DNA of 64,000 bases from Stegostoma tigrinum. Taxonomy: Eukaryota. Positions within the stretch are counted from its first letter, which is position 1. Each line of letters opens with the position of its first letter. Location of the stretch: positions 10,113,441-10,177,440 of the forward strand of contig NC_081371.1 in the NCBI RefSeq assembly GCF_030684315.1, given 5' to 3'. Positions 1 through 64,000 of this stretch are shown piece by piece. The notes beneath the pieces were generated by a model. It was not told the DNA's origin, did no database searches, and saw only the letters and a program-made list of their open reading frames with translations. A program made the position numbers and the translations under genes.

Positions 1-160
1 AGAAATGCTTATTTAATTAAGATCATGGATCATACAGAAATACTTTAATAATAAAAAGCAGAGGGACCAGGTGAATGTATTAACATATTCAATAACATAG
101 AATAATACTGCATATTCAATACAAATGACAGCAAAGATTCCACTGGTGTGTGTGGGGAAT

Positions 161-1838
161 AGAACATAGAACATTACAGCACAGTACAGGTCCTTCGGCC
201 CTCGATGTTGTGCCGACCTGTCATACCGATCTCAAGTCCATCTAACCTACACTGTTCCATGTACGTCCATATGCTCGTCCAATGACGACTTTAATGTACC
301 TAAAGTTGGCGAATCTACTACCGTTGCAGGCAAAGTGTTCCATTCCCTTACTACTCTGAGTAAAGAAACTACCTCTGACATCTGTCCTATATATTTCACC
401 CCTCAATTTAAAGCTATGCCCCCTCGTGCTCGCCGTCACCATCCTAGGAGAAAGGCTCTCCCTATCCACCCTATCTAACCCTCTGATTATTTTATATGTT
501 TCAATTAAGTCACCTCTCAACCTTCTTCTCCCCAACGAAAACAGCCTCAAGTCCCTCAGCCTTTCCTCGTAAGACCTTCCCTCCATACCAGGCAACATCC
601 TAGTAAATCTCCTCTGCACCCTTTCCAGAGCTTCCACATCCTTCTTATAATGCGGTGACCAGAACTGTACACAATACTCCCAAGTGTGGCCGCACCAGAG
701 TTTTGTACAGCTTCATCATAACCTCTTGGTTCCGGAACTCGATCCCTCTATTAATAAAAGCTAAAACACTGTATGCCTTCTTAACAGCCCTGTCAACCTG
801 GGTGGCAACTTTCAAGGATCTGTGTACATGGACACCGAGATCTCTCTGCTCATCTACACTGCTAAGAATCTTACCATTAGCCCAGTACTTTGCCTTCCGG
901 TTACTCCTACCAAAGTGCATCACCTCACACTTGTCTGCATTAAACTCCATTTGCCACCTCTCAGCCCAGCTCTACAGCTTATCTATGTCTCTCTGCAACC
1001 TACAGCATCCTTCATCACTATCCACAATTCCACCGACCTTAAATGTCGTCTGCAAATTTACTAACCCATCCTTCTATGCCCTCATCCAGGTCATTTACAA
1101 AAATGACAAACAGCAGCGGACCCAACACCAACCCTTGTGGTACACCACTAGTAACTGGTCTCCAGGATGAACATTTCCCATCAACTACCACCCTCTGTCT
1201 TCTTTCAGCAAGCCAATTTCCGATCCAAACTGCTATATCTCCCACAATTCCATTCCTCCGCATTTTGTACAATAGCCTACTGTGGGGAAGATTATCGAAC
1301 ACCTTGCTGAAATCCATATATACCACATCAACCGGTTTACTCTCATCTACCTGTTTGGTCACCTGCTCAAAGAACTCAATAAGGTTTGTGAGGCACGACC
1401 TTCCCTTCACAAAACCGTGCTGACTATCCCTAATCAATTTATTCTTTTCTAGATGATTATAAATCCTACCCCTTGTAACCTTTACCAACATGTTACCAAC
1501 AACTGAGGTAAGGCTCACCGGTCTATAATTACCAGGGTTGTCTCTACTCCCCTTCTTGAACAGGGGAACCACATTTGCTATCCTCCAGTCATCTGGCACT
1601 ATTCCTGTAGACAATGACGATTTAAAGATCAATGCCAAAGGCTCGGCAATCTCCTCCCTGGCTTCCCAGAGGATCCGAGGATAAATCCCATCCGGCCCAG
1701 GGGACTTATCTATCTTCACCTTCTGAAGGATTTCTAATACCTCTTCCTTGTGAATCTCAATCCCACCTAGTCTAGTAGCCTGTATCTGAGTATTCTCCTC
1801 GACAACATTGTCGTTTTCTAGAGTGAATACTGTTGAAA
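161..1838 (-). mobile_element. CR1 LINE (HER1-like), 5'-truncated, young, frameshifted RT
   Basis: ORFs 1039-1719, 645-950 and 242-637 encode CR1 RT pieces ([42 protein letters not shown]); the 3' tail reads agaacatagaacat at 161. Confidence 0.95.
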
Positions 1839-3187
1839 AGAACAGAGGTTTGGAAGAATATCCTGTAAGTCAACAATCAAGAATGCATAAATGTATGCTC
1901 CTAAAATGTTAAACATAATCCTACCTGCCTCTCTGCACAAAGACTGTCTCATCGGATAAGTATTTTCAATCTTTTAATTTTACTTCAGATTTCCCACCTT
2001 CTCTATTTTTTGCATTGTATGTGTTAAATATGGTGTTAGTGGGAGATTGTCAGTATGTTATAATAAAGATTTTGTGTTTGCATTGTTTATTGATTTCACA
2101 TGGTTTGGGGCAAGTCAGAGATTACACAGTTTTATAACACATTGTATTAGTAATAATTTGAAATGTGAATGTTACAGGAAGCAATCATGATATTTACATG
2201 TCAAATGTAACTTTAAGTAGGTGTAGATGTTACAGGCACTTTACAAACAAGTGAAAATGACTGACAGGAAAAGACCTGCTGTTCCATCAAGCTTACTCTA
2301 TATATGACACCTGGAACACAAACTGAGACCCTCCTCACCAACTGTTCCCTATCGACCACAGCCAATTAATCATCTCTAAGAGGCAAAAGAAAAACCTGGA
2401 AAATTCCTTGCCTGAAAAGATCTGAAATCAGAACTCATTGCTGTTTAAGCATCAACTATTATTTGCAGAATACGGTTCCAAATCTCTACTAGTGTGTAGA
2501 GGTGTGTTCCCCGACTTAAATTATGTAACTTTTAGATTATGCTCTCTTTTCCTAGATTTTCCAACCAGCAGTAATAGCTTCTTTTTCTCCTCAGCAGCAG
2601 TTGTCATTTATATTTCCCCTAACAGCTTCCCTTAACATTTTAAAAACTACAATGAAATCATTTCTTTAACCACCTAAATTTCAGAAATACAATCTTAATG
2701 TGTATAATCATTCTTGGTAATTTAAGACTTGAAGTCTACCGATTCAAATAACTTTCATTTATATAATTTTTTTAAGTAACAAAAGATCTCAAGATGTTTC
2801 ATATAAGCATTATCAAATAGAATTTGACACTGAACTGTGTATAGCAATTTTAGTGTGTCAGACCAAAAGCTTGTTGAAATAGCATGTTTAAGGACTATCT
2901 ATAGAAAGAGGGGGATAAGCTGGCAGTGCAGTTTAACTGAGGACTTGCCAAACGTAGGACCTTGCTAGCTGATAACAGCAGAATGACAGAAAAAGTGGGA
3001 TGTGCAACAGGCTAAAATTGAAGCAGCACAAATTTTGGAAGGCTTTTGGAGAACAAAGATAAGGAGGTAGAGAGAACCCAGAGGGGTTTATATTTTTGCT
3101 CGTAAAGAAGAAATGCCTGGCCCAGAACCAATATGAGTCAGTGATTGCAGGGATAATGGTGAATGGGTGTTTAGTGCAACTGTTCAC

Positions 3188-3322
3188 TCTTGTTCAAGTA
3201 GGGTCACTGGACTCAAAACATTAACTCTGCTATCTCTCTTACAGATGCTGCGAGATCTGAGTTTCTCTAGCAATCTCTAATTCTGTTTCAGATTGTCAGC
3301 ATCTGCAGTTCTTGCTTTTAAC
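3188..3322 (+). mobile_element. Neptune-like PLE 3' end, single arm, with decayed hammerhead
   Basis: gggtcactggactcaaaacattaactctg...cagatgctg...agcatctgcagttc matches the terminal module of other copies (17461-17590, 33178-33413). Confidence 0.7.
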
Positions 3323-4459
3323 ACATTTCAAAAGTTGAACAAAATTTGGAAAATACAGACCTATCTTATGGCATAGCTAACAACTATAACATGGCTAGTA
3401 TTTCTCAAAGAACGAAAGATAACGTGAAAGAGGGTGATGCAGAAATTTTTAAACTGTTGAGAAATTTGCATCCAAAAATAATCTGAGACTCCATGCACCG
3501 TATGATTGAGAATGAAAGGGATAAAGGAAACTTCAATGCTTTGGCATTTAAATAGTGCTCGATCATCTTGTTCTTGAAGTAATGTATGCAAAATGAAAAG
3601 TAAGTGAACAAAATCCAAAAAAAACTCACTTGGTTGATTGAAAAAAAAACTAGGATAGAATGCCAATCTAACAGGCAACTAGTTATTGATCCTTACCCTC
3701 CAGATATATTTCTCAATATTAGAACAAAGCTTTTTTTTGGGCACTGCATGTATGGACAACGATGAAGGGACTGAAACACTACTCCCTAGAGCCTAACAAC
3801 ACTTGTTATCCAGATTTATAGTTAAAGAATGGCCACTCAAACAATGCAGGAGGGCTGTCAGAACCTATGATACCATAGTTATCCAGTCATTGCAAATTCA
3901 GGAGACCATTATGTATTACTAATCAGTCTTAAAATTAATCTCCCCCCAATCACGAATATCAGGTCTATTCCTTTACAAGCAAAATTGCACCAATATTTTT
4001 GACTAAATGCCTTTCCTTTATTTGAAACAAATAAATTATGTAAAGCATATCCATTTGAAATTAAAATAGGTTAGCGTCAGATGGAGAACAATATGATACA
4101 TCTTTTCTTACACATCCGACCCTCAACGTTCCCAGATGGGTCAGCACTTAAATGATTATGAATTTGGCAATAGTAGATATAAACCAAACTCTCATATGCA
4201 TATTAGATAAAAGAACAATCTCCTACCTCTGAATCTGTTCCCCAGAGGAATTCCTTACAGCTTCAGGAAAACATTGGACAGACATGTGGCAGTTTAATAT
4301 GGCGAGTATGAGACTGCTTCAAGAGAAAAACAGAAGAAATTTAATGCAAAGATGCTGGAAAATGAGTGATCAGAGAGGCATATCTAATATTTTCAATAAC
4401 TTTCTCGAAATTGTTTGGACATGCAGATAAAGCCATAGAAAGGTTCAGAGAATTAAGAG

Positions 4460-5190
4460 TTAGTGTCATACAGCATGTGAACAACTGGTGCATGCCGACC
4501 AGGTTTCCCAAACTAAACTAGTCCCATTTACTTGTGTTTGGCCCATAACCTTGTAATGTTTCCTATTCAGGTAACTGTCCAAATGTCTTTTTAAATGTTG
4601 TAACTGTATCTGCATCTACCATTTCCTCTAACAGTACATTCCACATACAAACCAACCTCTGAAAAGTTGCCCTTCAAGTCCCTTTTAAATTTTTCTCTTC
4701 ACACCTTAAAATTATGCCTTCTAGTTTTGAACTCCCTTTCCCTCGAGGGATTCATCTTATTTATGAACCTTATGATTTTATAAACCTTTATAAAGGTCAC
4801 CCCTCAACCTCCTATGCCAAGGAAAATGTCCCAGCGTCTCCTTTTAACCCAAACTCTCCAATCCTATTAACACCTTTGTACATTCTTTCCTGCAACTTTT
4901 CCAATATAATAATATCTTTAATACAGCAGGACAACCAGAATTCTACACAGCACTCCAAATGTGGTCTTACCAACAACCATAAAATGACATCCCAACTCCT
5001 ATACTCAAGGAAGGCAAGCATCCCATACGCTTTCTTAACCATCCTGTCTACCTGTGACACAATTTTCAAAAAAACCACGTACCTGAAACTCCTAGTTCCT
5101 CTGTTGAGCAACCTACCATTAACTATATAAGTCCTGCCCTTGTTCAGCTTACCAAAAATGCAATACCTTGTATTTAACAAGTTACATCAC
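4460..5190 (-). mobile_element. CR1 LINE 3' fragment
   Basis: ORF 4812-5180 (VKKAYGMLAF...LVRPHLECCVEFW) plus a CR1 3'UTR. Confidence 0.85.
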
Positions 5191-7689
5191 ACCGCAGCGT
5201 ACTAAATAACCAAAAGGCACGTCTCATAACTAAGTGAAATTTGTCTCTGAATTTGCTTCAAATGATCACTAGATAATATCTTTGCATTGAGAAAAACTGC
5301 ATATCTTCCTGTCCAAACAAAAGGAGGACAGAAGCTAATTAAATCACTCACCTCACCTAAATCAACTCAAACACATATTGAACGTCCTATTGTTTATATG
5401 TTTCTTAACTTAATAATTCGCTTAACCAAAGTAACCTTTTCTAGATTACAAGTGACCACACTTAAAAAGTAAATACATTAGTACAAAACACTTTAAGAGT
5501 ACAGTGATACTTTGGAAAGCACTATTTAAATGAAATTTTCACCAGACAAAATAAATTGCAAGTATAGTGTATATAACTTCAGTATGATCTGAAGTATTAG
5601 AATGGTACAATAACCTACTTCAATCAACATTATCCCTCATTTTACATTCCATTCACTTAAATTGATTATTGAGACGATAGGTTTATTTCATTACCTTTTA
5701 CAGTTATGTGGCTCGATATCAATTTAGATAAGGAGGCCAAATCCTCCAAAGCAAAACTTATTTATTCTTGGATTTGGGTTGGTACAGCCTAATAAATTAA
5801 CTTATCTGTGGCAAACTGATAATGGAAGAATCTGAGGATGTCAAAGATATTTCCTGCCACAAGATGTCATAAAATACAGCAAACTTTGTTTTACCTGGCA
5901 CCTGATGAACCAGCATTCTAGATAAACTGACAAAAATTATACACCACAAATAACAGAAGTTAATGTATTATCACAATGTCAGAGGATGCCAGTGAGAAGG
6001 TGCTCTAGCAGCAAGTTCTAATGGCAAAGTTACATTATTATTTGTGATGTATGCTGTAAATGAAGTGTAACAGTGATGTATATACGCCTGCATTATGTTT
6101 CTATTGTTTAACAAGTTTTTTTTCTTGATCGAATGGAATATTTCATCAACCAGGCACACTCTTGTTCCCACAGGTGTCTGTTAATAAAAAAATTTGCTAT
6201 GACACACATTATTGTAGTTTGTTCATGTTCAAGTACTGAATTAGATTTATTTATAAATAAGGATATACAGAAGCAAAACATACAAGCAAGCAACATAATA
6301 TTAATTAGAATAAAAACAAATTATGAAAACACTCAGTTGAACTGGCAGCATCTGTGAAAGATCACAGTTGATGTTTTACGCCCATGTCTAGAACATTCAT
6401 GCAGTTTTTATGGTGCGTGACACATTAAATGGCAAATGTATCAACTAATTACATTTATTTACACCACTGCCTTTACTTCTTAAAATAAAGCATTACTGAT
6501 AAAATGCATTGAAAGAGCACTATATTGTGGCAGAGAAAACAACAAATAACAAAAATTTGTATACCAGTCAAATGTTAAAAATAAAGGCATTTATTTGGTT
6601 AAATATTAAATATAACCAACGATTTGGTTAGCTGTGCATTAAATTCCTTATGCAAGATTTCCTCAGCTAATAAAACTTTCTGGAATCCAGCTCCCCAACT
6701 AGGAAAAATATTACAAAAATGATCAACGTAATCTAAACCAATAGCTGACATCATGCAAACAGAAATTGGTTTGAGCAGGTCTAAGGAACAAAAGTGAAAT
6801 CTAGCAATCAAAGTCTGACAATGTAGTATCTTTGGAAATGAAGAAAGAGAATCAAAACAGGTTTAAGAACTAGTAGATAAATGAATAGAAAATATACAAA
6901 TGAAACCTTTAAGATGTAAGAACTGTGTACCAAACAAGAACGGCTGTTGATTAGCAAAGATGGTAATCACAAAGCAAATGGCTAAATCTATCCTGCAAAC
7001 CATGCAGAATGAATGTGAGATTTGCAAACAAAACTTGAATTTTATAGGTCAGCAGCTATTGTATTAGATTATTTTCTTAGCTCTTAAGCCTTCACATATT
7101 TGAAGCCTGTATTTGGAACACTTTCATTTAGACATTGATAAGTGAAAGATACAACATGCATGAGGTTTGCAATAGGGATCCTAGTTTCAGAGAGAAGTCT
7201 TGAAATGGAATGATTAATGGCTTACCTGCTTCAAAACACGATAAACTGGTGCTTCGTGTCGAGAAGATGACGGCAGCAGGCAGTTTACATCTCCTTTATA
7301 CTACTGATGATTTAAGGAAAAATAGACATCTGAGCAGAAGTTCAAACATTGAAATGCTAACTTGTGATCAATAGACAGCTGATTAGCAGACTACTCTGAC
7401 AGGTTTACACAGATCAATGCATGTTAAATGAAATACATTAGAAATCATGGAAACATGTCTATAAAGAAAAATACTAAAACATTTGCAGAAAGGGTAACAA
7501 AGAGGCTGTGAAAACTGCACTAATAGAGGTAACAACACAACAAATAAAACAAGGGACACAACTAACAGGATAGAAATAATTGCTACACATTTTTCAGGCC
7601 AGCTAATTATAGAAACAAGGTAGGGAAAAAAATGCAAGTGAATATGAATAAAGAATATCGAGACATTTTAACTGATCTGCATATGAAGA

Positions 7690-9650
7690 AGTGAATGGGA
7701 TACAGGCAGTACAGCTTTTACAGTTTAAGACTTATTTCTTGTCCAATATGTAACAGGCCCTAGAGAGAAGGAACATGGCTAAATACAGCAATGGTGAATG
7801 AATCAAAACAGAAAACAAAGTGTGCTTTGGAGAACATCTAGGCAATCACAATCAGTTCAAGTTTGGAGTGTATGCAAGACAAAAAGTCCAAAGTAATAAA
7901 TTGGAAAATGGCTGACTTTAAAGGGCACAAGAATTGAAATAGGGGAAATATACTGGAAAAATCTAAATACAGTAGTATGAAACACTTAAAGTGGTTGTTG
8001 GTGCTCCAAGAACAATATATCCTACTAAAAAGAAAAAGTTATGATACATTATTAATGAATAAAGAAATAAAAGAAGAAAGAAAGGAAGAAGTATACTTTA
8101 TATAGATGACACAAAAGAACACAAGTATTATGCAAGTTAAAGCAATTAAGAAGATAAAGAGAAACTCAATTAAGGAATGTAAAAAGTGATCAATTTGTAA
8201 ACAACAGAGAACAAAAATCAGAATAATGATAGAGTGCTAAGGGATATGCACAACAAATGTACAGGTAATGACATTTAACCAACAAATATTTGTTCTATTT
8301 GTCCTAAGTATTAACAAGGGTGTTAAAATGATTGGAATGACATTACAGGAAATCAGAAAATTGTAAATACAAATGATAGAAAAGGGTGAGTTAACGAGAA
8401 AAACTACTTAAGATGAGAGAATTAAACCCCTGGCCCAGATGGGTATTATCTACACATTAAAAAATAGGAAAGAGATAAATGTACTAGATAAATGTTTCAA
8501 AAAAAAAGTTGTGCCTGACCAACCTTTCTGAAATTGGGAAGAGAAAGAGCCTACAAAGTAAATGCAGTGGTGCAATAAATAGGATTTTCCAAAGGCCTTC
8601 AATAATGTACTGAAATAGTGGACACACAATAATTAAAGCCATACCAAATGGACTCAAGACAGGAAGAACAATAAACAGAAAGGTGGCTGCAAAACAGAAA
8701 ACAGATACCAAGGGGTAAAAATATTCATTACACTAGTAAAAATGGTAGGAAATGCTGTTCCACAAATATTGGTGCTGAAACCTCAGCTGTTCATCACCTA
8801 CACAAAAGAAATAAACTGAAGAAATCAAAATACAACTGTACAATTTGCACATGGCATTAAGTTTTCTCATTCATGTTTTTATCTCTAATGCCTCATGTGT
8901 TTAGTGCACTCCCATTAACTATCCTATGTAAACTTGTACTCACCCAAAACTCTGGCTCATGCCAATGCTTGCTGAAATTCATTGGCTCCTGGATCAACAT
9001 CTCAACTTTAAAACTCTCATCCTCAAGTTTCAATTCGTCTGTGGCTTTACCCCTTCCCATATGTGGAGAGTCTTCAAACCTTACATGTATGAGTTCTGTT
9101 TGATGCTTTGATTCTGGCTTCTGTTGCATCAGTAACCATCATTTCAGTAGTCTTGGCTTCCAACTTTGGAATTCACTTTCTAAACATCCCTCATCTAAGA
9201 GAATGGTTCTTAAAACCTGCCTTGATCAAACATTTGGTCACCTGCCATGATACTGCCTAGGCAGGCTTGTTTTTTGCTAAATTAGCATTACAAAATATCC
9301 TAAAATGTTTAAGAGCAATTTTAAATTTAAGTAGTTTCAGAAATGTGATTGAAGAACAATCTGATGTCATTAAAATGAATGAAGTACTTGGTGGCGTACA
9401 CAGGAGAAAGATGTTTTTACTTGTAATGGGGAGGAGGAGCCAAAAATTTAGACATAATAAATAAATTGTTACTTATGCAACCAGAGGGAATTCAGAAGAA
9501 TCTTCTTTATCTGGACAGGGATAACAATGCAAGGAACAATCAAGGCAACTACCATAGATGGATTTGGATGGACTTACATAAATATGTGAGAAAAATAGTT
9601 TAATAGGGTTGGATGAACAAATGTGTGAGATCTGTGCAGAACATGGCCTT
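7690..9650 (+). mobile_element. Highly decayed CR1 remnant(s)
   Basis: Degenerate PGPDG codons at ~8428 (cctggcccagatggg), DF.KAF-like at ~8583 and CR1 3' motifs at 9350-9650; interrupted. Confidence 0.55.
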
Positions 9651-9779
9651 TTTGGGAAATTAGGCCAAATTTCTGTAACTGTAGTAGGTATCTGCGTAAA
9701 GAGGTCTAAGACTATGTGAATCTAACCACAAAAGTGTAAGCATTTCCTGAGCTATATTAAGATATCTAATCTTAAGGAG

Positions 9780-9955
9780 CATGACTTTGCCATTACCGAG
9801 AGATCGCAGGTAGTGGTTTAATCTGAGGGTCATACCTTGGATGAGATGTGAGGTCGAGGAGTCGTCGTTCATGGGAACCTCAACCAGTACAGGAACTGAA
9901 CCCATGCTGTTGGCTTCAGTGTGCGTCATAAAACCAGCAAACTGAGCTAACTGAC
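9780..9955 (-). mobile_element. tRNA-derived SINE remnant
   Basis: The reverse complement starts with A-box-like gttagctcagtttg and B-box-like gggttcagttcc. Confidence 0.55.
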
Positions 9956-10249
9956 TAGCAAGAACATCAGATCACCAGATGCTAAAGACTGCAGCTAATT
10001 GGAATGTGCTTAGCAGTAATTTTGGGGTTACCACCTCCAGTCACAGCCATATATTATGATCACACACTACAACAATATAATTGCATCAAACTGACAAGAA
10101 AGGCAAAAAGATGGAAAAGTCAGTTATTGGTTGATTTATTTTTACTTACATGCACTAGCCAATTTTCCACACTATCATCAAATTAGATGATGAAGTGCTT
10201 TATACCGACAGAGCATTAACATATATAACCTACATGTATTATTCTGCTG

Positions 10250-10464
10250 ATAGCAGGAACTGCAGGTACTGGAGAAAATGAGAAAACAAGGTGTAGAGCT
10301 AGATGACCACAGTAGGCCAAGCAGCATCAGAGGAGCAGGCAGGCTGACCTTTCAGGCTGAGACTCTTCTTCAGAAAAAGGGTCTAGGCCCGAAACGTCAG
10401 CCTTCCTGCTCCTCTGATGCTGCTTGGCCTGCAGTGTTCATCCAGCTCCACATCTTGTTATCTC
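10250..10464. mobile_element. Palindromic Neptune-PLE mini-element
   Basis: Inverted arms around ~10372; 13-bp TSD TATTATTCTGCTG at 10237-10249 and 10465-10477; hammerhead 3' half gggtctaggcccGAAACGTC. Confidence 0.85.
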
Positions 10465-11820
10465 TATTATTCTGCTGCTAAGTTGAAGTTCTGCTGAAAC
10501 AAATTTTCTTGTTAAAGTAGGAGGGTCAAGCTTTTTAACTTTATTGGCTGCCTACATACAACACTTAGATTTTTGCAGTTATCTTGTAAATGGCGAATTA
10601 CTATTGCTGTTTATCCTAAACAGTGGGTACAAATGGTTGTTCATGCTCTAATTTTGCATTTATTCACCAAGTGAGACAATAGCAGCAAGATCTCCTTTCG
10701 AACTAACAGACCTTTGAAATTATAACAGCATAACCAGCAAGAAAGAAACACATGTGTAAGTAGAGAATTTGAGAGAGTCAGTATATCAGAACTTATAGGC
10801 TGCAAAATAGCCAATGTGCTGTAATTTAAACACCACTACATTAAGTCCATGAAGTCTAGTTTGATCCAGAGATCCTGTCTGAAGTCAGTATTCAATGACT
10901 GGTGAGATGATATTCCAGTTTCAAAGTTGCTTCCAATCAAAATCAAGATAAAACACCTTAGAATAACTGCCATTCTTTCCTAATAAATAAAAATTAATAC
11001 TTGAAATTGTGATACATGATCTCAAAGCTTTTATACTTAACTTTTAACAAAGATTCATTGAACGGAAACATTAAACGTTTCTCAGTCTGTCGAAGATGCC
11101 TAATCTGCTGCCAGAATTTTATCCAGAATTTTATTTTTATTTTGGAAGTATTATAATTTTGCTTTCATTTGGCTAGATGAGCCAAATGCATAAACTGAAA
11201 TGCTATAATTTACAAGAGAAGTAACAGTTTAAAGATATAATCCAGCAATTTGGGACTATAAAGTTAATAAAGCAAAATAAGGAGGATGATACAATTTCTA
11301 CAAAACATGACACTACAATTGTGATGTATTGAAAGGAAATCACAATGCCCTCAGTTTGCGGGGGAGAGGGAGAGAGCGAATGAACTTTACACATTGTAAG
11401 GGAAGAAGAGGAGCTCAAAAATGGACTTATTTTTATACACAAGTTTTCAATCTGTGTTTCTCATTCCTAATGCCTGCAGTGGTAATTGAGAATCACTGAC
11501 TGATACATCATAGATTATTTTCCCATTGCAGTTAACTATGTTTAATGGGAATTGTTTGCATACTTAGATTGCAAGATACTGTTTCCCCAAGGGGGTGAAA
11601 ACAATTTTGTCCAGCCAGTGTGGAGGTTTGCATCATGACAATGAATAATGAATGCACTTCAAAAGAAAAACTCAGGAATTACAAAAAAGTATTAAAATGT
11701 CCGGTCCACAAATCTTTCATAAGAGATAACAAGGTGCGGAGCTAGATGAATACAGCAGGCCAAGCAGCACCAGAGGAGCAGGACAAGAGCCTGAAACTAT
11801 TGTCTAAAATAATCTGGAGT

Positions 11821-11826
11821 TTTATT
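11821..11826 (-). promoter_or_regulatory. Candidate proximal poly(A) signal of ZCRB1
   Basis: AATAAA on the minus strand 55 nt downstream of the stop codon; other AATAAA hexamers lie further downstream. Confidence 0.4.
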
Positions 11827-11880
11827 TTCAAACACCAAATCTCCATTACACATTTATATTCCTTGTTGTTACAAAAAAAA

Positions 11881-12021
11881 TTAATCACTCAGCTCCTCTT
11901 CATCACTGAAATATGCACTCTTTTTTATTCGTGGACGTTTCGACAGTTCAGATGTTGAACATTCACTTGCATCACCAGCAGTCTGTTTACGTCTAAGCTC
12001 TTCCGCCTCAATTTTTGCTTG
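11881..12021 (-). CDS. ZCRB1: ZCRB1 last coding exon ([12 protein letters not shown]...[18 protein letters not shown])
   Basis: Acceptor tttttctcaacag; 141 nt ending in TAA; matches the conserved ZCRB1 C-terminus [18 protein letters not shown]. Confidence 0.97.
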
Positions 12022-12489
12022 CTGTTGAGAAAAAGTGTTAAGATATTATGAGGACACTGATGTCATTCATTTATTTATGAAACACACTCAGCCAGACTTT
12101 CCAATTCAAATTTTCTGAAATGCTTGTTGAATATCATAACCGTTACACTACCAAATTATCCATGGGCTGTGATTTCTATGGATGCAAGTTATAATGGTAA
12201 ACTAAATAAACCTGGTACTTATTGAATAAAAACAAAAAGGGGGAATTTATGGTTACTGGCTTACTAATGCACTTCAGAGAAGTTATTATGCAGGCTCTAC
12301 CTAGTCTGGCCTATGTGTGTCTTCAGTCCCAAACAATGATCATTCTCCCCTCAGTCTCATTCAACACCAGCTTTCAGTATGTCCTGTCCCGCTATTAAGA
12401 TGGTAGATTTGACCTGGAATCATCAGTATGGTTCCAGACCTCATGAAGTATCATGGGTTAGAGTCAGCTAAAGACAGGGAAAGTACTGA

Positions 12490-12727
12490 AAATAAAACAA
12501 GAACTGCAGATGCTGAAGATGTGAAATGAACTAAAACTAAGTGCTTGAAAAACTCAGCAGGTTTGGCGGCATCGGTAGACAGAAACAGAGTTAATGTTTT
12601 GAAACCAATCATCCTCTGTCAGAACAGTTTGACATTGGATCTTTGGACTTAAAGCATTGTCTGCATTTTGCTCTCCACAGATATTGCCACTCTTGCTGAG
12701 TTCCTTGAGCACGCCCCATTTTTGTTT
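12490..12727. mobile_element. Old palindromic Neptune-PLE mini-element
   Basis: aactcagcaggtttggcggcatc...cagagttaatgtttt mirrored by ctctccacagatattgccactcttgctgagtt. Confidence 0.65.
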
Positions 12728-13249
12728 GCTCTAGAGAAAGCATTAACTAATTCTCAAATGCATGGCTCCCAAAAACATCTCTAAGTATGCATCAAGTTGC
12801 AGGTGACAATTTTCACGACTAAAAGCAAATTAGTATTACCACCACTAACCATGCTGTCCAAGTCCGAAAGACACAATAGCTGGGCTACACCAATGTGAGG
12901 TGATAAGGGATCCCGTTCAGGAATAACCTATTGAACCTTAGCTTACCAATTTTCCTCTCACAGGCATGGTTATACAGCATGATTGTTGAAAAGGCAGCAA
13001 GGGTACAAATAGTAATGGTACTCCCATGTTGATTTGGATGTCCAGAAAGGCAAATAGTCCAAACGTGTGATGAAATCTACAATCTCATTATCCAGAATAC
13101 CCTCCCAACTACATTAAAAAGTACAGAAAAAAGTCAGTTTAATGGCTACTATAAAAAAGCATACAAAGGAGCATACTTCTGTGAGCAGCTACAATACAGG
13201 AATTTCTACATGTTAAACAACATTCAGCAGATCAGGCTAACAATATCCA

Positions 13250-13620
13250 GGCAGACGGTGACATAGTGGTAATATCACTGGACTAGTAGCCCAGAGACCC
13301 AGTCTAATGTTCTGGGGACACAGTTTGGAAGCCACAATGACAGATAGTAAAATGTGAATTCAATAAAATCCAGAATTAAAAGCTAACCTAATGGTGATCA
13401 TATAACTATTGTTATAATTAACAATGTTGGTTCACCAATATCCTAAAAAAGAAAAGAAATCTGGCCTGGTATACGTAATTTTAGACCAATAGCAATGTGG
13501 TTGACTCTTAATTGCCCTGTAAAATGGCTGAGCAAGCCACTCAATTAAAAGGTGATGAGGGATGGGCAACAAATTCCAGCCTTGCCAGTAGCACCTGCAA
13601 CTTAAAACAAGAATTTAAAA
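13250..13620 (+). mobile_element. tRNA-derived shark SINE (3' tail shared with L2-like LINE)
   Basis: tRNA-like head (tagtggtaatatcactggactag) and tail gggatgggcaacaaattccagc; homologous to 60561-60910. Confidence 0.8.
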
Positions 13621-14309
13621 ATGTTCAAAACCTATGCACCAGAACTAACTTTTTCACTCTCAAAATATTCCAATGTATTGATGATTCTGGCATTCACATG
13701 CAATGTGGAAAATTGCATTGGAATACTTCATCCTCAAAAAAAAACACAAATATACCTCACCAGCTGCTGCCCTAGTAGTCTTCTCAATCATCAGCAAAAT
13801 GTTTGAAAGAGCCATGGAAATTCTCTTGGGTGCTCTGACCAGTAATTATCCCTCATTCAATGTCAAAACAAAAAGAACAGATCACAGGTCATTACAAACT
13901 TACTGTGTGAAATTTGGCTACAGTATTTCCAACTTTGTAATGCTTAAATATTTTACAATCGGGTACTTTAGGAGTATTAAGCACAAGGTGTTCTACACTG
14001 CAGTGCCACCATGTACTTATCTGCAAGCACATGACTGAATTTCCATGTCCGTTCTTAAGAATATCAGGCTCCAAAGCATCTCACTGTTTTGATTAAGGAA
14101 AATATGCAACTGCCAGTAAATTTCATCAACATTAAGAGAACAATTTATTAAGTATAGTAAAACCAATCCCGGCAAAACTGAATGCACGAATCCATTGAAA
14201 TTTCTTTAGTTGCTGCATTCAAATTTGACGCAAAAGGAAGGCATACAACATGGTTGCCGGCAGCTAACAACTGCAATCTGAGGACTTAAAGAAGTCTTGA
14301 AGAAATGCC

Positions 14310-16320
14310 CAATTTGAGTTCTGCTCTCATTACAACCTTGGTTAAAACTTAGACAAAACAGCTGAATTCCGGAGGTGAGGTGAGAATGGCTGCCCTTAAC
14401 ATCAAGACAACATTTGACTGAGTGTACCATCTAAGAGACTGAGGAAAACTAGGAGTTGATGAGAATCAGGAAGGGAAAAAAAAACACTTTGCTGGTTGGA
14501 GCCATTGGTTGCACATAGGACGAAGGTTGTGGTTGCTGGAGGTCAGTCCCCTCACCTCCAAGACATCTCTGCAGGAATTGCTCAAGAGCGTCCTAAGCCT
14601 GACCATCTTCAGCTGCTTCATCAATGATCTTCCTTCCATCATGAAGGTCAGAAATGGGAATGTTCACTGATATGATTACACAATATAAATCACTTCGAGA
14701 CTCCTCAGATATTAAAGAATTCCAAATGCAGCAAAACCTGGACAATAGTCAGGCTTGTCTAAATGGCAGTAAGGATTTACACCACACAAATGTAAGGCAA
14801 TGACCATTTCCTGCGGTAGACTATCACCTATTCCAATGCCATTCACCTGAAATCAATGGTGCTGAGGTTGAGGGTGGACAGCATTAAGTTCTTTGGAGTG
14901 ATGATAATGGACAACCTGTCTTGGACTTGTCATGAAGATGCAATGGTCAAGAAAACACAATAAAGCCTCTTCTTCTTCAGGCAGCTATGAAAATTTGGCA
15001 TGTCCACAAGGTCCCTCACCAACTTTCACAAATGCACTGTTGAAAGCATACTGTCTGTGCGCATAATGGTATGGTATGGCAACTCCTCTGCCCAGGACCG
15101 TAAAACTACAGAAGGTTGTGTGCATAGCTCAGACCATTAAGGAAGCCAAATCTCCATCCAAAGACTCCATTTACATGGACGCTTGCCACAGAAAGGCTGC
15201 CAGCATTGAAGACCCATTTTACGCCAGCAACGTTCTCCTACAACCTCTTCCGTCAGGCAGAAGATACAGAAGCTTGAACACAGACAGCAGCTGGTTCAAG
15301 AACAACTTTTTCCCCCGCTGTTATCAGACTGAGGGACTCTAACTTCAAATAATGCTGATCTTGCCTAGCGCACGCCCTGTGCAAATTTCAATGGCTCCTT
15401 CAAACATTTTGCTGTTGATTTTTTTTACCCTATGATTTGCATGCCCTTGCTTATGATGATCTGCCTGTACTGCTAATAAACAAAGCTTTTCACCATATTG
15501 AGGTGTACATTACAAATCAAACAATGGTGCTAGCATCATAAAATCCCAGAGGTTATCATTATAAATAAAGAACAATAGTGGGCTGGACACCCAGTAGAGC
15601 CTGCTCTACCATTCAGTTGGTTCCGGGTTATTCCAACATTTTTCACGTCCACTTTCCTGCCTTTTCCCATAACCCTTGGTTCACTTATTGATCAATTTCA
15701 GCCTCAAGTATGCACAAGAACTCTGCCACAGCCCTCTGTGGGAAGGAATTCAAAAGATTCTTACCCCTCAGAAGAAATTCCTGCTCATCTGTCTTAAATT
15801 CTGAGACATTTCCCTCTGGTCCTAACTTCTCCCACAAAGGGAAATGTTCTCTCAGCATTTATCCACTCTAGCCCTGAAAAAACCTATGTGTTTCAAAGAT
15901 ATCAACTCTCATTCTTCTGAACTTGAATGAGTACCATTCTGAACCGGATTTGCCACACAAACTGCAACAGAAGGTCAGAGGCTAGGAATACTGCAGTGAG
16001 CAACTCATCGCTCAACTCTTTAAAGCCTGTCCACCACTTACAAAGGCACAAATGAAAAATATGATGGAATACGCCCAACTCGCCTGGGAGAGTACGGCTC
16101 CAGCCTCACTCAAGATGCTTTACGTGAGCCAGAACAAAGCAACCCGTTGATTGTCATCTTTTCCACTAATATCCAATCCCTCGATCATGAATTTTCAGTA
16201 GCAGCACAGCATACCATCTACAAGATGCACTGCAGAAATTCACCAAAAATGCTTAGTCAGCATCTTACAAACCCACAACCACTGCTATCTAAAAAAGTCA
16301 AGAGCAGAAAATTCATGAGG
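14310..16320 (+). mobile_element. L2/Crack-like LINE RT remnant hosting nested insertions
   Basis: Degenerate RT motifs (ALNIKTTFD, IFSCFINDL); homologous to 36620-37640 and 38720-39170. Confidence 0.7.
14864..15521 (+). mobile_element. Rex1/Babar-like LINE 3' fragment
   Basis: ORF 15076-15342 contains LQPLPSGRRYRSL; tail tacaaatcaaa; 10-bp TSD CAATGGTGCT at 14854-14863 and 15522-15531. Confidence 0.8.
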
Positions 16321-16569
16321 TGCCTACCTTCTGCCCATAAATGTGACACCAAGACTCCAGTTGCCTGCTATTTCAACACACCACTGTGTTCCCAAACCGA
16401 TATTTCTGTCAGAAGCAAGCTGCAGTCTTTCAGTCAGCCTCAGCGTAAGTAGCGCAGCGTCTTACTTTTCACCTAAGGAGTCAGCTGCTTTTAGTACTTA
16501 ACAATAGGCAAAGTGCCCTTCTTTGATATTGTATCGTTCTATGAAAGCTTGTTTAAATTATATGTCACT

Positions 16570-17021
16570 ATAAGGTTTTGGAGGAGATTTGTAACTTGGG
16601 TTGTGGGTGTTGAGGTTGGTTGGCTCGCCCAGCTAGTTTCTTGTATCGCAGACGTTTCGTTACCGTGCTGGGGAACATCCTCAGTGCAGCTTTTGACGAA
16701 GCAGCGGTGTGTTTTCCCGCCTGGTTTTCAGAATCGAGTCCGTTGAGCTAGATTGCCTCACTTCCAGTTTTCCTTCATAGTGTAGTGTATATGGGGCGAG
16801 TTCAATGTGTTTATTAATAGCATGTTTGGAGTAAATTTGTAGGTTGGGTTGTGGGTATTGAGGTTGGTTGGCTCGCTGAGCTGGCTTCTTGTATCACATG
16901 CTATTAATAAACACATTGAACACAATGACGCTTCATCAGAGGCCGCACTGAGGATATTAACCAGCATGATAACGAAGTGTCTGCGACACAAGAAACCAGC
17001 TCGGTGAGCCAACCAAACTAC
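16570..17021. mobile_element. Poseidon-like PLE derivative: partial tandem plus inverted arm
   Basis: 8-bp TSD ATGTCACT at 16562-16569 and 17022-17029; two minus-strand copies of the 3' terminus and one plus-strand inverted arm; homologous to 49060-49996. Confidence 0.85.
16648..16687 (-). ncRNA. Minimal type I hammerhead ribozyme motif
   Basis: Minus strand reads GCA CTGAGGA T GTTCCC cagcac GGTAAC GAAA CGTC/TGC: intact core, 5/6-bp stem II, 3-bp stem I, palindromic ACGT stem III. Confidence 0.8.
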
Positions 17022-18045
17022 ATGTCACTCTTTCTCCATACCTCTTTCCTCTCCTTTGCTTCAACCACACTCCCATCATCTTCCTTCCTGTACACATCTC
17101 TGGTCCCTTTCTATTTTCTCTTTTGTTTGTTCCTCTAGCCAGCACTTCTGAATTGTACACACATCGCCGCCACCAACCACACCCCAAAAAAAACTACCAC
17201 CACCACCATATAGCATACCCAAATATGAACTCCCATCCTTAATATCCACCTGCTCACCTACTCCTGCTATCATCCAGGTTGCTTTCAGCTTGCTGCTCTC
17301 AGCTTTTGTTGTCACTTATTCAGCTTCTCTTCTGTCCTGGCCTGCTATCAATAATCCCCTCATTTGCCTACCCCTTTCATATCTCTGTCTCTACCTATCT
17401 GCTCACCTCTTCCGCCAAATTCATCTTCAGCATAAATATCATTTTTTCCTAGCCACTATCAGTTCTGGTAAAGAGTCACTAGACTCAAAACGTTAACTCT
17501 GCTTTCTTCCCCCAGCTGCCAGACCTGCTGAGCTTCTCCAGCAATTTCTGTTTCAGATCTCCAGCAGCTGCAGTTCTGTGCTTTGTTTCAGAGTTGTAAC
17601 TAGCAGTTTAAGTTAATAGTTCATAATTGTTTACCTATGTTTAGAATTTCATTATTTGTAATAAAGAGTTCTTGTTTCATACAAAAACCTGGTCAGTGTT
17701 TTCTGTTAAACTGAGGTAAATCGGGGACTTCAAGTACTTTGATCCTGGAAATTGTGGAGCTCGAGTATCAGTGTTCTTACTGGATCATGTCAAGACAAAA
17801 TAAGGAGAAACTGTTTCCAGTGTGACAAGATCAGTAATCAGAGGGCACAGATTCAAAGTTAATTTCTCATTTTATTCCTTTTTTTTTTCAAAGAAATCTA
17901 TTCACACAACAAGCTATAATGATTTGGGATGTGGTATCTGAAAAACCTGATGCAAGCATGTTCAATAGCAACTTTCAAAGGAGAAGTGGATACTTTGGAA
18001 GAAAAAGGTTAATTGAACCGCTCTGTCAAAAAGCTAAATCATGTT

Positions 18046-18283
18046 CAATAGGCTAAGTGTCCTTCTTTGATACTGTATCATTCTATGAAATTTTAAAAAA
18101 TTATATGCCACTTTTTCTCCATGCCTCTTTCCTCTCCTTCCCTTCAACCACACTCCCATCATCTTCCTTTCTGTACACATCTCTGGTCCCTTCCTATTTT
18201 CTCTCATGTTTGTTCCTCTGGTCAGCACTCCCGAATTGCCCTGCCCACCACCAATATATAACATACCTGAATTTAAACTCCCA
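18046..18283 (+). repeat. Local duplicate of 16503-16569 plus 17030-17226 (empty-site paralog)
   Basis: Colinear similarity (also visible as ORFs 16957-17187 vs 18034-18423); lacks the 16570-17021 insertion. Confidence 0.85.
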
Positions 18284-19169
18284 ATTAAGGAATAGGATTT
18301 CAAATATGGCGACCATTTGTCCAGCTCCCCATGTAACTTTAATATGTTATTAATGTAACATGCATCAATATACCCTACAGATTTAACAGTATGCCTTCCA
18401 CTAGCAGAACAATTATTTGGCACGAGAATATGCCCAGAAGCAATTACTCAACGTCAGAAATTTGAGCTACTGTATTGCATTTCAGCTTTGAGGGGATGAA
18501 GAGTGGGCCACAGCACTAGATGAAAGGAATGGTAACTGCAGGGTAGGTAGGAAAATGAGAGACAATGAAGTTAGGCAAATGAGGTCATGACAGATAGGAA
18601 GGAGAGAAGAAGGAAGCCAGAAAATAAAATGATCAAATTATATTTCCTACCTCTTCCCTTTAAGAGCAACCTGTTCATTCTCTATGTTTTCCCCCTTCAC
18701 TCCTCCATTCCTGTCTCCTCTCCCTACTTTGTGCAGTCCCACCTTCTCATCTCATTAGGGGTGAAGAATTAGGGAACACTGAACAGGTACAAGGCCTTCT
18801 GAATGCTCTGGCACATTGCAGGTGATACAGTACATGATTATTTGATCGTCAGTTACTCTTGAATAATTCCATTTTGTTTAAAAACAAACTGCAACATGGG
18901 ATTATAAAAGACCTGAGTGGTATGATGTCTGTGTTGGAAGTATCTTGCAAAAGACCCCAATTAAGCCAATCAATATTATGTCATCAGCACAGTCATCAAT
19001 TGCAAATACAATTTATTGCAATACAAACAATGATAGAAAGCTCTCCCAACGCTTGTTTCTGAAGCAACAGAACGGTAAAATGACTTAGAAAGAAAATTAT
19101 TTCTAATCAGATCCAAGTTAATTTATGATCCAAGGACATGCATCAATTTATTTTCTCAGAATCACATAC

Positions 19170-19254
19170 CTGAAAAGCAATAGCTTGACTCAAGCTTTCA
19201 AGGGCAGGGTCTTCTCCTTCGTCTTCACTTTCTTCCTGCTGCTCCTCATCCTCA
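19170..19254 (-). CDS. ZCRB1: ZCRB1 coding exon 6 (EDEEQQEESEDEGEDPALESLSQAIAFQ)
   Basis: ttttcag acceptor, CAG/gtatgt donor, 85 nt, phase consistent. Confidence 0.96.
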
Positions 19255-19335
19255 CTGAAAATGCAGAAACATTTATTTTGATTTGCCCTCAAAACAACCC
19301 ACTTTTAAACAGGTCAAACAATGCAATATACCCAC

Positions 19336-19445
19336 ATTTCTTCTGGCTCAGTGATTTTTTTCTTTTTCTTTTTCTCTTTCTTTTTCGGAGGTTCTCGCTC
19401 TCCAAGCATATTTTTTGGGCATGCATAACTCAAATGGCCATAATC
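19336..19445 (-). CDS. ZCRB1: ZCRB1 coding exon 5 ([35 protein letters not shown])
   Basis: tgcag acceptor, gtgggt donor, 110 nt; second half of the CCHC knuckle and a Lys-rich tract. Confidence 0.95.
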
Positions 19446-21220
19446 CTGCATTGAGAAATGAAGATCACAGTTTCAAAACTGCATTTTTTACTTCTATCTG
19501 AAACACATTTCAAAATCTCAGCTTTAGAGATAAGACAAACTCTTTACTAAATCTTCAAGAGAAATGCTTGTTGTGTGTAGTGTAATTACACTTTGAACGG
19601 TAAATTCAAAATTTACAAATTTATTACTTATAGAAATCTTAGAGATATTAAATTGCTCGCAGACTGATCATTTGTATGTAAGTTGCTGCTGATGCTCAAG
19701 CTGAAGAAACAAAAATGTCAATGCACTAACATTCACTTTCTCAGGATCAAAGAAATATTGCCTAGATAATATCCTTTGCAGGAGACAAGGTTCCATCTTC
19801 ACATTGAGGATATTTTTCATCGTACTGTGTGGTATTATGCCAAATGGAACCGATTTCAAACAGATCGAACAACTCAAAGACTAAATATAAATGAGGCACT
19901 GTGGAATTCAGCATAAAAGTTACGTTCAACCACAACCTGTAAACTCAAGATCCAGCATATACTCATTCTCCTATTACTATCGAACCAGTTGCTCAACCCT
20001 GGTTCACTAGGGTGTACAGGGGGACTTACAAGGAGCAGCATCAGGTATTACTGAAAATGAGTTTCTACCAGCAAAGCGAAGACATAGGACTACTGGCATA
20101 CCAAGGAACACAATCAATATGCAATACACAGAACTGAGTAATCCCACAATCAACAAGTCAGATCTAAATTCTAATCTGGTCATATCCAACTGTTAACGGT
20201 GGTGGCAAATTAAAGAATCCACTGGAGGTGGCTGCTCCACAAATATTTCCATTTTGAAAGATGGGCAGTTCAGCTCGCCAGCACAAAAGACAAAGCTGAA
20301 GCATTCATAAGCATCTTTAGCCATAAGCATTGAGTGAGCAATCCATCTCAGCTTCCACTGGAGATTCCTGGCAAAACAGATGCCAGAGAACAGCTAAATC
20401 AACTCACTACACATGATATCAAGAAATGCCTGACAACATTTTGGCATGAGTACTGAAGACTGATGTTCCCCAACTAACTATGTCTCTACCAAAACAGCTC
20501 CAGTACAATTGCAACAGCCAGCAATATGGAAAATCTGCACAACTATGCCCTGTGCACAAAAAGAGTAAATTCAGCCCAGCCAGTTACAATTTCTTGAATA
20601 TATTCTCAATCATCAGCAAAACAATTAAAGGCCTTGTAAACAGTGGTATCAAGTGGCACTTATTCAACAAACACCAGCTCAGTAATGTTTACTTTGGGTT
20701 TCACCAGGGCCACTCGGTTCCTGACCTCATTACAGCCTAGGCCCAAAAATGAACAAAACAACTGAACTCAAGAGACGAAGTAAGAACAACTGCTCTTCTG
20801 GTCAAGTTATCAAATCACATTTTGACTATCAACTTTCTTTCCAAGATTCAATTCTGTGGCTGCTTTTAATTTGTTCTCGACTAATTATTCTCGGGTTAAT
20901 ACACATCAACATACATGACATTCACTATGTATCATACTTGCAGCAGCACAAATTACAGTTGTGCATGAATTTATTGGCTGATCTGGATTGTGCATGTTAC
21001 AAGAACAAGGAGCTGTGTGCTTAACGGCACGTTTCCCACGTCTGTGCATGGTGAATTGATTTTTGCACATTTTTAGATTTTATTTTACACTAGAAGATGT
21101 TAATTCACATTTTGGATAATTTAACCCAAAGCTATACCTCTTCAATCTCTTTTATTGTACTGTAATGCCAATAAAACCTAATAATTGTATTTATGTTTTG
21201 CATTTGAGCGTTGTACTCAC

Positions 21221-21328
21221 ACCACATTCATAACATCTAGATTTGTCTGTGTAATTCCGCCGCCTTATGAATTCAGACGCTCTACCATTGTCAACTGCAA
21301 TACTTGCTTTCACTGTTCTGCCAAACAA
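21221..21328 (-). CDS. ZCRB1: ZCRB1 coding exon 4 ([36 protein letters not shown])
   Basis: ttgcag acceptor, gtgagt donor, 108 nt. Confidence 0.97.
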
Positions 21329-21423
21329 CTGCAATTGACAAGAAAAACAATGTTACGTCAAAGACAATTCTTATTCAATTGAAAACAAAATTAAAATGGA
21401 ATTGAAAACAAATCATAGCTCAC

Positions 21424-21535
21424 TTGCTTGTTGTTAAGTGCCCTCGTACAGTTATATGCTGATTCTCTATCCAGAAATAGAACAAATGCCACACCTTTAC
21501 TTTTTCTGGAATCTTTATCCCTCAATACTGTAACT
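21424..21535 (-). CDS. ZCRB1: ZCRB1 coding exon 3 ([37 protein letters not shown]; RRM RNP1)
   Basis: tttacag acceptor, gtgagc donor, 112 nt; RNP1 motif KGVAFVLF. Confidence 0.97.
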
Positions 21536-22137
21536 CTGTAAACAAATGGATGCAGTCTCAGCAAATAAAAACCATAAAAGGTCACTGAACAAAACAGTCT
21601 TCACAGAAGGTTATAAACAGTGGTTAATTTACTTTCCATGGAAGCAATGTTGCAAGCAAATCAGAAATCTTAACATAATATTTTACACCATATTACCAAA
21701 ACCAATAAAGCTACTCAACGCAGTGACCAAATTTCAGTCAATTTAAATTCTATTCTTTATTTCTACTAAGTTAAATGAAATCTTTAATTTCTCAAACTGT
21801 CTGAAGTGCTCTACCTAATTTAAACAAATAGAAATTTTCACAAAACACTCCAATCACGAGAGGTAGTTTTATAGGTACTAGCTTAAAAAAACAATTACCG
21901 ACTCCACGAAGGCTTGGTAAAAGAACATGATGTATATTAGCCTGGATTTTACAATTGCTGTTGACCTCAAATAAATCATCACAGTAATCTAGTCATACTC
22001 ATGACAGAACTTTAACTTGTTCCGTGAGCAAGTGATTAGAAGGCTCATTCACGAGAATTTCCATGTTGAGCTGCTTGGAAATCATCATGCAAAATTTCCT
22101 TGTTGATGTAGCAGCATAACAGCACTAATTATCAAAT

Positions 22138-22698
22138 TGTTATGACCAATGGATTTCTTAAAATGGTTAAGTTTTAAACTGTCTTCTTTACTTCAAGGTG
22201 AGATGAAAATAGTCTGGGGGCGGCGGGGGAGAAATGTGATATTCTACAAAATCTGCCTGAAAAAAAAAGCCCACGAAATAAGGTCCAAAATTCAATACTC
22301 GGATGCAAAAAAGGCCTCTAAGGCAGTCAGACATGTGGATCTGGGAAGGAAGGCCTATAACAGATTCTGCTATATTAGGTAGAGATGATGATGGGTTTTA
22401 GGTTAGTCACTAAGGGAAAAGATACTTCGCAAGCATAGGGCTTTCAACACTGGGCTGCATTTCTGCTGGAAGTATGGGGTAATGTGTAAACTGTGTGGCA
22501 TTTTTGTTTGTTAATGGGGAATATCTTTGCTGTCGTTTAGTATATCAGTTGCTTATTATGTAATGTTTACTCAATGTTAGTTCTAGTTTATTAAGTTTTA
22601 AAATGTGAAATTTCAATGTGTGATTCCTTGCATTGAAGACTGGGAAATTCACTCTTCTGTTTTAAAAAAAATTATTGGTCTCGATTGAGATCATAACA
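22138..22698 (+). mobile_element. Probable solo LTR
   Basis: Bounded by TGTTATGA...TCATAACA (TG..CA, 8-bp inverted termini); the same GATCATAACA end occurs at 57549; sits within a SINE remnant. Confidence 0.4.
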
Positions 22699-23159
22699 AA
22701 ACCCACCCGACTCACCAACTTCCTTTAACAAAGGAAACTGCCATCCTTACCTGGTTGGCCTACATGTGACTCCAGACTCATAAACGTGATTGATTCAAAG
22801 GGATGGGCATTAAATACTGGCCCTGCTAGCAATACTCACCTCTCGTAAATGAGTAAAAGAAAGTCACTTAATGTTATACAGAATGAATTAAAGATTTGTA
22901 CTTTAAATAATGAATTAAGGTAGAAGCTGAAATATCATAAACATACTAATGCTTTGTTTAGCTGTTTCAAAGATCTGACAATTGATTACAATGAGATATT
23001 CCACATGCCATAAGTGAAAATATCACCTTTAGGGCCAAATTGGTTACTCAACAGTAGTCATTACTCAGATCACCATTCAAAATCAAGGCACATCCCATTA
23101 AATAAGTCTTAATTTTGTATGGGAATTCTAAAGTCAAATACAAGTGGTTAGAAATTATA

Positions 23160-23210
23160 GATAATGGGAACTGCAGATGCTGGAGATTCCAAGATAATAA
23201 AATGTGAGGC
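23160..23210 (-). mobile_element. 51-bp insertion of the extreme 3' end of the Neptune-like PLE
   Basis: gataatgggaactgcagatgctggag... flanked by 15-bp TSD TGGTTAGAAATTATA (23145-23159 and 23211-23225). Confidence 0.9.
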
Positions 23211-25273
23211 TGGTTAGAAATTATACTTCAGTTATACGACGCCCAAGTTGGGCCACATCTGGGAGTAATTAGATAGGTTTTGGACACTGTACCTCTGGAA
23301 GGATATAATGATTTGCATCAAATGCTTAATTTGCAGTCAGGTTCAAACAGGTGATAACAGAGTCAAAGTTCAGTCAAAAGGTTTTTATGGATTCCAGGTT
23401 GTTATATTCATGAAAGTAGAAGCACTGGCAAAACATTTGGTAGACTATGCATTTCAAATGGCAATTTGAAGTATTTTTGGCAAATTTTGTAGATTACACA
23501 GTGAAGTTCAATGGCCTCAGCACATAAACTTTGGTTGATGCTTTTGTGTAATACTGAGGGTTTGCTGAACTCTCCAAAGCATCTTTTGAAGTGCCAAATT
23601 GCGCGGTTTTAGTGAACATTAGAAATAGAAAAAGAACTGATGTGCTAATACAAGAATTTAATTCAAATTTGATTGTGCAGATATTTTCTTGGAATCCATG
23701 AAGTTAATGGATCATTGAGCCTCAAACTGTCTGATATCTAATTCATAAGGTTGCATATCCCAATGAATCTAACAATGCATTATGTTTACAGACAATTTGA
23801 ATATTTGTACTTCTCCAAAGTGTCTGTAAATTCATTCCCTTTTCCCTGAACTTGATTAAACTTACTACATCTCTTTTTCTCCTCAGTTCTGGTTTAAAGC
23901 CATAATTTGAAATGTTAACGCTTTCACTCTTCACTAATGCTGTTAGACCCACTGATAAGCAGGTATACTTGGAATCACTTCATTTAAAACCAGCTAAAAT
24001 TGCCTTTGTGTAACAAAATGAAATAATTAGCACATTACTCATTCTATCAATGGATCATCTTGCTTAAGTAAATTAATTTTTCCTCACTGCTCTCCTATAT
24101 TTTAACCTTGTCACAATCTTTGCTGGATTGATCATTCCAGATTTGTTTAGCAGTTTGTGTTAAGAAATCATTCAAATGGGTACTTAAGACGATGAGAAAA
24201 TGAGTTAAAATGTAGGTAAAGTATTTCTTGAAAGATGCCAGAGAAAAGGGAGGTGATTGGGTGGTCTTCATGACTTTAGTTCATAATTTGTGTCTCCGTT
24301 TTGTCTTGTTTCTTAACACGCACTTTGCATTCAGATTATTATTATACCCTCACAACCTATTTGGACACAACTTTTATTTCTTTACCCGTGACCAAAAAAA
24401 TATTTAATTTATTTAATCTCTCTTCTCCTATCACAGGCCTACACTTTTCAACATCCAAAACTTCCTACCACTTGCTAAAACAGACCTAATGCATCATATT
24501 TAGATTTCCAATATTCCTAATAAAGGATCATTGTTTACTGGGAATGTTTATGCTGCTTCAATCCAATGAAGTTGCCCGAATAATATCCAGCATTTTCTGT
24601 TTTTATTTAAAATATGGGTAAATTTCCATTCAAAATAACAGTCTTGAACTAAATACATGGCTAAAATATTGTTTAAAAGTAATGACTTTTGCAAGTTACA
24701 CTTCAAAGTTTGAAAGAATGGGACTTAGCAAATCCTTTAAACTAAAATTTGATTTCCTGTCACTTGAAACTAGCTGCTGTGTTTGTTAGCATGGTCATCT
24801 CGTGCAACCCTGGAAAATTTAATTAACACTTTTAAACATTGAAATGTCATGATTAATAAAAAGAACAACTGAAAGTTATGAATATATCTGAGGTGATTAA
24901 TACAGAGTATGATACTAGTGATGATCTCTCCTCCACTACTTGAGCATCAGAATCCATTTAATGGTGGACAATTTCAAAAAACTGGATTAATGTGATTGGC
25001 TGGTATACCTTATTGAGGAAATATTGTTAACAGAGATGATATTTCATTTCAGAAGTCCTAGAACTAAAGCTTTCTAAATGTCCACACCAAGTTTACGGTA
25101 TTTAAATCAGGTTACATCAACATTACTACGGTGAACTTTGGTCTATCATTTTAAAAAAATGACCTTGGAAATGTTAGGTCATTTGCTTTTGAAAGAAAAG
25201 GCAAAAAAAATTCTATCGATACCAGAAATTTACAAATAATTTATGTCATTAGAAATTCTGACGTTTCACTTAC

Positions 25274-25302
25274 TTGACCACTGTGCCATACTTGGAAAAA
25301 AT
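25274..25302 (-). CDS. ZCRB1: ZCRB1 coding exon 2 (IFSKYGTVVK), 29-nt micro-exon
   Basis: ttttactttcag acceptor, AA/gtaagt donor; restores the frame between the flanking exons. Confidence 0.95.
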
Positions 25303-27809
25303 CTGAAAGTAAAACATTGTCAAATGAATGTTGGTTATATTAGGAACAAAAATAAGCAAACAAATGACTATTCAAATCTCAAATATAAAAATAATAAAGA
25401 TCAATTAAAAATAATTATTGCTGGTGCAACATTTTAAAATACATTGAATTGTTGTGTCCACTCAATAACTGACTAGAGGTGAATACCGTATCCAAAATTG
25501 TTGGTATCATTAAATTAAGCCTCAGGAAAAGGGGTGTGAATAAGGAATGTTAAAATATTCAAGTATCATTCGTTCTCTTCCATAATCTTCTGACTCAACA
25601 GTAAATGCATTCCTACTGAGTTGCAGTCTCACACTCCGCACTGACTCAATTCCCCTCCCAAATTTAGAAATTTACAAGTCTTTATGTTAATCTTATACTC
25701 TTCCTAGTTTCGAAAATATTTTCTTAATCTCCTCCACACTACAAAGGGTTCCTCTGGAAGGACGGGCAAGGGATCAAGACTCAAACTTTGCCAGTCATTA
25801 ACAGAGAAATACAATACCATCAAGGATTGGTTTGCCGTTCAGATTTTACTGCTTATCTGAAAAAGTGATGGACTGAAGTTTTGAACAGCATCAGTTGGAA
25901 GTCACACGTCAATAGTCTGCCTAATTCAAAATCTGTCAGAAACCTTTGGTTCAGGCCTTGCCACAGGCTTATCATGCTAAATCAATGCACATTTATTTCG
26001 TGTTTTGATGTAGTAAAACATACAGTTCACAAGAGCATTGATGAAGGAGCTGATTGTCCAAGAAACAAAAGTAGCCTTCATCAACATCAAGACACCATTC
26101 CAATAAGTATGGTACCGAGGAATCCTAAAAAATAGAACAGGGTTTACAAGAAAACCTTGATTGGTTGGACTTATGCAGACATGCAAAGATGACTGCGGTT
26201 GTCAAGGATCGATCATTAGCTCTAAGCAAATCACTAATATTCAGTGCAATGTTATCAGCAAAAACCCCCTCAGCTGATTACTAACTTTTTTTCGCTATCA
26301 TAAGATCCAGAGTGGAGTCATTTGCTACTGACTTGAACTTTCAGCCATGTTGACAACTGCTCCAATAATGAACCAGGTCATGCTGTCCCACTACCAGACT
26401 TTGGACAACATCTTGACTTAGTGTGACACAGTAAAGTTCATTCATTCCATTCAAGAACCACATTTTATGCAAAGGTGCAACATAAGTGCATCTTTGTTGT
26501 TAAAATTCTCTCCATCTACAAGACGTGGTGGAAAAATTTTGCAGCAACAATGCAAAAAACTACTCATTATCCAAGACTAAACTGCTTTCTTCATGTGTTT
26601 ATCCCCTCACGCAACTCACCACAGTGTAACTGCCTCCACTTAGTACTACCTGCAGGATGCAAAACAGGAACACTCAGTTTATTCTGACAGCACTTCATTC
26701 CCCTGTGGCCTTTACCAGTCAATATTGTCACCAGAGACCATCGCTTTTATCAAAGTACCCCTGTCATGTCAAGTACATCACGACTGGGACAAAGTACTTC
26801 CATTGTTGCTCCATGGCCACCATGAAATCCCCCATCTAACAGTACATGGGCATTATGGTACCACAAGGACTTTAGGAATTCAAGATGTTGGCTCATCATT
26901 ACCTTCACTGGGCAACAAAAGATAGTTAATAAATGCTGTTTTTCCAATAAGGAATAACAAAAGTAGAACTAAGTCTTTTGACCAGACACAACTTGAAAAT
27001 TTGAAAGCAGAGATCCCAATTTTGTAACAACATAAACACCACTAGACACCATCAAGAATACTCAAATTTTATAAAATGCTACAATTGCTGTGCATTTGAT
27101 GATTGCGTTTTGAAAACAAAATAATAGGAATATAAATTAAAATCTATACTCAGCAATACCCAAGTGTTTCATAAATCATTCAAGCAATTCTATCAAGAAC
27201 CAGATAACTTTAGTATATGATGGCATCATGGCCCAACCTGTTTACCGACATTAGCAGAAAAATATATTCTAAAAGCAGATGTCTCATTCATTGAATATTT
27301 TTCCCTCAACCCCCTCCCCCAAGAAAGGCCTGCACACTAGCACATTACAGTATGGTGCAGAAATGTTCACTTGAGAAGCCAACTCCTTTAAAATTAAAAA
27401 AAAAATCTGGGATCATTTGTTTTAAAGTAATGACTTACTCCATCAACACTCCATGTGCATGCTGTAAGTTCAAGATTCAAAGAGTTCTCAAATAAACCAA
27501 CCTCTACCAGCCACACTTTCATACCTCCAAACCACCAGCTGAATGAGACTGGGAATATGCCACCTTCAACTGTCTGGATGTAAGAAATAGTGTTTTATTT
27601 AATCATTCATTCATCCATCAGATGTGAGCGCCATTGGCTGGACCAGCAGTTATTGCACATCCCACTGTGTTAGACAATGAATTCTAGTCATTTTTCTATC
27701 ATGACATGATATTCTTGGGTATTAATCAAAGGTATTGTGGTAATTTTGAAAATGATCCAAAGATCGTGTGCTTTCATTAATGTTATCTTCTTCCAAGAAG
27801 ACTGCTATA

Positions 27810-28560
27810 GATGTTCACCTCTGTCTGTCCTGTGCCACATTCCACACATAATAGACTGGGTACAGTTGACCCATCATCCATTTTCTCCTCTATGTCCCTC
27901 TTCAACATTTTCTGTCAAATCTTTCCTTCTTGTAATGTTTTCTGCTATTCTAATGATGTCACCAAAATATCTATCCTTCACTCTTAATGATATGCACACA
28001 TTCTCTTCTCTCCAATCATTTTAAACATCAACTCATTCGTCTTTCTTGGACAGGCACAACATTTCCTCTATGTCTGCATCTCAAATGCATTCAGCTTATC
28101 TAGAGTCTTGGTTTGTTCTTCAAGGTAGTGACGGCATGCAAACAGACATGACAAAAAGCAGACACTCAGCATTATTTTCCCCAAGATTCAAGCTCATTTT
28201 CTTTGATGTTAATAATTTCTTCAACATGACAAAATCTCTTTTCACTACGTTCCAGCCAATGACTCAAAGCATAAGTACCATCAATTGTAATAAACTAACC
28301 AGGATGTGTGAACTATTTCCCTTGTTTCAAGACATGTCTATTTACTTAAACTTTCACTTCCAGGGTTAGGCATGTGCTTGTCACCATAGTTAATCTATTT
28401 GCCATATTTACTTTGTTTATAGTTTCCTATCATGCTTCTTCTGACTCTGCCATCCGTATTGTGTCATCTGTGCATCCCAAGTTGTTACAATCTGGTATAT
28501 CTTCTGTGTCCACGATGATAACTTACTGAACAGTTGTGGGCCTTAAGACATATGTGATGA
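27810..28560 (-). mobile_element. Decayed RTE-clade LINE remnant
   Basis: Minus-strand translation gives NNLGCTDDTI (RTE NNLRYADD-like) at ~28455-28490 and KLNAFEM at ~28080-28100. Confidence 0.6.
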
Positions 28561-29495
28561 ATTCCTCTTTTAATTGGGAAGCTAACACTAAACTAATGAG
28601 GGTGATAAACTTTAAACTAAATGTTACTGCACAATCAGCACACACTTGAGAATTGAGCAAGTAGACAGCAAAAGATATTCCACGTACAAGCACCTCATGT
28701 AGATACAGAAAATCCAGGAAGAAACTACTCAGTTGAAGGGAAAGAAAACTATTTCTCTATAAAACAAAAGACATCTGCTCATCTTGATTTATAATAAGTT
28801 CAAAGCTATCATAACACTGCTCTGCAGCAGTATGTAAAGCAGATTAAATGTTAGAATATATTAAGGTTAATATTGAGCTCAAAAGAGTGAAGTTATTAAT
28901 GACACTCATTAAAACACTTATGGGACCACCTGTAGAATACTTTCACAATTCAGATTACTGCAGTACAAAACAGTGATATTGCAGCTATTGAGAGGGTACA
29001 GAAAGCAGGAACAGGAATGACTGAGGAGACAGAATTATGAGGAGTAATGATGTAAACTGGGCATGTTCACTCGTAGACTGATTTTTTTTGTGTTTGTTCA
29101 TGGGAATGTGAGCATCACTGTTCATTCTTAAATGATTTTGAGAAGGCAGAGGTGTGCTGCCCTCTTGAATTGCTGCAGTTATTGGGATGTGGGTGTACCT
29201 GAAATGCTGTTAGAAAACAACATAATTGTTCTTTTCAGAATTATGTAGTGGTGGATAAAGTGGAGACGGTCAAGCTGCTTTTTCTTATCACGAACAATAA
29301 AAGTAGAAAACACAGCACAGTACCAATCTTCACAAATTATTCATATTTTCCTTTCAGTATTCTCATAAAGGGTTGATTCCTTCAAACAATCACCAACCAG
29401 AGGGTTGTATATTATTCAGGCAACTTCATTGGGCAGAAGCAGCACAAACATTCCCAGTAAACGATGATCCTTTATTAGGAATAGTGAAAACACAA

Positions 29496-29771
29496 AGAAA
29501 GCTTTGGGAAACATGTTCAAAATCACCTGTTCCACAGGTCAGGGATGAAAAGTGGCCAAACGTGAGAAAGTCTGAAAATTTCTCCAATGAGGCATCATAT
29601 ATACATAGTGCAAATAAGCAAACTCGCTGCAGCATGAGGGGATGGAACGTTATTACACTTTTCCGTACCTGCAGTGAATTGCACATGATTCTACGGCACT
29701 TCAAGTGGATAGAATTGCAAAAGAATCTTGAGATGATAATAATTTTGATCCATTGTTAGAGTCCAAATTGA
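29496..29771. repeat. ~275-bp direct repeat, copy A
   Basis: Colinear with 31734-32006. Confidence 0.9.
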
Positions 29772-30600
29772 ACCGTTGCCTGTTACTGAAAATTACTTCA
29801 CTTAAGTGACCGAATTCGCATCAACCATTGCATCACGGGTCACAATTCGCTGGAAGGTACATCATGGTCAAATCTATTAGCTCTCACAGCACAAGGATCT
29901 CTGATGTCCTAACCAATATATCTCATTCAACCAATACAATTAAAATACAGGGTTTGGACAATAATTTCATTTTCTTTTCTGGGATTTTGCTACTCTTACA
30001 AGCAAAATAACTATAAATGTCCCAAGATGGGCATAGAAAGGATATTTCCTTTTGTGGGTCTGTCTAGAACTACAGTGTACAACTTTAAAGTGAGGTGTTG
30101 CTCTTTCAGGACAGAAAGATGGAGAATTGTTTTCTCTGCTTAGAAGGTTGTGACACTTTGGAGCTCTTTATCTCAGAAGGCAGTGGTGCCGGGGGCATTG
30201 GAAAATTTTGAACTAAAGTTGGATAGTTTCTTAAGGGGAACAAAGATTACAGAAATATGAATTTGAAATACATTTAGATCAGCCATTGTCTTATTGAATG
30301 GTTGAGCAGGTTTTGCATGCTGAATAGTCTACATCTGCTCCTATACTGTATGCTTGCAATTGGCTGAGTTGCATCCCAAACGTATGAAAAGCTACAGATA
30401 AATACAAGTTCTTCCTGAGCCCGTGGTCTAAGAAATCTCAACCAGGACAAAGACCAAGATCATACCTAGGATCATCTTAGCCATGGGACAAACTGCAAAA
30501 GAATTAAGACAGCCTTGACCTACACATACCTAAAGTACAATTTCAAATTAAGCATCATTTCAATACCCCATAACATATCTGACTGTTAAAATAAGCTTAC

Positions 30601-30684
30601 CTTGTGCAGATCACTGTTCGTCAGTGAAAATGGCAAGTTAGATACATATACTGTGCTTTTGCTTGGTGCCAATCCACCACTCAT
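30601..30684 (-). CDS. ZCRB1: ZCRB1 first coding exon ([28 protein letters not shown])
   Basis: ATG at 30684, AAG/gtaagc donor; N-terminus matches vertebrate ZCRB1 (RNP2 VYVSNL); likely acceptor tttttag/ with exon start at 30715 (alternative ttcag/ 30695). Confidence 0.97.
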
Positions 30685-31733
30685 TTTTTAAAAATCTGAA
30701 ATTCCTTCTTCACAACTAAAAAAGTAAAACAAAAATCAATGGAGAAATAAAACGTGCAATTCAGTTAATTTTTAATCTGATGCCAGTAGCCATACAACTA
30801 GGAAAGATAAATATTTAAATGCAAACATCTGTGCAGGCATAACACTCAGGCACTTTGAAGCAAGGTTAATTAAGCTTCAGCTATGTTGTTTGAGTCAATA
30901 GCACTTACAGGATTGAAAATGGAAACTGGACAGGGAACAGTTTCCACAATAACTAGACAAAGCTCTAGATAGTTGATGAATTATTCAATTTAGAACATCT
31001 TTCCATTTTTACTAAACTCTGAATTGGAACAAGTTAGAATATGTCTAAAGTACATCGAAAAGAGCAGAACTAACAGTTTTATGATAAAACTATCAAATTC
31101 TCTTATCATCTCAACTAAGTTAACAAGTAATTTGAGATTATAAAAGATTTTATGATTCTACCAAATAGAAAATGTCAAAAAAATGTAAGCATGCTACTGC
31201 AACATACATGCAAGAATAACGCTTTGGAACACACTACCGCTGTGAATTACCAAGTGAATGTTTTGCATTCACTTACAAAATTAAAATAGCTAGTTATAAA
31301 CCCACATTTGTGGCTTTCACTGTTCAAGTTATAGTTTATGACAAACACTGAAAAAAAAACTTTCAAAAATGTTTTTTTCCATGAGATGTGGGCATCACTG
31401 GCTGGGCTAGCATTAATTGCTGATCCCTACTAGTCCTCAAGGTGGAGGAACCTATTGGGGTAACTGTAGTCCAAAGAGGTTAGGTACAAATAATTTGATA
31501 AATTAGAATTCCAGCCTCTTAAGAAATATCTCATTTTTAAAAACACTATATTTCTCCAAAAAAATTTGTAAACTGAATGTTGTATGTACTGTAAGTAAGC
31601 CATCAGCAAAATAGGGTAGCATTTAAAAAAAAATACCCCAAAAGAAACACTACAATCAAGTTTTTCAAAAATAAAGATCATCCATGATTAGTTAGCGTAC
31701 AACAGGCTCTTTGAGAAAAATGCCACTAATTGT

Positions 31734-32006
31734 AGAAAGCTTTGGGAAACACATGCTCAAAATCAGCTGTTCCATATGTCAGGGTTGAAAAGTAGCCAAA
31801 TGTGAGAAAGTCTGAAAATGTCTCCAATGAGGCATCATATATACATGGTGCAAATCAGCAAACTTGCTGCAGCATGAAACATTATTACACTTTTCAGTAT
31901 CTGCAGTGAATTGCAAAAATTATTTTATGGCACTTCAAATGGATGGAATTGCAAAAGAACCTTGAGATTAAAATAATTTGGATCCATTATTAACAGTCCA
32001 AATTGA
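31734..32006. repeat. ~275-bp direct repeat, copy B
   Basis: Colinear with 29496-29771. Confidence 0.9.
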
Positions 32007-32339
32007 CAGTCCCCTGTTCTGGCCAGAATGACGACTTTCCAGTTAGTGTACTTTATCATAAAATAAATGACTATGAAATCCACTGAACAATTAGTGAGAA
32101 CAGTTGAGGAAGAGTGGAGGGTCGGCAATCATGTTTGGGATTTTGAGAATAGGAACAGACCGAAGATGGAAACACCTCTTCTCCTCCCTCACTAATCATA
32201 TCCCCTCCTCCTCCCTGGCAAAGTTTGCATGCTGACCCTGTACCCAAGCCGTGATTGCCCATGTACTAACACATCTTCATTAACATCCCTGTCCCCTGTT
32301 AACAGATCAGTGGCTTACTGAATTCCAGAAGATAAGAAA

Positions 32340-32930
32340 CATAGACAGGTGGGACTAGTTTAGTTTGGGATTATGGTCAGCAAGGACTGGTTGGACCGAA
32401 GGGTTTGTTTCCATGATGTATGGCTCTAAGACTGACTTAGAAGTGTCCTCCCAAGGGTGGATACAGGACAATGGCTTAAAAGGACAGTTGGAGGTGAGAT
32501 GGGCGGTGGACAGACTGGGACTTTTCCACTAGAGTCTAGAAGGTTGAGGGGTGACATTATAGAGGTTTATAAAACCAGGAGGAACATTGATAACATGAAT
32601 GGCAATGGTCTTTTCCTTAGGGTGGAAGAGATCAAAACTAGAGGGCATTTTTTAAGGGAACAGGAGAAAGACTTAAAAAGGGCCTGAGGGACAACTTTTT
32701 CACACAGACAACGGTTTGTGTACGTGATGACCTGCCAGAGGAAGTGGTAGATGGAAAGGGAACAGTTATAAAATTTAAGAAACATTCGGACAGGGAACGT
32801 GAATAGGAAAGGTTTAGAGGGACATGGGCCTAAAAGCAGGCAAGTGGGATTAGTTTAGTTTGGGAGGCTTGGTCAGCATGGACAAGATGAACCAAAGGGT
32901 CGGTTTCTGCATAGTACAACTCTATGATCA
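32340..32930 (+). mobile_element. CR1 3' fragments
   Basis: SRRLRGDIIEVYK...KTRGH and a CR1 3'UTR. Confidence 0.8.
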
Positions 32931-33177
32931 GGCTGCTCAATGAGTTATCAGAAGAGAAGAGGACCAGATTAGACATCTACTTTTTTTTTGAAGTAGCTTG
33001 AGCTGCGGAGAGCAATTAGATTTGGTATGGTGCAAGACAAAGTGATGGTTCCCCCAGGTCTATTTGTACCTTGTTACTCTCAAGATTACCTTATTTTTAA
33101 AGTTCTCATTCTTCTTTTCTGCCTCCCAGGGAATGTCCTGCAATCGATGGCAGTGCAGGGGAGAGAGATTCCTGCAT

Positions 33178-33413
33178 AAACAAAGTTGCTGGAAAAGCTT
33201 AGCAGGTCTGGCAGCATCTGTGAAAGAGCAAACAGAGTTAGCGTTTTGGGTCCGGTGACCCTTCCTCAGAAATTTCTGAGGAAGAGTCACTGGAGCTGAA
33301 AAAGTTAACTCTGTTTTCTCCTTCACAGATGCTGCCAGACCTGTTGAGCTTTTCCAGCAATGTTGTTTTTGTTCTTGATTTACAGCATCTGCAGTTCTTT
33401 TGGTTTTTATTAA
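33178..33413. mobile_element. Palindromic Neptune-PLE mini-element (second subfamily)
   Basis: Arms centred on cttcctcagaaatttctgaggaag; 12-bp TSD AGATTCCTGCAT at 33166-33177 and 33414-33425; divergent CTGAGGA hammerhead cores. Confidence 0.9.
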
Positions 33414-35659
33414 AGATTCCTGCATGGCTGCAGCCCGATCAGGCAAATAAACTGCTCCAGCTCCTTCAATCACAAGTTCCTTTCCTACTATGATTGCAGT
33501 TCCTTCAATCTTAGAATCACTTTCTGGAACAGCAGCAAGGCTGAGAGGGAGCAATTTGTCACTGGATGAGATGGGTCAGCTAAATTGACAGAATCGAATG
33601 ATTGGAAAAGCAGCTGGCTCGCTGCTGCTCCTATCATAGCTTGAGTCAGTTTTGATTCTCACAGACAGCAGAATTGCAACTATTTTTTGAAACCTTGCAC
33701 AAGCTAATAGTTTAATAGGTATTGTAATATCGCTCTATGGCGATGAATAAAATAGATTAAATGTCAGAATATGTTAAAACGAGGTTAATATCAAGCAGTT
33801 AATGACACTCAAATTATTTGAGACCATGTTCCGGATAATTTTACAGCTCTGATTTTGAAACAAATATTAAAAATGGTTGATTTACAAGACACTAATCCCT
33901 GATAGATTCCTTGAAAAAAAATCACTGAAATGTGTTTCCTGAGTTATTAATATATCTCCCTTTAACCACAATTGATGTATTCTGGTCCTCCAGCTTCATA
34001 GACAATGAAACAGCACATCATCTCTTTCATTAGGAATCTTACCCATCTCCTATTCAATGAGAATATTCCCAATTTCAGAATCTCTTCACAATCCAACACC
34101 TTCCCCCTTCCAAACCCAAATAACCTGAAGCATTCTGAATATCCTCTTCCATATTCTTTCAACATATGAAAAGTCCTTACTGTACTCAAATAAACAAAAT
34201 TATGCATAGCATCTGATGCGCAGTCACACCAATTATTTAACAAGTGGCAGGATTACGCTACCATTTTGGTACAATATTGTCTGTTATCTAAATAAAATTT
34301 AGTAATATCTGATTCGATTTATTCCATTGTCAGCAATCATAGTACAGAAATAGGTTCTTCAGCCATTCTTGCCGATCTGCCATTCTGCATTTTCATGCTG
34401 ATCTACATCCTAATATCATGCACAAGCTCTGGCACTTTCAATAATCATAACTTACAAAATTCTCAGATTTAAAACTATTCATTGATTTTTGTAGGAGACT
34501 TCCACATTTCTACCATCCTTCTTGCATATAAAAATGGTTATTAGCAATCCAGTCTATTCTCAAAATCGTAAAACCCTCAAACAAATTTCCGTTTAACTTT
34601 CTTTACTCTAGCATCTAAATTTTGTAAAAGTTCCTCATAATTTATGGAACATTGGTGACATTCTAGTGAATTTGCCGTGGCTATTTCCACTTAATTAAGC
34701 TATTAATTTCTCTTTATGATATCATGTTTCTGTCTACACTACATAGTCTACTATCAATCTCTATCAGCAGCAAACTTGGATACATGGCAATTCTATTATA
34801 CAAGTCATTAATCATGAGACAACTCTTTCCAATTTAGGTACACATCCATCAACTCTTTTGCATACTACTACCACTTTGCCAATCTCCCAAATAGGTCAAC
34901 AGTTTCTCTTTCACCATTTTAAAATAACTGTTACATTTACATTATTTTAATCTAAGAAGAGAATCTCTGAATCAAGATTATGGAAGATTATGGCTAAGGT
35001 GCCTGCAACTTCTCAATCACTTCATTTAAAGTTCTGGGCTAGAAACCAAGCCCTAGGGATATCTCAGCCTTTAATGCTATTATACTTTCTCGTTTTCTTA
35101 TTTTAACTTCACTCAGTTCCAGTGTTCAACCATCATTAGTTTCCCTAGAATTTCAAATACATTATTTCTTCACAGTCTGTGAAAGTCGATTGTGACAATC
35201 ACCATCAGTCTCTTAGAGATACAGTTGACAAGAAACTGAACTGGCCAAGCCACATTATTACCACGGCTACAAGAGCAAATCTGAGGCTAGGAATCCTGTA
35301 CTGAATAATTCATCTTTTGCCTCCTAAAACCTGTCCATTAAGACAGGTTTTTTTAAAAATCTGCTTGTGGGGCTAGAGTATCACTGACTAGTCAGCATTT
35401 ATTACCATCCCTAGTTTCCGCCGAGAAGGGATGTTGAGCTGCCTTCTTAAAATGCTGCAATTTACAGGCCGTAGATTGACCATCAATGTCCGAAGAGACA
35501 GAATTCCAGCATTTTGACCAAGTGACAGTGAAGGATCAGTGACAAATTTCCATTTCCAAGTCACTATATTGAGTGGCTTTGGAGGGGAACTTGCAGCTGG
35601 TAGTGCTCCCAGGTATCTACTGCCCTTGTCCATCAAGATGGAAGTGATCGGACCAAAAA

Positions 35660-36615
35660 AATCAACAAAACAGGCTTAAGAATGAAACCTGAATGAAATA
35701 ACAATCCTCGAAAGTACACAAACCCCTCAGACCCAAAGTCTCCATGCCAGGCACACCATTACATAGATTAGCCAAGGAGCTACAAAGGAGACTAAAGCAC
35801 CTTGTCAGCAAGTCACCCCACTCAATCCACTCAGCCCAGGAGTTCCTCAATTCCGTAAAAGGACAGAAGAACAGATGACAACAAGACCATGGTGTAATAT
35901 GACATTACTGCCCTATTCACATCGAAGGACATACCATTAGTAAGAGAAACATTGACAACACTACTAAAACAAGAACAAGACCCTAGTGACACCATTTCCA
36001 TAGACAACATGCTGAAGCTACTGGACCTATGCCTTACCACCCACTTCACCTTCAATGGTCAAATATACGAACAGATCAATGGGACACTCATGAGATCACC
36101 TACCTCTGGACTAATAGCTGAGGCAAAGACTTGAAAGCATGGCCCTTCCGCTAATCTAACCAAAACAATGGATACACCATGTGGACGACACCTTTGTCAT
36201 TATTAAACGGTCTAAACTAGAGGAGACACACAAACTAATAAACAAAATTCTCACCGGAATCAGATTCACCAGAGAAGAGGAGAGGAACAAACAGCGCCCA
36301 TTCCTGGACGCCATGTTGGAACTGAGGACAAGTGGGGAATTCCTAATAAAAGTACACAGGAAAGCCACATTGACCACGTACTGAATTTCAATAGCAACCA
36401 CCATAACACACACAAATGAAGTTGCGTGAGAACATTATTTAAACGGGCAACAACGCACTGCAGCAGCACAGAGCTACGCCAAGAAGAAGAGTATCTCTTC
36501 CAAGTATTCAAAGGCAACAGATACTCAAAAAACTGGATCAAAAGATGCCTATTACATGCGCGCCCCAACACACTCCCCACACGACCTTACATCAGGAACA
36601 CAACTGAACTGGGAA
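35660..36615 (+). mobile_element. Poseidon/Penelope-like RT remnant
   Basis: Frameshifted PLE RT: LLDLCLTTHFTFNGQIYEQING, VDDTFVII, FTREEE..PFLD, LFKRATTHCS. Confidence 0.85.
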
Positions 36616-36619
36616 ACTG

Positions 36620-37640
36620 CTATCTAAAGATTATTGGTGAATTTCTGCAGCGTATCTTCTTGGGAGGATACACTAGTGCTACTGAGTGTCAGTGTAGAAA
36701 GTGGATGCAGGCTGCTTTGTCCTGGATGATGTCAAGCTTCTTGACTGTTATTGAAACTGCCTTTGTTCCTAGCCTCTGACCTGCTCTTGTAGCCACCGTG
36801 TTTTTGTAATGAGTCAGTTGAGTTTCTGGTCAATGATAACCTCAAGGATGTTGATAATGGGGATTCAGTGGTCTAACACCATTGAATGTCAAGTGACAGT
36901 GATCAGAAAGTCTTTAAATGGAGACGGTCATTGCCTGGCATTTGTATGGCACAAGTGTTACTTGCCACTTGTCAGCCTGGATACTGTCCAGATCAGGGTG
37001 CATTTGAACATGGGCTGCTTTAGTATCTGAGGAGTTGCAAATGGTGTTGAACATTATGCAATCATTGGCCAACATCCCCACTTCTGATGTTATGATGGAG
37101 CAAAGATCATTGATGAAGCAGCTGAAGATGGCTGGCCCTGAGAAAATCCTGCATGAATATCCTGAAGCTAAGCCAACAACCATGACCATCTTCCTATTCA
37201 CCAGGTATGACTCCAACTAGTAGAGAATTCGCTTCCTTATAGACACTGATTCCAGCTTTGCCAGGTCTCCTTGATGCCACGTTTGGTCAAATGTGGCCTT
37301 GATATGAAGGGCCGTCACTCTCACCTCACCATTGGAATTCACTTCTTTTGTCAATGTTGGAACCAAGATTGTAATGAGATCAGGAGCACAGTGACCCTGG
37401 CAGAACCCAAACTGGGTGTCACTGAGCAGGTTATTGCTGATCAGGGTCTCCTTAATAGCACTGTGATGGAAGATGTCATCAACTTTAGTGATGATTGAGA
37501 GTAGACTGGAGGGGCAGTAATTGGCTGGGATGGATTTATCCTGCTTTTTGTATACACAAGACATAATTGGATAATTTTTCTACATTGCCAAGCAAATGCC
37601 ATTGTTGTTACTGTACTGAAACAGCTTGGCTGGGAGAGCA
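36620..37640 (-). mobile_element. L2/Crack-like LINE RT remnant (3' end continues at 35350-35655)
   Basis: ORFs 37217-37564 (PANYCPSSLLS, QFGFCQGH, ALHIKATFD) and 36914-37216 (IFSCFINDL, MLANDC). Confidence 0.8.
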
Positions 37641-37659
37641 ACAAGTTCACAAATAATTT

Positions 37660-38530
37660 AGATGAGAATTTGAGAGTCATGGTGAGTAAGTTTGTGGATG
37701 ACACCAAAATTGGTGGTATAGTGGGCAGTGAAGGTTATCGAAGATTACAAACAGGATCTTGCTCAATTGGGCCAATAGGCTGAGTAGCAGATGGAGTTTA
37801 ATTTGGGTAAATGCAAGGTATTGTATTTTGGTAAAAAGAACAAAGGCATGACTTGCACAATAAATGGTTGGGGCTTGGGTAGTATTGATGAACAGTGACA
37901 GCTAGGGGTTCAGGCAAGTAATTCTTCCAAAGTTATTTCATAGCAGACAGGGCAGTTAATAAAACATTTAGTACGCTTGCTATCATAGGAGTTGGGATAT
38001 ATTGTTGAAATTTTACAAGACTTTGGTGGTCACTCTGCTATAGGAAGGAAATCATTAAATTGGAGTGGATTTGGGAAAGATTTACCAGGATTTTGTCGGG
38101 ACTCAAGGGTTTGAATTATAAAAGAGAGGCTGGGACCATTTTCCACTGGTGCATAGCTGGTTGAGGGGTAACTTTATACAGGTTTATATATAATCACGAG
38201 GAGCAGTTAAGGTGAATAAGGGTAGGGGAGTTCAAAACTTGAGAGCATATTTTTAAGGCGTGAGGAGAAAGATTTAAAAGGAATCAGAGGGGCAACTTTT
38301 TCCAGACAGAGGATGATTCGTATGCGGAATGACCTGCCACAGAAAGTGGTAGATGCAGGTACAGTTACAACATTTAAAAGACATTCAGACAGGTACATGA
38401 ATAGGAAATGCTTAGAAGGATATTGTCCAAAGGTAGACTGGCGGGACTTGTTTAGTTTGGGGAAACTTGGTCAGCATGTATAGGTTGGACTGAAGGGTCT
38501 GTTTCCGTGCTGTACAATTCTATGACTATT
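37660..38530 (+). mobile_element. CR1 LINE 3' fragment
   Basis: SKFVDDTKIGG start and a typical CR1 3'UTR ending ttctatgactat. Confidence 0.85.
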
Positions 38531-39643
38531 GCCAGAATGTTGTCAGGGCCCACAGACTTTGTGTTATCCAGGACCTCCAACTGCTTCTTGATACCACGTC
38601 AAGTGAATCAAATTGGGTGAAGACTGAGCGATGCTGGGGATCACTGGAAGAGGCCAAAGTAGATCATCCACTTGGCACTTCTGGCTAAAGATTGCTGCAA
38701 ATGCTTCCGTTTTCTCTTTTGTCAAAAGTGAAGTGGAATACTGTCCACTTGCCTAAATGTGAGCAGTGTCAACAAGACTCAAGAGTTTTGACACCATCCA
38801 GAACAACGCAACCCATTTGATTGGCACCAGATCTGCAAACATTTACTCCCTTCCCTACCAATGCATAGTAGTGGCAGTGTGTATCATTTATAAAAGTGCT
38901 CTCCAGAAATACACCAAGGCTCCTTAGACAGCATCTTGCAAACCCACAACCACTAACATCTAGGAGGAGAAAGGCATCAGGTGTATTGATCACCATCTGC
39001 AAGTTCCCCTACAAGCCACTCACCATCTTGGATTAGAAATATACCACGGCTCTTACAACGTCATTGCATCAAAATACTGGAATTCCCTCTCTAATATCAT
39101 TGCGGATCTACCTGTAGGATATGGACTACAGCAATTCGAAATGGTAATACATCATCACCTTCCCAAGGCTCCTCATTCAGCTTGCTTCCAACCCACAACA
39201 ACTGCCTTCTTGAAGAATGGTGGCCAATGTTTTCACACAGAGGAGCCACGGTGGGATGGGGAAAGTGGACACAACAGCAAACCTTAACCTTAACAGAAAA
39301 CCATTCATAAACAATAAACTGATAGTGCAGCTAATTAATAGAAGTGAACATTGAAAAGCTCTAGGCAGCAAAACTTAATAACTAAATAGATGCCTTTTTA
39401 ATTAAGCAGGTTAGAGACAGAAAAAAGAACCAGACCCAAATTGATGATTTTAGGGAAGGCGATGGCAACTGAGGCTAAGCTAAACAGTTCGATTTAACTA
39501 ACATTGGTGTTGTCTTACCGCTCATGGGGCATACTCCAAGCTTAACTTGCTGGAAATCACATGAATACGGGGGCCAAATGCAAGCTGACTTTGAGCCGGG
39601 TGTTTCTTCCTTTCTGTCCACTTGCCCTCTCCCATGCTTATTC

Positions 39644-39650
<7 letters not shown>

Positions 39651-39686
<36 letters not shown>
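39651..39686. repeat. (CT)n microsatellite
   Basis: About 18 perfect CT units. Confidence 0.95.
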
Positions 39687-39692
<6 letters not shown>

Positions 39693-40133
39693 CCCACCAC
39701 CACCCCATCTTGGTGTCCCTCTCATTCTGTCCATCTTACTTCTTTTTTCCTTATCGATGAATCTATGGGATTTTGCATACCAAAAATTCAATCTTGGTGT
39801 ACTTTATTCTTAAAGAAAACAAATCTCGCCAAGGAAATGCAAGACCATTAACAGCAAAACTGCTCCACAAAAGGTACTGAAAATGCACTGCAATCACAAC
39901 TCTGTGCCAAGGCACTGATAGAGGTCTCCTAAACAGCAGTCTACTGCAAGCACTTTAACTGACACCACTAATCCAGCAGTTTACTGGGTGAACACCTAGG
40001 AGCAGCCAATCCTTACCGGTAGCTCAACAGGGCAAGGTCTGGCAACTCCCTAGCATCTTGCTTGTATGGCTAGAAACCACATTCTTACCTGCCACCTTTC
40101 TACGGCAGCCAGAAATAGTTTCTACCTGAGCGT

Positions 40134-40347
40134 GATGATGGGAACTGCAGATGCTGGAGAATCCCAGATAACAAAGCGTAGAGCTGGATGAACACAGCAG
40201 GCCAAGCAGCATCTCGGGAGCACAAAAGCTGACGTTTCGGGCCTAGACCCTTCATCTGATGAAGGGTCTAGGCTCGAAACGTCAGCTTTTGTGCTCCCGA
40301 GATGCTGCTTGGTCTGCTGTGTTCATCCAGCTCTGCACTTTGTTATC
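40134..40347. mobile_element. Young palindromic Neptune-PLE mini-element with overlapping hammerhead cores
   Basis: Near-perfect inverted arms centred on ttcatctgatgaa; 12-bp TSD CTACCTGAGCGT at 40122-40133 and 40348-40359. Confidence 0.92.
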
Positions 40348-43300
40348 CTACCTGAGCGTCCTAGCTTTGGGTGGTGACAGGAACCTGAGCTGGCCTGGCC
40401 CTCTTAAAACTATTTTCTTGCTATGGAAGAGATTTTGGTGTGGAATTATGAGCATCATGGGCCTAAATTTAAAAGTAGAATTCTAACGATATCAGGATTA
40501 ATGCCAGAGTCATGAACAAATTGGCACAAGACTCAGACTGGTGTGGGAGAAATGGACTCAAATTCATGTTGCATGTCAGGGGAAAGAGAGCGCTATTCTG
40601 TTGAGACATGCTTAATTTGAACCACACTGGGTCCAGTGCTCAGGTGAACTGGATAACTACGGTTGTAGATAAGAGTTGAAATTAATGTGTACAGGGGAGG
40701 GGGTGTTCAGCTGAAGGGAAGTTTAGACATTAAAAACACAACAGCAGCAATGCCGGGTAGTCAAGAGGTGAAAGATAATCAAACTGCGACAGGAAGGGGC
40801 AGAAAATAAGTGGAAGAATGGAGGAAAAATAATAAACAGAATAACTAATACTGTTAAAAGGTCAAAGAAAGTGTTGAACTTGTAACATTTGCCACCACAG
40901 AAAACAGTCAAAGCTAAAACATTGTATGGTTTCAACTTGGAATTTGGATATAGCATTTGGGACTAATTGGATCAAAGAACATAGCAGAAAAGCAGGAACA
41001 GGCTGAGTTGGATGATCAGCCACAATCATAATGAATGCAGAGCAGCCCCAAAGGGCTGAAAGATATACTCCTGCTCCTATTTTCTATGCTTCTCTGAAAA
41101 GCTAACATGCAGATATGGCAGATAATTAAGGTGGCGAACAGAATTTTGGCCTTAGGTTTTGGAATTTAATATTTGAGAGGTCTGACGACAATTATACAGG
41201 ATGTTGATGAGGTCACATGTTCAGATCTGGTCCTAGGTTTACTTAAGTTCATACTGGCGTAGGATGCCGCTCAAGAGAGATTCACTCACTTCATTCCTGG
41301 GAATAAAGGTTTCTTTTCTTCACTCATTCATAATATTTGGGTGTTACAGGCCGAGCCAGCATTTACTGCCATCCCAAGTTGCCCTTCAGAAGGTGACAGT
41401 TATCTGCCTTCTTGAATCACTGCAGTCCATTTACAGTAGGTGGACTCATAATGCCATTAGAGAGGCATTTATCAACAATAGCTGAACAGGTCAGGCCTTC
41501 ATTCATTAGAGTTTAGAAAAATGAGGGATGATCCATGTGATACATAAAAGACTTGAGGGGGTTGGATAGGTTGACATCAAGAAGATACTTCTATTAGAAG
41601 AAACTCAAAAAAAATTAGGGGACACTCATTTAAAACAAATATGCAAAAGAATGTCTTCTGAGATATTTGGGATTCTCTACCTGTTATGGAAGCCAGATCT
41701 CGGAAAATACATAAACAGACAGTAGGAAGATTTTTAAAATAGTGCCATTCAGAATACAAGGAGGTGGCTCAAAAGTGGAGTTGAAGCCTGGGAAAGGTGA
41801 TTTACAGAGTAGCAGAGCCAACTCGAGTGACCGGTTGGCTTACTCCTGCTCTTATTTCTTGTGTTCTTATCCAGTCAATTTACTTTCTAGAAGGAGAGAC
41901 AGTGGCATCTTGCCGTGAAGTCACACACCAAATCTATTTTGATTGATTAGAAAGTGATGAACAAGTATTGAAGCCATGTATAAAAGCAGAAGCCAAAATA
42001 GGTAGCAAAGTACATTACAAGAGAACGAGTAACATGTTGGGCTGGTGCTGATTGCTCTTCCAACACCATCTAGTAGTTATTTTTCCCCCAAATTTCAGGC
42101 CATTTGGCCTTTGTGGCGTATAGAACTCAGGAACTGATGATATCAAGGGATTTTATCCATGTTTTCCTTTAAAAAAATTAACACCATCTGCTATACAGTC
42201 CCATTTTGCTTTGAAATCCAGCTGCAAATACAGATTTATTCTGCTGAACTTTAAGGTAGATTAAATTTTATTTTCAATGTCTGACATACAAAAGATCAGG
42301 ATTTGGCTCAAGCATGAAATAATTATATTTAATCATGGATGATGATGCTTAGATGCCAAACATAATTGATTTAGGTACAGTAAAAAAATGACTTATAGAC
42401 TGACTGCAAAACAAAAATGCTATTAGCCAAACTTAAAATATTTTGTGATTATGCAGCTTAGACTGATTCCAAATACTCCAGCCTATTTAAGGGAAGGAAA
42501 TATTATGTGCACTACTGGCTCATATTCTGTAACTCTTGAGATCTGGGGTACTACCAAAGAAGAGCAAGCCAACTCTTGCAATTCCTGTAATTGACTGGAA
42601 GAAATTGGACTTTGGGAATTACAAGCGAGACAGTTTGATGTCAGTTGCAGATGATGTGATTTCTGACTACTTTAAGAGTTCAGCAGTTATTATGGAATAC
42701 ATATGTGGCTTTAGGAATGAAGGTCTTCTTTCGTAATTCTGAGAGAGTTCTTGCAAATTACTAAATCACTGGATGATAAAATAATTTCCAAAATGTCCTT
42801 AACAAAGTGCTGTACAAAAACTCACTAATCTCAAAATATTTTGGGAACAGTTCAGCAGTTACTAAACAGACAAATGGCTTCAATTTTGCAGGCAGATCAT
42901 CAGGAAGTGTACCTCTCTACAGGGCCAGGTTACAGGCAGTAAACCACTGCTACTTATTTTTATCAATGATTTAGATCAGACCAATGATGGAACTGCTCAT
43001 AATTTTGTCTGTGATACAATGATGTGTACACAGTTTGAGAATTTTGATCAAATTAATAGAATGCACATCAACTCATATATATATTAGGCAAGTAAAAAAT
43101 ACTGTTAATGTAATTCAGTGTTGTAAAATGCAATGTTTACGCATCTGCGTTTAGAAAATTCAAGCATGCCTAATGAAAGTTACAAGTCAAGATAGTAACT
43201 GGTGGTCACAGTTGATTTCACAATATTTTCTGTGCTGTTTCTCTTTCCTAGAAAGTACGAAATGAAAATTGCTTAAAAAATTTAATACATTATTTACAAA

Positions 43301-44186
43301 GAAGATCGAGTAACGTCCAACGTTATGGAAGACAAAGAATTGGCTCCAAAAAGATAATTCTGCATGCAGCAATCAACTATGCCACAATAAGAGCATAATT
43401 TGATGGACATGTGCACTGTGAATGAAAGGACTACGTGGAAGACTCCATTTAATAATGTGGAAATACAACCACTCCTAGCTGTTCTGCCATTCAGTAAACT
43501 CATAGCTTGTTGGTATGTGCCCACTCTATCTACGTGACTTGCCTCTGCATATCTTTAATATGCGTCAAACAAAAGTATGTTTCAGATTCAGAATCAAACT
43601 ACTGTCTACTGCTCTTGCTGGAAAAGAGGTCCACATTTCTTCTGCCCTTAGATGAAAAAGATGCATCTTAACTGGTGTAGAACTTTGAAAGGAACAAAGT
43701 TGGTGGAATGGACAGATGGCTACAAAAAAAATAGAACAGTACAGCACAAGGACAAGCCCTTTAGCCTAACAAGACTGCACCGACACGTGATGTCTTCCTA
43801 AACTAAAACCTTTTGCCCCTACACGGTCTTTATACCACTATACCCTGCCTGTTCATGTATCTGTCAAAATGCCTGTTAAATATTGAGATTGTATCTCCTT
43901 CTATAACATTCTTTGGTAGTGCATTCTAGGCACATACCACCCTCTGTACAAAAAACCTTTGCCTCCAACTCCTGTGGCAGAGAAACATGAAGTGGTCCAT
44001 TTTGGTAGGAAGCACATGCCACAAATAAATAAAAATATATTAAAAATTCTAAAGGGGAAGACCATTAGCAGAGAAACCAAGGTAATTGTATGCATAAATC
44101 ATTGCAAGTGGCAGATTTAAAGGATAGTTCATAAAGCATACAGTATCTCGGGCTTTACTGAAAAGGACATATGGCAAGGACGTTAC

Positions 44187-44898
44187 ACAGAACATAACAG
44201 CACAGTACAGGCCCTTCGGCCCTCGATGTTGTGCCAACCTGTCATACCAATCTCAAGCCCATCTAACCTACACTATTCCATGAACGGCCATATGCTTGTC
44301 CAATGACGACTTAAACGAGCTTAAAGTTGGCGAATTTACTACCGTTGCAAGCAAAGCGTTTCATACCCTGACTACTCTCTGAGTATAGAAACTACCTCTG
44401 ACATCTGTCCTATATCTTTCACCCCTCAATTTAAAGCTAAGCCCCCTCGTGCTCGCCGTTACCATCCTAGGAAAAAGGCTCTCCCTAACCACCCTATCTA
44501 ACCCTCTGATTATCTTATATGTCTCAATTAAGTCACCTCTCAACCTTCTTCTCTCTAACGAAAACAGCCTCAAGTCCCTCAGCCGTTCCTCGTAAGAACT
44601 TCCCTCCATACCAGGCAACATCCTAGTAAATCTCCTCTGCACACTTTCCAAAGCTTCCACATCCTTCTTGTAATGCGGTGACCAGGACTGTACGCAATAC
44701 TCCAAGTGCGGCCGCACCAGAGTTTTGTACAACTGCAGCATAACATCATGGTTCCGGAACTCGGTCCCTCTATTAATAAAAGCTAAAACACTGTATGCCT
44801 TCTTAACAACCCTGTCAACCTGGGTGGCAACTTTCAAGGATCTGTGTACATGGACACCAAGATCTCTCTGCTCATCTACACTACCAAGAATCTTACCA
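44187..44898 (-). mobile_element. CR1 LINE (HER1-like) 3' fragment, nested in an older + strand CR1
   Basis: ORF 44361-44837; highly similar to 168-880; older CR1 sequence continues on both sides (43975-44185, 44900-45380). Confidence 0.93.
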
Positions 44899-47309
44899 GT
44901 AGCAACTTACTTTGAACTGTATAAAACAACAATTTGGCTTCAACTGCAATATTGCTTGCAGTGCCTCACTGTAGGAAGGATGTAAAAAACATAAATAACA
45001 AAAAGTTTCAGAAAAGATTCACGAGAATGGTCACAGGGATGGGGAACTTCAGTTCTGAACCAAGAGGGAGACGTTCGGACTCTGTTCCTTAGAGAAGAGA
45101 CAGCTTAGAGAGGATTTAATTGAGGTATTCAAAATCACGAGATGTCTGGGCCGAGGAGACGGAGAATCTTGACCCACTCCTGAGAAGATCAACAGTAGGA
45201 TTGTATTGATTTAAATTCATTGGCAAAACAAGCAAAGATGACAAGTTCAATTGAAATATTGTTAACTAAAAGGGAAGAGTGTGCAGGTCACAGGGAAAAG
45301 GCAGAAGCACAGCACAAAGTAAAATGGTCACTTAGTCGGCTGAAGACACAAGGGGCTGATTAGCCTCATTTGAGCGTCAATGATTCTGCAATATCAAGAC
45401 CTGAATTCAATGACAAATAGTCAACAGCGGAGAAAATAGTGTGATGTTGAGATATGCTGCATCCATATTATGAATGGTCGACTTACAACCATATAAAACA
45501 TTGAACAAACTTCATCCGAAAAATAAATCCTAACAACCATCACACGCGTATTCCATTAGTGCAATTCTGTCTCCAATTTCCCAGCCACATCCACCAGTAC
45601 CTTGGCAAAGCAATATTATTGCAATTTTTTTTCTTAACTTTCATTAGCTGCTCATTCTAGACGGGTATTTCTCAGATTTTTACATCGGCTTTTTAAGTTT
45701 TAAGTCATTCATCTAATGGTATAGATATTAAATCATTTGAAATATCTTTGAGTCTGAGGATTTTGCTACTTAACGTGAATCGCTCTTCACTTCAGGCCTA
45801 CAAACAAGTGTTTGCTAACAAGGATCACTTTCAAAACAAACGAAAGAGAACGAGTTTGATATTTTTTTCCCAATTCTTTCCACGAGAACAGAAGCAAGTT
45901 ACTCAATCAAACCATCCAATTTTGCATTATTTAGGAGCATTTGTGATTACCTGTTAATAATCAAATCAACTCCAGCAATCACAAGCAACAGTACTTATAC
46001 AAAAAATGTCTTCAGTACAGAATGTCTGATGAAAAAGTAAGAAAAAGGGACAAAACTGCCTCAAAGACAAAAGCATAATACTAAAAAAATCCAACACAAA
46101 ATCAGACGCAGGAAATATTTCACAGGTCAGGCTATGGAGAGAAACGGACAATGTTTCAGATTGATATGAGCATCAGGGACAGGCATCTCCCTAGTGGGCC
46201 TGTATGGACTCAGACCCACATCAGTGCATCATTAACATCCAAAGACCAGTCACAAAATTGGGAGTACTGCCCTAAAGATTAATCAAGCAACTGTTTGACA
46301 TATTCATTTCTTACAAGCCATGTCTCAGATACCTGTATAACTATCCCTGGATATATCCTGCCCCACCAGGAGACTCTCAATGCTGTACAATAAGGAAAAG
46401 CAACTCTCGAGACTCTTCAATGTTGTTGCCAGACTCCATGAAGTCCCATGGTATCAGGTAATATACACTGGCAAGTAAACCTTTTGCTGATTTTTACTGT
46501 CCCACAGGTAAAACTTGGAATTTGATCTTGTTCATTTTATTGTCAAACAACAGCAAGTCAGTCTGTGGTTTGTCCCCTTACTCCGGGGATGCTCTAAATT
46601 GAAACTCTGCTTTTACCAACATTTGCGGTAATACTCTACCAACTATCACACATTCATAAATTCTACTTATTTATTCTGTGCCATTTGTTTGTATTACCAT
46701 ACTAAGGCCTTAGCTATCGTCTTAAATGAAATCTTCATTTTCATCCTCAAAAAAAAAAAGATCAAAACCAATCTAGGTAGCTTCTGGCTGTGAACATGGC
46801 ATGTGAACAAGGGAGAAACTTAAATTCTAGCATTCTATGTAATGCCTTATTGTCAGTTAAGAACATGTTTACTGTTAAAATGTTATAGAAACAACATCAA
46901 CACTACTCAAACACTAATGGTACTTCATCGCGAACAGTCATACCTGGTGACAGAAGTAGCACATCATTGTTTTACCGATTAACTTGAAGGGTTTTGTGGT
47001 ATAGTGATAGTATCCCTATTTCTGAGCCAGAAGGTCAGGATAATAACATCGCTGGTTCGAAAATACCTGTTGACCTACCTAGACTACTCAATCCTCTTTC
47101 AAGCTCTTTTGCTACCAGCAACCACCACACCAAATTGATGCACTCAATCTGTCAGACAAATCATTTGATTGGCTTTATTACTTTTAACGTGAGGTCCCAA
47201 CGTGGGCAGAGTATGTTCTTCTTTTCAGTGTTCTATTTCTACTGAGGAAAGCACTTAAAATGGTGCTTTATTCACTTTATCCACCAGTCACCAACAACGC
47301 CTGCCTCAA

Positions 47310-48450
47310 TTAAAATGCAAAGAAGAGCTATAGACAACTCGGCAAGGCTCTCGCGAAACGCAAACTTCCTCTATCTTTACCTGGATATTTTTCCACCTAA
47401 GTTAAAAACTCCCCTAGCGCAGTCAGGTCGCTCCCTTCACAATTTACGATGACTCAGTTCATAACACAGCAGGTCGGCCGCCATCTTGCAGCTGTCGATC
47501 CCTCCTCCTCCTTCTCCACGTCGCGCGAGATTTGAAGTTGCTTTGCGGAACGGGACAGCGGAAAACATCCCGTGCTCTCCGCTTCCCAAAGTGTAGAAAG
47601 ACTTTTACAGTTGAACTCTCCCATGGACACGCGGCTGGTGCGATCACCGGCTGATTCGCGCAGGGCGGCATTCCGCCGAGAGGGGGGGCGGAGAGAGTCC
47701 GAACATTTGTTTTCGTGTTTGACGTTTTCTGACATGAGGAGGGCGGGGGAAGGGAGGGTGGATTGAAACCGGTTCCTGGTGGTTCTCCGTCAAGGCAGTG
47801 ACTGAGAGATTGCATTCCTCCTCCCCCGCATCCCCGTGCTTTTCAAAGGTTAATGCCGAAAACAGTGATCTTAGGACGTGAGTAATTCCCGGCGGTGGGC
47901 AAGGGTGACGGTTGGTCTCCGACAACCGGGAAGGTGACATCTCGCGGGGTCTCGCGCGCGCCGGTTCCGCACAGGCGTCAGGGCCATTTGAAGCGACTCG
48001 AGCCAGGTTCGGCCGCTCGCGCGTTTCCAAACGGCCCCCCTCCAGGTAAAGCGAGCGTCTCCCTAGCAACAGGCCGCGCGCTCTGGTTTGTGTCCGCCGG
48101 CTCCAGCCGATGGGCCCCGCGGGATCGTATGGGGGATAGCCGCTCGGGGTTGGCTTCGGTGGGAAGGAGATGGTGCAGTAAGCAAGGCAGGACTGACTGT
48201 CTCTAACCGGCCGTGCATAGGTCTAGGCAGCTCGTGTGATTTTCCTCCCTCTCGTGCAGTTGGGCCCCACCGTTGTTCGTTACCGTTGTTGTTATTGGAA
48301 ACTGGCGGCGGTGGGATTTCACCCAGCGCCTTTATTTCCGCTGGATTCGGCCACTAGTGCGTTGCAGGGACAGTCCTGCTGCTATAATAATCAAAAATCA
48401 AATCAGAAAGTGCCGAATTTCTCCAGCACGTCCGGCAGCATCCGTGGAGA
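47310..48450. promoter_or_regulatory. CpG island / probable bidirectional promoter
   Basis: Only CpG-dense, GC-rich region in an AT-rich window; YY1 motif (47475-47488); TCTCGCGAGA-like motifs (47349, 47521, 47940); outward-facing splice donors on both strands. Confidence 0.85.
47381..47520 (-). other. ZCRB1: Probable non-coding exon 1 of ZCRB1 (5' end approximate)
   Basis: CAG/GTAAAG donor at 47381/47380 on the minus strand at the CpG-island edge; YY1 site CAAGATGGCGGC typical of TSS-proximal 5'UTRs. Confidence 0.6.
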
Positions 48451-49136
48451 GAGAGAGATAAACAGAGTGAACGTTTCGAGTCCCAATGTGGCTATTCTGT
48501 GTTGCTGCTGTCACTTTGCTATCGGTACCACTAACGAATGCACTTCGACACAGAGGTGATGCTGGAACCTGAGCATCAGCCTCTTGCTAACTGTCAGTTC
48601 ATCCCCCCCTCCTCCTTTGCCCTCCCTTCTTCCCTCCTCCTCCTTTGCCCCACTTGTTAACTGTCAGTCCATTCCCCGTCTTCCTTTGCCCTTCTTCCCA
48701 CCTCCTTCTTTGCTCCTTCTTCTCTGCCCCTCCTTTGTCCCCCTTCACTCCATTTCCCAGTTCATCAGGGCCCAGATGTGCAGGATCATTTGTACAGGAG
48801 GCAGCCATCTCGCATCACTTTGGATTTATGCATTACGCTTTGTCTTTATCGGTGAGAGCGTTTTGAGCGACTGTTGCCTTAGAACAGAACTCCAAAATCA
48901 GAACATTAAAATATTTTCATTTTTAAGGAACTGACCAGGATTTATGTACGTCCTTTGGATAGTTTAATTCAACAAATCTCGAAGATTGTCAGGGTCTCTG
49001 CTTCAAGTCATGACAGTACTTCGGTCTGGCAACTAGTCATGTGGGTAATTTTGTTATCTGGCGAGTTTTGAGAAGATTTGTAGCTCAGGTTGAGGTTCTG
49101 GATGTGAGTTTGCTCGCTGAGCTGGAAGGTTAGTTT

Positions 49137-49176
49137 TCAGACGTTTCGTCACCATTCTAGGCAACATCATCAGTGA
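49137..49176 (-). ncRNA. Minimal type I hammerhead ribozyme motif
   Basis: Minus strand: TCA CTGATGA T GTTGCC tagaat GGTGAC GAAA CGTC/TGA. Confidence 0.85.
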
Positions 49177-49917
49177 GCCTCTGACGAAGCGCTGGTGTTA
49201 TGTCCCGCTTTGTATTTATCTGTTTAGGTTTCCTTGGGTTGGTGGTCATTTCCTGCATTGGTTACGTCACTTACTCTTCTTTTTCTCAGATGGGCTCCAA
49301 ATCAATGTGTTTGTTGATGGAGTTCCGATTGGAATGCTATGCTTCTAGGAATTCTCGTGCGTGTCTCTGTTTGGCTTGTCCTAGGATGGATGTGTTGTCC
49401 CAATCAAGTGGTGTCCTTCCTCATCTGTATGTAAGGATACGAGTGACAGTGGGTCATGTCGTTTTGTGGCTAGTTGATGTTCATGTATCCTGGTGGCTAG
49501 CTTTCTGCCAGTTTGTCCAATGTAGTGTTTGTCACATGATCATCTATAAAATACCTTGCAAGAACTGTGACAAACACTACATTGGACAAACAGGCAGAAA
49601 GCTAGCCACCAGGATACATGAACATCAACTAGCCTCAAAATGACATGACCCACTATCACTCGTATCCTTACGTACAGATGAGGAAGGACACCACTTTGAT
49701 TGGGACAACACATCCATCCTGGGACAAGCCAAACAGAGACACGCACAAGAATTCCTCGAAGCATGGCATTCCAACCAGAACTCCATCAACAAACACATTG
49801 ATTTGGAGCCAATCTACCACCCGCTGAGAAAAAGAACAGGAAATGACATCACCAACCCAAGGAAACCTAAACAGATAAATAGAAAGCGGGACATAACACC
49901 AGCGCTTCGTCGGAGGC

Positions 49918-49957
49918 TCACTGATGATGTTACCTAGAATGGTGACGAAACGTCTGA
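49918..49957 (+). ncRNA. Minimal type I hammerhead ribozyme motif
   Basis: TCA CTGATGA T GTTACC tagaat GGTGAC GAAA CGTC/TGA: intact core, 6-bp stem II, 3-bp stem I; predicted cleavage after 49954. Confidence 0.88.
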
Positions 49958-51249
49958 AAACTCACCTTCCAGCTCAGTGAGCAAACTCACATCCAGAATT
50001 TTGTTATCTTTCAATTTATAGCATCGTAGAAATTCAGCAATACATATTTCAGCCTCTTGAGTCTGCAATGTCTTTCTGTTCGCTTTTGTTTGGCTTATAC
50101 CTCAGCTCCATTAAACTCCCATTGCTCCATATCCACCTTTGATCCATATCCCTTGTTTTCTTTTCAAACAAACATTTCAGTCGTGAAAATTTCAGTTGAT
50201 CTGGTGTTGTCATCCCGTTGGGGAGTAAGTTCCATAATTCTGTGATCCTCTGACTACATGAATAAATTAGCAATCTGCTCTAAACTTGTGTATTTGATTT
50301 TCTTCATGTAACATCCATGTGTTGTCAATCAGTTGACACAATAACCATACAGTTGCACAGATACCTAAGCCTGTAAAATGTGCTTTCATGGCTTATGCCT
50401 AAAAAGCTACGTAGGATTGCAAATTTGAAGTTGGTGCTGGGGAATAATTCTCTGAATTCTGACTGAACAGCAGTCTGTAAGGATGGCAGCTTCTGTAACT
50501 TTATAAGTATTTTTGACAAAAAATACAGTTTTGAGACTCGTTACCAGTTTTGCACTGATGAAGATTTCTGAATGCTGGTGAAAGTGATAATTCCTCTGGA
50601 GAGAGGAGCCAGAGCCAAGGCTGCAGGACTATGGCTGAATTGGCTGTACAAGGGCTTGGCACAATATTCACAAAGCCATAGCGATAGGCATTTTTATAGT
50701 TAGGGAAGAAGTTGGGTGTTTTTGTGGTTGTAGATGTGAATCCAGGATGGTATAGTATCTTCTTAGTGCCAAAGTCAAGATTGTTTTTGAGTGGCTGCAG
50801 AGCACTCTGCAGGGGGCAGGATAAATAGCCGAAGGTAACAAGTTATATCGGAGCTCAACAGTGACATGGCTAGAAAGAGGGATGAGGTCCTGCTGGCAAT
50901 TTTTAGTAAGGTAGGAAGGTATTAAGAAGGACCTCAAAGGAAATAACATCTATTTGGAGGGTTTAAATTAACTTGGTATGAGACCAGGAAGTTGGAGGTA
51001 ACGTTAGAAATGTTAATCATAGCACAGAGAATTGGGACAGGCATAATACAAAAATAATCATGTATTTAGTGTGGTCAAAATCAAAGGAAAAGGAATAAAG
51101 CTTGTGTTTACTGTATTTGTATGTGAATGAGTGGAGCATAATAAACTCGAATTTCTGTCACAGTTGATCATGTGGCACTATGATGTTGTGATAGCAAGAG
51201 ATTAATCTCAGAAGGACAGGACTGGGTACTAAATAGTTCTTGATACAAG

Positions 51250-51760
51250 GAGACAGTAAGAGACTTGGAAAATGGACAGCTTTGGAGTGGAGAGATTTTG
51301 AAGCTGGTGAAGTCAGTATTTAGGCCATTGGGCTCCCACGGTGAAATATCCCAATGGCCTGAATACTGACTTCACCAGCTTCAAAATCTCTCCACCCCAA
51401 ACCTGTCCATCTTCTGACTCACCTATCCGCTCTACCTTTCCCACTGACCAACCACAGTAACCACTTATAAAAACGAAGTTGCTGGAAAAGCCCAGCAGGT
51501 CTGGCAGCATCTGTGAAGGAAGAAACAGAGTTAACGTTTCGGGTACGGTGTTCCTTCCTGAGAACAGTACACAATAACCACTTAACTGCACTCATCTAGG
51601 CACATCCCACCTACCCCCCACCCCCCCCAGCCCACTCCCCTCCATTTGATTGTGGGCCCTACCAGTCCTTAAGAAGGGTTTCGGCTCGAACATTGACTTC
51701 CCTACTCCTCAGGTGATGTCAGACCTGCTGTTCTTTTCCAGCTTCACATTTATTGATTTC
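51250..51760. mobile_element. Neptune-like PLE 3' fragment with 5' inversion and a nested PLE arm
   Basis: Inverted repeat ~51274-51338 / 51349-51408; degenerate 15-bp TSD at 51235-51249 and 51761-51775; nested arm 51468-51573 with TSD TAACCACTTA. Confidence 0.75.
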
Positions 51761-52559
51761 AGTCCTTGATAGAAGTTGTTCAGGTGTGATGATCCATGTG
51801 CTGGTAAAATGTCTTTTTTTCTTCAGGATGATGTCCCTAGAAGTTCAAAAGGGACAGGGGAGTATTTTAAATTAGGAAAATTGGTTTCTTGAATAAGCAA
51901 TGGGTAGTGAGAAAGCTAATTGCAGTTGAATTGGATTGCATGACCAGTGTTTTCTGCTTGGCAGTTCCAAGCATTCTGATAATTTGTGTACAGAAGAAAT
52001 AAAGTTCCCTGAATGGAATGGTTTTCTACTGGAAGTCTTTGAACAGAACTTGTTGAAGCAGGTCTCTGAAAATAGACCAAATACAATTTGTGTTATACAA
52101 TTGAGAGAGATGAGAGTTAAAGACAAGAAGAGTATTGGATTGTGATAGGACGAGATCATTGCTGCCAGAACCACCAGACCATTTAAATATGTTGGAAAAT
52201 TTTCACTGACTGTGTGCGAACAGAACTGTTGTGACCAAAATGAAGGAGAATTCGTAGGTGAGTATCTTCTAGGTTGTAACCATGTATTAGATTTGGAGTA
52301 TTTATAATGGTGGGGGCTTTAGTTATCCCAATATAGACTAGGATACAAAGGGCAAAGAGACGCAAGAGGATTTAAAGTATGCTTAGTTCTTTAGGAAGGA
52401 AGGATGACTCAACCTGATGCTGGCAACAAGTGGATCATTTATCAGAAAGGGAAAAAGTGGAAAAAAAAGTACAGGAACATTATCGGTTAGCCATGGAAAA
52501 CAAACAAGGAGCAATCCAGAATCAAGAAGTAATGAATTAAGAAAGACGTGCTGATGGGT

Positions 52560-55110
52560 GGAAAATGAAACTAAGTGCAGAGAACTCGGGGCATGTTTAG
52601 GAACATTGGATTGGGATGTCATAACTATTACATAAACCTGGCTGAGAGATGGACAGGACTGGTAGCTTGATATTCCACATTTCAAATACTACAGGAAGTG
52701 TAGAAAGAGAGGCAAAAGAGGAGGGGGAGTGGTGTTTTTGATTAAGGAAAACATTACTGCTGTAACTAGAGAAGATATTTCTGAAAGATTATTCAGTGAA
52801 AATATATGGGTTGAAATTAGAAATAAAACAGGCATGGTCACCTTGATGAGATTAGTCCAGAGACCTCCCAATAGTCAGAGGGAAATTGAACAAATATGCA
52901 GAGAGATCGCAGATATATGTAAGAATAATGTAATAGTGGGGGGTTTTTAATTTTCCAATATCTGTGGGGGATTGCCATAGTGTTAAAGGTTTGGATGGTG
53001 AAGAATTTGTTAAATGTCATCAAGAAATTTTTCTTTATCAATATGTAAATGTTCCTACTAGAGCTGGAGCAAAACATGACGTTGTCGTGGGTAATAAGAC
53101 CAAGCAAGTGACTGAAATGACGGTAGGGAAACACTTTAGGTCCAGTGATCATTTTCTATTTGTTTTATAATGCTCATGGAGAAGATTAAGCTTCTCCTAA
53201 AAATTAAAGTTTTTAATTGGAGGAAGGCAAATTTTAATGGAAGGAGAAAAGAACTTTCAAAAATTGATTGGAGTAGACTGTTCACAGGTAAAAGGATGAC
53301 TGATAAGTGGGAGGATTTAAATGTGTGATAATGAGAGTTCAGATTCATTATGTTTCTGTTAGAGTGATAAAGCTAGAAGGATTACAGAACAATGGATAAT
53401 TAAAGCTGTTGAGGTTCTAATCAAGAATAAAGAAGAATCATATGAGATATAGATAACTGGGTTCAAATGAATCTGTTGAACAGTATAAAGAGGGTAGGAG
53501 CATTCTTAGGAGGGAGATCAGGAAGAAAAAGAGAGGATGAGATAACCTTATTTGCCAAGGCTAAGGCAAATCCAAAGAGATTCTACAAGTACATTAAGAC
53601 CAAGAAAGCAGCTAGAGAGAGAATAGGCCCCCTTAAAGATTAACAAGATCATCTTTTTGTTGAACCTCAGGTGATGAGAGATTTTTTTTACTGTGGAGAA
53701 AGAAATGGAGGTGAAAGAACTTGGGGAAATAAATATTGATGTTTTGAAAACAGTTCATAAAACAGAAGAGAAAGTGCAGGAAGCCTTTAAAAAAAAGAAG
53801 ACGAATAAATCTCCAGGATCTGATGTAGTGTATCCTAGGATGTAATGGGAAGTTAGGGAGGAAATTGCGGGGCCATTTGCAGAAATATTTGTATCATTTA
53901 TAACTACAGGTGAGGTGCTGAATGACTGGCGAGTCGCTAATGTTATGCCTTCGTTTAAGAAGGGATGTGAGGAGAAACCTAGGAACTTTCGACCTGTGAG
54001 TCTGACTTCGGTGGTGGATAAGTTGATAGAAATGATTCTGAAAGATAAGATTTGTATGCATTTGGAAAGGCAGGGAATGATTTGGGATAGTCAAATGGTT
54101 TTATATGATGGAAATTGTGTCTCTCAAACTTGATTGAGTTTTTTGAGGAAATAATCAAAAAGATTGAGGGTAGCACAGTGGGCATTGCTTGCATGGACCT
54201 TAGTAAAGCCTTTGACAAAGTTCTGTATGGTAGACTAATTCGTAAAGTTAGATCACAAAGGATTCGGGGGAGCTTGCCAATTGGATACAAAGCTGGCTAA
54301 ACAGTGGGAGATAGTAATGATGGAGTATTGTTTTTCAGACTGGAGGCCTGTGACCAGTGGTGTTCCACAGGGTTCGGTGCTGGGTCCACTTTTCTTTGTC
54401 ATTTATGTGAATGATTGAGATGAGAATACGGAAAGCGTGGTTAGTACATTTACAGATGGCACCAAGATTGATGATATTGTTGACGGTGAAGAAGGTTACC
54501 TAAGATCACAAAGGGATCTTGATCAATTGGGTTAGTGGGCTATGAGTGGCAGGTGGAATTTAGTTTGGATAAATGCAAGGTATTGCATTTTGGTAAAACA
54601 AACAAAGGCCAGACTTACGCAATTAAAAGTAGGGCCTTGGGGTTGTGTTACAGAACAATGAGACCTAGGGGTTCAAATACATAATTCTTTGAAGTTTCCA
54701 TGATGTATAGATAGTGATTAGAAGGCATTTAGCGTGTCTTCATTGCTCGGAGTTTTGAGTGTAGGAGTTGGGATGTTATGTTGAAGTTGTACAGGACATT
54801 GGTAAGGCCTCTTCTGGAGTACTGTGCCCAGTTTTGGTCTCCCTGTTATAGGAATGATATTATTAAGCTGGATACATTTCAGAAGAGATTTACCAGGATG
54901 TTGCTGGGAATGGAGGGTTTGTGTTCCAAGTAGAGACTGGAAAGGCTGGGAGACATAGTTACAATGTTTAACAGATTCGTAGATAAGTACATGAATGAAA
55001 CATGTTTGGAGTGAAATGGGCCAAGCACGGGCCAGTGGGAGGAGTTTGGGAATGTGGGTGGAATGGACTGGTTGGACCTAAGGGTCTGTTTCTTTGCTGT
55101 CTGACTGTAG
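52560..55110 (+). mobile_element. Long decayed CR1 ORF2 (APE endonuclease + RT + 3'UTR)
   Basis: Endonuclease motifs (GGVVFLIKENI, VIVGGF, SSDH), RT motifs ([30 protein letters not shown]) and a 3'UTR; many stops and frameshifts. Confidence 0.9.
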
Positions 55111-55582
55111 CTCTAAGTGTGAAGTTGCACATTTTAGTGGAAGAAATGAAGAAAGGCAATATGAAATAAGGGATACAGTTCTAAAATTGGTGCGTGTGCA
55201 GGAGGACTGGGGTTACATGTACGCACATCTTTGAATGCAGACGAGTTAATAATGCACTTGGAATTCTGGACTTCATAAATAGTGACACAGAGTTCAGAAA
55301 CCTGGATGTTGTTGTAAACCTGGTTCAACCTGAGCTGAATTATTTTGTTCAGTTCTGGGCACCACAGTTTAGAAAGATTGTAAAGACATTGGAAAGGGTG
55401 CAGAAAGCTTTACCTGAATAGATTGGGGAATGAGGGTAATTTTACAAAGTTAGCCTGGAGACACTGGGCTCTTAGATGAGAGAATATTTGATCAGATATT
55501 CAAGATCACGAAGACTCTGGACAAAGTAGGTAGGGAGAAACGTTTGCCATGGTGGAGAAATTGAGAACAAGACAGAGGAAGT

Positions 55583-56131
55583 GGTAGAGGCAGGCACAGT
55601 TACAACATTTAAAAGATATTTGGGCAGATATATGAATTGGAAAGGTTTAGAGGGATATGGGCTAAATGCAGGCAAAAGAGAACCAGTTTATTTTGGGAGA
55701 CTTGGTTGGCATGGGCAAGTTGGACTTAAGGGTCTGTTTCCAAGCTGTATAAGTTTATGGCTGATTTAATGTGATTGACAAGAACAAAAGTTGGCATGAG
55801 GGAAGATGTGTTTTTACACAGATGATGGTTAGGATCTGGAATATACTGCCTAGGATTATGGTGGAGGAAGAATCAGTCATGGCTTTCGTAGGGATTTTGG
55901 GTAATTATCTGGAGTTAATTCATAGTCATTGGGAAGCAATGGGGATGTTAGAGCCATAAACTTATACAGCTTGGAAACAGACCCTTAAGTCCAACTTGCC
56001 CATGCTAACCAAGTCTCCCAAAATAAACTGGTTCTCTTTTGCCTGCATTTATCCCATATCCCTCTAAACCTTCCCAATTCATATACCTGCCCAAATATCT
56101 TTTAAATGTTGTAACTGTGCCTGCCTCTACC
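55583..56131. repeat. Inverted pair of 180-bp CR1 3'UTR copies
   Basis: 55583-55762 is the reverse complement of 55952-56131 with 4 mismatches by my count. Confidence 0.92.
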
Positions 56132-57207
56132 TCTGGTAGTTCATTCCACACATGAACAACCCTCTGTACGAAAGAGTTGCCTCTCAGGTTCCTTTTGAAT
56201 CATTCTCCTCTCTCCTAAAAATTATTGAGACTACTTACATTATTCTAAAAGAGTGCTAGCTTGGATACACTGGTCAATTGGCTTCTCTCTACTGTAGCCA
56301 TTCTTTTTTACTGTGAAAGAAAACCCTCAAAAACCAGGAGGTAAATTGAGAATTGGTTTATCTGGTACCCAGCTGTGGTAATTTCACAAAGTCACAGAAT
56401 TGAAAGCATTTTGCTAAAGCTTGCCATCAACAATAAAATGTATATGTAATTCCTTAACATCATAAACTCTCCCACAGCATTCCAGAGATCAGTTTAGCCA
56501 AAACAAAAATTAACCAAAGAGGGAGTTATTGACCAAAACCATGGTAAAGGATCGATTTAATGTCAGGTCAAATGGGCGCAAGAGACATGGTGATGCAGGG
56601 GTTTGGGGAGGGAAGTTTAGAGTTTTGCCTTTGGGACCTGAACGCAAGGTATGAGGATGGAAGCTCATATTTGTGGGGGCGTGGTTTCTGCAGTAGAATT
56701 GCATGCATTTTTGGTTTTCAGTGCTTCAAACGTGACTTGAATATTTGAAGTGTCAGAAACCTTTTGTTCAAGAGTGGGTCAAAACCAAATTTCCAGAAAA
56801 AGATTATGACTTTTCTAAATTTCAGAGAGAAGCAGAGGACAGGGGCCACAAACATTAGTTTTGTTCTTCTTAAGAGTTTAATGTGAAAATTCAGCAAATT
56901 AGCCTTTATCCATGACTCTCAGGAAGACACAATAATGAAGAGAGTCATACCTAGTGAATGTGCTGAAACTCATTGAAAAGACACTGCATGAGGCCTTCTC
57001 AGTTGAGTAAGAAATTTTAGAGTTAAAAGTAAGAATGAGACCACTGGGATTGAATGGCTGTAAATATATTGAGAGAAAAATTGGTTGCTTTCTTTTGTTT
57101 TTACTGTTTAAAGTATCTTTTCAAATTGTCATGTACATAATGTGTTTTTTATCTTCCTTTTCATTGTGTAATAAACTTTGTTCTCTTGTTTAAAGTAATT
57201 AGTAATT

Positions 57208-57424
57208 TTAAATAAAAACCAAAAGAACTGCGGATGCTGTTAATCAGGACCAGGAACAAAACCAAAGTTGCTGGAAAAGCCCAGCAGGTCGGGCAGCATC
57301 TGTGAACAAAAAAAGGGTTAATGTTTTGGGTCTGGTGACCCTTCCTCAGAACATCAACTCTGTTTTTTACCTTCACAGATGCTGCCAGATCCGCTGGGCT
57401 TTTCCAGCAACTTTGCTTTTGTAC
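57208..57424. mobile_element. Palindromic Neptune-PLE mini-element (second subfamily) inside a probable solo LTR (~56750-57549)
   Basis: Inverted arms aaagttgctggaaaagcccagc / gctgggcttttccagcaacttt; TSD ATTAGTAATT at 57198-57207 and 57425-57434. Confidence 0.85.
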
Positions 57425-57642
57425 ATTAGTAATTGTATTTGAATATGTCTGGTGACTGGTTACCAGGTTAAGCAAATTGAAAAAGTAAAGCCTTTGGGGG
57501 TACTCTGGGATCTGACTTACCAGTATTACTATCAGCTGGGATCATAACATTACAATACCAGGACAAGGTTCTAACAGGAGTGAGAGCTGAACAAGAGAGC
57601 AGAGAAAGAAAGGCACAACGGAGCAGCAAACCTGTGCAAGAG

Positions 57643-59975
57643 ATAATGGGAACTGCAGATGCTGGAGAATCTGACATAACAAAGTGTGGAGCTGCATGAA
57701 CACTGCAGGCCAAGCAGCATCTTAGGAGCACAAAAGCTGACGTTCCGGGCCTAGACTCTTCATCAGTAAAGGGGGAGGGGGAAAGCGTCCTGAAATAAAT
57801 AGGGAGAGAGGGTGAGGCGGATTGAAGATGGATAGATGAGAAGATACATGGAGAGGAGACAGAAAAGTTAAAGGGGCGGGGATGGAGCCAGTAGAGGTGA
57901 GTGTAGGTGGGGAGTTAGGGAGGGAATAGGTCAGTCTGGGGATGACAGACAGTTCAAGGGGCTGGGATGAGGTTAGGAGGAAGAAAATTGGGGTGCGGCT
58001 TGAGCTGAGAGGTGGGGATAGGTGAGAGGAAGAACAGGTGAGGGAGGCGGGGATGATCTGGGCTGGTTTTGGGATACGCTAGGGGGAGGGGGAGATTTTG
58101 AAGCTGGTGAAATTCACATTGGTACCAGTGGGCTGCAGAGTGCCCAAGCAGAATATGAGTTTCAGTTCCTGCAACCTTCGGTTGGCATCGTTTTGGCACT
58201 GCACGAGGCCCAGGATGGACATGTCGTCTAAGGGATGGGAGGGGGATTGAAATGGTTCGCGACTGGGAGATGCAGTTGTTTTTGCGAACTGAGCGTAGGT
58301 GTTCTGCAAAGTGGCCCCCAAGCCCCCGCTTGGTTTCCCTAATGTCGAGGAGGCCATAATGGTTACAGTGGATGCTGTATACCACATTGGCAGATGTGCA
58401 GGTGAACGTCTGCTTTATGTGGAAAGTCTTCTTGGGGCCTGGGATGGGGATGAGGGAGGAGGTGTGGGGGCAGGTATAGCACTTCCTGCGGTTGCAGGGG
58501 AAAGTGACAGGTGTGGTGGGGTTGGAGGGGAGTGTTGAGCGGACAAGGGAGTCACGGAGAGAGTGATCCCTCCGGAAAGCAGACAAGGGTGAGGAGGGAA
58601 AAATGTCTTTGGTGGTGGGGTCGGATTGCAGATGGTTGAAGTGTTGGAGGATGATGCGTTGGATCCAGAGGTTGGTGGGATGGTACGTGAGGATGAGGGG
58701 GATTCTCTTTTGGTGGTTATTGCGGGGAAAGGGTGTGAGCGATGAGTTGAGGGAAATATGGGAGACACGGTCAAGGGAGTAATCGACCACTGCGAGGGGG
58801 ATGTTGCGGTCCTTGAAGAAAGAGGACATCTGAGATGTACGGGAGTGGAATACTTCATCCTGGGAGCAGATGCGACGGAGGCGAAGGAATTGGGAATAGT
58901 GGATGGCGTTTTTGCAGGAAGGTAGATGGGAGGAGGTGTTTTCTAGGTAGCTGTGGGAGTTGGTGGGCTTGAAATGGATGTCGGTTTCTAGATGGTTGCC
59001 TGAGATGGAGACAGCAAGGTCCAGGAAGGTGAGGGAGGTGTTAGAGATAGTCCAGGTGAATTTAGGATTGGGGTGGAAGGTGTTGGTGAAGTGGATGAAC
59101 TGTTCGATTTCCTTGTGAAAGCATGAGGCAGTGCCGATACGGTCATCAATGTAACAGAGGAAGAGGTGGGGTTTAGGGCCAGTGTAGATACGGAAGAGGG
59201 ATTGTTCCACATAACCTACAAAGAGGCAGGCATAGCTTGGGCCCATGCGCGTACCCATGGCTACCCCCATTGTCTGTAGGAAGTGGGAGGAATCAAAAGA
59301 GAAGTTGTTGAGGGTGATGGCGTTGGTGGAGGGGGACTGGTTGGGCCTGTAGGACAGGAAGAAGCGGACGGCCTTTCGGCCATATGCATGGGTAATGCTG
59401 GTGTATAGGGACTGGATGTCCAGAGTGAAAATGAGGTGTCGGGGCCTGGGGAATTGGAAGTTCTGGAGGCGGTGGAGGGTGTGGGTGGCGTCATGGACAA
59501 AGGTGGGGAGTTCCCGGGCCAAGGGGGCGAAAATTCACAAGCTTCAAAATCTCCCCTTCCCCTACTGCATCCCAAAACTAGCCCAACTTGTCCCCAACTC
59601 CCTAACCTGTTCTTCCTCTCACCTATCCCCTCCTCCCACCTCAGCCGCACACCCATCTCCTACCTACTAACCTCATCCCGCCCCGTTGAACTGTTTGTCC
59701 TCCCCGGACTGACTTATGCCCTCCCTACCTCCCCACCTACACTCACCTCTACTGGCTCCTTCCCCGCTTCTTTAACTTGTCTGTCTCCTCTCCACGTATC
59801 TTCTCCTCTATCCAAATTCGATCCGCTTCCCCCTCTCTCCCTATTTATTTCAGAACCCTCTCCCCCTCCCCCTTTTCTGATGAAGGGTCTAGGCCCGAAA
59901 CATCAGCCTTTGTGCTCCTAAGATGCTGCTTGGCCTGCAGAGTTCATCCAGCTCTACACTTTGTTATCTCAGGAA
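57643..59975 (-). mobile_element. Neptune-like Penelope element, 5'-truncated, with inverted pseudo-LTR
   Basis: 522-aa ORF 57954-59522: RT (LDIQSLYTSI, GVAMGTRMGPSYA, YIDD, TFLDL), Cys linker (CNRRKCYTC), GIY-YIG (NVVYSIHC...ETKR..HFAEH); inverted arm 59531-59970; 9-bp TSD GTGCAAGAG at 57634-57642 and 59976-59984. Confidence 0.95.
59874..59907 (+). ncRNA. Hammerhead ribozyme core motif (weak stem I)
   Basis: CTGATGA A GGGTC ta GGCCC GAAA CATC; the mirror copy at ~57736-57766 (minus) has GGAA. Confidence 0.6.
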
Positions 59976-60560
59976 GTGCAAGAGTGGCTTGGATTGATGG
60001 GTACAGCAGCAGAGCAGACTATGCCAGAAGGAACACAGGCATAAATTGAAAGAACAACCTTGGAGTGAGGCGACACTCTGGTCAGAGATGGGGGAGAGGC
60101 ATTACCCAATGGAACTAAGTTCAATATTGAGGGAAGAATCTCCAGTAAGGAGCTGGAATATATAAATCTGGTTTCAAATCTCATCTTTCATGTCTTACAT
60201 TTTACTCTGATCGATTTATTTTGTGGTCTAGGACATCGAATTATGGCAGGAAATTTCTGCCCTGTTTAATGTGCGTCCTGCTCCATGGTGTGTGGGTGCT
60301 CCAGGATACAACAAAGGGCAACCACATGTACAGGAAGTGCTAGACAAGTCTGAACTTGGGATTTTGGAATTTGAGTGGTAGCTGGAGACAATACAGTGCA
60401 TCCATAAGGCTGAGAATTTTGTGAATAGCATGTTTCTGAAAGTGGTCAGGTGAGTGAGCAGGTTGAGATGGGATGCATGACTGCCAAACAGTCAAGTGAA
60501 CTGTCAAGCAGATAGTGCAGGAGTGCCCTCCAATGCATCAAGAGTGGGTCAATGTAAGGG

Positions 60561-60910
60561 GAGGCAATGGCCTAGTGGTATTATCACTGAACTGTTAATC
60601 CAGAAACTCCAAGTAATGTTGTAGGGACACCAGTTTGAATCCTGCCGTGGCAGATGGTGGAATTTGAATGCAAGCAAAAGAAATCTTGAATTAAGAGTTG
60701 TAATGACGATGAAACCATTGCAAATTGTCAGGAAAAGCCAATCTGGTTCACTAATGTCCTTTAGGGAAGGAAACTGCCATCCTTACCTGGTCTGGCCGAC
60801 AAATAACTCCAGATCCACAGCAATGTGGTTGACTCTTAACCGCCCTCTGGGCAATTAGGGATGGACAATAAATGCTAGCTAGCCAGTGATACCCTCATCC
60901 CGTGAATGAG
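60561..60910 (+). mobile_element. Full-length tRNA-derived shark SINE
   Basis: A box tggcctagtgg, B box gtttgaatcc, tail gggcaattagggatggacaataaatgct. Confidence 0.88.
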
Positions 60911-61328
60911 TCAATTTTTAAAAAAATCTTGCTTTCCAACTATTTAGCTGTGAATGCTGGCAAAGATAATGGTTCCTTAGAAGAATGCAACTTGAAGTAA
61001 GTCCATGATATTAAAGTGATTCAGCTGCAAAAGGGAGCAGCAAGAATATTAGGAAAGCAATAGTGGTGCGTGATTCTTTAGCTTGGGAAAATTGACATTT
61101 CTGTAGCTGCAGATAGAATTCTTATTGATATGTTGCCTCGTTCATGCAGTGGTGATAAATGTCACTGACAGGCTGCAGAATAGTCAGGAGGTAAGGTGAC
61201 CAGCCAAAACCTCTGGTCCATGTTGTTACCAATCATGCAAGGAAAGAGAGATGAGCTCCTGAAAGCAGGTTCTAGGGTGCTAGAAAAGAGACAAACCAAG
61301 GAACTTCAAAGGTACTAATTTATATATT

Positions 61329-61555
61329 TAACACAATGTGGAGCTGGAGGAACACAGCAGGCCAGGCAACATCAGAGAAGCAGGAAAGTCGATATTTTGG
61401 GTTAGAACTCCTCATCAGAACTCAGACCCTTCTGATGAAGGGTCCCAACCCAAAACGTCAACTTTCCTGCTTCTCTGATGCTGCTTGACCTGCTGTGTTC
61501 CTCCAGCTCCACACTGTGTTGACTCTGACTCCAGCATCTGCAGTTCCTGCTATCT
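61329..61555. mobile_element. Palindromic Neptune-PLE mini-element
   Basis: Inverted arms with divergent CTGATGA cores (~61412-61418 minus, 61432-61438 plus); TSD CTAA(T/A)TTATATATT at 61315-61328 and 61556-61569. Confidence 0.85.
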
Positions 61556-62199
61556 CTAAATTATATATTCAGCCTCGGCTTGGGCAGTAATGAATATAGA
61601 AATTGGAAGGTAGAGAAGTAAATGCTTGGCTGAAAAGATGAAGGAGCTTTAGATTTCTCGGACAGCCGGGCTGAAGCTAGGTATAAAAGAACGAAAACAG
61701 TGGAATGTTTTGTAAACAAACAGGATCAGAACCATTGTCCTTGCAGGGCATCTTTCTCATGCAGTTGCGGGAAGTTTAAACTTGTTTAAGTCAGCAACGA
61801 GGCGAGAACATCAGAAAGGAGAAACAATGTGCACGAAAGAGTAGGAGAGATTGCGTGAGAAGTTGTCAGGAATTAGGTGGAAACAGGTGAGGGAATAAAA
61901 TAATTTGTTTGCCTACACTGCATGTAGGTGAACATGTAAAGCCTGGCAGATAAATTTGATGAGCTACAGGTGCAAATAACCACATCAAGTAATTTAATTT
62001 TAGGATTTTAAGAACATTCTTTATTCCAGTTCTACTTTGGGATCAGACCCAACAACTTGTTCTCTCGCAGATCAATGATTGTCCAGATCTGGAGAGATGA
62101 ATTACTTTTACTTACAATTTCTACTCTTTTCCAACGTTATCCTGATCTATTTCCCACTCCTGTCTTCCCTTTTCTTCCTTTCTTTCTCTGTCTCAATTT

Positions 62200-63510
62200 C
62201 CGAGAAGAGCCCGTCCACTGTTATTCATTGCAAGCTGATCAGCTCCCATGACTGCCTCAAGCACACTTCTCAGCTTGCCTCCAGTAATGATCTCATTCAT
62301 TTCTCTTATTTTCGGTGTTACATCTGTTCTAAAGTTTCTACTTTCCACAGTTGTGTTTCGGGCATGTCTTCCTTTTACTTTGAGGATGCCTGCACTGTGA
62401 TTGAGGCAGCAGGGCGCTGGGGGGCTGTCTCATCTGTGTCTGATCCATTCCCACTTCTGTCTGCTCCCCGTCCCCCAACTCGAGCCAAAATGGGGTTTCG
62501 CCTGACTTCTCTGTCCGTCCCACCAACTTCCATATTGAAAGGTCCATCCTCTGTCATCTTTGCCACCTCTGGTATGATGCCGCCACCTGCCACCAAATGG
62601 ATCTCCTCCTCCTCAGTTGGCATTCCAGAGGGAAAGACCCCTCTGTGATGCCCTGGACTACTTCTGTCACTCACAACACTTCATACCGTCGCACAGCATC
62701 TTCCCATTTAATCGTAGGAGGTGTAACACTCACTCTTTCACCTTCTTTCCCAATGTCCAGGATTCTATTGCACTTGTGCCAGTAAAGCAGCCGTTTACTT
62801 GTATTTCTTTGAGCCCATACTGAATTTACCTGTTGCAATGCTATTTCCTCCACACAGGGAACGTGGTCTTGCTAACGTCTTCATGGAGTATCTCTGTTCA
62901 GCCCGCAGATTTGACTCTGACCTTCCATTTGTTTGCCATTTCAATGCACCATGCACCATCTTGCTCTTATGTTCATGTTTCAGTCCTAGGTATACTGCAG
63001 TGTTCCTGTGAAACCCAATACAAGCTGGAGGAACATCATCTCAATGTACAGTTTAGCACTTTACAGCCTTCTCGCTTTAGTACTGAGTTCAACAACTGTG
63101 AACTGTGCATTTCAATTTAAATTGCTTTTCCCCTCAATATCTGTAACTTGTTTTCATGTTTTTGTTTTCAGCAGGTGTTGACCTTTATTCTGCTCATAAC
63201 ATCTAAACTGAATCAATGCTTTGTTCCTTAATTAAAACTATTACCATTAACCTTTGTTCTGTTATACCGTTGATTTTCAATTCCATAGCTGTTTAATGTT
63301 TTCCAGAGTTTCCTTTTTGTTTCAGTTACCATCTCTTTTTGTCATAAAACACATGACATTTTCCCTTCAATTTCGTTCCAACAGCGTAGTATTGGAGTGG
63401 AAGATCAACTCTGTTTCTTTCTCCATTTGATGCTGCTAGACCTGTTGAATTTCTTCAATACATTCTGCTTTTATTTCATATACCCAGAATTTGTTGGATT
63501 TTGCTTTTTG
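62200..63510 (+). mobile_element. Old Neptune-like PLE remnant (thumb/GIY-YIG/3' end)
   Basis: Degenerate homology to the 57954-59522 ORF (FPFNRRRCNT, VKQPFTCIS, YKLEEHHL) and the terminal module at 63380-63510. Confidence 0.75.
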
Positions 63511-64000
63511 CAAGATTAATTTAGGCTGGCAGGTTTGCTTGGGGAAATGGTGAGGAATTGTGAAGTTGGATGTATATTGTGGCGTTGAGTTTAAGTACTT
63601 TTGGGGATTGAATTTTCCCTTGGAATTAAATAGTTTGTGAATTAAACAAGCTTTTAACAATGAGACTTTTCTTGTTTAATTGTTCTAAAATTGTGAATAG
63701 TTGATTTTATTTTGTTAAAGTTGTGATTGATATAAACCATTTTTTTGGAAATTGTGAACTTTTTTGACTCTAGTTGCAATCCTCTTTCTGAAGAAATGCA
63801 GCATGTAAAAATGGAGGTAGAAAAATTGTGACTAATGTTATAATTTAATGCAAAGTTCAGAAAAGGAGAAATAGAATAAATTCTTTTTAAGGAAAGAGCT
63901 TGAATTAAGCCACTGGAAAATAAAAGCTTGACAAAACAGATTACACTGTACCTCCTGATATCCGCTTCAGAAGGGTACACCCAGCTATAGCTAAGGATTC

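Follow-up and report, generated by a model that had tools for sequence, protein, structure and literature searches.

Fold-back insertions at a Stegostoma tigrinum locus as probable by-products of Penelope-like element insertion

Short palindromic insertions with a hammerhead-like motif recur in a 64,000-nt stretch of the Stegostoma tigrinum genome (hereafter the window; GCF_030684315.1, NC_081371.1, 10,113,441-10,177,440, forward strand), and the question they raise is whether they form a non-autonomous ribozyme-retroelement class of their own or are what remains of insertions by Penelope-like elements (PLEs). A first-pass annotation of the sequence had favoured the former, describing a system of at least 10 fold-back insertions from two PLE lineages that spans positions 3188 to 63510. 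Local inverted repeats were found at nine of the ten named sites (10250, 16570, 33178, 40134, 49060, 51250, 57208, 57643 and 61329), but at 12490 the arms, which are 69% identical, were found by profile search only (right arm E=3e-5). The high local density of insertions was confirmed, and fold-backs do lie inside the described range, but its ends (3188 and ~63400) are single arms and not palindromes. The families number three (A, B and C) and fall into two clades. Insertion sizes form a continuum from single arms of ~50 bp with target site duplications (TSDs) up to 2.3 kb, with a tight mode at 214-239 bp that comprises 6 of the 10 elements (the short palindromes).

Family A is represented among the short palindromes by 10250..10464 (tailed arm on the minus strand at the left, tail-less arm on the plus strand at the right), by 40134..40347, which is the youngest (arms 96% identical), and by the A-like 61329..61555 (tail-less left, tailed right, with a short templated insert at its centre). 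Family B contributes 33178..33413 (tail-less left, tailed right), 57208..57424 (tailed left, tail-less right) and the very decayed 12490..12728. The remaining four elements are longer. The family C (Poseidon-like) composite at 16570..17021 has a tailed arm with an ORF end on the minus strand, a tail-less arm on the plus strand and a second tailed fragment (16824-16898), and the 937-bp family C fold-back at 49060..49996 has its junction in the GIY-YIG coding region. The 2.3-kb family A insertion (57643..59975) consists of a 5'-truncated Neptune-like copy with a tail on the minus strand and a 440-bp inverted tail-less copy on the plus strand. The old A-like fold-back at 51246..51760 (arms 51257-51332 and 51350-51425) has lost most of the 3' region of its left arm; a description of it as a plain palindrome of two 3' ends was rejected, because its junction lies in the ORF end and a single tail-less arm of another family (family B, 51468..51569, minus strand) is nested inside it.

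Further single arms and fragments are scattered over the window: a tailed family B arm (3192..3318, plus strand, no TSD found), a decayed B-like arm (6324..6384, minus strand, E=8e-8), a tail-less family A fragment just past the ZCRB1 stop codon (11723..11783, minus strand, no clear TSD), a tailed family B 3' end with upstream pLTR sequence in which the 4-bp stem I is kept and the core is mutated (17462..17584, plus strand), a ~50-bp tail-end insertion of family A (23160..23210, minus strand, 15-bp TSD), a B-like tail-less arm (48376..48483, minus strand, no TSD found), and an old remnant of a Neptune-like ORF (62107-63105), downstream of which lies a decayed B-like 3' end (63393-63492; together 62107..63492, plus strand).

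TSDs of 8-15 bp had been described as a typical feature. Compared with 3000 random position pairs under the same +-8 nt search, they were clear at eight of the ten named sites, with lengths of 8-14 bp (13, 8, 12, 12, 13, 10, 9 and 14 bp at 10250, 16570, 33178, 40134, 49060, 57208, 57643 and 61329, the last with one mismatch), all with p<=0.007, values that are somewhat optimistic because element boundaries were set by eye. At 51250 the TSD is marginal (11 bp, one mismatch, p=0.025), and at 12490, which had already been called not resolvable, no TSD exceeded the null in this search (p=0.15). When single arms are included, TSD length ranges from 8 to 15 bp across the elements.

The claim that one arm exceeds the other by ~30-45 nt agrees with our measurements: all nine measured elements (51250 was left out, its left arm being without the 3' part) have one tailed and one tail-less arm that differ by 28-51 nt at the 3' end. 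If the two ends were chosen independently, the chance of this pattern in nine of nine would be 0.5^9 = 0.002 (hand calculation). Both kinds of arm also occur singly with their own TSD, the tailed one at 23160 and the tail-less one at 51468 (15 bp, one mismatch), and therefore both sites can prime.

The PLE origin of the arms is well founded on protein relatives and on profile matches to the reverse transcriptase (RVT_1, E=9e-4 at 57957-59534) and to GIY-YIG (E=0.003 at 49185-49640), neither of which reaches the Pfam cut-off. The best protein relatives (Hemiscyllium 83%, Rhincodon 80%, Stegostoma 78%) agree with a shark host. The family A frame, a stop-free stretch of 526 aa on the minus strand (57957..59534), covers the C-terminal half of a PLE reverse transcriptase, a linker zinc knuckle and a damaged GIY-YIG domain; across 478 aa it shares 45% identity with an RT+GIY-YIG protein of 889 aa. 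It begins at residue ~402 of this relative, has an 8-residue deletion and is altered in the GIY-YIG region; the 2.3-kb insertion annotated as carrying an RT+EN ORF is therefore not an autonomous copy, and a reading of it as one was dropped. In the 64-kb window no full-length PLE copy (partial tandem, direct pLTRs) was found, and 16570 is the one site with a partial direct repeat; this bears on the autonomy of these copies and not on their PLE origin.

By alignment, the family A frame contains the CX2-5CxxC Zn-finger-like linker between RT and EN that defines Neptune and also occurs in Nematis. From their sequences families A and B appear Neptune-like, B being linked only through the 62107-63492 remnant. 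Family C, the copies of which are without the linker and RT regions, probably belongs to the Penelope/Poseidon clade, as suggested by an ORF start in the hammerhead and an AC-rich tail: its arms hold an open frame of 36 codons that starts inside the former and ends in the latter. The family C arm peptide matched one exonised Hemiscyllium isoform and 11 short proteins (54-301 aa), none of full-length PLE size. The arms of families A and B do not form an open frame that corresponds to an N-terminus, and compared with 120 proteins they gave as their only match a C-terminal read-through in one of the 120. The protein search found no full-length shark protein with an arm-encoded N-terminus. Exact-pattern scans of bacterial and archaeal genomes for extra copies gave 0 matches. 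Two other frames in the window were noted, one in a CpG island (47457-47789) with no relative found and one at 36160-36381 with no match to a Neptune-type protein or Pfam.

The earlier annotation placed the motif on both arms of most copies, which was not borne out. The whole window was scanned for a strict core (CTGANGA, stem II of >=3 bp, GAAANNTH), which returned five cores: 16651..16684 (minus strand; complete minimal core with stem I of 4 bp and one stem II mismatch), 40256..40283 (plus strand; stem I of 1 bp), 49140..49173 (minus strand) and 49921..49954 (plus strand; both complete minimal hammerheads with stem II of 6 bp and stem I of 3 bp), and 59877..59904 (plus strand; stem I of 2 bp, the 15.2-16.2 pair broken). 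Only 49060 carries a core on both arms (one of the 10 elements), both hammerheads being complete. Of the 12 arms that make up the six short palindromes, one has a full core, the right arm of 40134, which lacks a stem I beyond 1 bp; the other 11 either end within the core or carry mutations, frequently at the CpG-containing GAAACG (e.g., the right tail-less arm of 10250 is without CUGANGA, the left arm of 40134 is without C3-U4, G12 is changed to A in the tailed arm of 57208, and both cores are mutated in 33178 and in 61329). The hammerhead ancestry of the motif is nevertheless upheld, since three cores passed a stricter test against a null with a mean of 0.02 and a maximum of 1 in 100.

A scan of the window against Rfam, proposed with the original claim, gave 18 matches at E<=10, none at the gathering score and none to a hammerhead family; miRNA models, all below cut-off, headed the list. 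In families A and B 78.7% of alignment cells are paired (11-55% when slid), four pairs show two-sided change (20 of 500 shuffles), and the covariation score was reached by 41 of 500; in family C 89.6% are paired and one pair shows two-sided change, which is not above the shuffles. RNAalifold gave for A and B a long-range stem in which the tail pairs with the arm interior, a structure we regard as unsupported, as its pairs hardly vary. In six of seven cases an isolated core folds hardly better than its shuffles, and forcing the hammerhead fold costs 53-73 kcal/mol in whole elements (53 kcal/mol for the one intact short-arm core, that of 40134, inside its palindrome) compared with 4-11 kcal/mol in isolated arms. 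Stem II probability is <=1e-9 in four of the five whole elements tested; in whole 57208, the core of which is mutated, the hammerhead is looped out with a stem II probability of about 0.65. The motifs are on opposite strands, so that a transcript holds a single one in sense orientation, usually buried in the long hairpin and with no tandem partner; a tandem repeat scan of the window returned four rows, none hammerhead-related. The ribozyme claim for the fold-backs is overstated, and the structural predictions make it rather likely that the hammerhead is a passenger from the parent pLTR, with no role in the palindrome.

The 5' ends and the centres are informative about how the palindromes arose. 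In ten of the 12 short arms the end falls no more than about 5 nt from the hammerhead's 5' edge, a pattern for which we found no report in the literature covered. The tail-less arm of 57208 begins a few nt before the cleavage site. The arms retain sequence upstream of the cleavage site, and the cDNA junctions show overlaps of 1-3 nt or short templated inserts. Each of the six short copies has a centre of its own, a comparison of low power because there are only six copies from several subfamilies; the centres within family B are partly alike and may represent variants of a single junction (AACAGTT at 12490, AACAGT at 51466, AAC at 57208, AAATTT at 33178). In the tree, arms of family A group by insertion and not by side (those of 40134 form a starred clade, those of 61329 have support of 86/81), and in the family A columns sites shared within an element outnumber those shared by side (11 vs 3). 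The arms of family B do not group by element in the tree; 33178 and 57208 show five element-specific and no side-shared sites, and the three B elements have two side-shared columns.

The different centres, the grouping of arms by insertion, the size continuum, the 11 broken cores and the lack of tandems speak against a separate non-autonomous ribozyme-retroelement class. We consider it probable that each element is a single, dead-on-arrival insertion whose source was the RNA of an autonomous Neptune- or Poseidon-like PLE, with priming on both DNA strands and head-to-head joining. The PLE RT-endonuclease would cut AT-rich DNA with one nick per strand, the two being 8-15 bp apart, and from each nick reverse transcription would start at either of two sites within the RNA that lie 28-51 nt apart, so that one arm receives a tail and the other does not, presumably with one site coupled to each strand. 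Both cDNAs would run towards the 5' side of the RNA; those of the short class would halt at the hammerhead's 5' edge, where the RNA 5' end or a protein-bound block is the most likely cause. The two cDNA ends would then be joined head-to-head via the short overlaps or templated inserts by a putative repair route, and the copy would decay neutrally. The template would be uncleaved RNA, with the hammerhead inherited from the parent pLTR, although cleaved RNA is sometimes used, since the 16824-16898 fragment starts exactly at the cleavage site. Passages of PMC11167929 on the lizard Poseidon PAc report cutting of both strands in vitro, uncleaved RNA as the main substrate, extension of both strands and a tail between two RT start sites; coupled two-strand priming on a single target goes beyond the results shown there.

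Other explanations were weighed against two-strand priming. The one-tail rule and the near-perfect centres at 40134 and 33178 would also follow if a single cDNA primed at the tail site folded back, copied itself and stopped short of its origin, and the tailed arm indeed reaches further upstream in 57643, 10250, 57208 and 51250; we hold this to be unlikely, as the tail-less arm reaches further in 49060 (by 29 nt) and in 40134 and 61329 (by 1-3 nt), and the tail-less arm at 51468 occurs singly, flanked by a TSD of its own. Deletions at palindrome centres after insertion could produce such asymmetries, however, so these observations only weaken it. Self-priming on an antisense template is already proposed in PMC3846280. 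A DNA-transposon origin would account for short, non-coding inverted repeats as MITEs with long terminal inverted repeats, but their TSDs vary from 8 to 15 bp and their termini are asymmetric by 28-51 nt, which refutes this reading, and each arm consists of 3'-end sequence from an RT-GIY-YIG element; we give it virtually no credence.

A SINE-like non-autonomous family, in which palindromic masters would be transcribed and PLE proteins would return the copies to the genome in trans, is quite doubtful. In a specific form of this model, which we grade as equally doubtful, a shark PLE family (most plausibly B) would have spawned a palindromic master of ~215-240 bp with a hammerhead-fixed 5' boundary, copied in trans to ~1e5 copies (six per 64 kb, extrapolated to a genome that we take to be about 3 Gb). 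The size mode and the partly similar B centres fit such a family, and the literature, as far as the sources cover it, describes pLTR cis-sequences that can be mobilised in trans (PMC3846280), non-autonomous Chlamys PLEs (PMC8557442) and a short RNA that is enough in vitro (PMC11167929). Against it, no centre recurs among the six copies, the family A arms group by insertion, no promoter was identified, and the transcript would be a near-perfect hairpin (-188 kcal/mol) that hides the protein-binding region. Non-LTR retrozymes, the self-cleaving monomers of which circularise and are re-inserted, share type I hammerhead ancestry, originate from pLTRs and are present in one chondrichthyan genome (bioRxiv 10.64898/2026.07.22.740005). 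For such circles to form, hammerheads must stand in direct tandem, and neither the tandem repeat scan nor self-comparison of the window found any, so this class is unsupported here; with motifs on opposite strands, one per transcript, broken in nearly all short arms, and with minimal hammerheads that need dimers or protein and cleave poorly (sections of PMC4209133 and PMC11167929), it is very improbable.

The evidence does not support treating the fold-backs as a new class of ribozyme element. The PLE life cycle is called undefined in passages of PMC8557442, and those of PMC11167929 give only a first in vitro outline of it, so the regular shape of the fold-back remnants could help show how PLE insertion works. 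If the one-tail rule and the ends at the hammerhead edge hold genome-wide, shark assemblies would be a very large natural data set, able to tell two-strand priming apart from fold-back self-priming and to place the RNA 5' end or block. The palindromes could be mislabelled as MITEs or miRNA precursors. At least two fold-backs (12490 and 16570) lie within ZCRB1 introns and are therefore probably transcribed as long hairpins. If transcribed master copies did exist, the fixed hammerhead 5' boundary would mark a protein-bound RNA element, and copies in introns would provide long dsRNA hairpins on a large scale.

Among known systems, non-LTR retrozymes (PMC7229834; bioRxiv 10.64898/2026.07.22.740005) are likewise short, non-coding and pLTR-related, with type I hammerheads and larger TSDs, but they are head-to-tail tandems that release circles, whereas the fold-backs have a head-to-head arrangement in which no tandem occurs and each strand holds a single sense motif. 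The minimal type I hammerheads of metazoan PLEs, as described in parts of PMC4209133, share CUGANGA with one bulged base, GAAA, a stem II of 4-6 bp, a minimal stem III and a short stem I; Schistosoma has motif pairs 100-700 bp apart on opposite strands, and truncated PLEs mostly have single motifs. Sharks are not named in those parts, and here family A keeps a stem I of 1-2 bp and most copies are decayed. With PAc (Poseidon of Anolis carolinensis; sections of PMC11167929) the shared features are a hammerhead at the pLTR-ORF junction with the ORF start within it, two RT start sites that bound the tail in an AC-rich region about 110 nt in, an AT-rich target and an uncleaved template; those sections reconstruct no inverted products, and families A and B differ in being Neptune-like. 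Features in common with canonical EN+ PLEs (Neptune; Penelope/Poseidon; portions of PMC3846280, PMC8557442 and PMC8969392) are 5' truncation, a flanking inverted copy, a tail of 30-40 bp at one end only, TSDs of 8-10 bp and palindromes at the inverted junction. Most insertions here differ in consisting of the two ends alone (214-239 bp), at high local density and with 5' ends piled at the hammerhead edge, for which we found no account in the portions of that literature covered. An inverted copy with tail and TSD, and pLTR hammerheads, are already published PLE features, and the short palindromes are probably the shortest end of the known PLE insertion spectrum.

Ten fold-back elements, named here by their start positions, were assigned to three families by arm comparison (the letters A to C are labels of this analysis): family A with 57643, 40134, 10250, 61329 and 51250, family B with 33178, 57208, 12490 and most single arms, and family C with 49060 and 16570. 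B arms share mostly 52-66% identity with A arms (range 47-70%). A reverse transcriptase (RT)-matching frame and its RT + GIY-YIG relative bear out the origin from Penelope-like elements (PLEs) proposed by the first-pass annotation. The frame (57957-59534 (-)) gave a weak RT match, and among the best 120 of its 262 relatives those from Rhincodon (80%) and Stegostoma (78%) ranked first, followed by Chiloscyllium and rays, which makes a carpet-shark host very likely. In alignment, it begins at residue 402 of the 889-aa relative, with an 8-residue deletion and an altered GIY-YIG region, and contains the CX4CxxC linker, a Neptune clade feature in the available part of PMC8557442; these features mark it as a Neptune-like copy that is truncated and dead. 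PLE sequence also turns up in several gene models from sharks and rays (among the same best 120 of 262), so contaminated annotation or exonisation is a common occurrence; the first 36 residues of a Hemiscyllium RP9 isoform model (P0123) come from a family C arm (compared with 49060-49167 (-)). Fragments at 35870-36776 (+) resemble the RT/thumb region of another PLE (weak tblastn match at 35871-36092).

The fold-back architecture is real: self-comparison of the window showed nine of the ten sites to be local inverted repeats, and the remaining one, 12490 (arm-to-arm identity 69%), was detected by profile search only. Arm identity within elements spans 69-96%, insertions range from ~50 bp to 2.3 kb, and the ten elements together occupy 5,586 bp (8.7% of the window). 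A profile census of the window added single arms at 3192, 6324, 11723, 17462, 48376, 51465 and 63393 and a few weak matches; the reversed window gave zero. With element boundaries placed by eye and 3000 random position pairs as the null, clear target-site duplications (TSDs) of 8-14 bp were found at eight of the ten elements; that of 51250 is marginal, and 12490 lacks one. Two of six single arms tested (23160 and 51468) have a 15-bp TSD each, and the other four have none. As had also been described, one arm is longer: a tail of 28-51 extra bases is present on one arm and absent from the other in all nine elements with alignable 3' ends. Tailed A and B arms (e.g., 57643-57775 (-) and 33272-33413 (+)) share an almost unchanged 12-nt tail block. 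This block can base-pair with the interior of the arm, so that the tail-less end falls in the loop; covariation gives the pairing no support.

The hammerhead motif is genuine, because three of the five cores found in the window by a strict descriptor pass a stricter test (null mean 0.02, maximum 1 in 100); a loose pattern gave 6 matches against 1.4 expected. The Rfam scan of the window misses the motif, and stem covariation is suggestive only. The first-pass annotation placed the motif on both arms of most copies, but only 49060 has both arms complete, and among the 12 arms of the six short palindromes (10250, 12490, 33178, 40134, 57208 and 61329) one has a full core, with a stem I of 1 bp. 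At the junction, the 40134 left arm lacks C3-U4, the 10250 right arm the entire CUGANGA and the 57208 right arm most of the motif; other broken cores carry substitutions in GAAACG. Motif pairs sit on opposite strands, so a single transcript carries one motif, and a tandem repeat scan of the window found no tandem partner; a retrozyme is very improbable. The 40134 transcript is predicted to fold as a near-perfect hairpin; forcing the hammerhead fold would cost 53 kcal/mol in 40134, 69-73 in 49060 and 4-11 in isolated arms. Stem II probability is <=1e-9 in four of five whole elements tested and about 0.65 in 57208, with the motif looped out and G12 mutated. The interpretation of the short palindromes as ribozyme elements is not supported in this window. 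At 17400-17466 (+), a pyrimidine-rich, splice-acceptor-like tract ends in CAG 2 nt before a family B core; in D. virilis Penelope, an intron ends at helix I (PMC4209133, available part).

Read by hand from the junctions, 10 of the 12 short arms start from about 5 nt upstream to 3 nt downstream of C3 (exceptions, 10250 right at +6 to +8 and 57208 right at about +24; the 12490 start is uncertain), and in longer elements the ends lie roughly 50 to 1,770 nt upstream, which gives a spike at the hammerhead 5' edge. A literature search covering few subscription papers returned no report of such a pile-up. Since the short arms keep sequence upstream of the cleavage site, their template was uncleaved RNA; a tailed family C fragment (16824-16898 (-)), with its 5' end exactly at that site, is the only hint of a cleaved template in the window.

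According to the available part of PMC11167929, a Poseidon protein acts at AT-rich sites, where both strands are cut and extended; RT begins at two internal positions that bound the tail, with a preference for uncleaved RNA. The TSDs, tails, junctions and decay seen in this window are probably explained most simply by one start site per strand: each target strand would use one of the two RT start sites, both cDNAs would run to a common stop, and they would be joined head-to-head. In this scheme the coupling, the reason for the stop and the route of repair are our inference. The one-tail rule also follows from fold-back self-priming (proposed in PMC3846280, as far as available), but the tail-less arm of 49060 extends 29 nt further upstream and a lone tail-less arm with a TSD occurs at 51468, and we consider this route unlikely. 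Palindrome centres are unstable, and later deletions there could have produced such differences in reach.

A mobilised palindrome would transmit its centre. The centres of the six short palindromes all differ (overlap at the core in 40134, a run of five A in 10250, a short templated insert in 61329, AAATTT in 33178, joining through AAC in 57208 and AACAGTT in 12490), which argues against a master palindrome mobilised as a family, as does the clustering of A arms by insertion; this clustering and the spread in arm identity point to independent events over a long time. The A copies belong to several different subfamilies, which weakens the distinct-centre argument, the tree does not resolve B arms, and the centres of B elements, with the AACAGT that adjoins the lone arm at 51468, could represent variant forms of a single junction; even so, we regard a master palindrome as rather improbable, and a MITE as scarcely credible. 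We favour the short palindromes as independent by-products of two-strand priming, although six copies are too few to settle the matter.

The coding exons of the host gene, ZCRB1 (RRM + CCHC zinc knuckle, - strand), run between 30684 and about 11890 (near 30684, 25290, 21535-21424, 21330-21220, 19439 and 11910), which places 12490 and 16570 within introns. The gene's promoter may be a CpG-rich stretch at about 46-50 kb, in which case 33178 and 40134 would fall in intron 1. Just downstream of the stop codon, separate family A arms (10404-10465 and 11722-11783) lie inverted 1.25 kb apart and could pair within a long 3' UTR. An 85-bp inverted pair (24505-24589, with a weak B-profile match, E=0.04, and 29406-29490; 89%, 4.8 kb apart) brackets the exon at 25290, and a 290-bp direct repeat (29496-29784 and 31734-32018, 85%) lies either side of the first coding exon. 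Elsewhere, a 183-bp inverted repeat (55580-55762 and 55952-56134, 97% identity) lies in sequence whose match to the LINE-like 3' remnants elsewhere in the window is only about 75%, and represents either a fold-back or a local conversion within a repeat of non-PLE type; two young LINE copies with an RT frame (164-1869 and 44185-44914, 92% identity over 731 bp) are unrelated to the fold-backs.

The literature search, with its few subscription papers, found nothing on short PLE palindromes in sharks. The elements are of value because they allow PLE integration to be tested directly at the scale of genomes. PLE expansion is described for whale shark introns (bioRxiv 10.1101/443036), and pLTR (pseudo-LTR)-derived tandem retrozymes, one chondrichthyan included, in a 2026 preprint (10.64898/2026.07.22.740005), each as far as available. 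In the accessible parts of PMC3846280, PMC8557442 and PMC8969392, an inverted truncated copy, a one-sided tail, a TSD and junction palindromes are typical of PLEs, and in that of PMC4209133 pLTR hammerheads are mostly lone motifs, sometimes opposite-strand pairs 100-700 bp apart; the window cores match its minimal type I form. Family C arms read as an open 36-codon frame that begins within the hammerhead, as in Poseidon PAc, from which we infer a Poseidon-type clade label for this family; its two copies are 50% identical across 40 codons.

Follow-up and report, generated by a model that had tools for sequence, protein, structure and literature searches.

The locus at 16570-17016 of the window (the whole 64,000-nt stretch of Stegostoma tigrinum DNA analysed here) is a dead remnant of a Penelope-like element (PLE), an ordinary repeat for which no present-day function is predicted. 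It represents the decayed 3' end of a high-copy element and is bordered by a target duplication of about 15 nt. The explanation that we hold to be somewhat likelier right than wrong is a one-off insertion in which a 74-nt filler starts at the predicted hammerhead cut site because reverse transcriptase (RT) copied a self-cleaved RNA to its end. Element positions were numbered from the first base after the hammerhead GUC (+1; window 16650, minus strand), with negative numbers lying upstream in the element sense, and the repeat family to which the locus belongs was named family A. The order of the pieces, the target duplication, the ends near +80 and at +41 to +44, and the junction excess that the family shows at +1 were all observed directly.

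Pieces of the insertion and the predicted hammerhead

The boundaries of the insertion were fixed by an empty sister copy of the site (Table 1). The two copies derive from a local duplication within the intron, of which one (16502-16569 plus 17015-17235) carries the insertion and the other (18046-18283) is empty, and they are about 89-91% alike. Exons of a gene that we take to be ZCRB1-like, going by motifs in their translations, flank the element on the minus strand, so that the hammerhead is sense to the last intron of its host gene, in agreement with the preliminary description. Short-read contigs from one sample, possibly the source of the assembly, spanned the junction at 16898 with no differences, and the joint at 16825 was spanned by none of the pieces listed from one sample's short-read contigs.

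Table 1. Features of the insertion, its target site and its host intron (window positions)
Feature	Position	Strand	Remarks
Target-site duplication, left copy	16555..16569	+	13/15 identical to 17015-17029; 93% to empty sister site 18098-18112
Target-site duplication, right copy	17015..17029	+	self-comparison of window
Empty sister copy of insertion site (local duplication without element)	18046..18283	+	self-comparison
Last intron of ZCRB1-like host gene (presumed)	12030..19169	-	bounds approximate; flanking exons translated
Sense piece 1, PLE 3' end: about -177 (GIY-YIG coding end), hammerhead, tail end +80	16570..16825	-	genome comparison
Minimal type I hammerhead motif	16647..16688	-	core 16684-16651; predicted cut between 16651 and 16650
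Sense piece 2, tail filler, +1 (to +4) to +74	16825..16898	-	starts at predicted cleavage site
Inverted arm, first part, family -177 to -153	16896..16921	+	26/26 complementary to 16800-16825
Inverted arm, second part, family -63 to about +35	16919..17016	+	antisense to host transcript

Read on the minus strand, every part described beforehand was present: the tail to about 16825, the remnant of the GIY-YIG end, the hammerhead, and a second tail ending at 16570. Piece 1 was 85-87% identical to the best other genomic copies. Piece 2 (16898-16825) matched 16650-16577 at 64 of 74 positions, and the offset of these two tail copies confirmed the distance of 248 nt from cleavage site to cleavage site. 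The inverted arm beyond 16898 was likewise recovered; it starts at 16896, mirrors 16800-16825, and then mirrors 16613-16713 with its stretch 16919-17019 (101 nt at 80%). The hammerhead in its second part has decayed, with the GAAA core changed and helix II broken. Since 16896-16898 are common to piece 2 and the arm, a microhomology of 2-3 nt (TGC/GCA), a junction placed exactly at the cleavage site is only one reading: the tail piece does start there, but its start may be anywhere from +1 to +4. Pieces 1 and 2 both carry a rare T at +6 (present in 5 of 226 arms), which makes one donor lineage likely, and they differ from each other by 14-20%. The locus holds one complete 248-nt unit and one sense hammerhead only.

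The core of this hammerhead reads CTGAGGA...GAAAC GTC, helix I has 4 bp (16688-16685 paired with 16650-16647), and helix II has 5 of 6 bp with one mismatch; the core pattern occurred four times in the window against 0.01 expected. The hammerhead fold lay 2.6 kcal/mol above the minimum-energy fold and was not returned by minimum-energy folding (z 0.3-0.6), and no hammerhead family came up when the window, whose motif is minimal, was scanned with Rfam. The hammerhead at 16648-16687 had been called intact, which held for the core but not for helix II or for the favoured fold. Self-cleavage after the GUC by this copy is a prediction, on which the junction excess at +1 bears indirectly.

In the course of events that we propose, target-primed reverse transcription would have begun at +80 and ended at about -177, at the palindrome AGCATGCT. 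The RT may then have jumped to the tail of another RNA with its 5' end at +1, copied +74 to +1, and run off. The run-off end would have been joined through the 2-3 shared bases to an opposite-sense strand starting at -177, and this strand would comprise -177 to -153 followed by -63 to about +35 at the other end of the target. With one template jump, the 248-nt spacing becomes a by-product instead of a replicating unit, and the tail piece resembles filler from a template switch within an inverted PLE insertion of the ordinary kind.

Family junctions at the predicted scissile bond

The 3.2-Gb genome search gave 5408 first-look candidates, of which 40 were scored, and an exact 16-nt tail anchor gave 3015 matches. 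Other family A copies extend upstream into GIY-YIG-like and RT-like coding sequence. In the translation of a longer natural copy (L117) we recognised what we take to be RT-like and GIY-YIG-like motifs, and the PLE clade is presumed from motifs as well. Neither Pfam searches (on the decayed pieces and on L117 read through with X) nor a sequence search of the PDB returned a relevant match, and among ESM Atlas neighbours at 0.94-0.95, PF26215 was found on 24-70% of members and PF00078 on 17%. Other traits of PLEs were seen, namely a pseudo-LTR with a minimal type I hammerhead, 5' truncation, an inverted 5' copy and an optional 30-40-nt tail. Copies are 5'-truncated and their arms end at +80 or at +41 to +44; the hammerhead core is intact in 22 of 29 other copies, and all helices are kept in 11 of these 29. 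The structure at the window locus is a one-off in that its joint is unique, and head-to-head arms are common: 22 such pairs occurred among 58 loci, with fillers of at least 20 nt in 6 of the 22 and starts at most 6 nt apart in 4. An older RT-coding fragment of family A, 76% identical to L117, lies at 35723-36608 of the window. Elsewhere in the genome (L404:498-959), a minisatellite of about six 37-nt family A tail copies stands behind a hammerhead-bearing copy, the repeats themselves being without the hammerhead.

Junctions were collected with patterns that required the tail anchor and forbade upstream family letters, so that truncated copies were selected and their truncation points were not. 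The first 100 matches listed from each of two wide samples (213 and 141 matches) were analysed by gapped profile alignment. The resulting map holds 158 distinct junctions over the 62 positions from -57 to +5; junctions further upstream (16 of 99 and 1 of 100) were left out. Among the matches listed, 15 of 158 junctions fell at +1, with 2 at -1 and 1 at +2, and 17 of 158 fell at -40. The other bins held 8 (-27 and -34), 7 (-35 and -29), 6 (-51), or 0-4. At +1, a position named in advance, 2.5 junctions were expected under uniformity (binomial p 5e-8) and 2.97 under a microhomology-aware null (p 6e-7). In 400 simulations with uniform cuts, real partners and the same scoring, +1 had a mean of 2.9 and a maximum of 10, and no bin reached 15.

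The two wide samples disagreed on +1, with 3 of 83 in the 213-match sample versus 14 of 99 in the 141-match sample among the matches listed. In a narrow whole-genome sample (38 matches, -4 to +5), which had 3 junctions in common with the 141-match sample, +1 was the top bin with 11, followed by -2 with 7 and +2 with 6. A sample anchored further 3' (32 matches, -4 to +28) had 2 at +1 and was too small to decide. Taken as a whole, +1 is enriched about three- to six-fold in family A. Flanks differ among the 23 distinct +1 loci, and their partners are mostly inverted, with ends from -1407 to +63; nine are direct joins with 0-3 nt of microhomology, and target duplications, where found, measured 9-14 nt. 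At L293, a tail-to-tail sense join at -1/+1 resembles the filler at the window locus. Junctions joined straight to the flank (8 of 43 at +1) were considered as a separate class of evidence and set aside, as a filler followed by an inverted arm was present in half of these 8.

The -40 peak (window equivalent 16690, minus strand) coincides with the 5' edge of helix I, a place without a predicted cut, and microhomology does not account for its count (null 2.8 versus 17 among the matches listed). It directly follows AG, and T precedes in 14 of 17 cases (e.g. L125, L153, L176 and L202). A splice acceptor at this place (AG at -42/-41) was rejected, since 0 of 17 junctions had a sense upstream partner and no spliced copies were seen; in Drosophila virilis Penelope, an intron is described as ending at helix I (PMC4209133). 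An equal peak with no predicted cut indicates that peaks of such size can arise otherwise, and the unexplained -40 peak is our main reason for caution on cleavage.

Two further hammerhead families served as controls. Family B (type at window 40256) has AGC at +1 instead of TGC, and its helix I comes to no more than 2 bp when the commonest letters are taken. From 100 matches listed, 90 were analysed and gave 83 distinct junctions between -4 and +8. Among these, 12 fell at +1 versus 2, 0, 3, 2 and 3 at -3, -2, -1, +2 and +3, and 9 were left at +1 after removing joins with at least 2 shared bases. Its +1 bin was not the highest, as +7 held 14, +8 held 13, and -4 and +4 held 10 each. In a wider sample of family B, 5 clean and 2 deletion joins at +1 were counted by eye among 100 rows. 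Family C (type at window 49921) has a helix I that covaries with family A. It showed no +1 peak in 14 scripted loci free of LINE interruption (0 of 14) and about 1 of 43 rows by eye, which are low numbers, and the rate of family A would predict about 4. Because the family B peak is only local and family C has none, replication of the +1 excess is partial.

Most family C matches proved to be LINE insertions. At 16 of 30 loci, the hammerhead of family C is interrupted within helix II by a LINE whose poly(A) end lies at about -13, and the same-position end was seen in over half of 100 rows listed of 1128 family C matches. The LINE, presumably L1/Tx1-like, matched zf-RVT (PF13966, E 1.7e-11), and its copies were 92-95% identical to one copy over 1.0-1.5 kb. 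It was present at L465, L467, L469, L472, L474, L478, L481-L484, L486-L490, L492, L494 and L511. At L494 and L511 the nested LINE insertions are complete, and their target duplications measure about 5-6 and 13-14 nt. This looks like a candidate for a LINE with sequence-specific targeting of a PLE ribozyme, a subject on which nothing appeared among the papers listed by our literature searches. Family C types lie at 49921-49954 and 49140-49173 of the window. Hammerhead repeats with inverted arms (families B, C and a relative) were also found at 40200-40330, 49080-50010 and 10322-10423, and their hairpins gave sub-threshold matches to Rfam miRNA families.

Since junctions of the family accumulate at the cleavage site, run-off from the end of a cleaved RNA has to be reckoned with and is probably the best explanation. 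The three- to six-fold enrichment makes it quite likely that the window junction came from a process specific to +1, and this process was probably self-cleavage rather than stalling at the ribozyme fold. The same one-off insertion could have arisen with no cleavage, the +1 hot spot then reflecting RT stalling, fraying or fold-back of the strand at helix I and the core, or TG/TGC microhomology, and we regard this as a serious possibility that we would still bet against. This accords with the equally high count at -40, where the other strand of helix I has its 5' edge, and with the lack of a +1 peak in family C, and the stretch from -2 to +8 is a near-palindrome with fold-back joins seen. Against it, the entry to helix I (+5 to +8) shows no peak, the +1 peak has a width of one base and falls on the position that had been named beforehand, and the partners of +1 junctions are scattered, unlike those at -40, where 9 of 15 antisense partners end locally (-10 to -35). 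Microhomology is suggested by the TGC/GCA common to both sides at the window locus, but the null that allows for it predicts only 3 at +1, and other TGC/GC sites (-38/-37 and -18) are not enriched. A reading with no cleavage also agrees with the dispensability of cleavage in vitro in the available text of PMC11167929.

The preliminary description had proposed that RT ran off a ribozyme-cleaved end and switched template, and a pile-up of junctions at the GTC site was to be looked for as a check. The pile-up was found (15 of 158 versus about 3), with the reservations that the samples differ, that -40 is equally high, and that other families repeat it in part or not at all; the run-off is strengthened by this excess and has stalling at the ribozyme fold as its main rival. 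The lack in the third family, the -40 peak, the mismatch of the wide samples and the 2-3 bases shared at the locus all count against cleavage. The chance that the locus is a fossil footprint of in vivo ribozyme activity is about even. We would give the same even chance to a wider proposal, in which PLE hammerheads of the minimal kind cleave in the germ line of vertebrates, the 3' product of about 80 nt, containing both RT start sites, is reverse-transcribed and inserted, and dead copies record the cut site.

The 248-nt unit and a possible insertion in two steps

It had been suggested that a non-LTR retrozyme, a tandem or circular hammerhead unit of 248 nt with its 5' end made by cleavage, supplied the template, and we now consider this very unlikely. 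It would account for the one clean 248-nt period from cleavage site to cleavage site and for the rare +6 T in pieces 1 and 2, and PLE-derived retrozymes of similar size are described in vertebrates including a cartilaginous fish (bioRxiv 10.64898/2026.07.22.740005). However, the pattern of the tail-to-GIY joint (+74/-177) had a single match in the whole genome, its own locus; an exact pattern can overlook diverged copies, so a few further diverged copies are possible, and a dispersed multi-copy family was not observed. No head-to-tail hammerhead unit was present in 59 other loci. The tail motif repeated at 234-264 nt formed no array among the matches listed (100 of 286, to contig C38), which were unrelated repeats or minisatellites or chance pairs, plus one 37-nt tail minisatellite without a hammerhead. 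A family A match of period 262 was rejected as a tandem, its second anchor being a chance occurrence in the flank. Retrozymes have at least two consecutive complete hammerheads head-to-tail, and here one sense hammerhead of the minimal PLE type and no arrays were found. In addition, the inverted arm starts at the internal joint (-177), which would be a coincidence if the joint already existed in the template; such a start is to be expected if both strands came to an end there, with the tail piece as filler, and 4 of 22 pairs are symmetric in this way. The 248-nt retrozyme is thus not supported. As far as the searches reach, the unit exists only at this locus, the outcome that was to speak against it, and the claim of a non-coding retrozyme in a vertebrate loses its support here. 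Vertebrate retrozymes are described already (PMC7229834; bioRxiv 10.64898/2026.07.22.740005).

Least probable is that two events took place, the first a symmetric fold-back insertion at the palindrome AGCATGCT and the second a later independent short tail insertion duplicating CATG: CATG does flank a 72-nt insert (16821-16824 and 16897-16900) and the pieces are as far apart (14-20%) as unrelated copies, but the rare +6 T in both (5 of 226 arms) points to one donor lineage, target duplications at +1 loci are 9-14 nt instead of 4, and the filler stops at +74 rather than at +80 or +41 to +44.

Comparison with known elements

The closest known elements are EN+ PLEs of the Penelope/Poseidon type, such as PAc of Anolis. 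In the available portions of PMC11167929 and PMC8557442, these are alike in what we take, in family A, to be an RT followed by a C-terminal GIY-YIG-type end, in a pseudo-LTR with a minimal hammerhead, in 5' truncation with an inverted 5' copy, and in two 3' ends about 37 nt apart (the "tail"). The window locus differs in being a decayed 0.45-kb remnant only, and a genome-wide junction excess at the cleavage site is not described in those portions. Partial tandems, inverted 5' copies and tails are given as the PLE pattern (PMC8557442), and in vitro two internal RT start sites were used and both target strands were extended (PMC11167929). According to the same partial text, the Anolis hammerhead cleaves only with the PLE protein and is dispensable for insertion in vitro, and no RNA-seq reads of the Anolis PLE begin or end at the hammerhead site (PMC11167929).

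Similarly, the minimal type I hammerheads of metazoan PLEs share with the window copy the core, an extra base before helix II, a long helix II, a helix I of 4-5 bp, and a palindromic AACGT replacing helix III (accessible part of PMC4209133). There, monomers are reported as inactive and dimers as of low activity, and opposite-strand hammerhead pairs 100-700 bp apart are described. The window copy, a predicted ribozyme, differs from these in its helix II mismatch and in lacking a sense partner with which it could form a dimer. Metazoan non-LTR retrozymes (PMC7229834; bioRxiv 10.64898/2026.07.22.740005, in the parts available) resemble the locus in unit size (248 nt), in a type I hammerhead and in an origin from a PLE pseudo-LTR; those of vertebrates need two tandem hammerheads. 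In contrast, the locus is single, has no two-hammerhead tandem, and is flanked by an inverted arm and a target duplication as in an ordinary PLE insertion.

[quoted passage not shown] A family-wide junction excess at the scissile bond was not found in print in our literature searches; the genomic coverage in Fig. S2 of PMC11167929 may bear on it. Whether minimal animal PLE hammerheads cleave in cells is the question that junction maps address, and the +1 excess offers a cheap genome-only test of cellular cleavage in any species with PLEs. If germ-line cleavage is true, genomes alone could map in vivo ribozyme activity family by family at single-base resolution. The 5' junctions of R2-type LINEs are set by cleavage of an HDV-like ribozyme. 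PLEs would be alike in that an RNA 5' end made by a ribozyme leaves a fixed 5' genomic junction, and they differ in that the PLE site is only 80 nt away from the 3' end, that a few percent of copies make use of it, and that it belongs to a minimal hammerhead.
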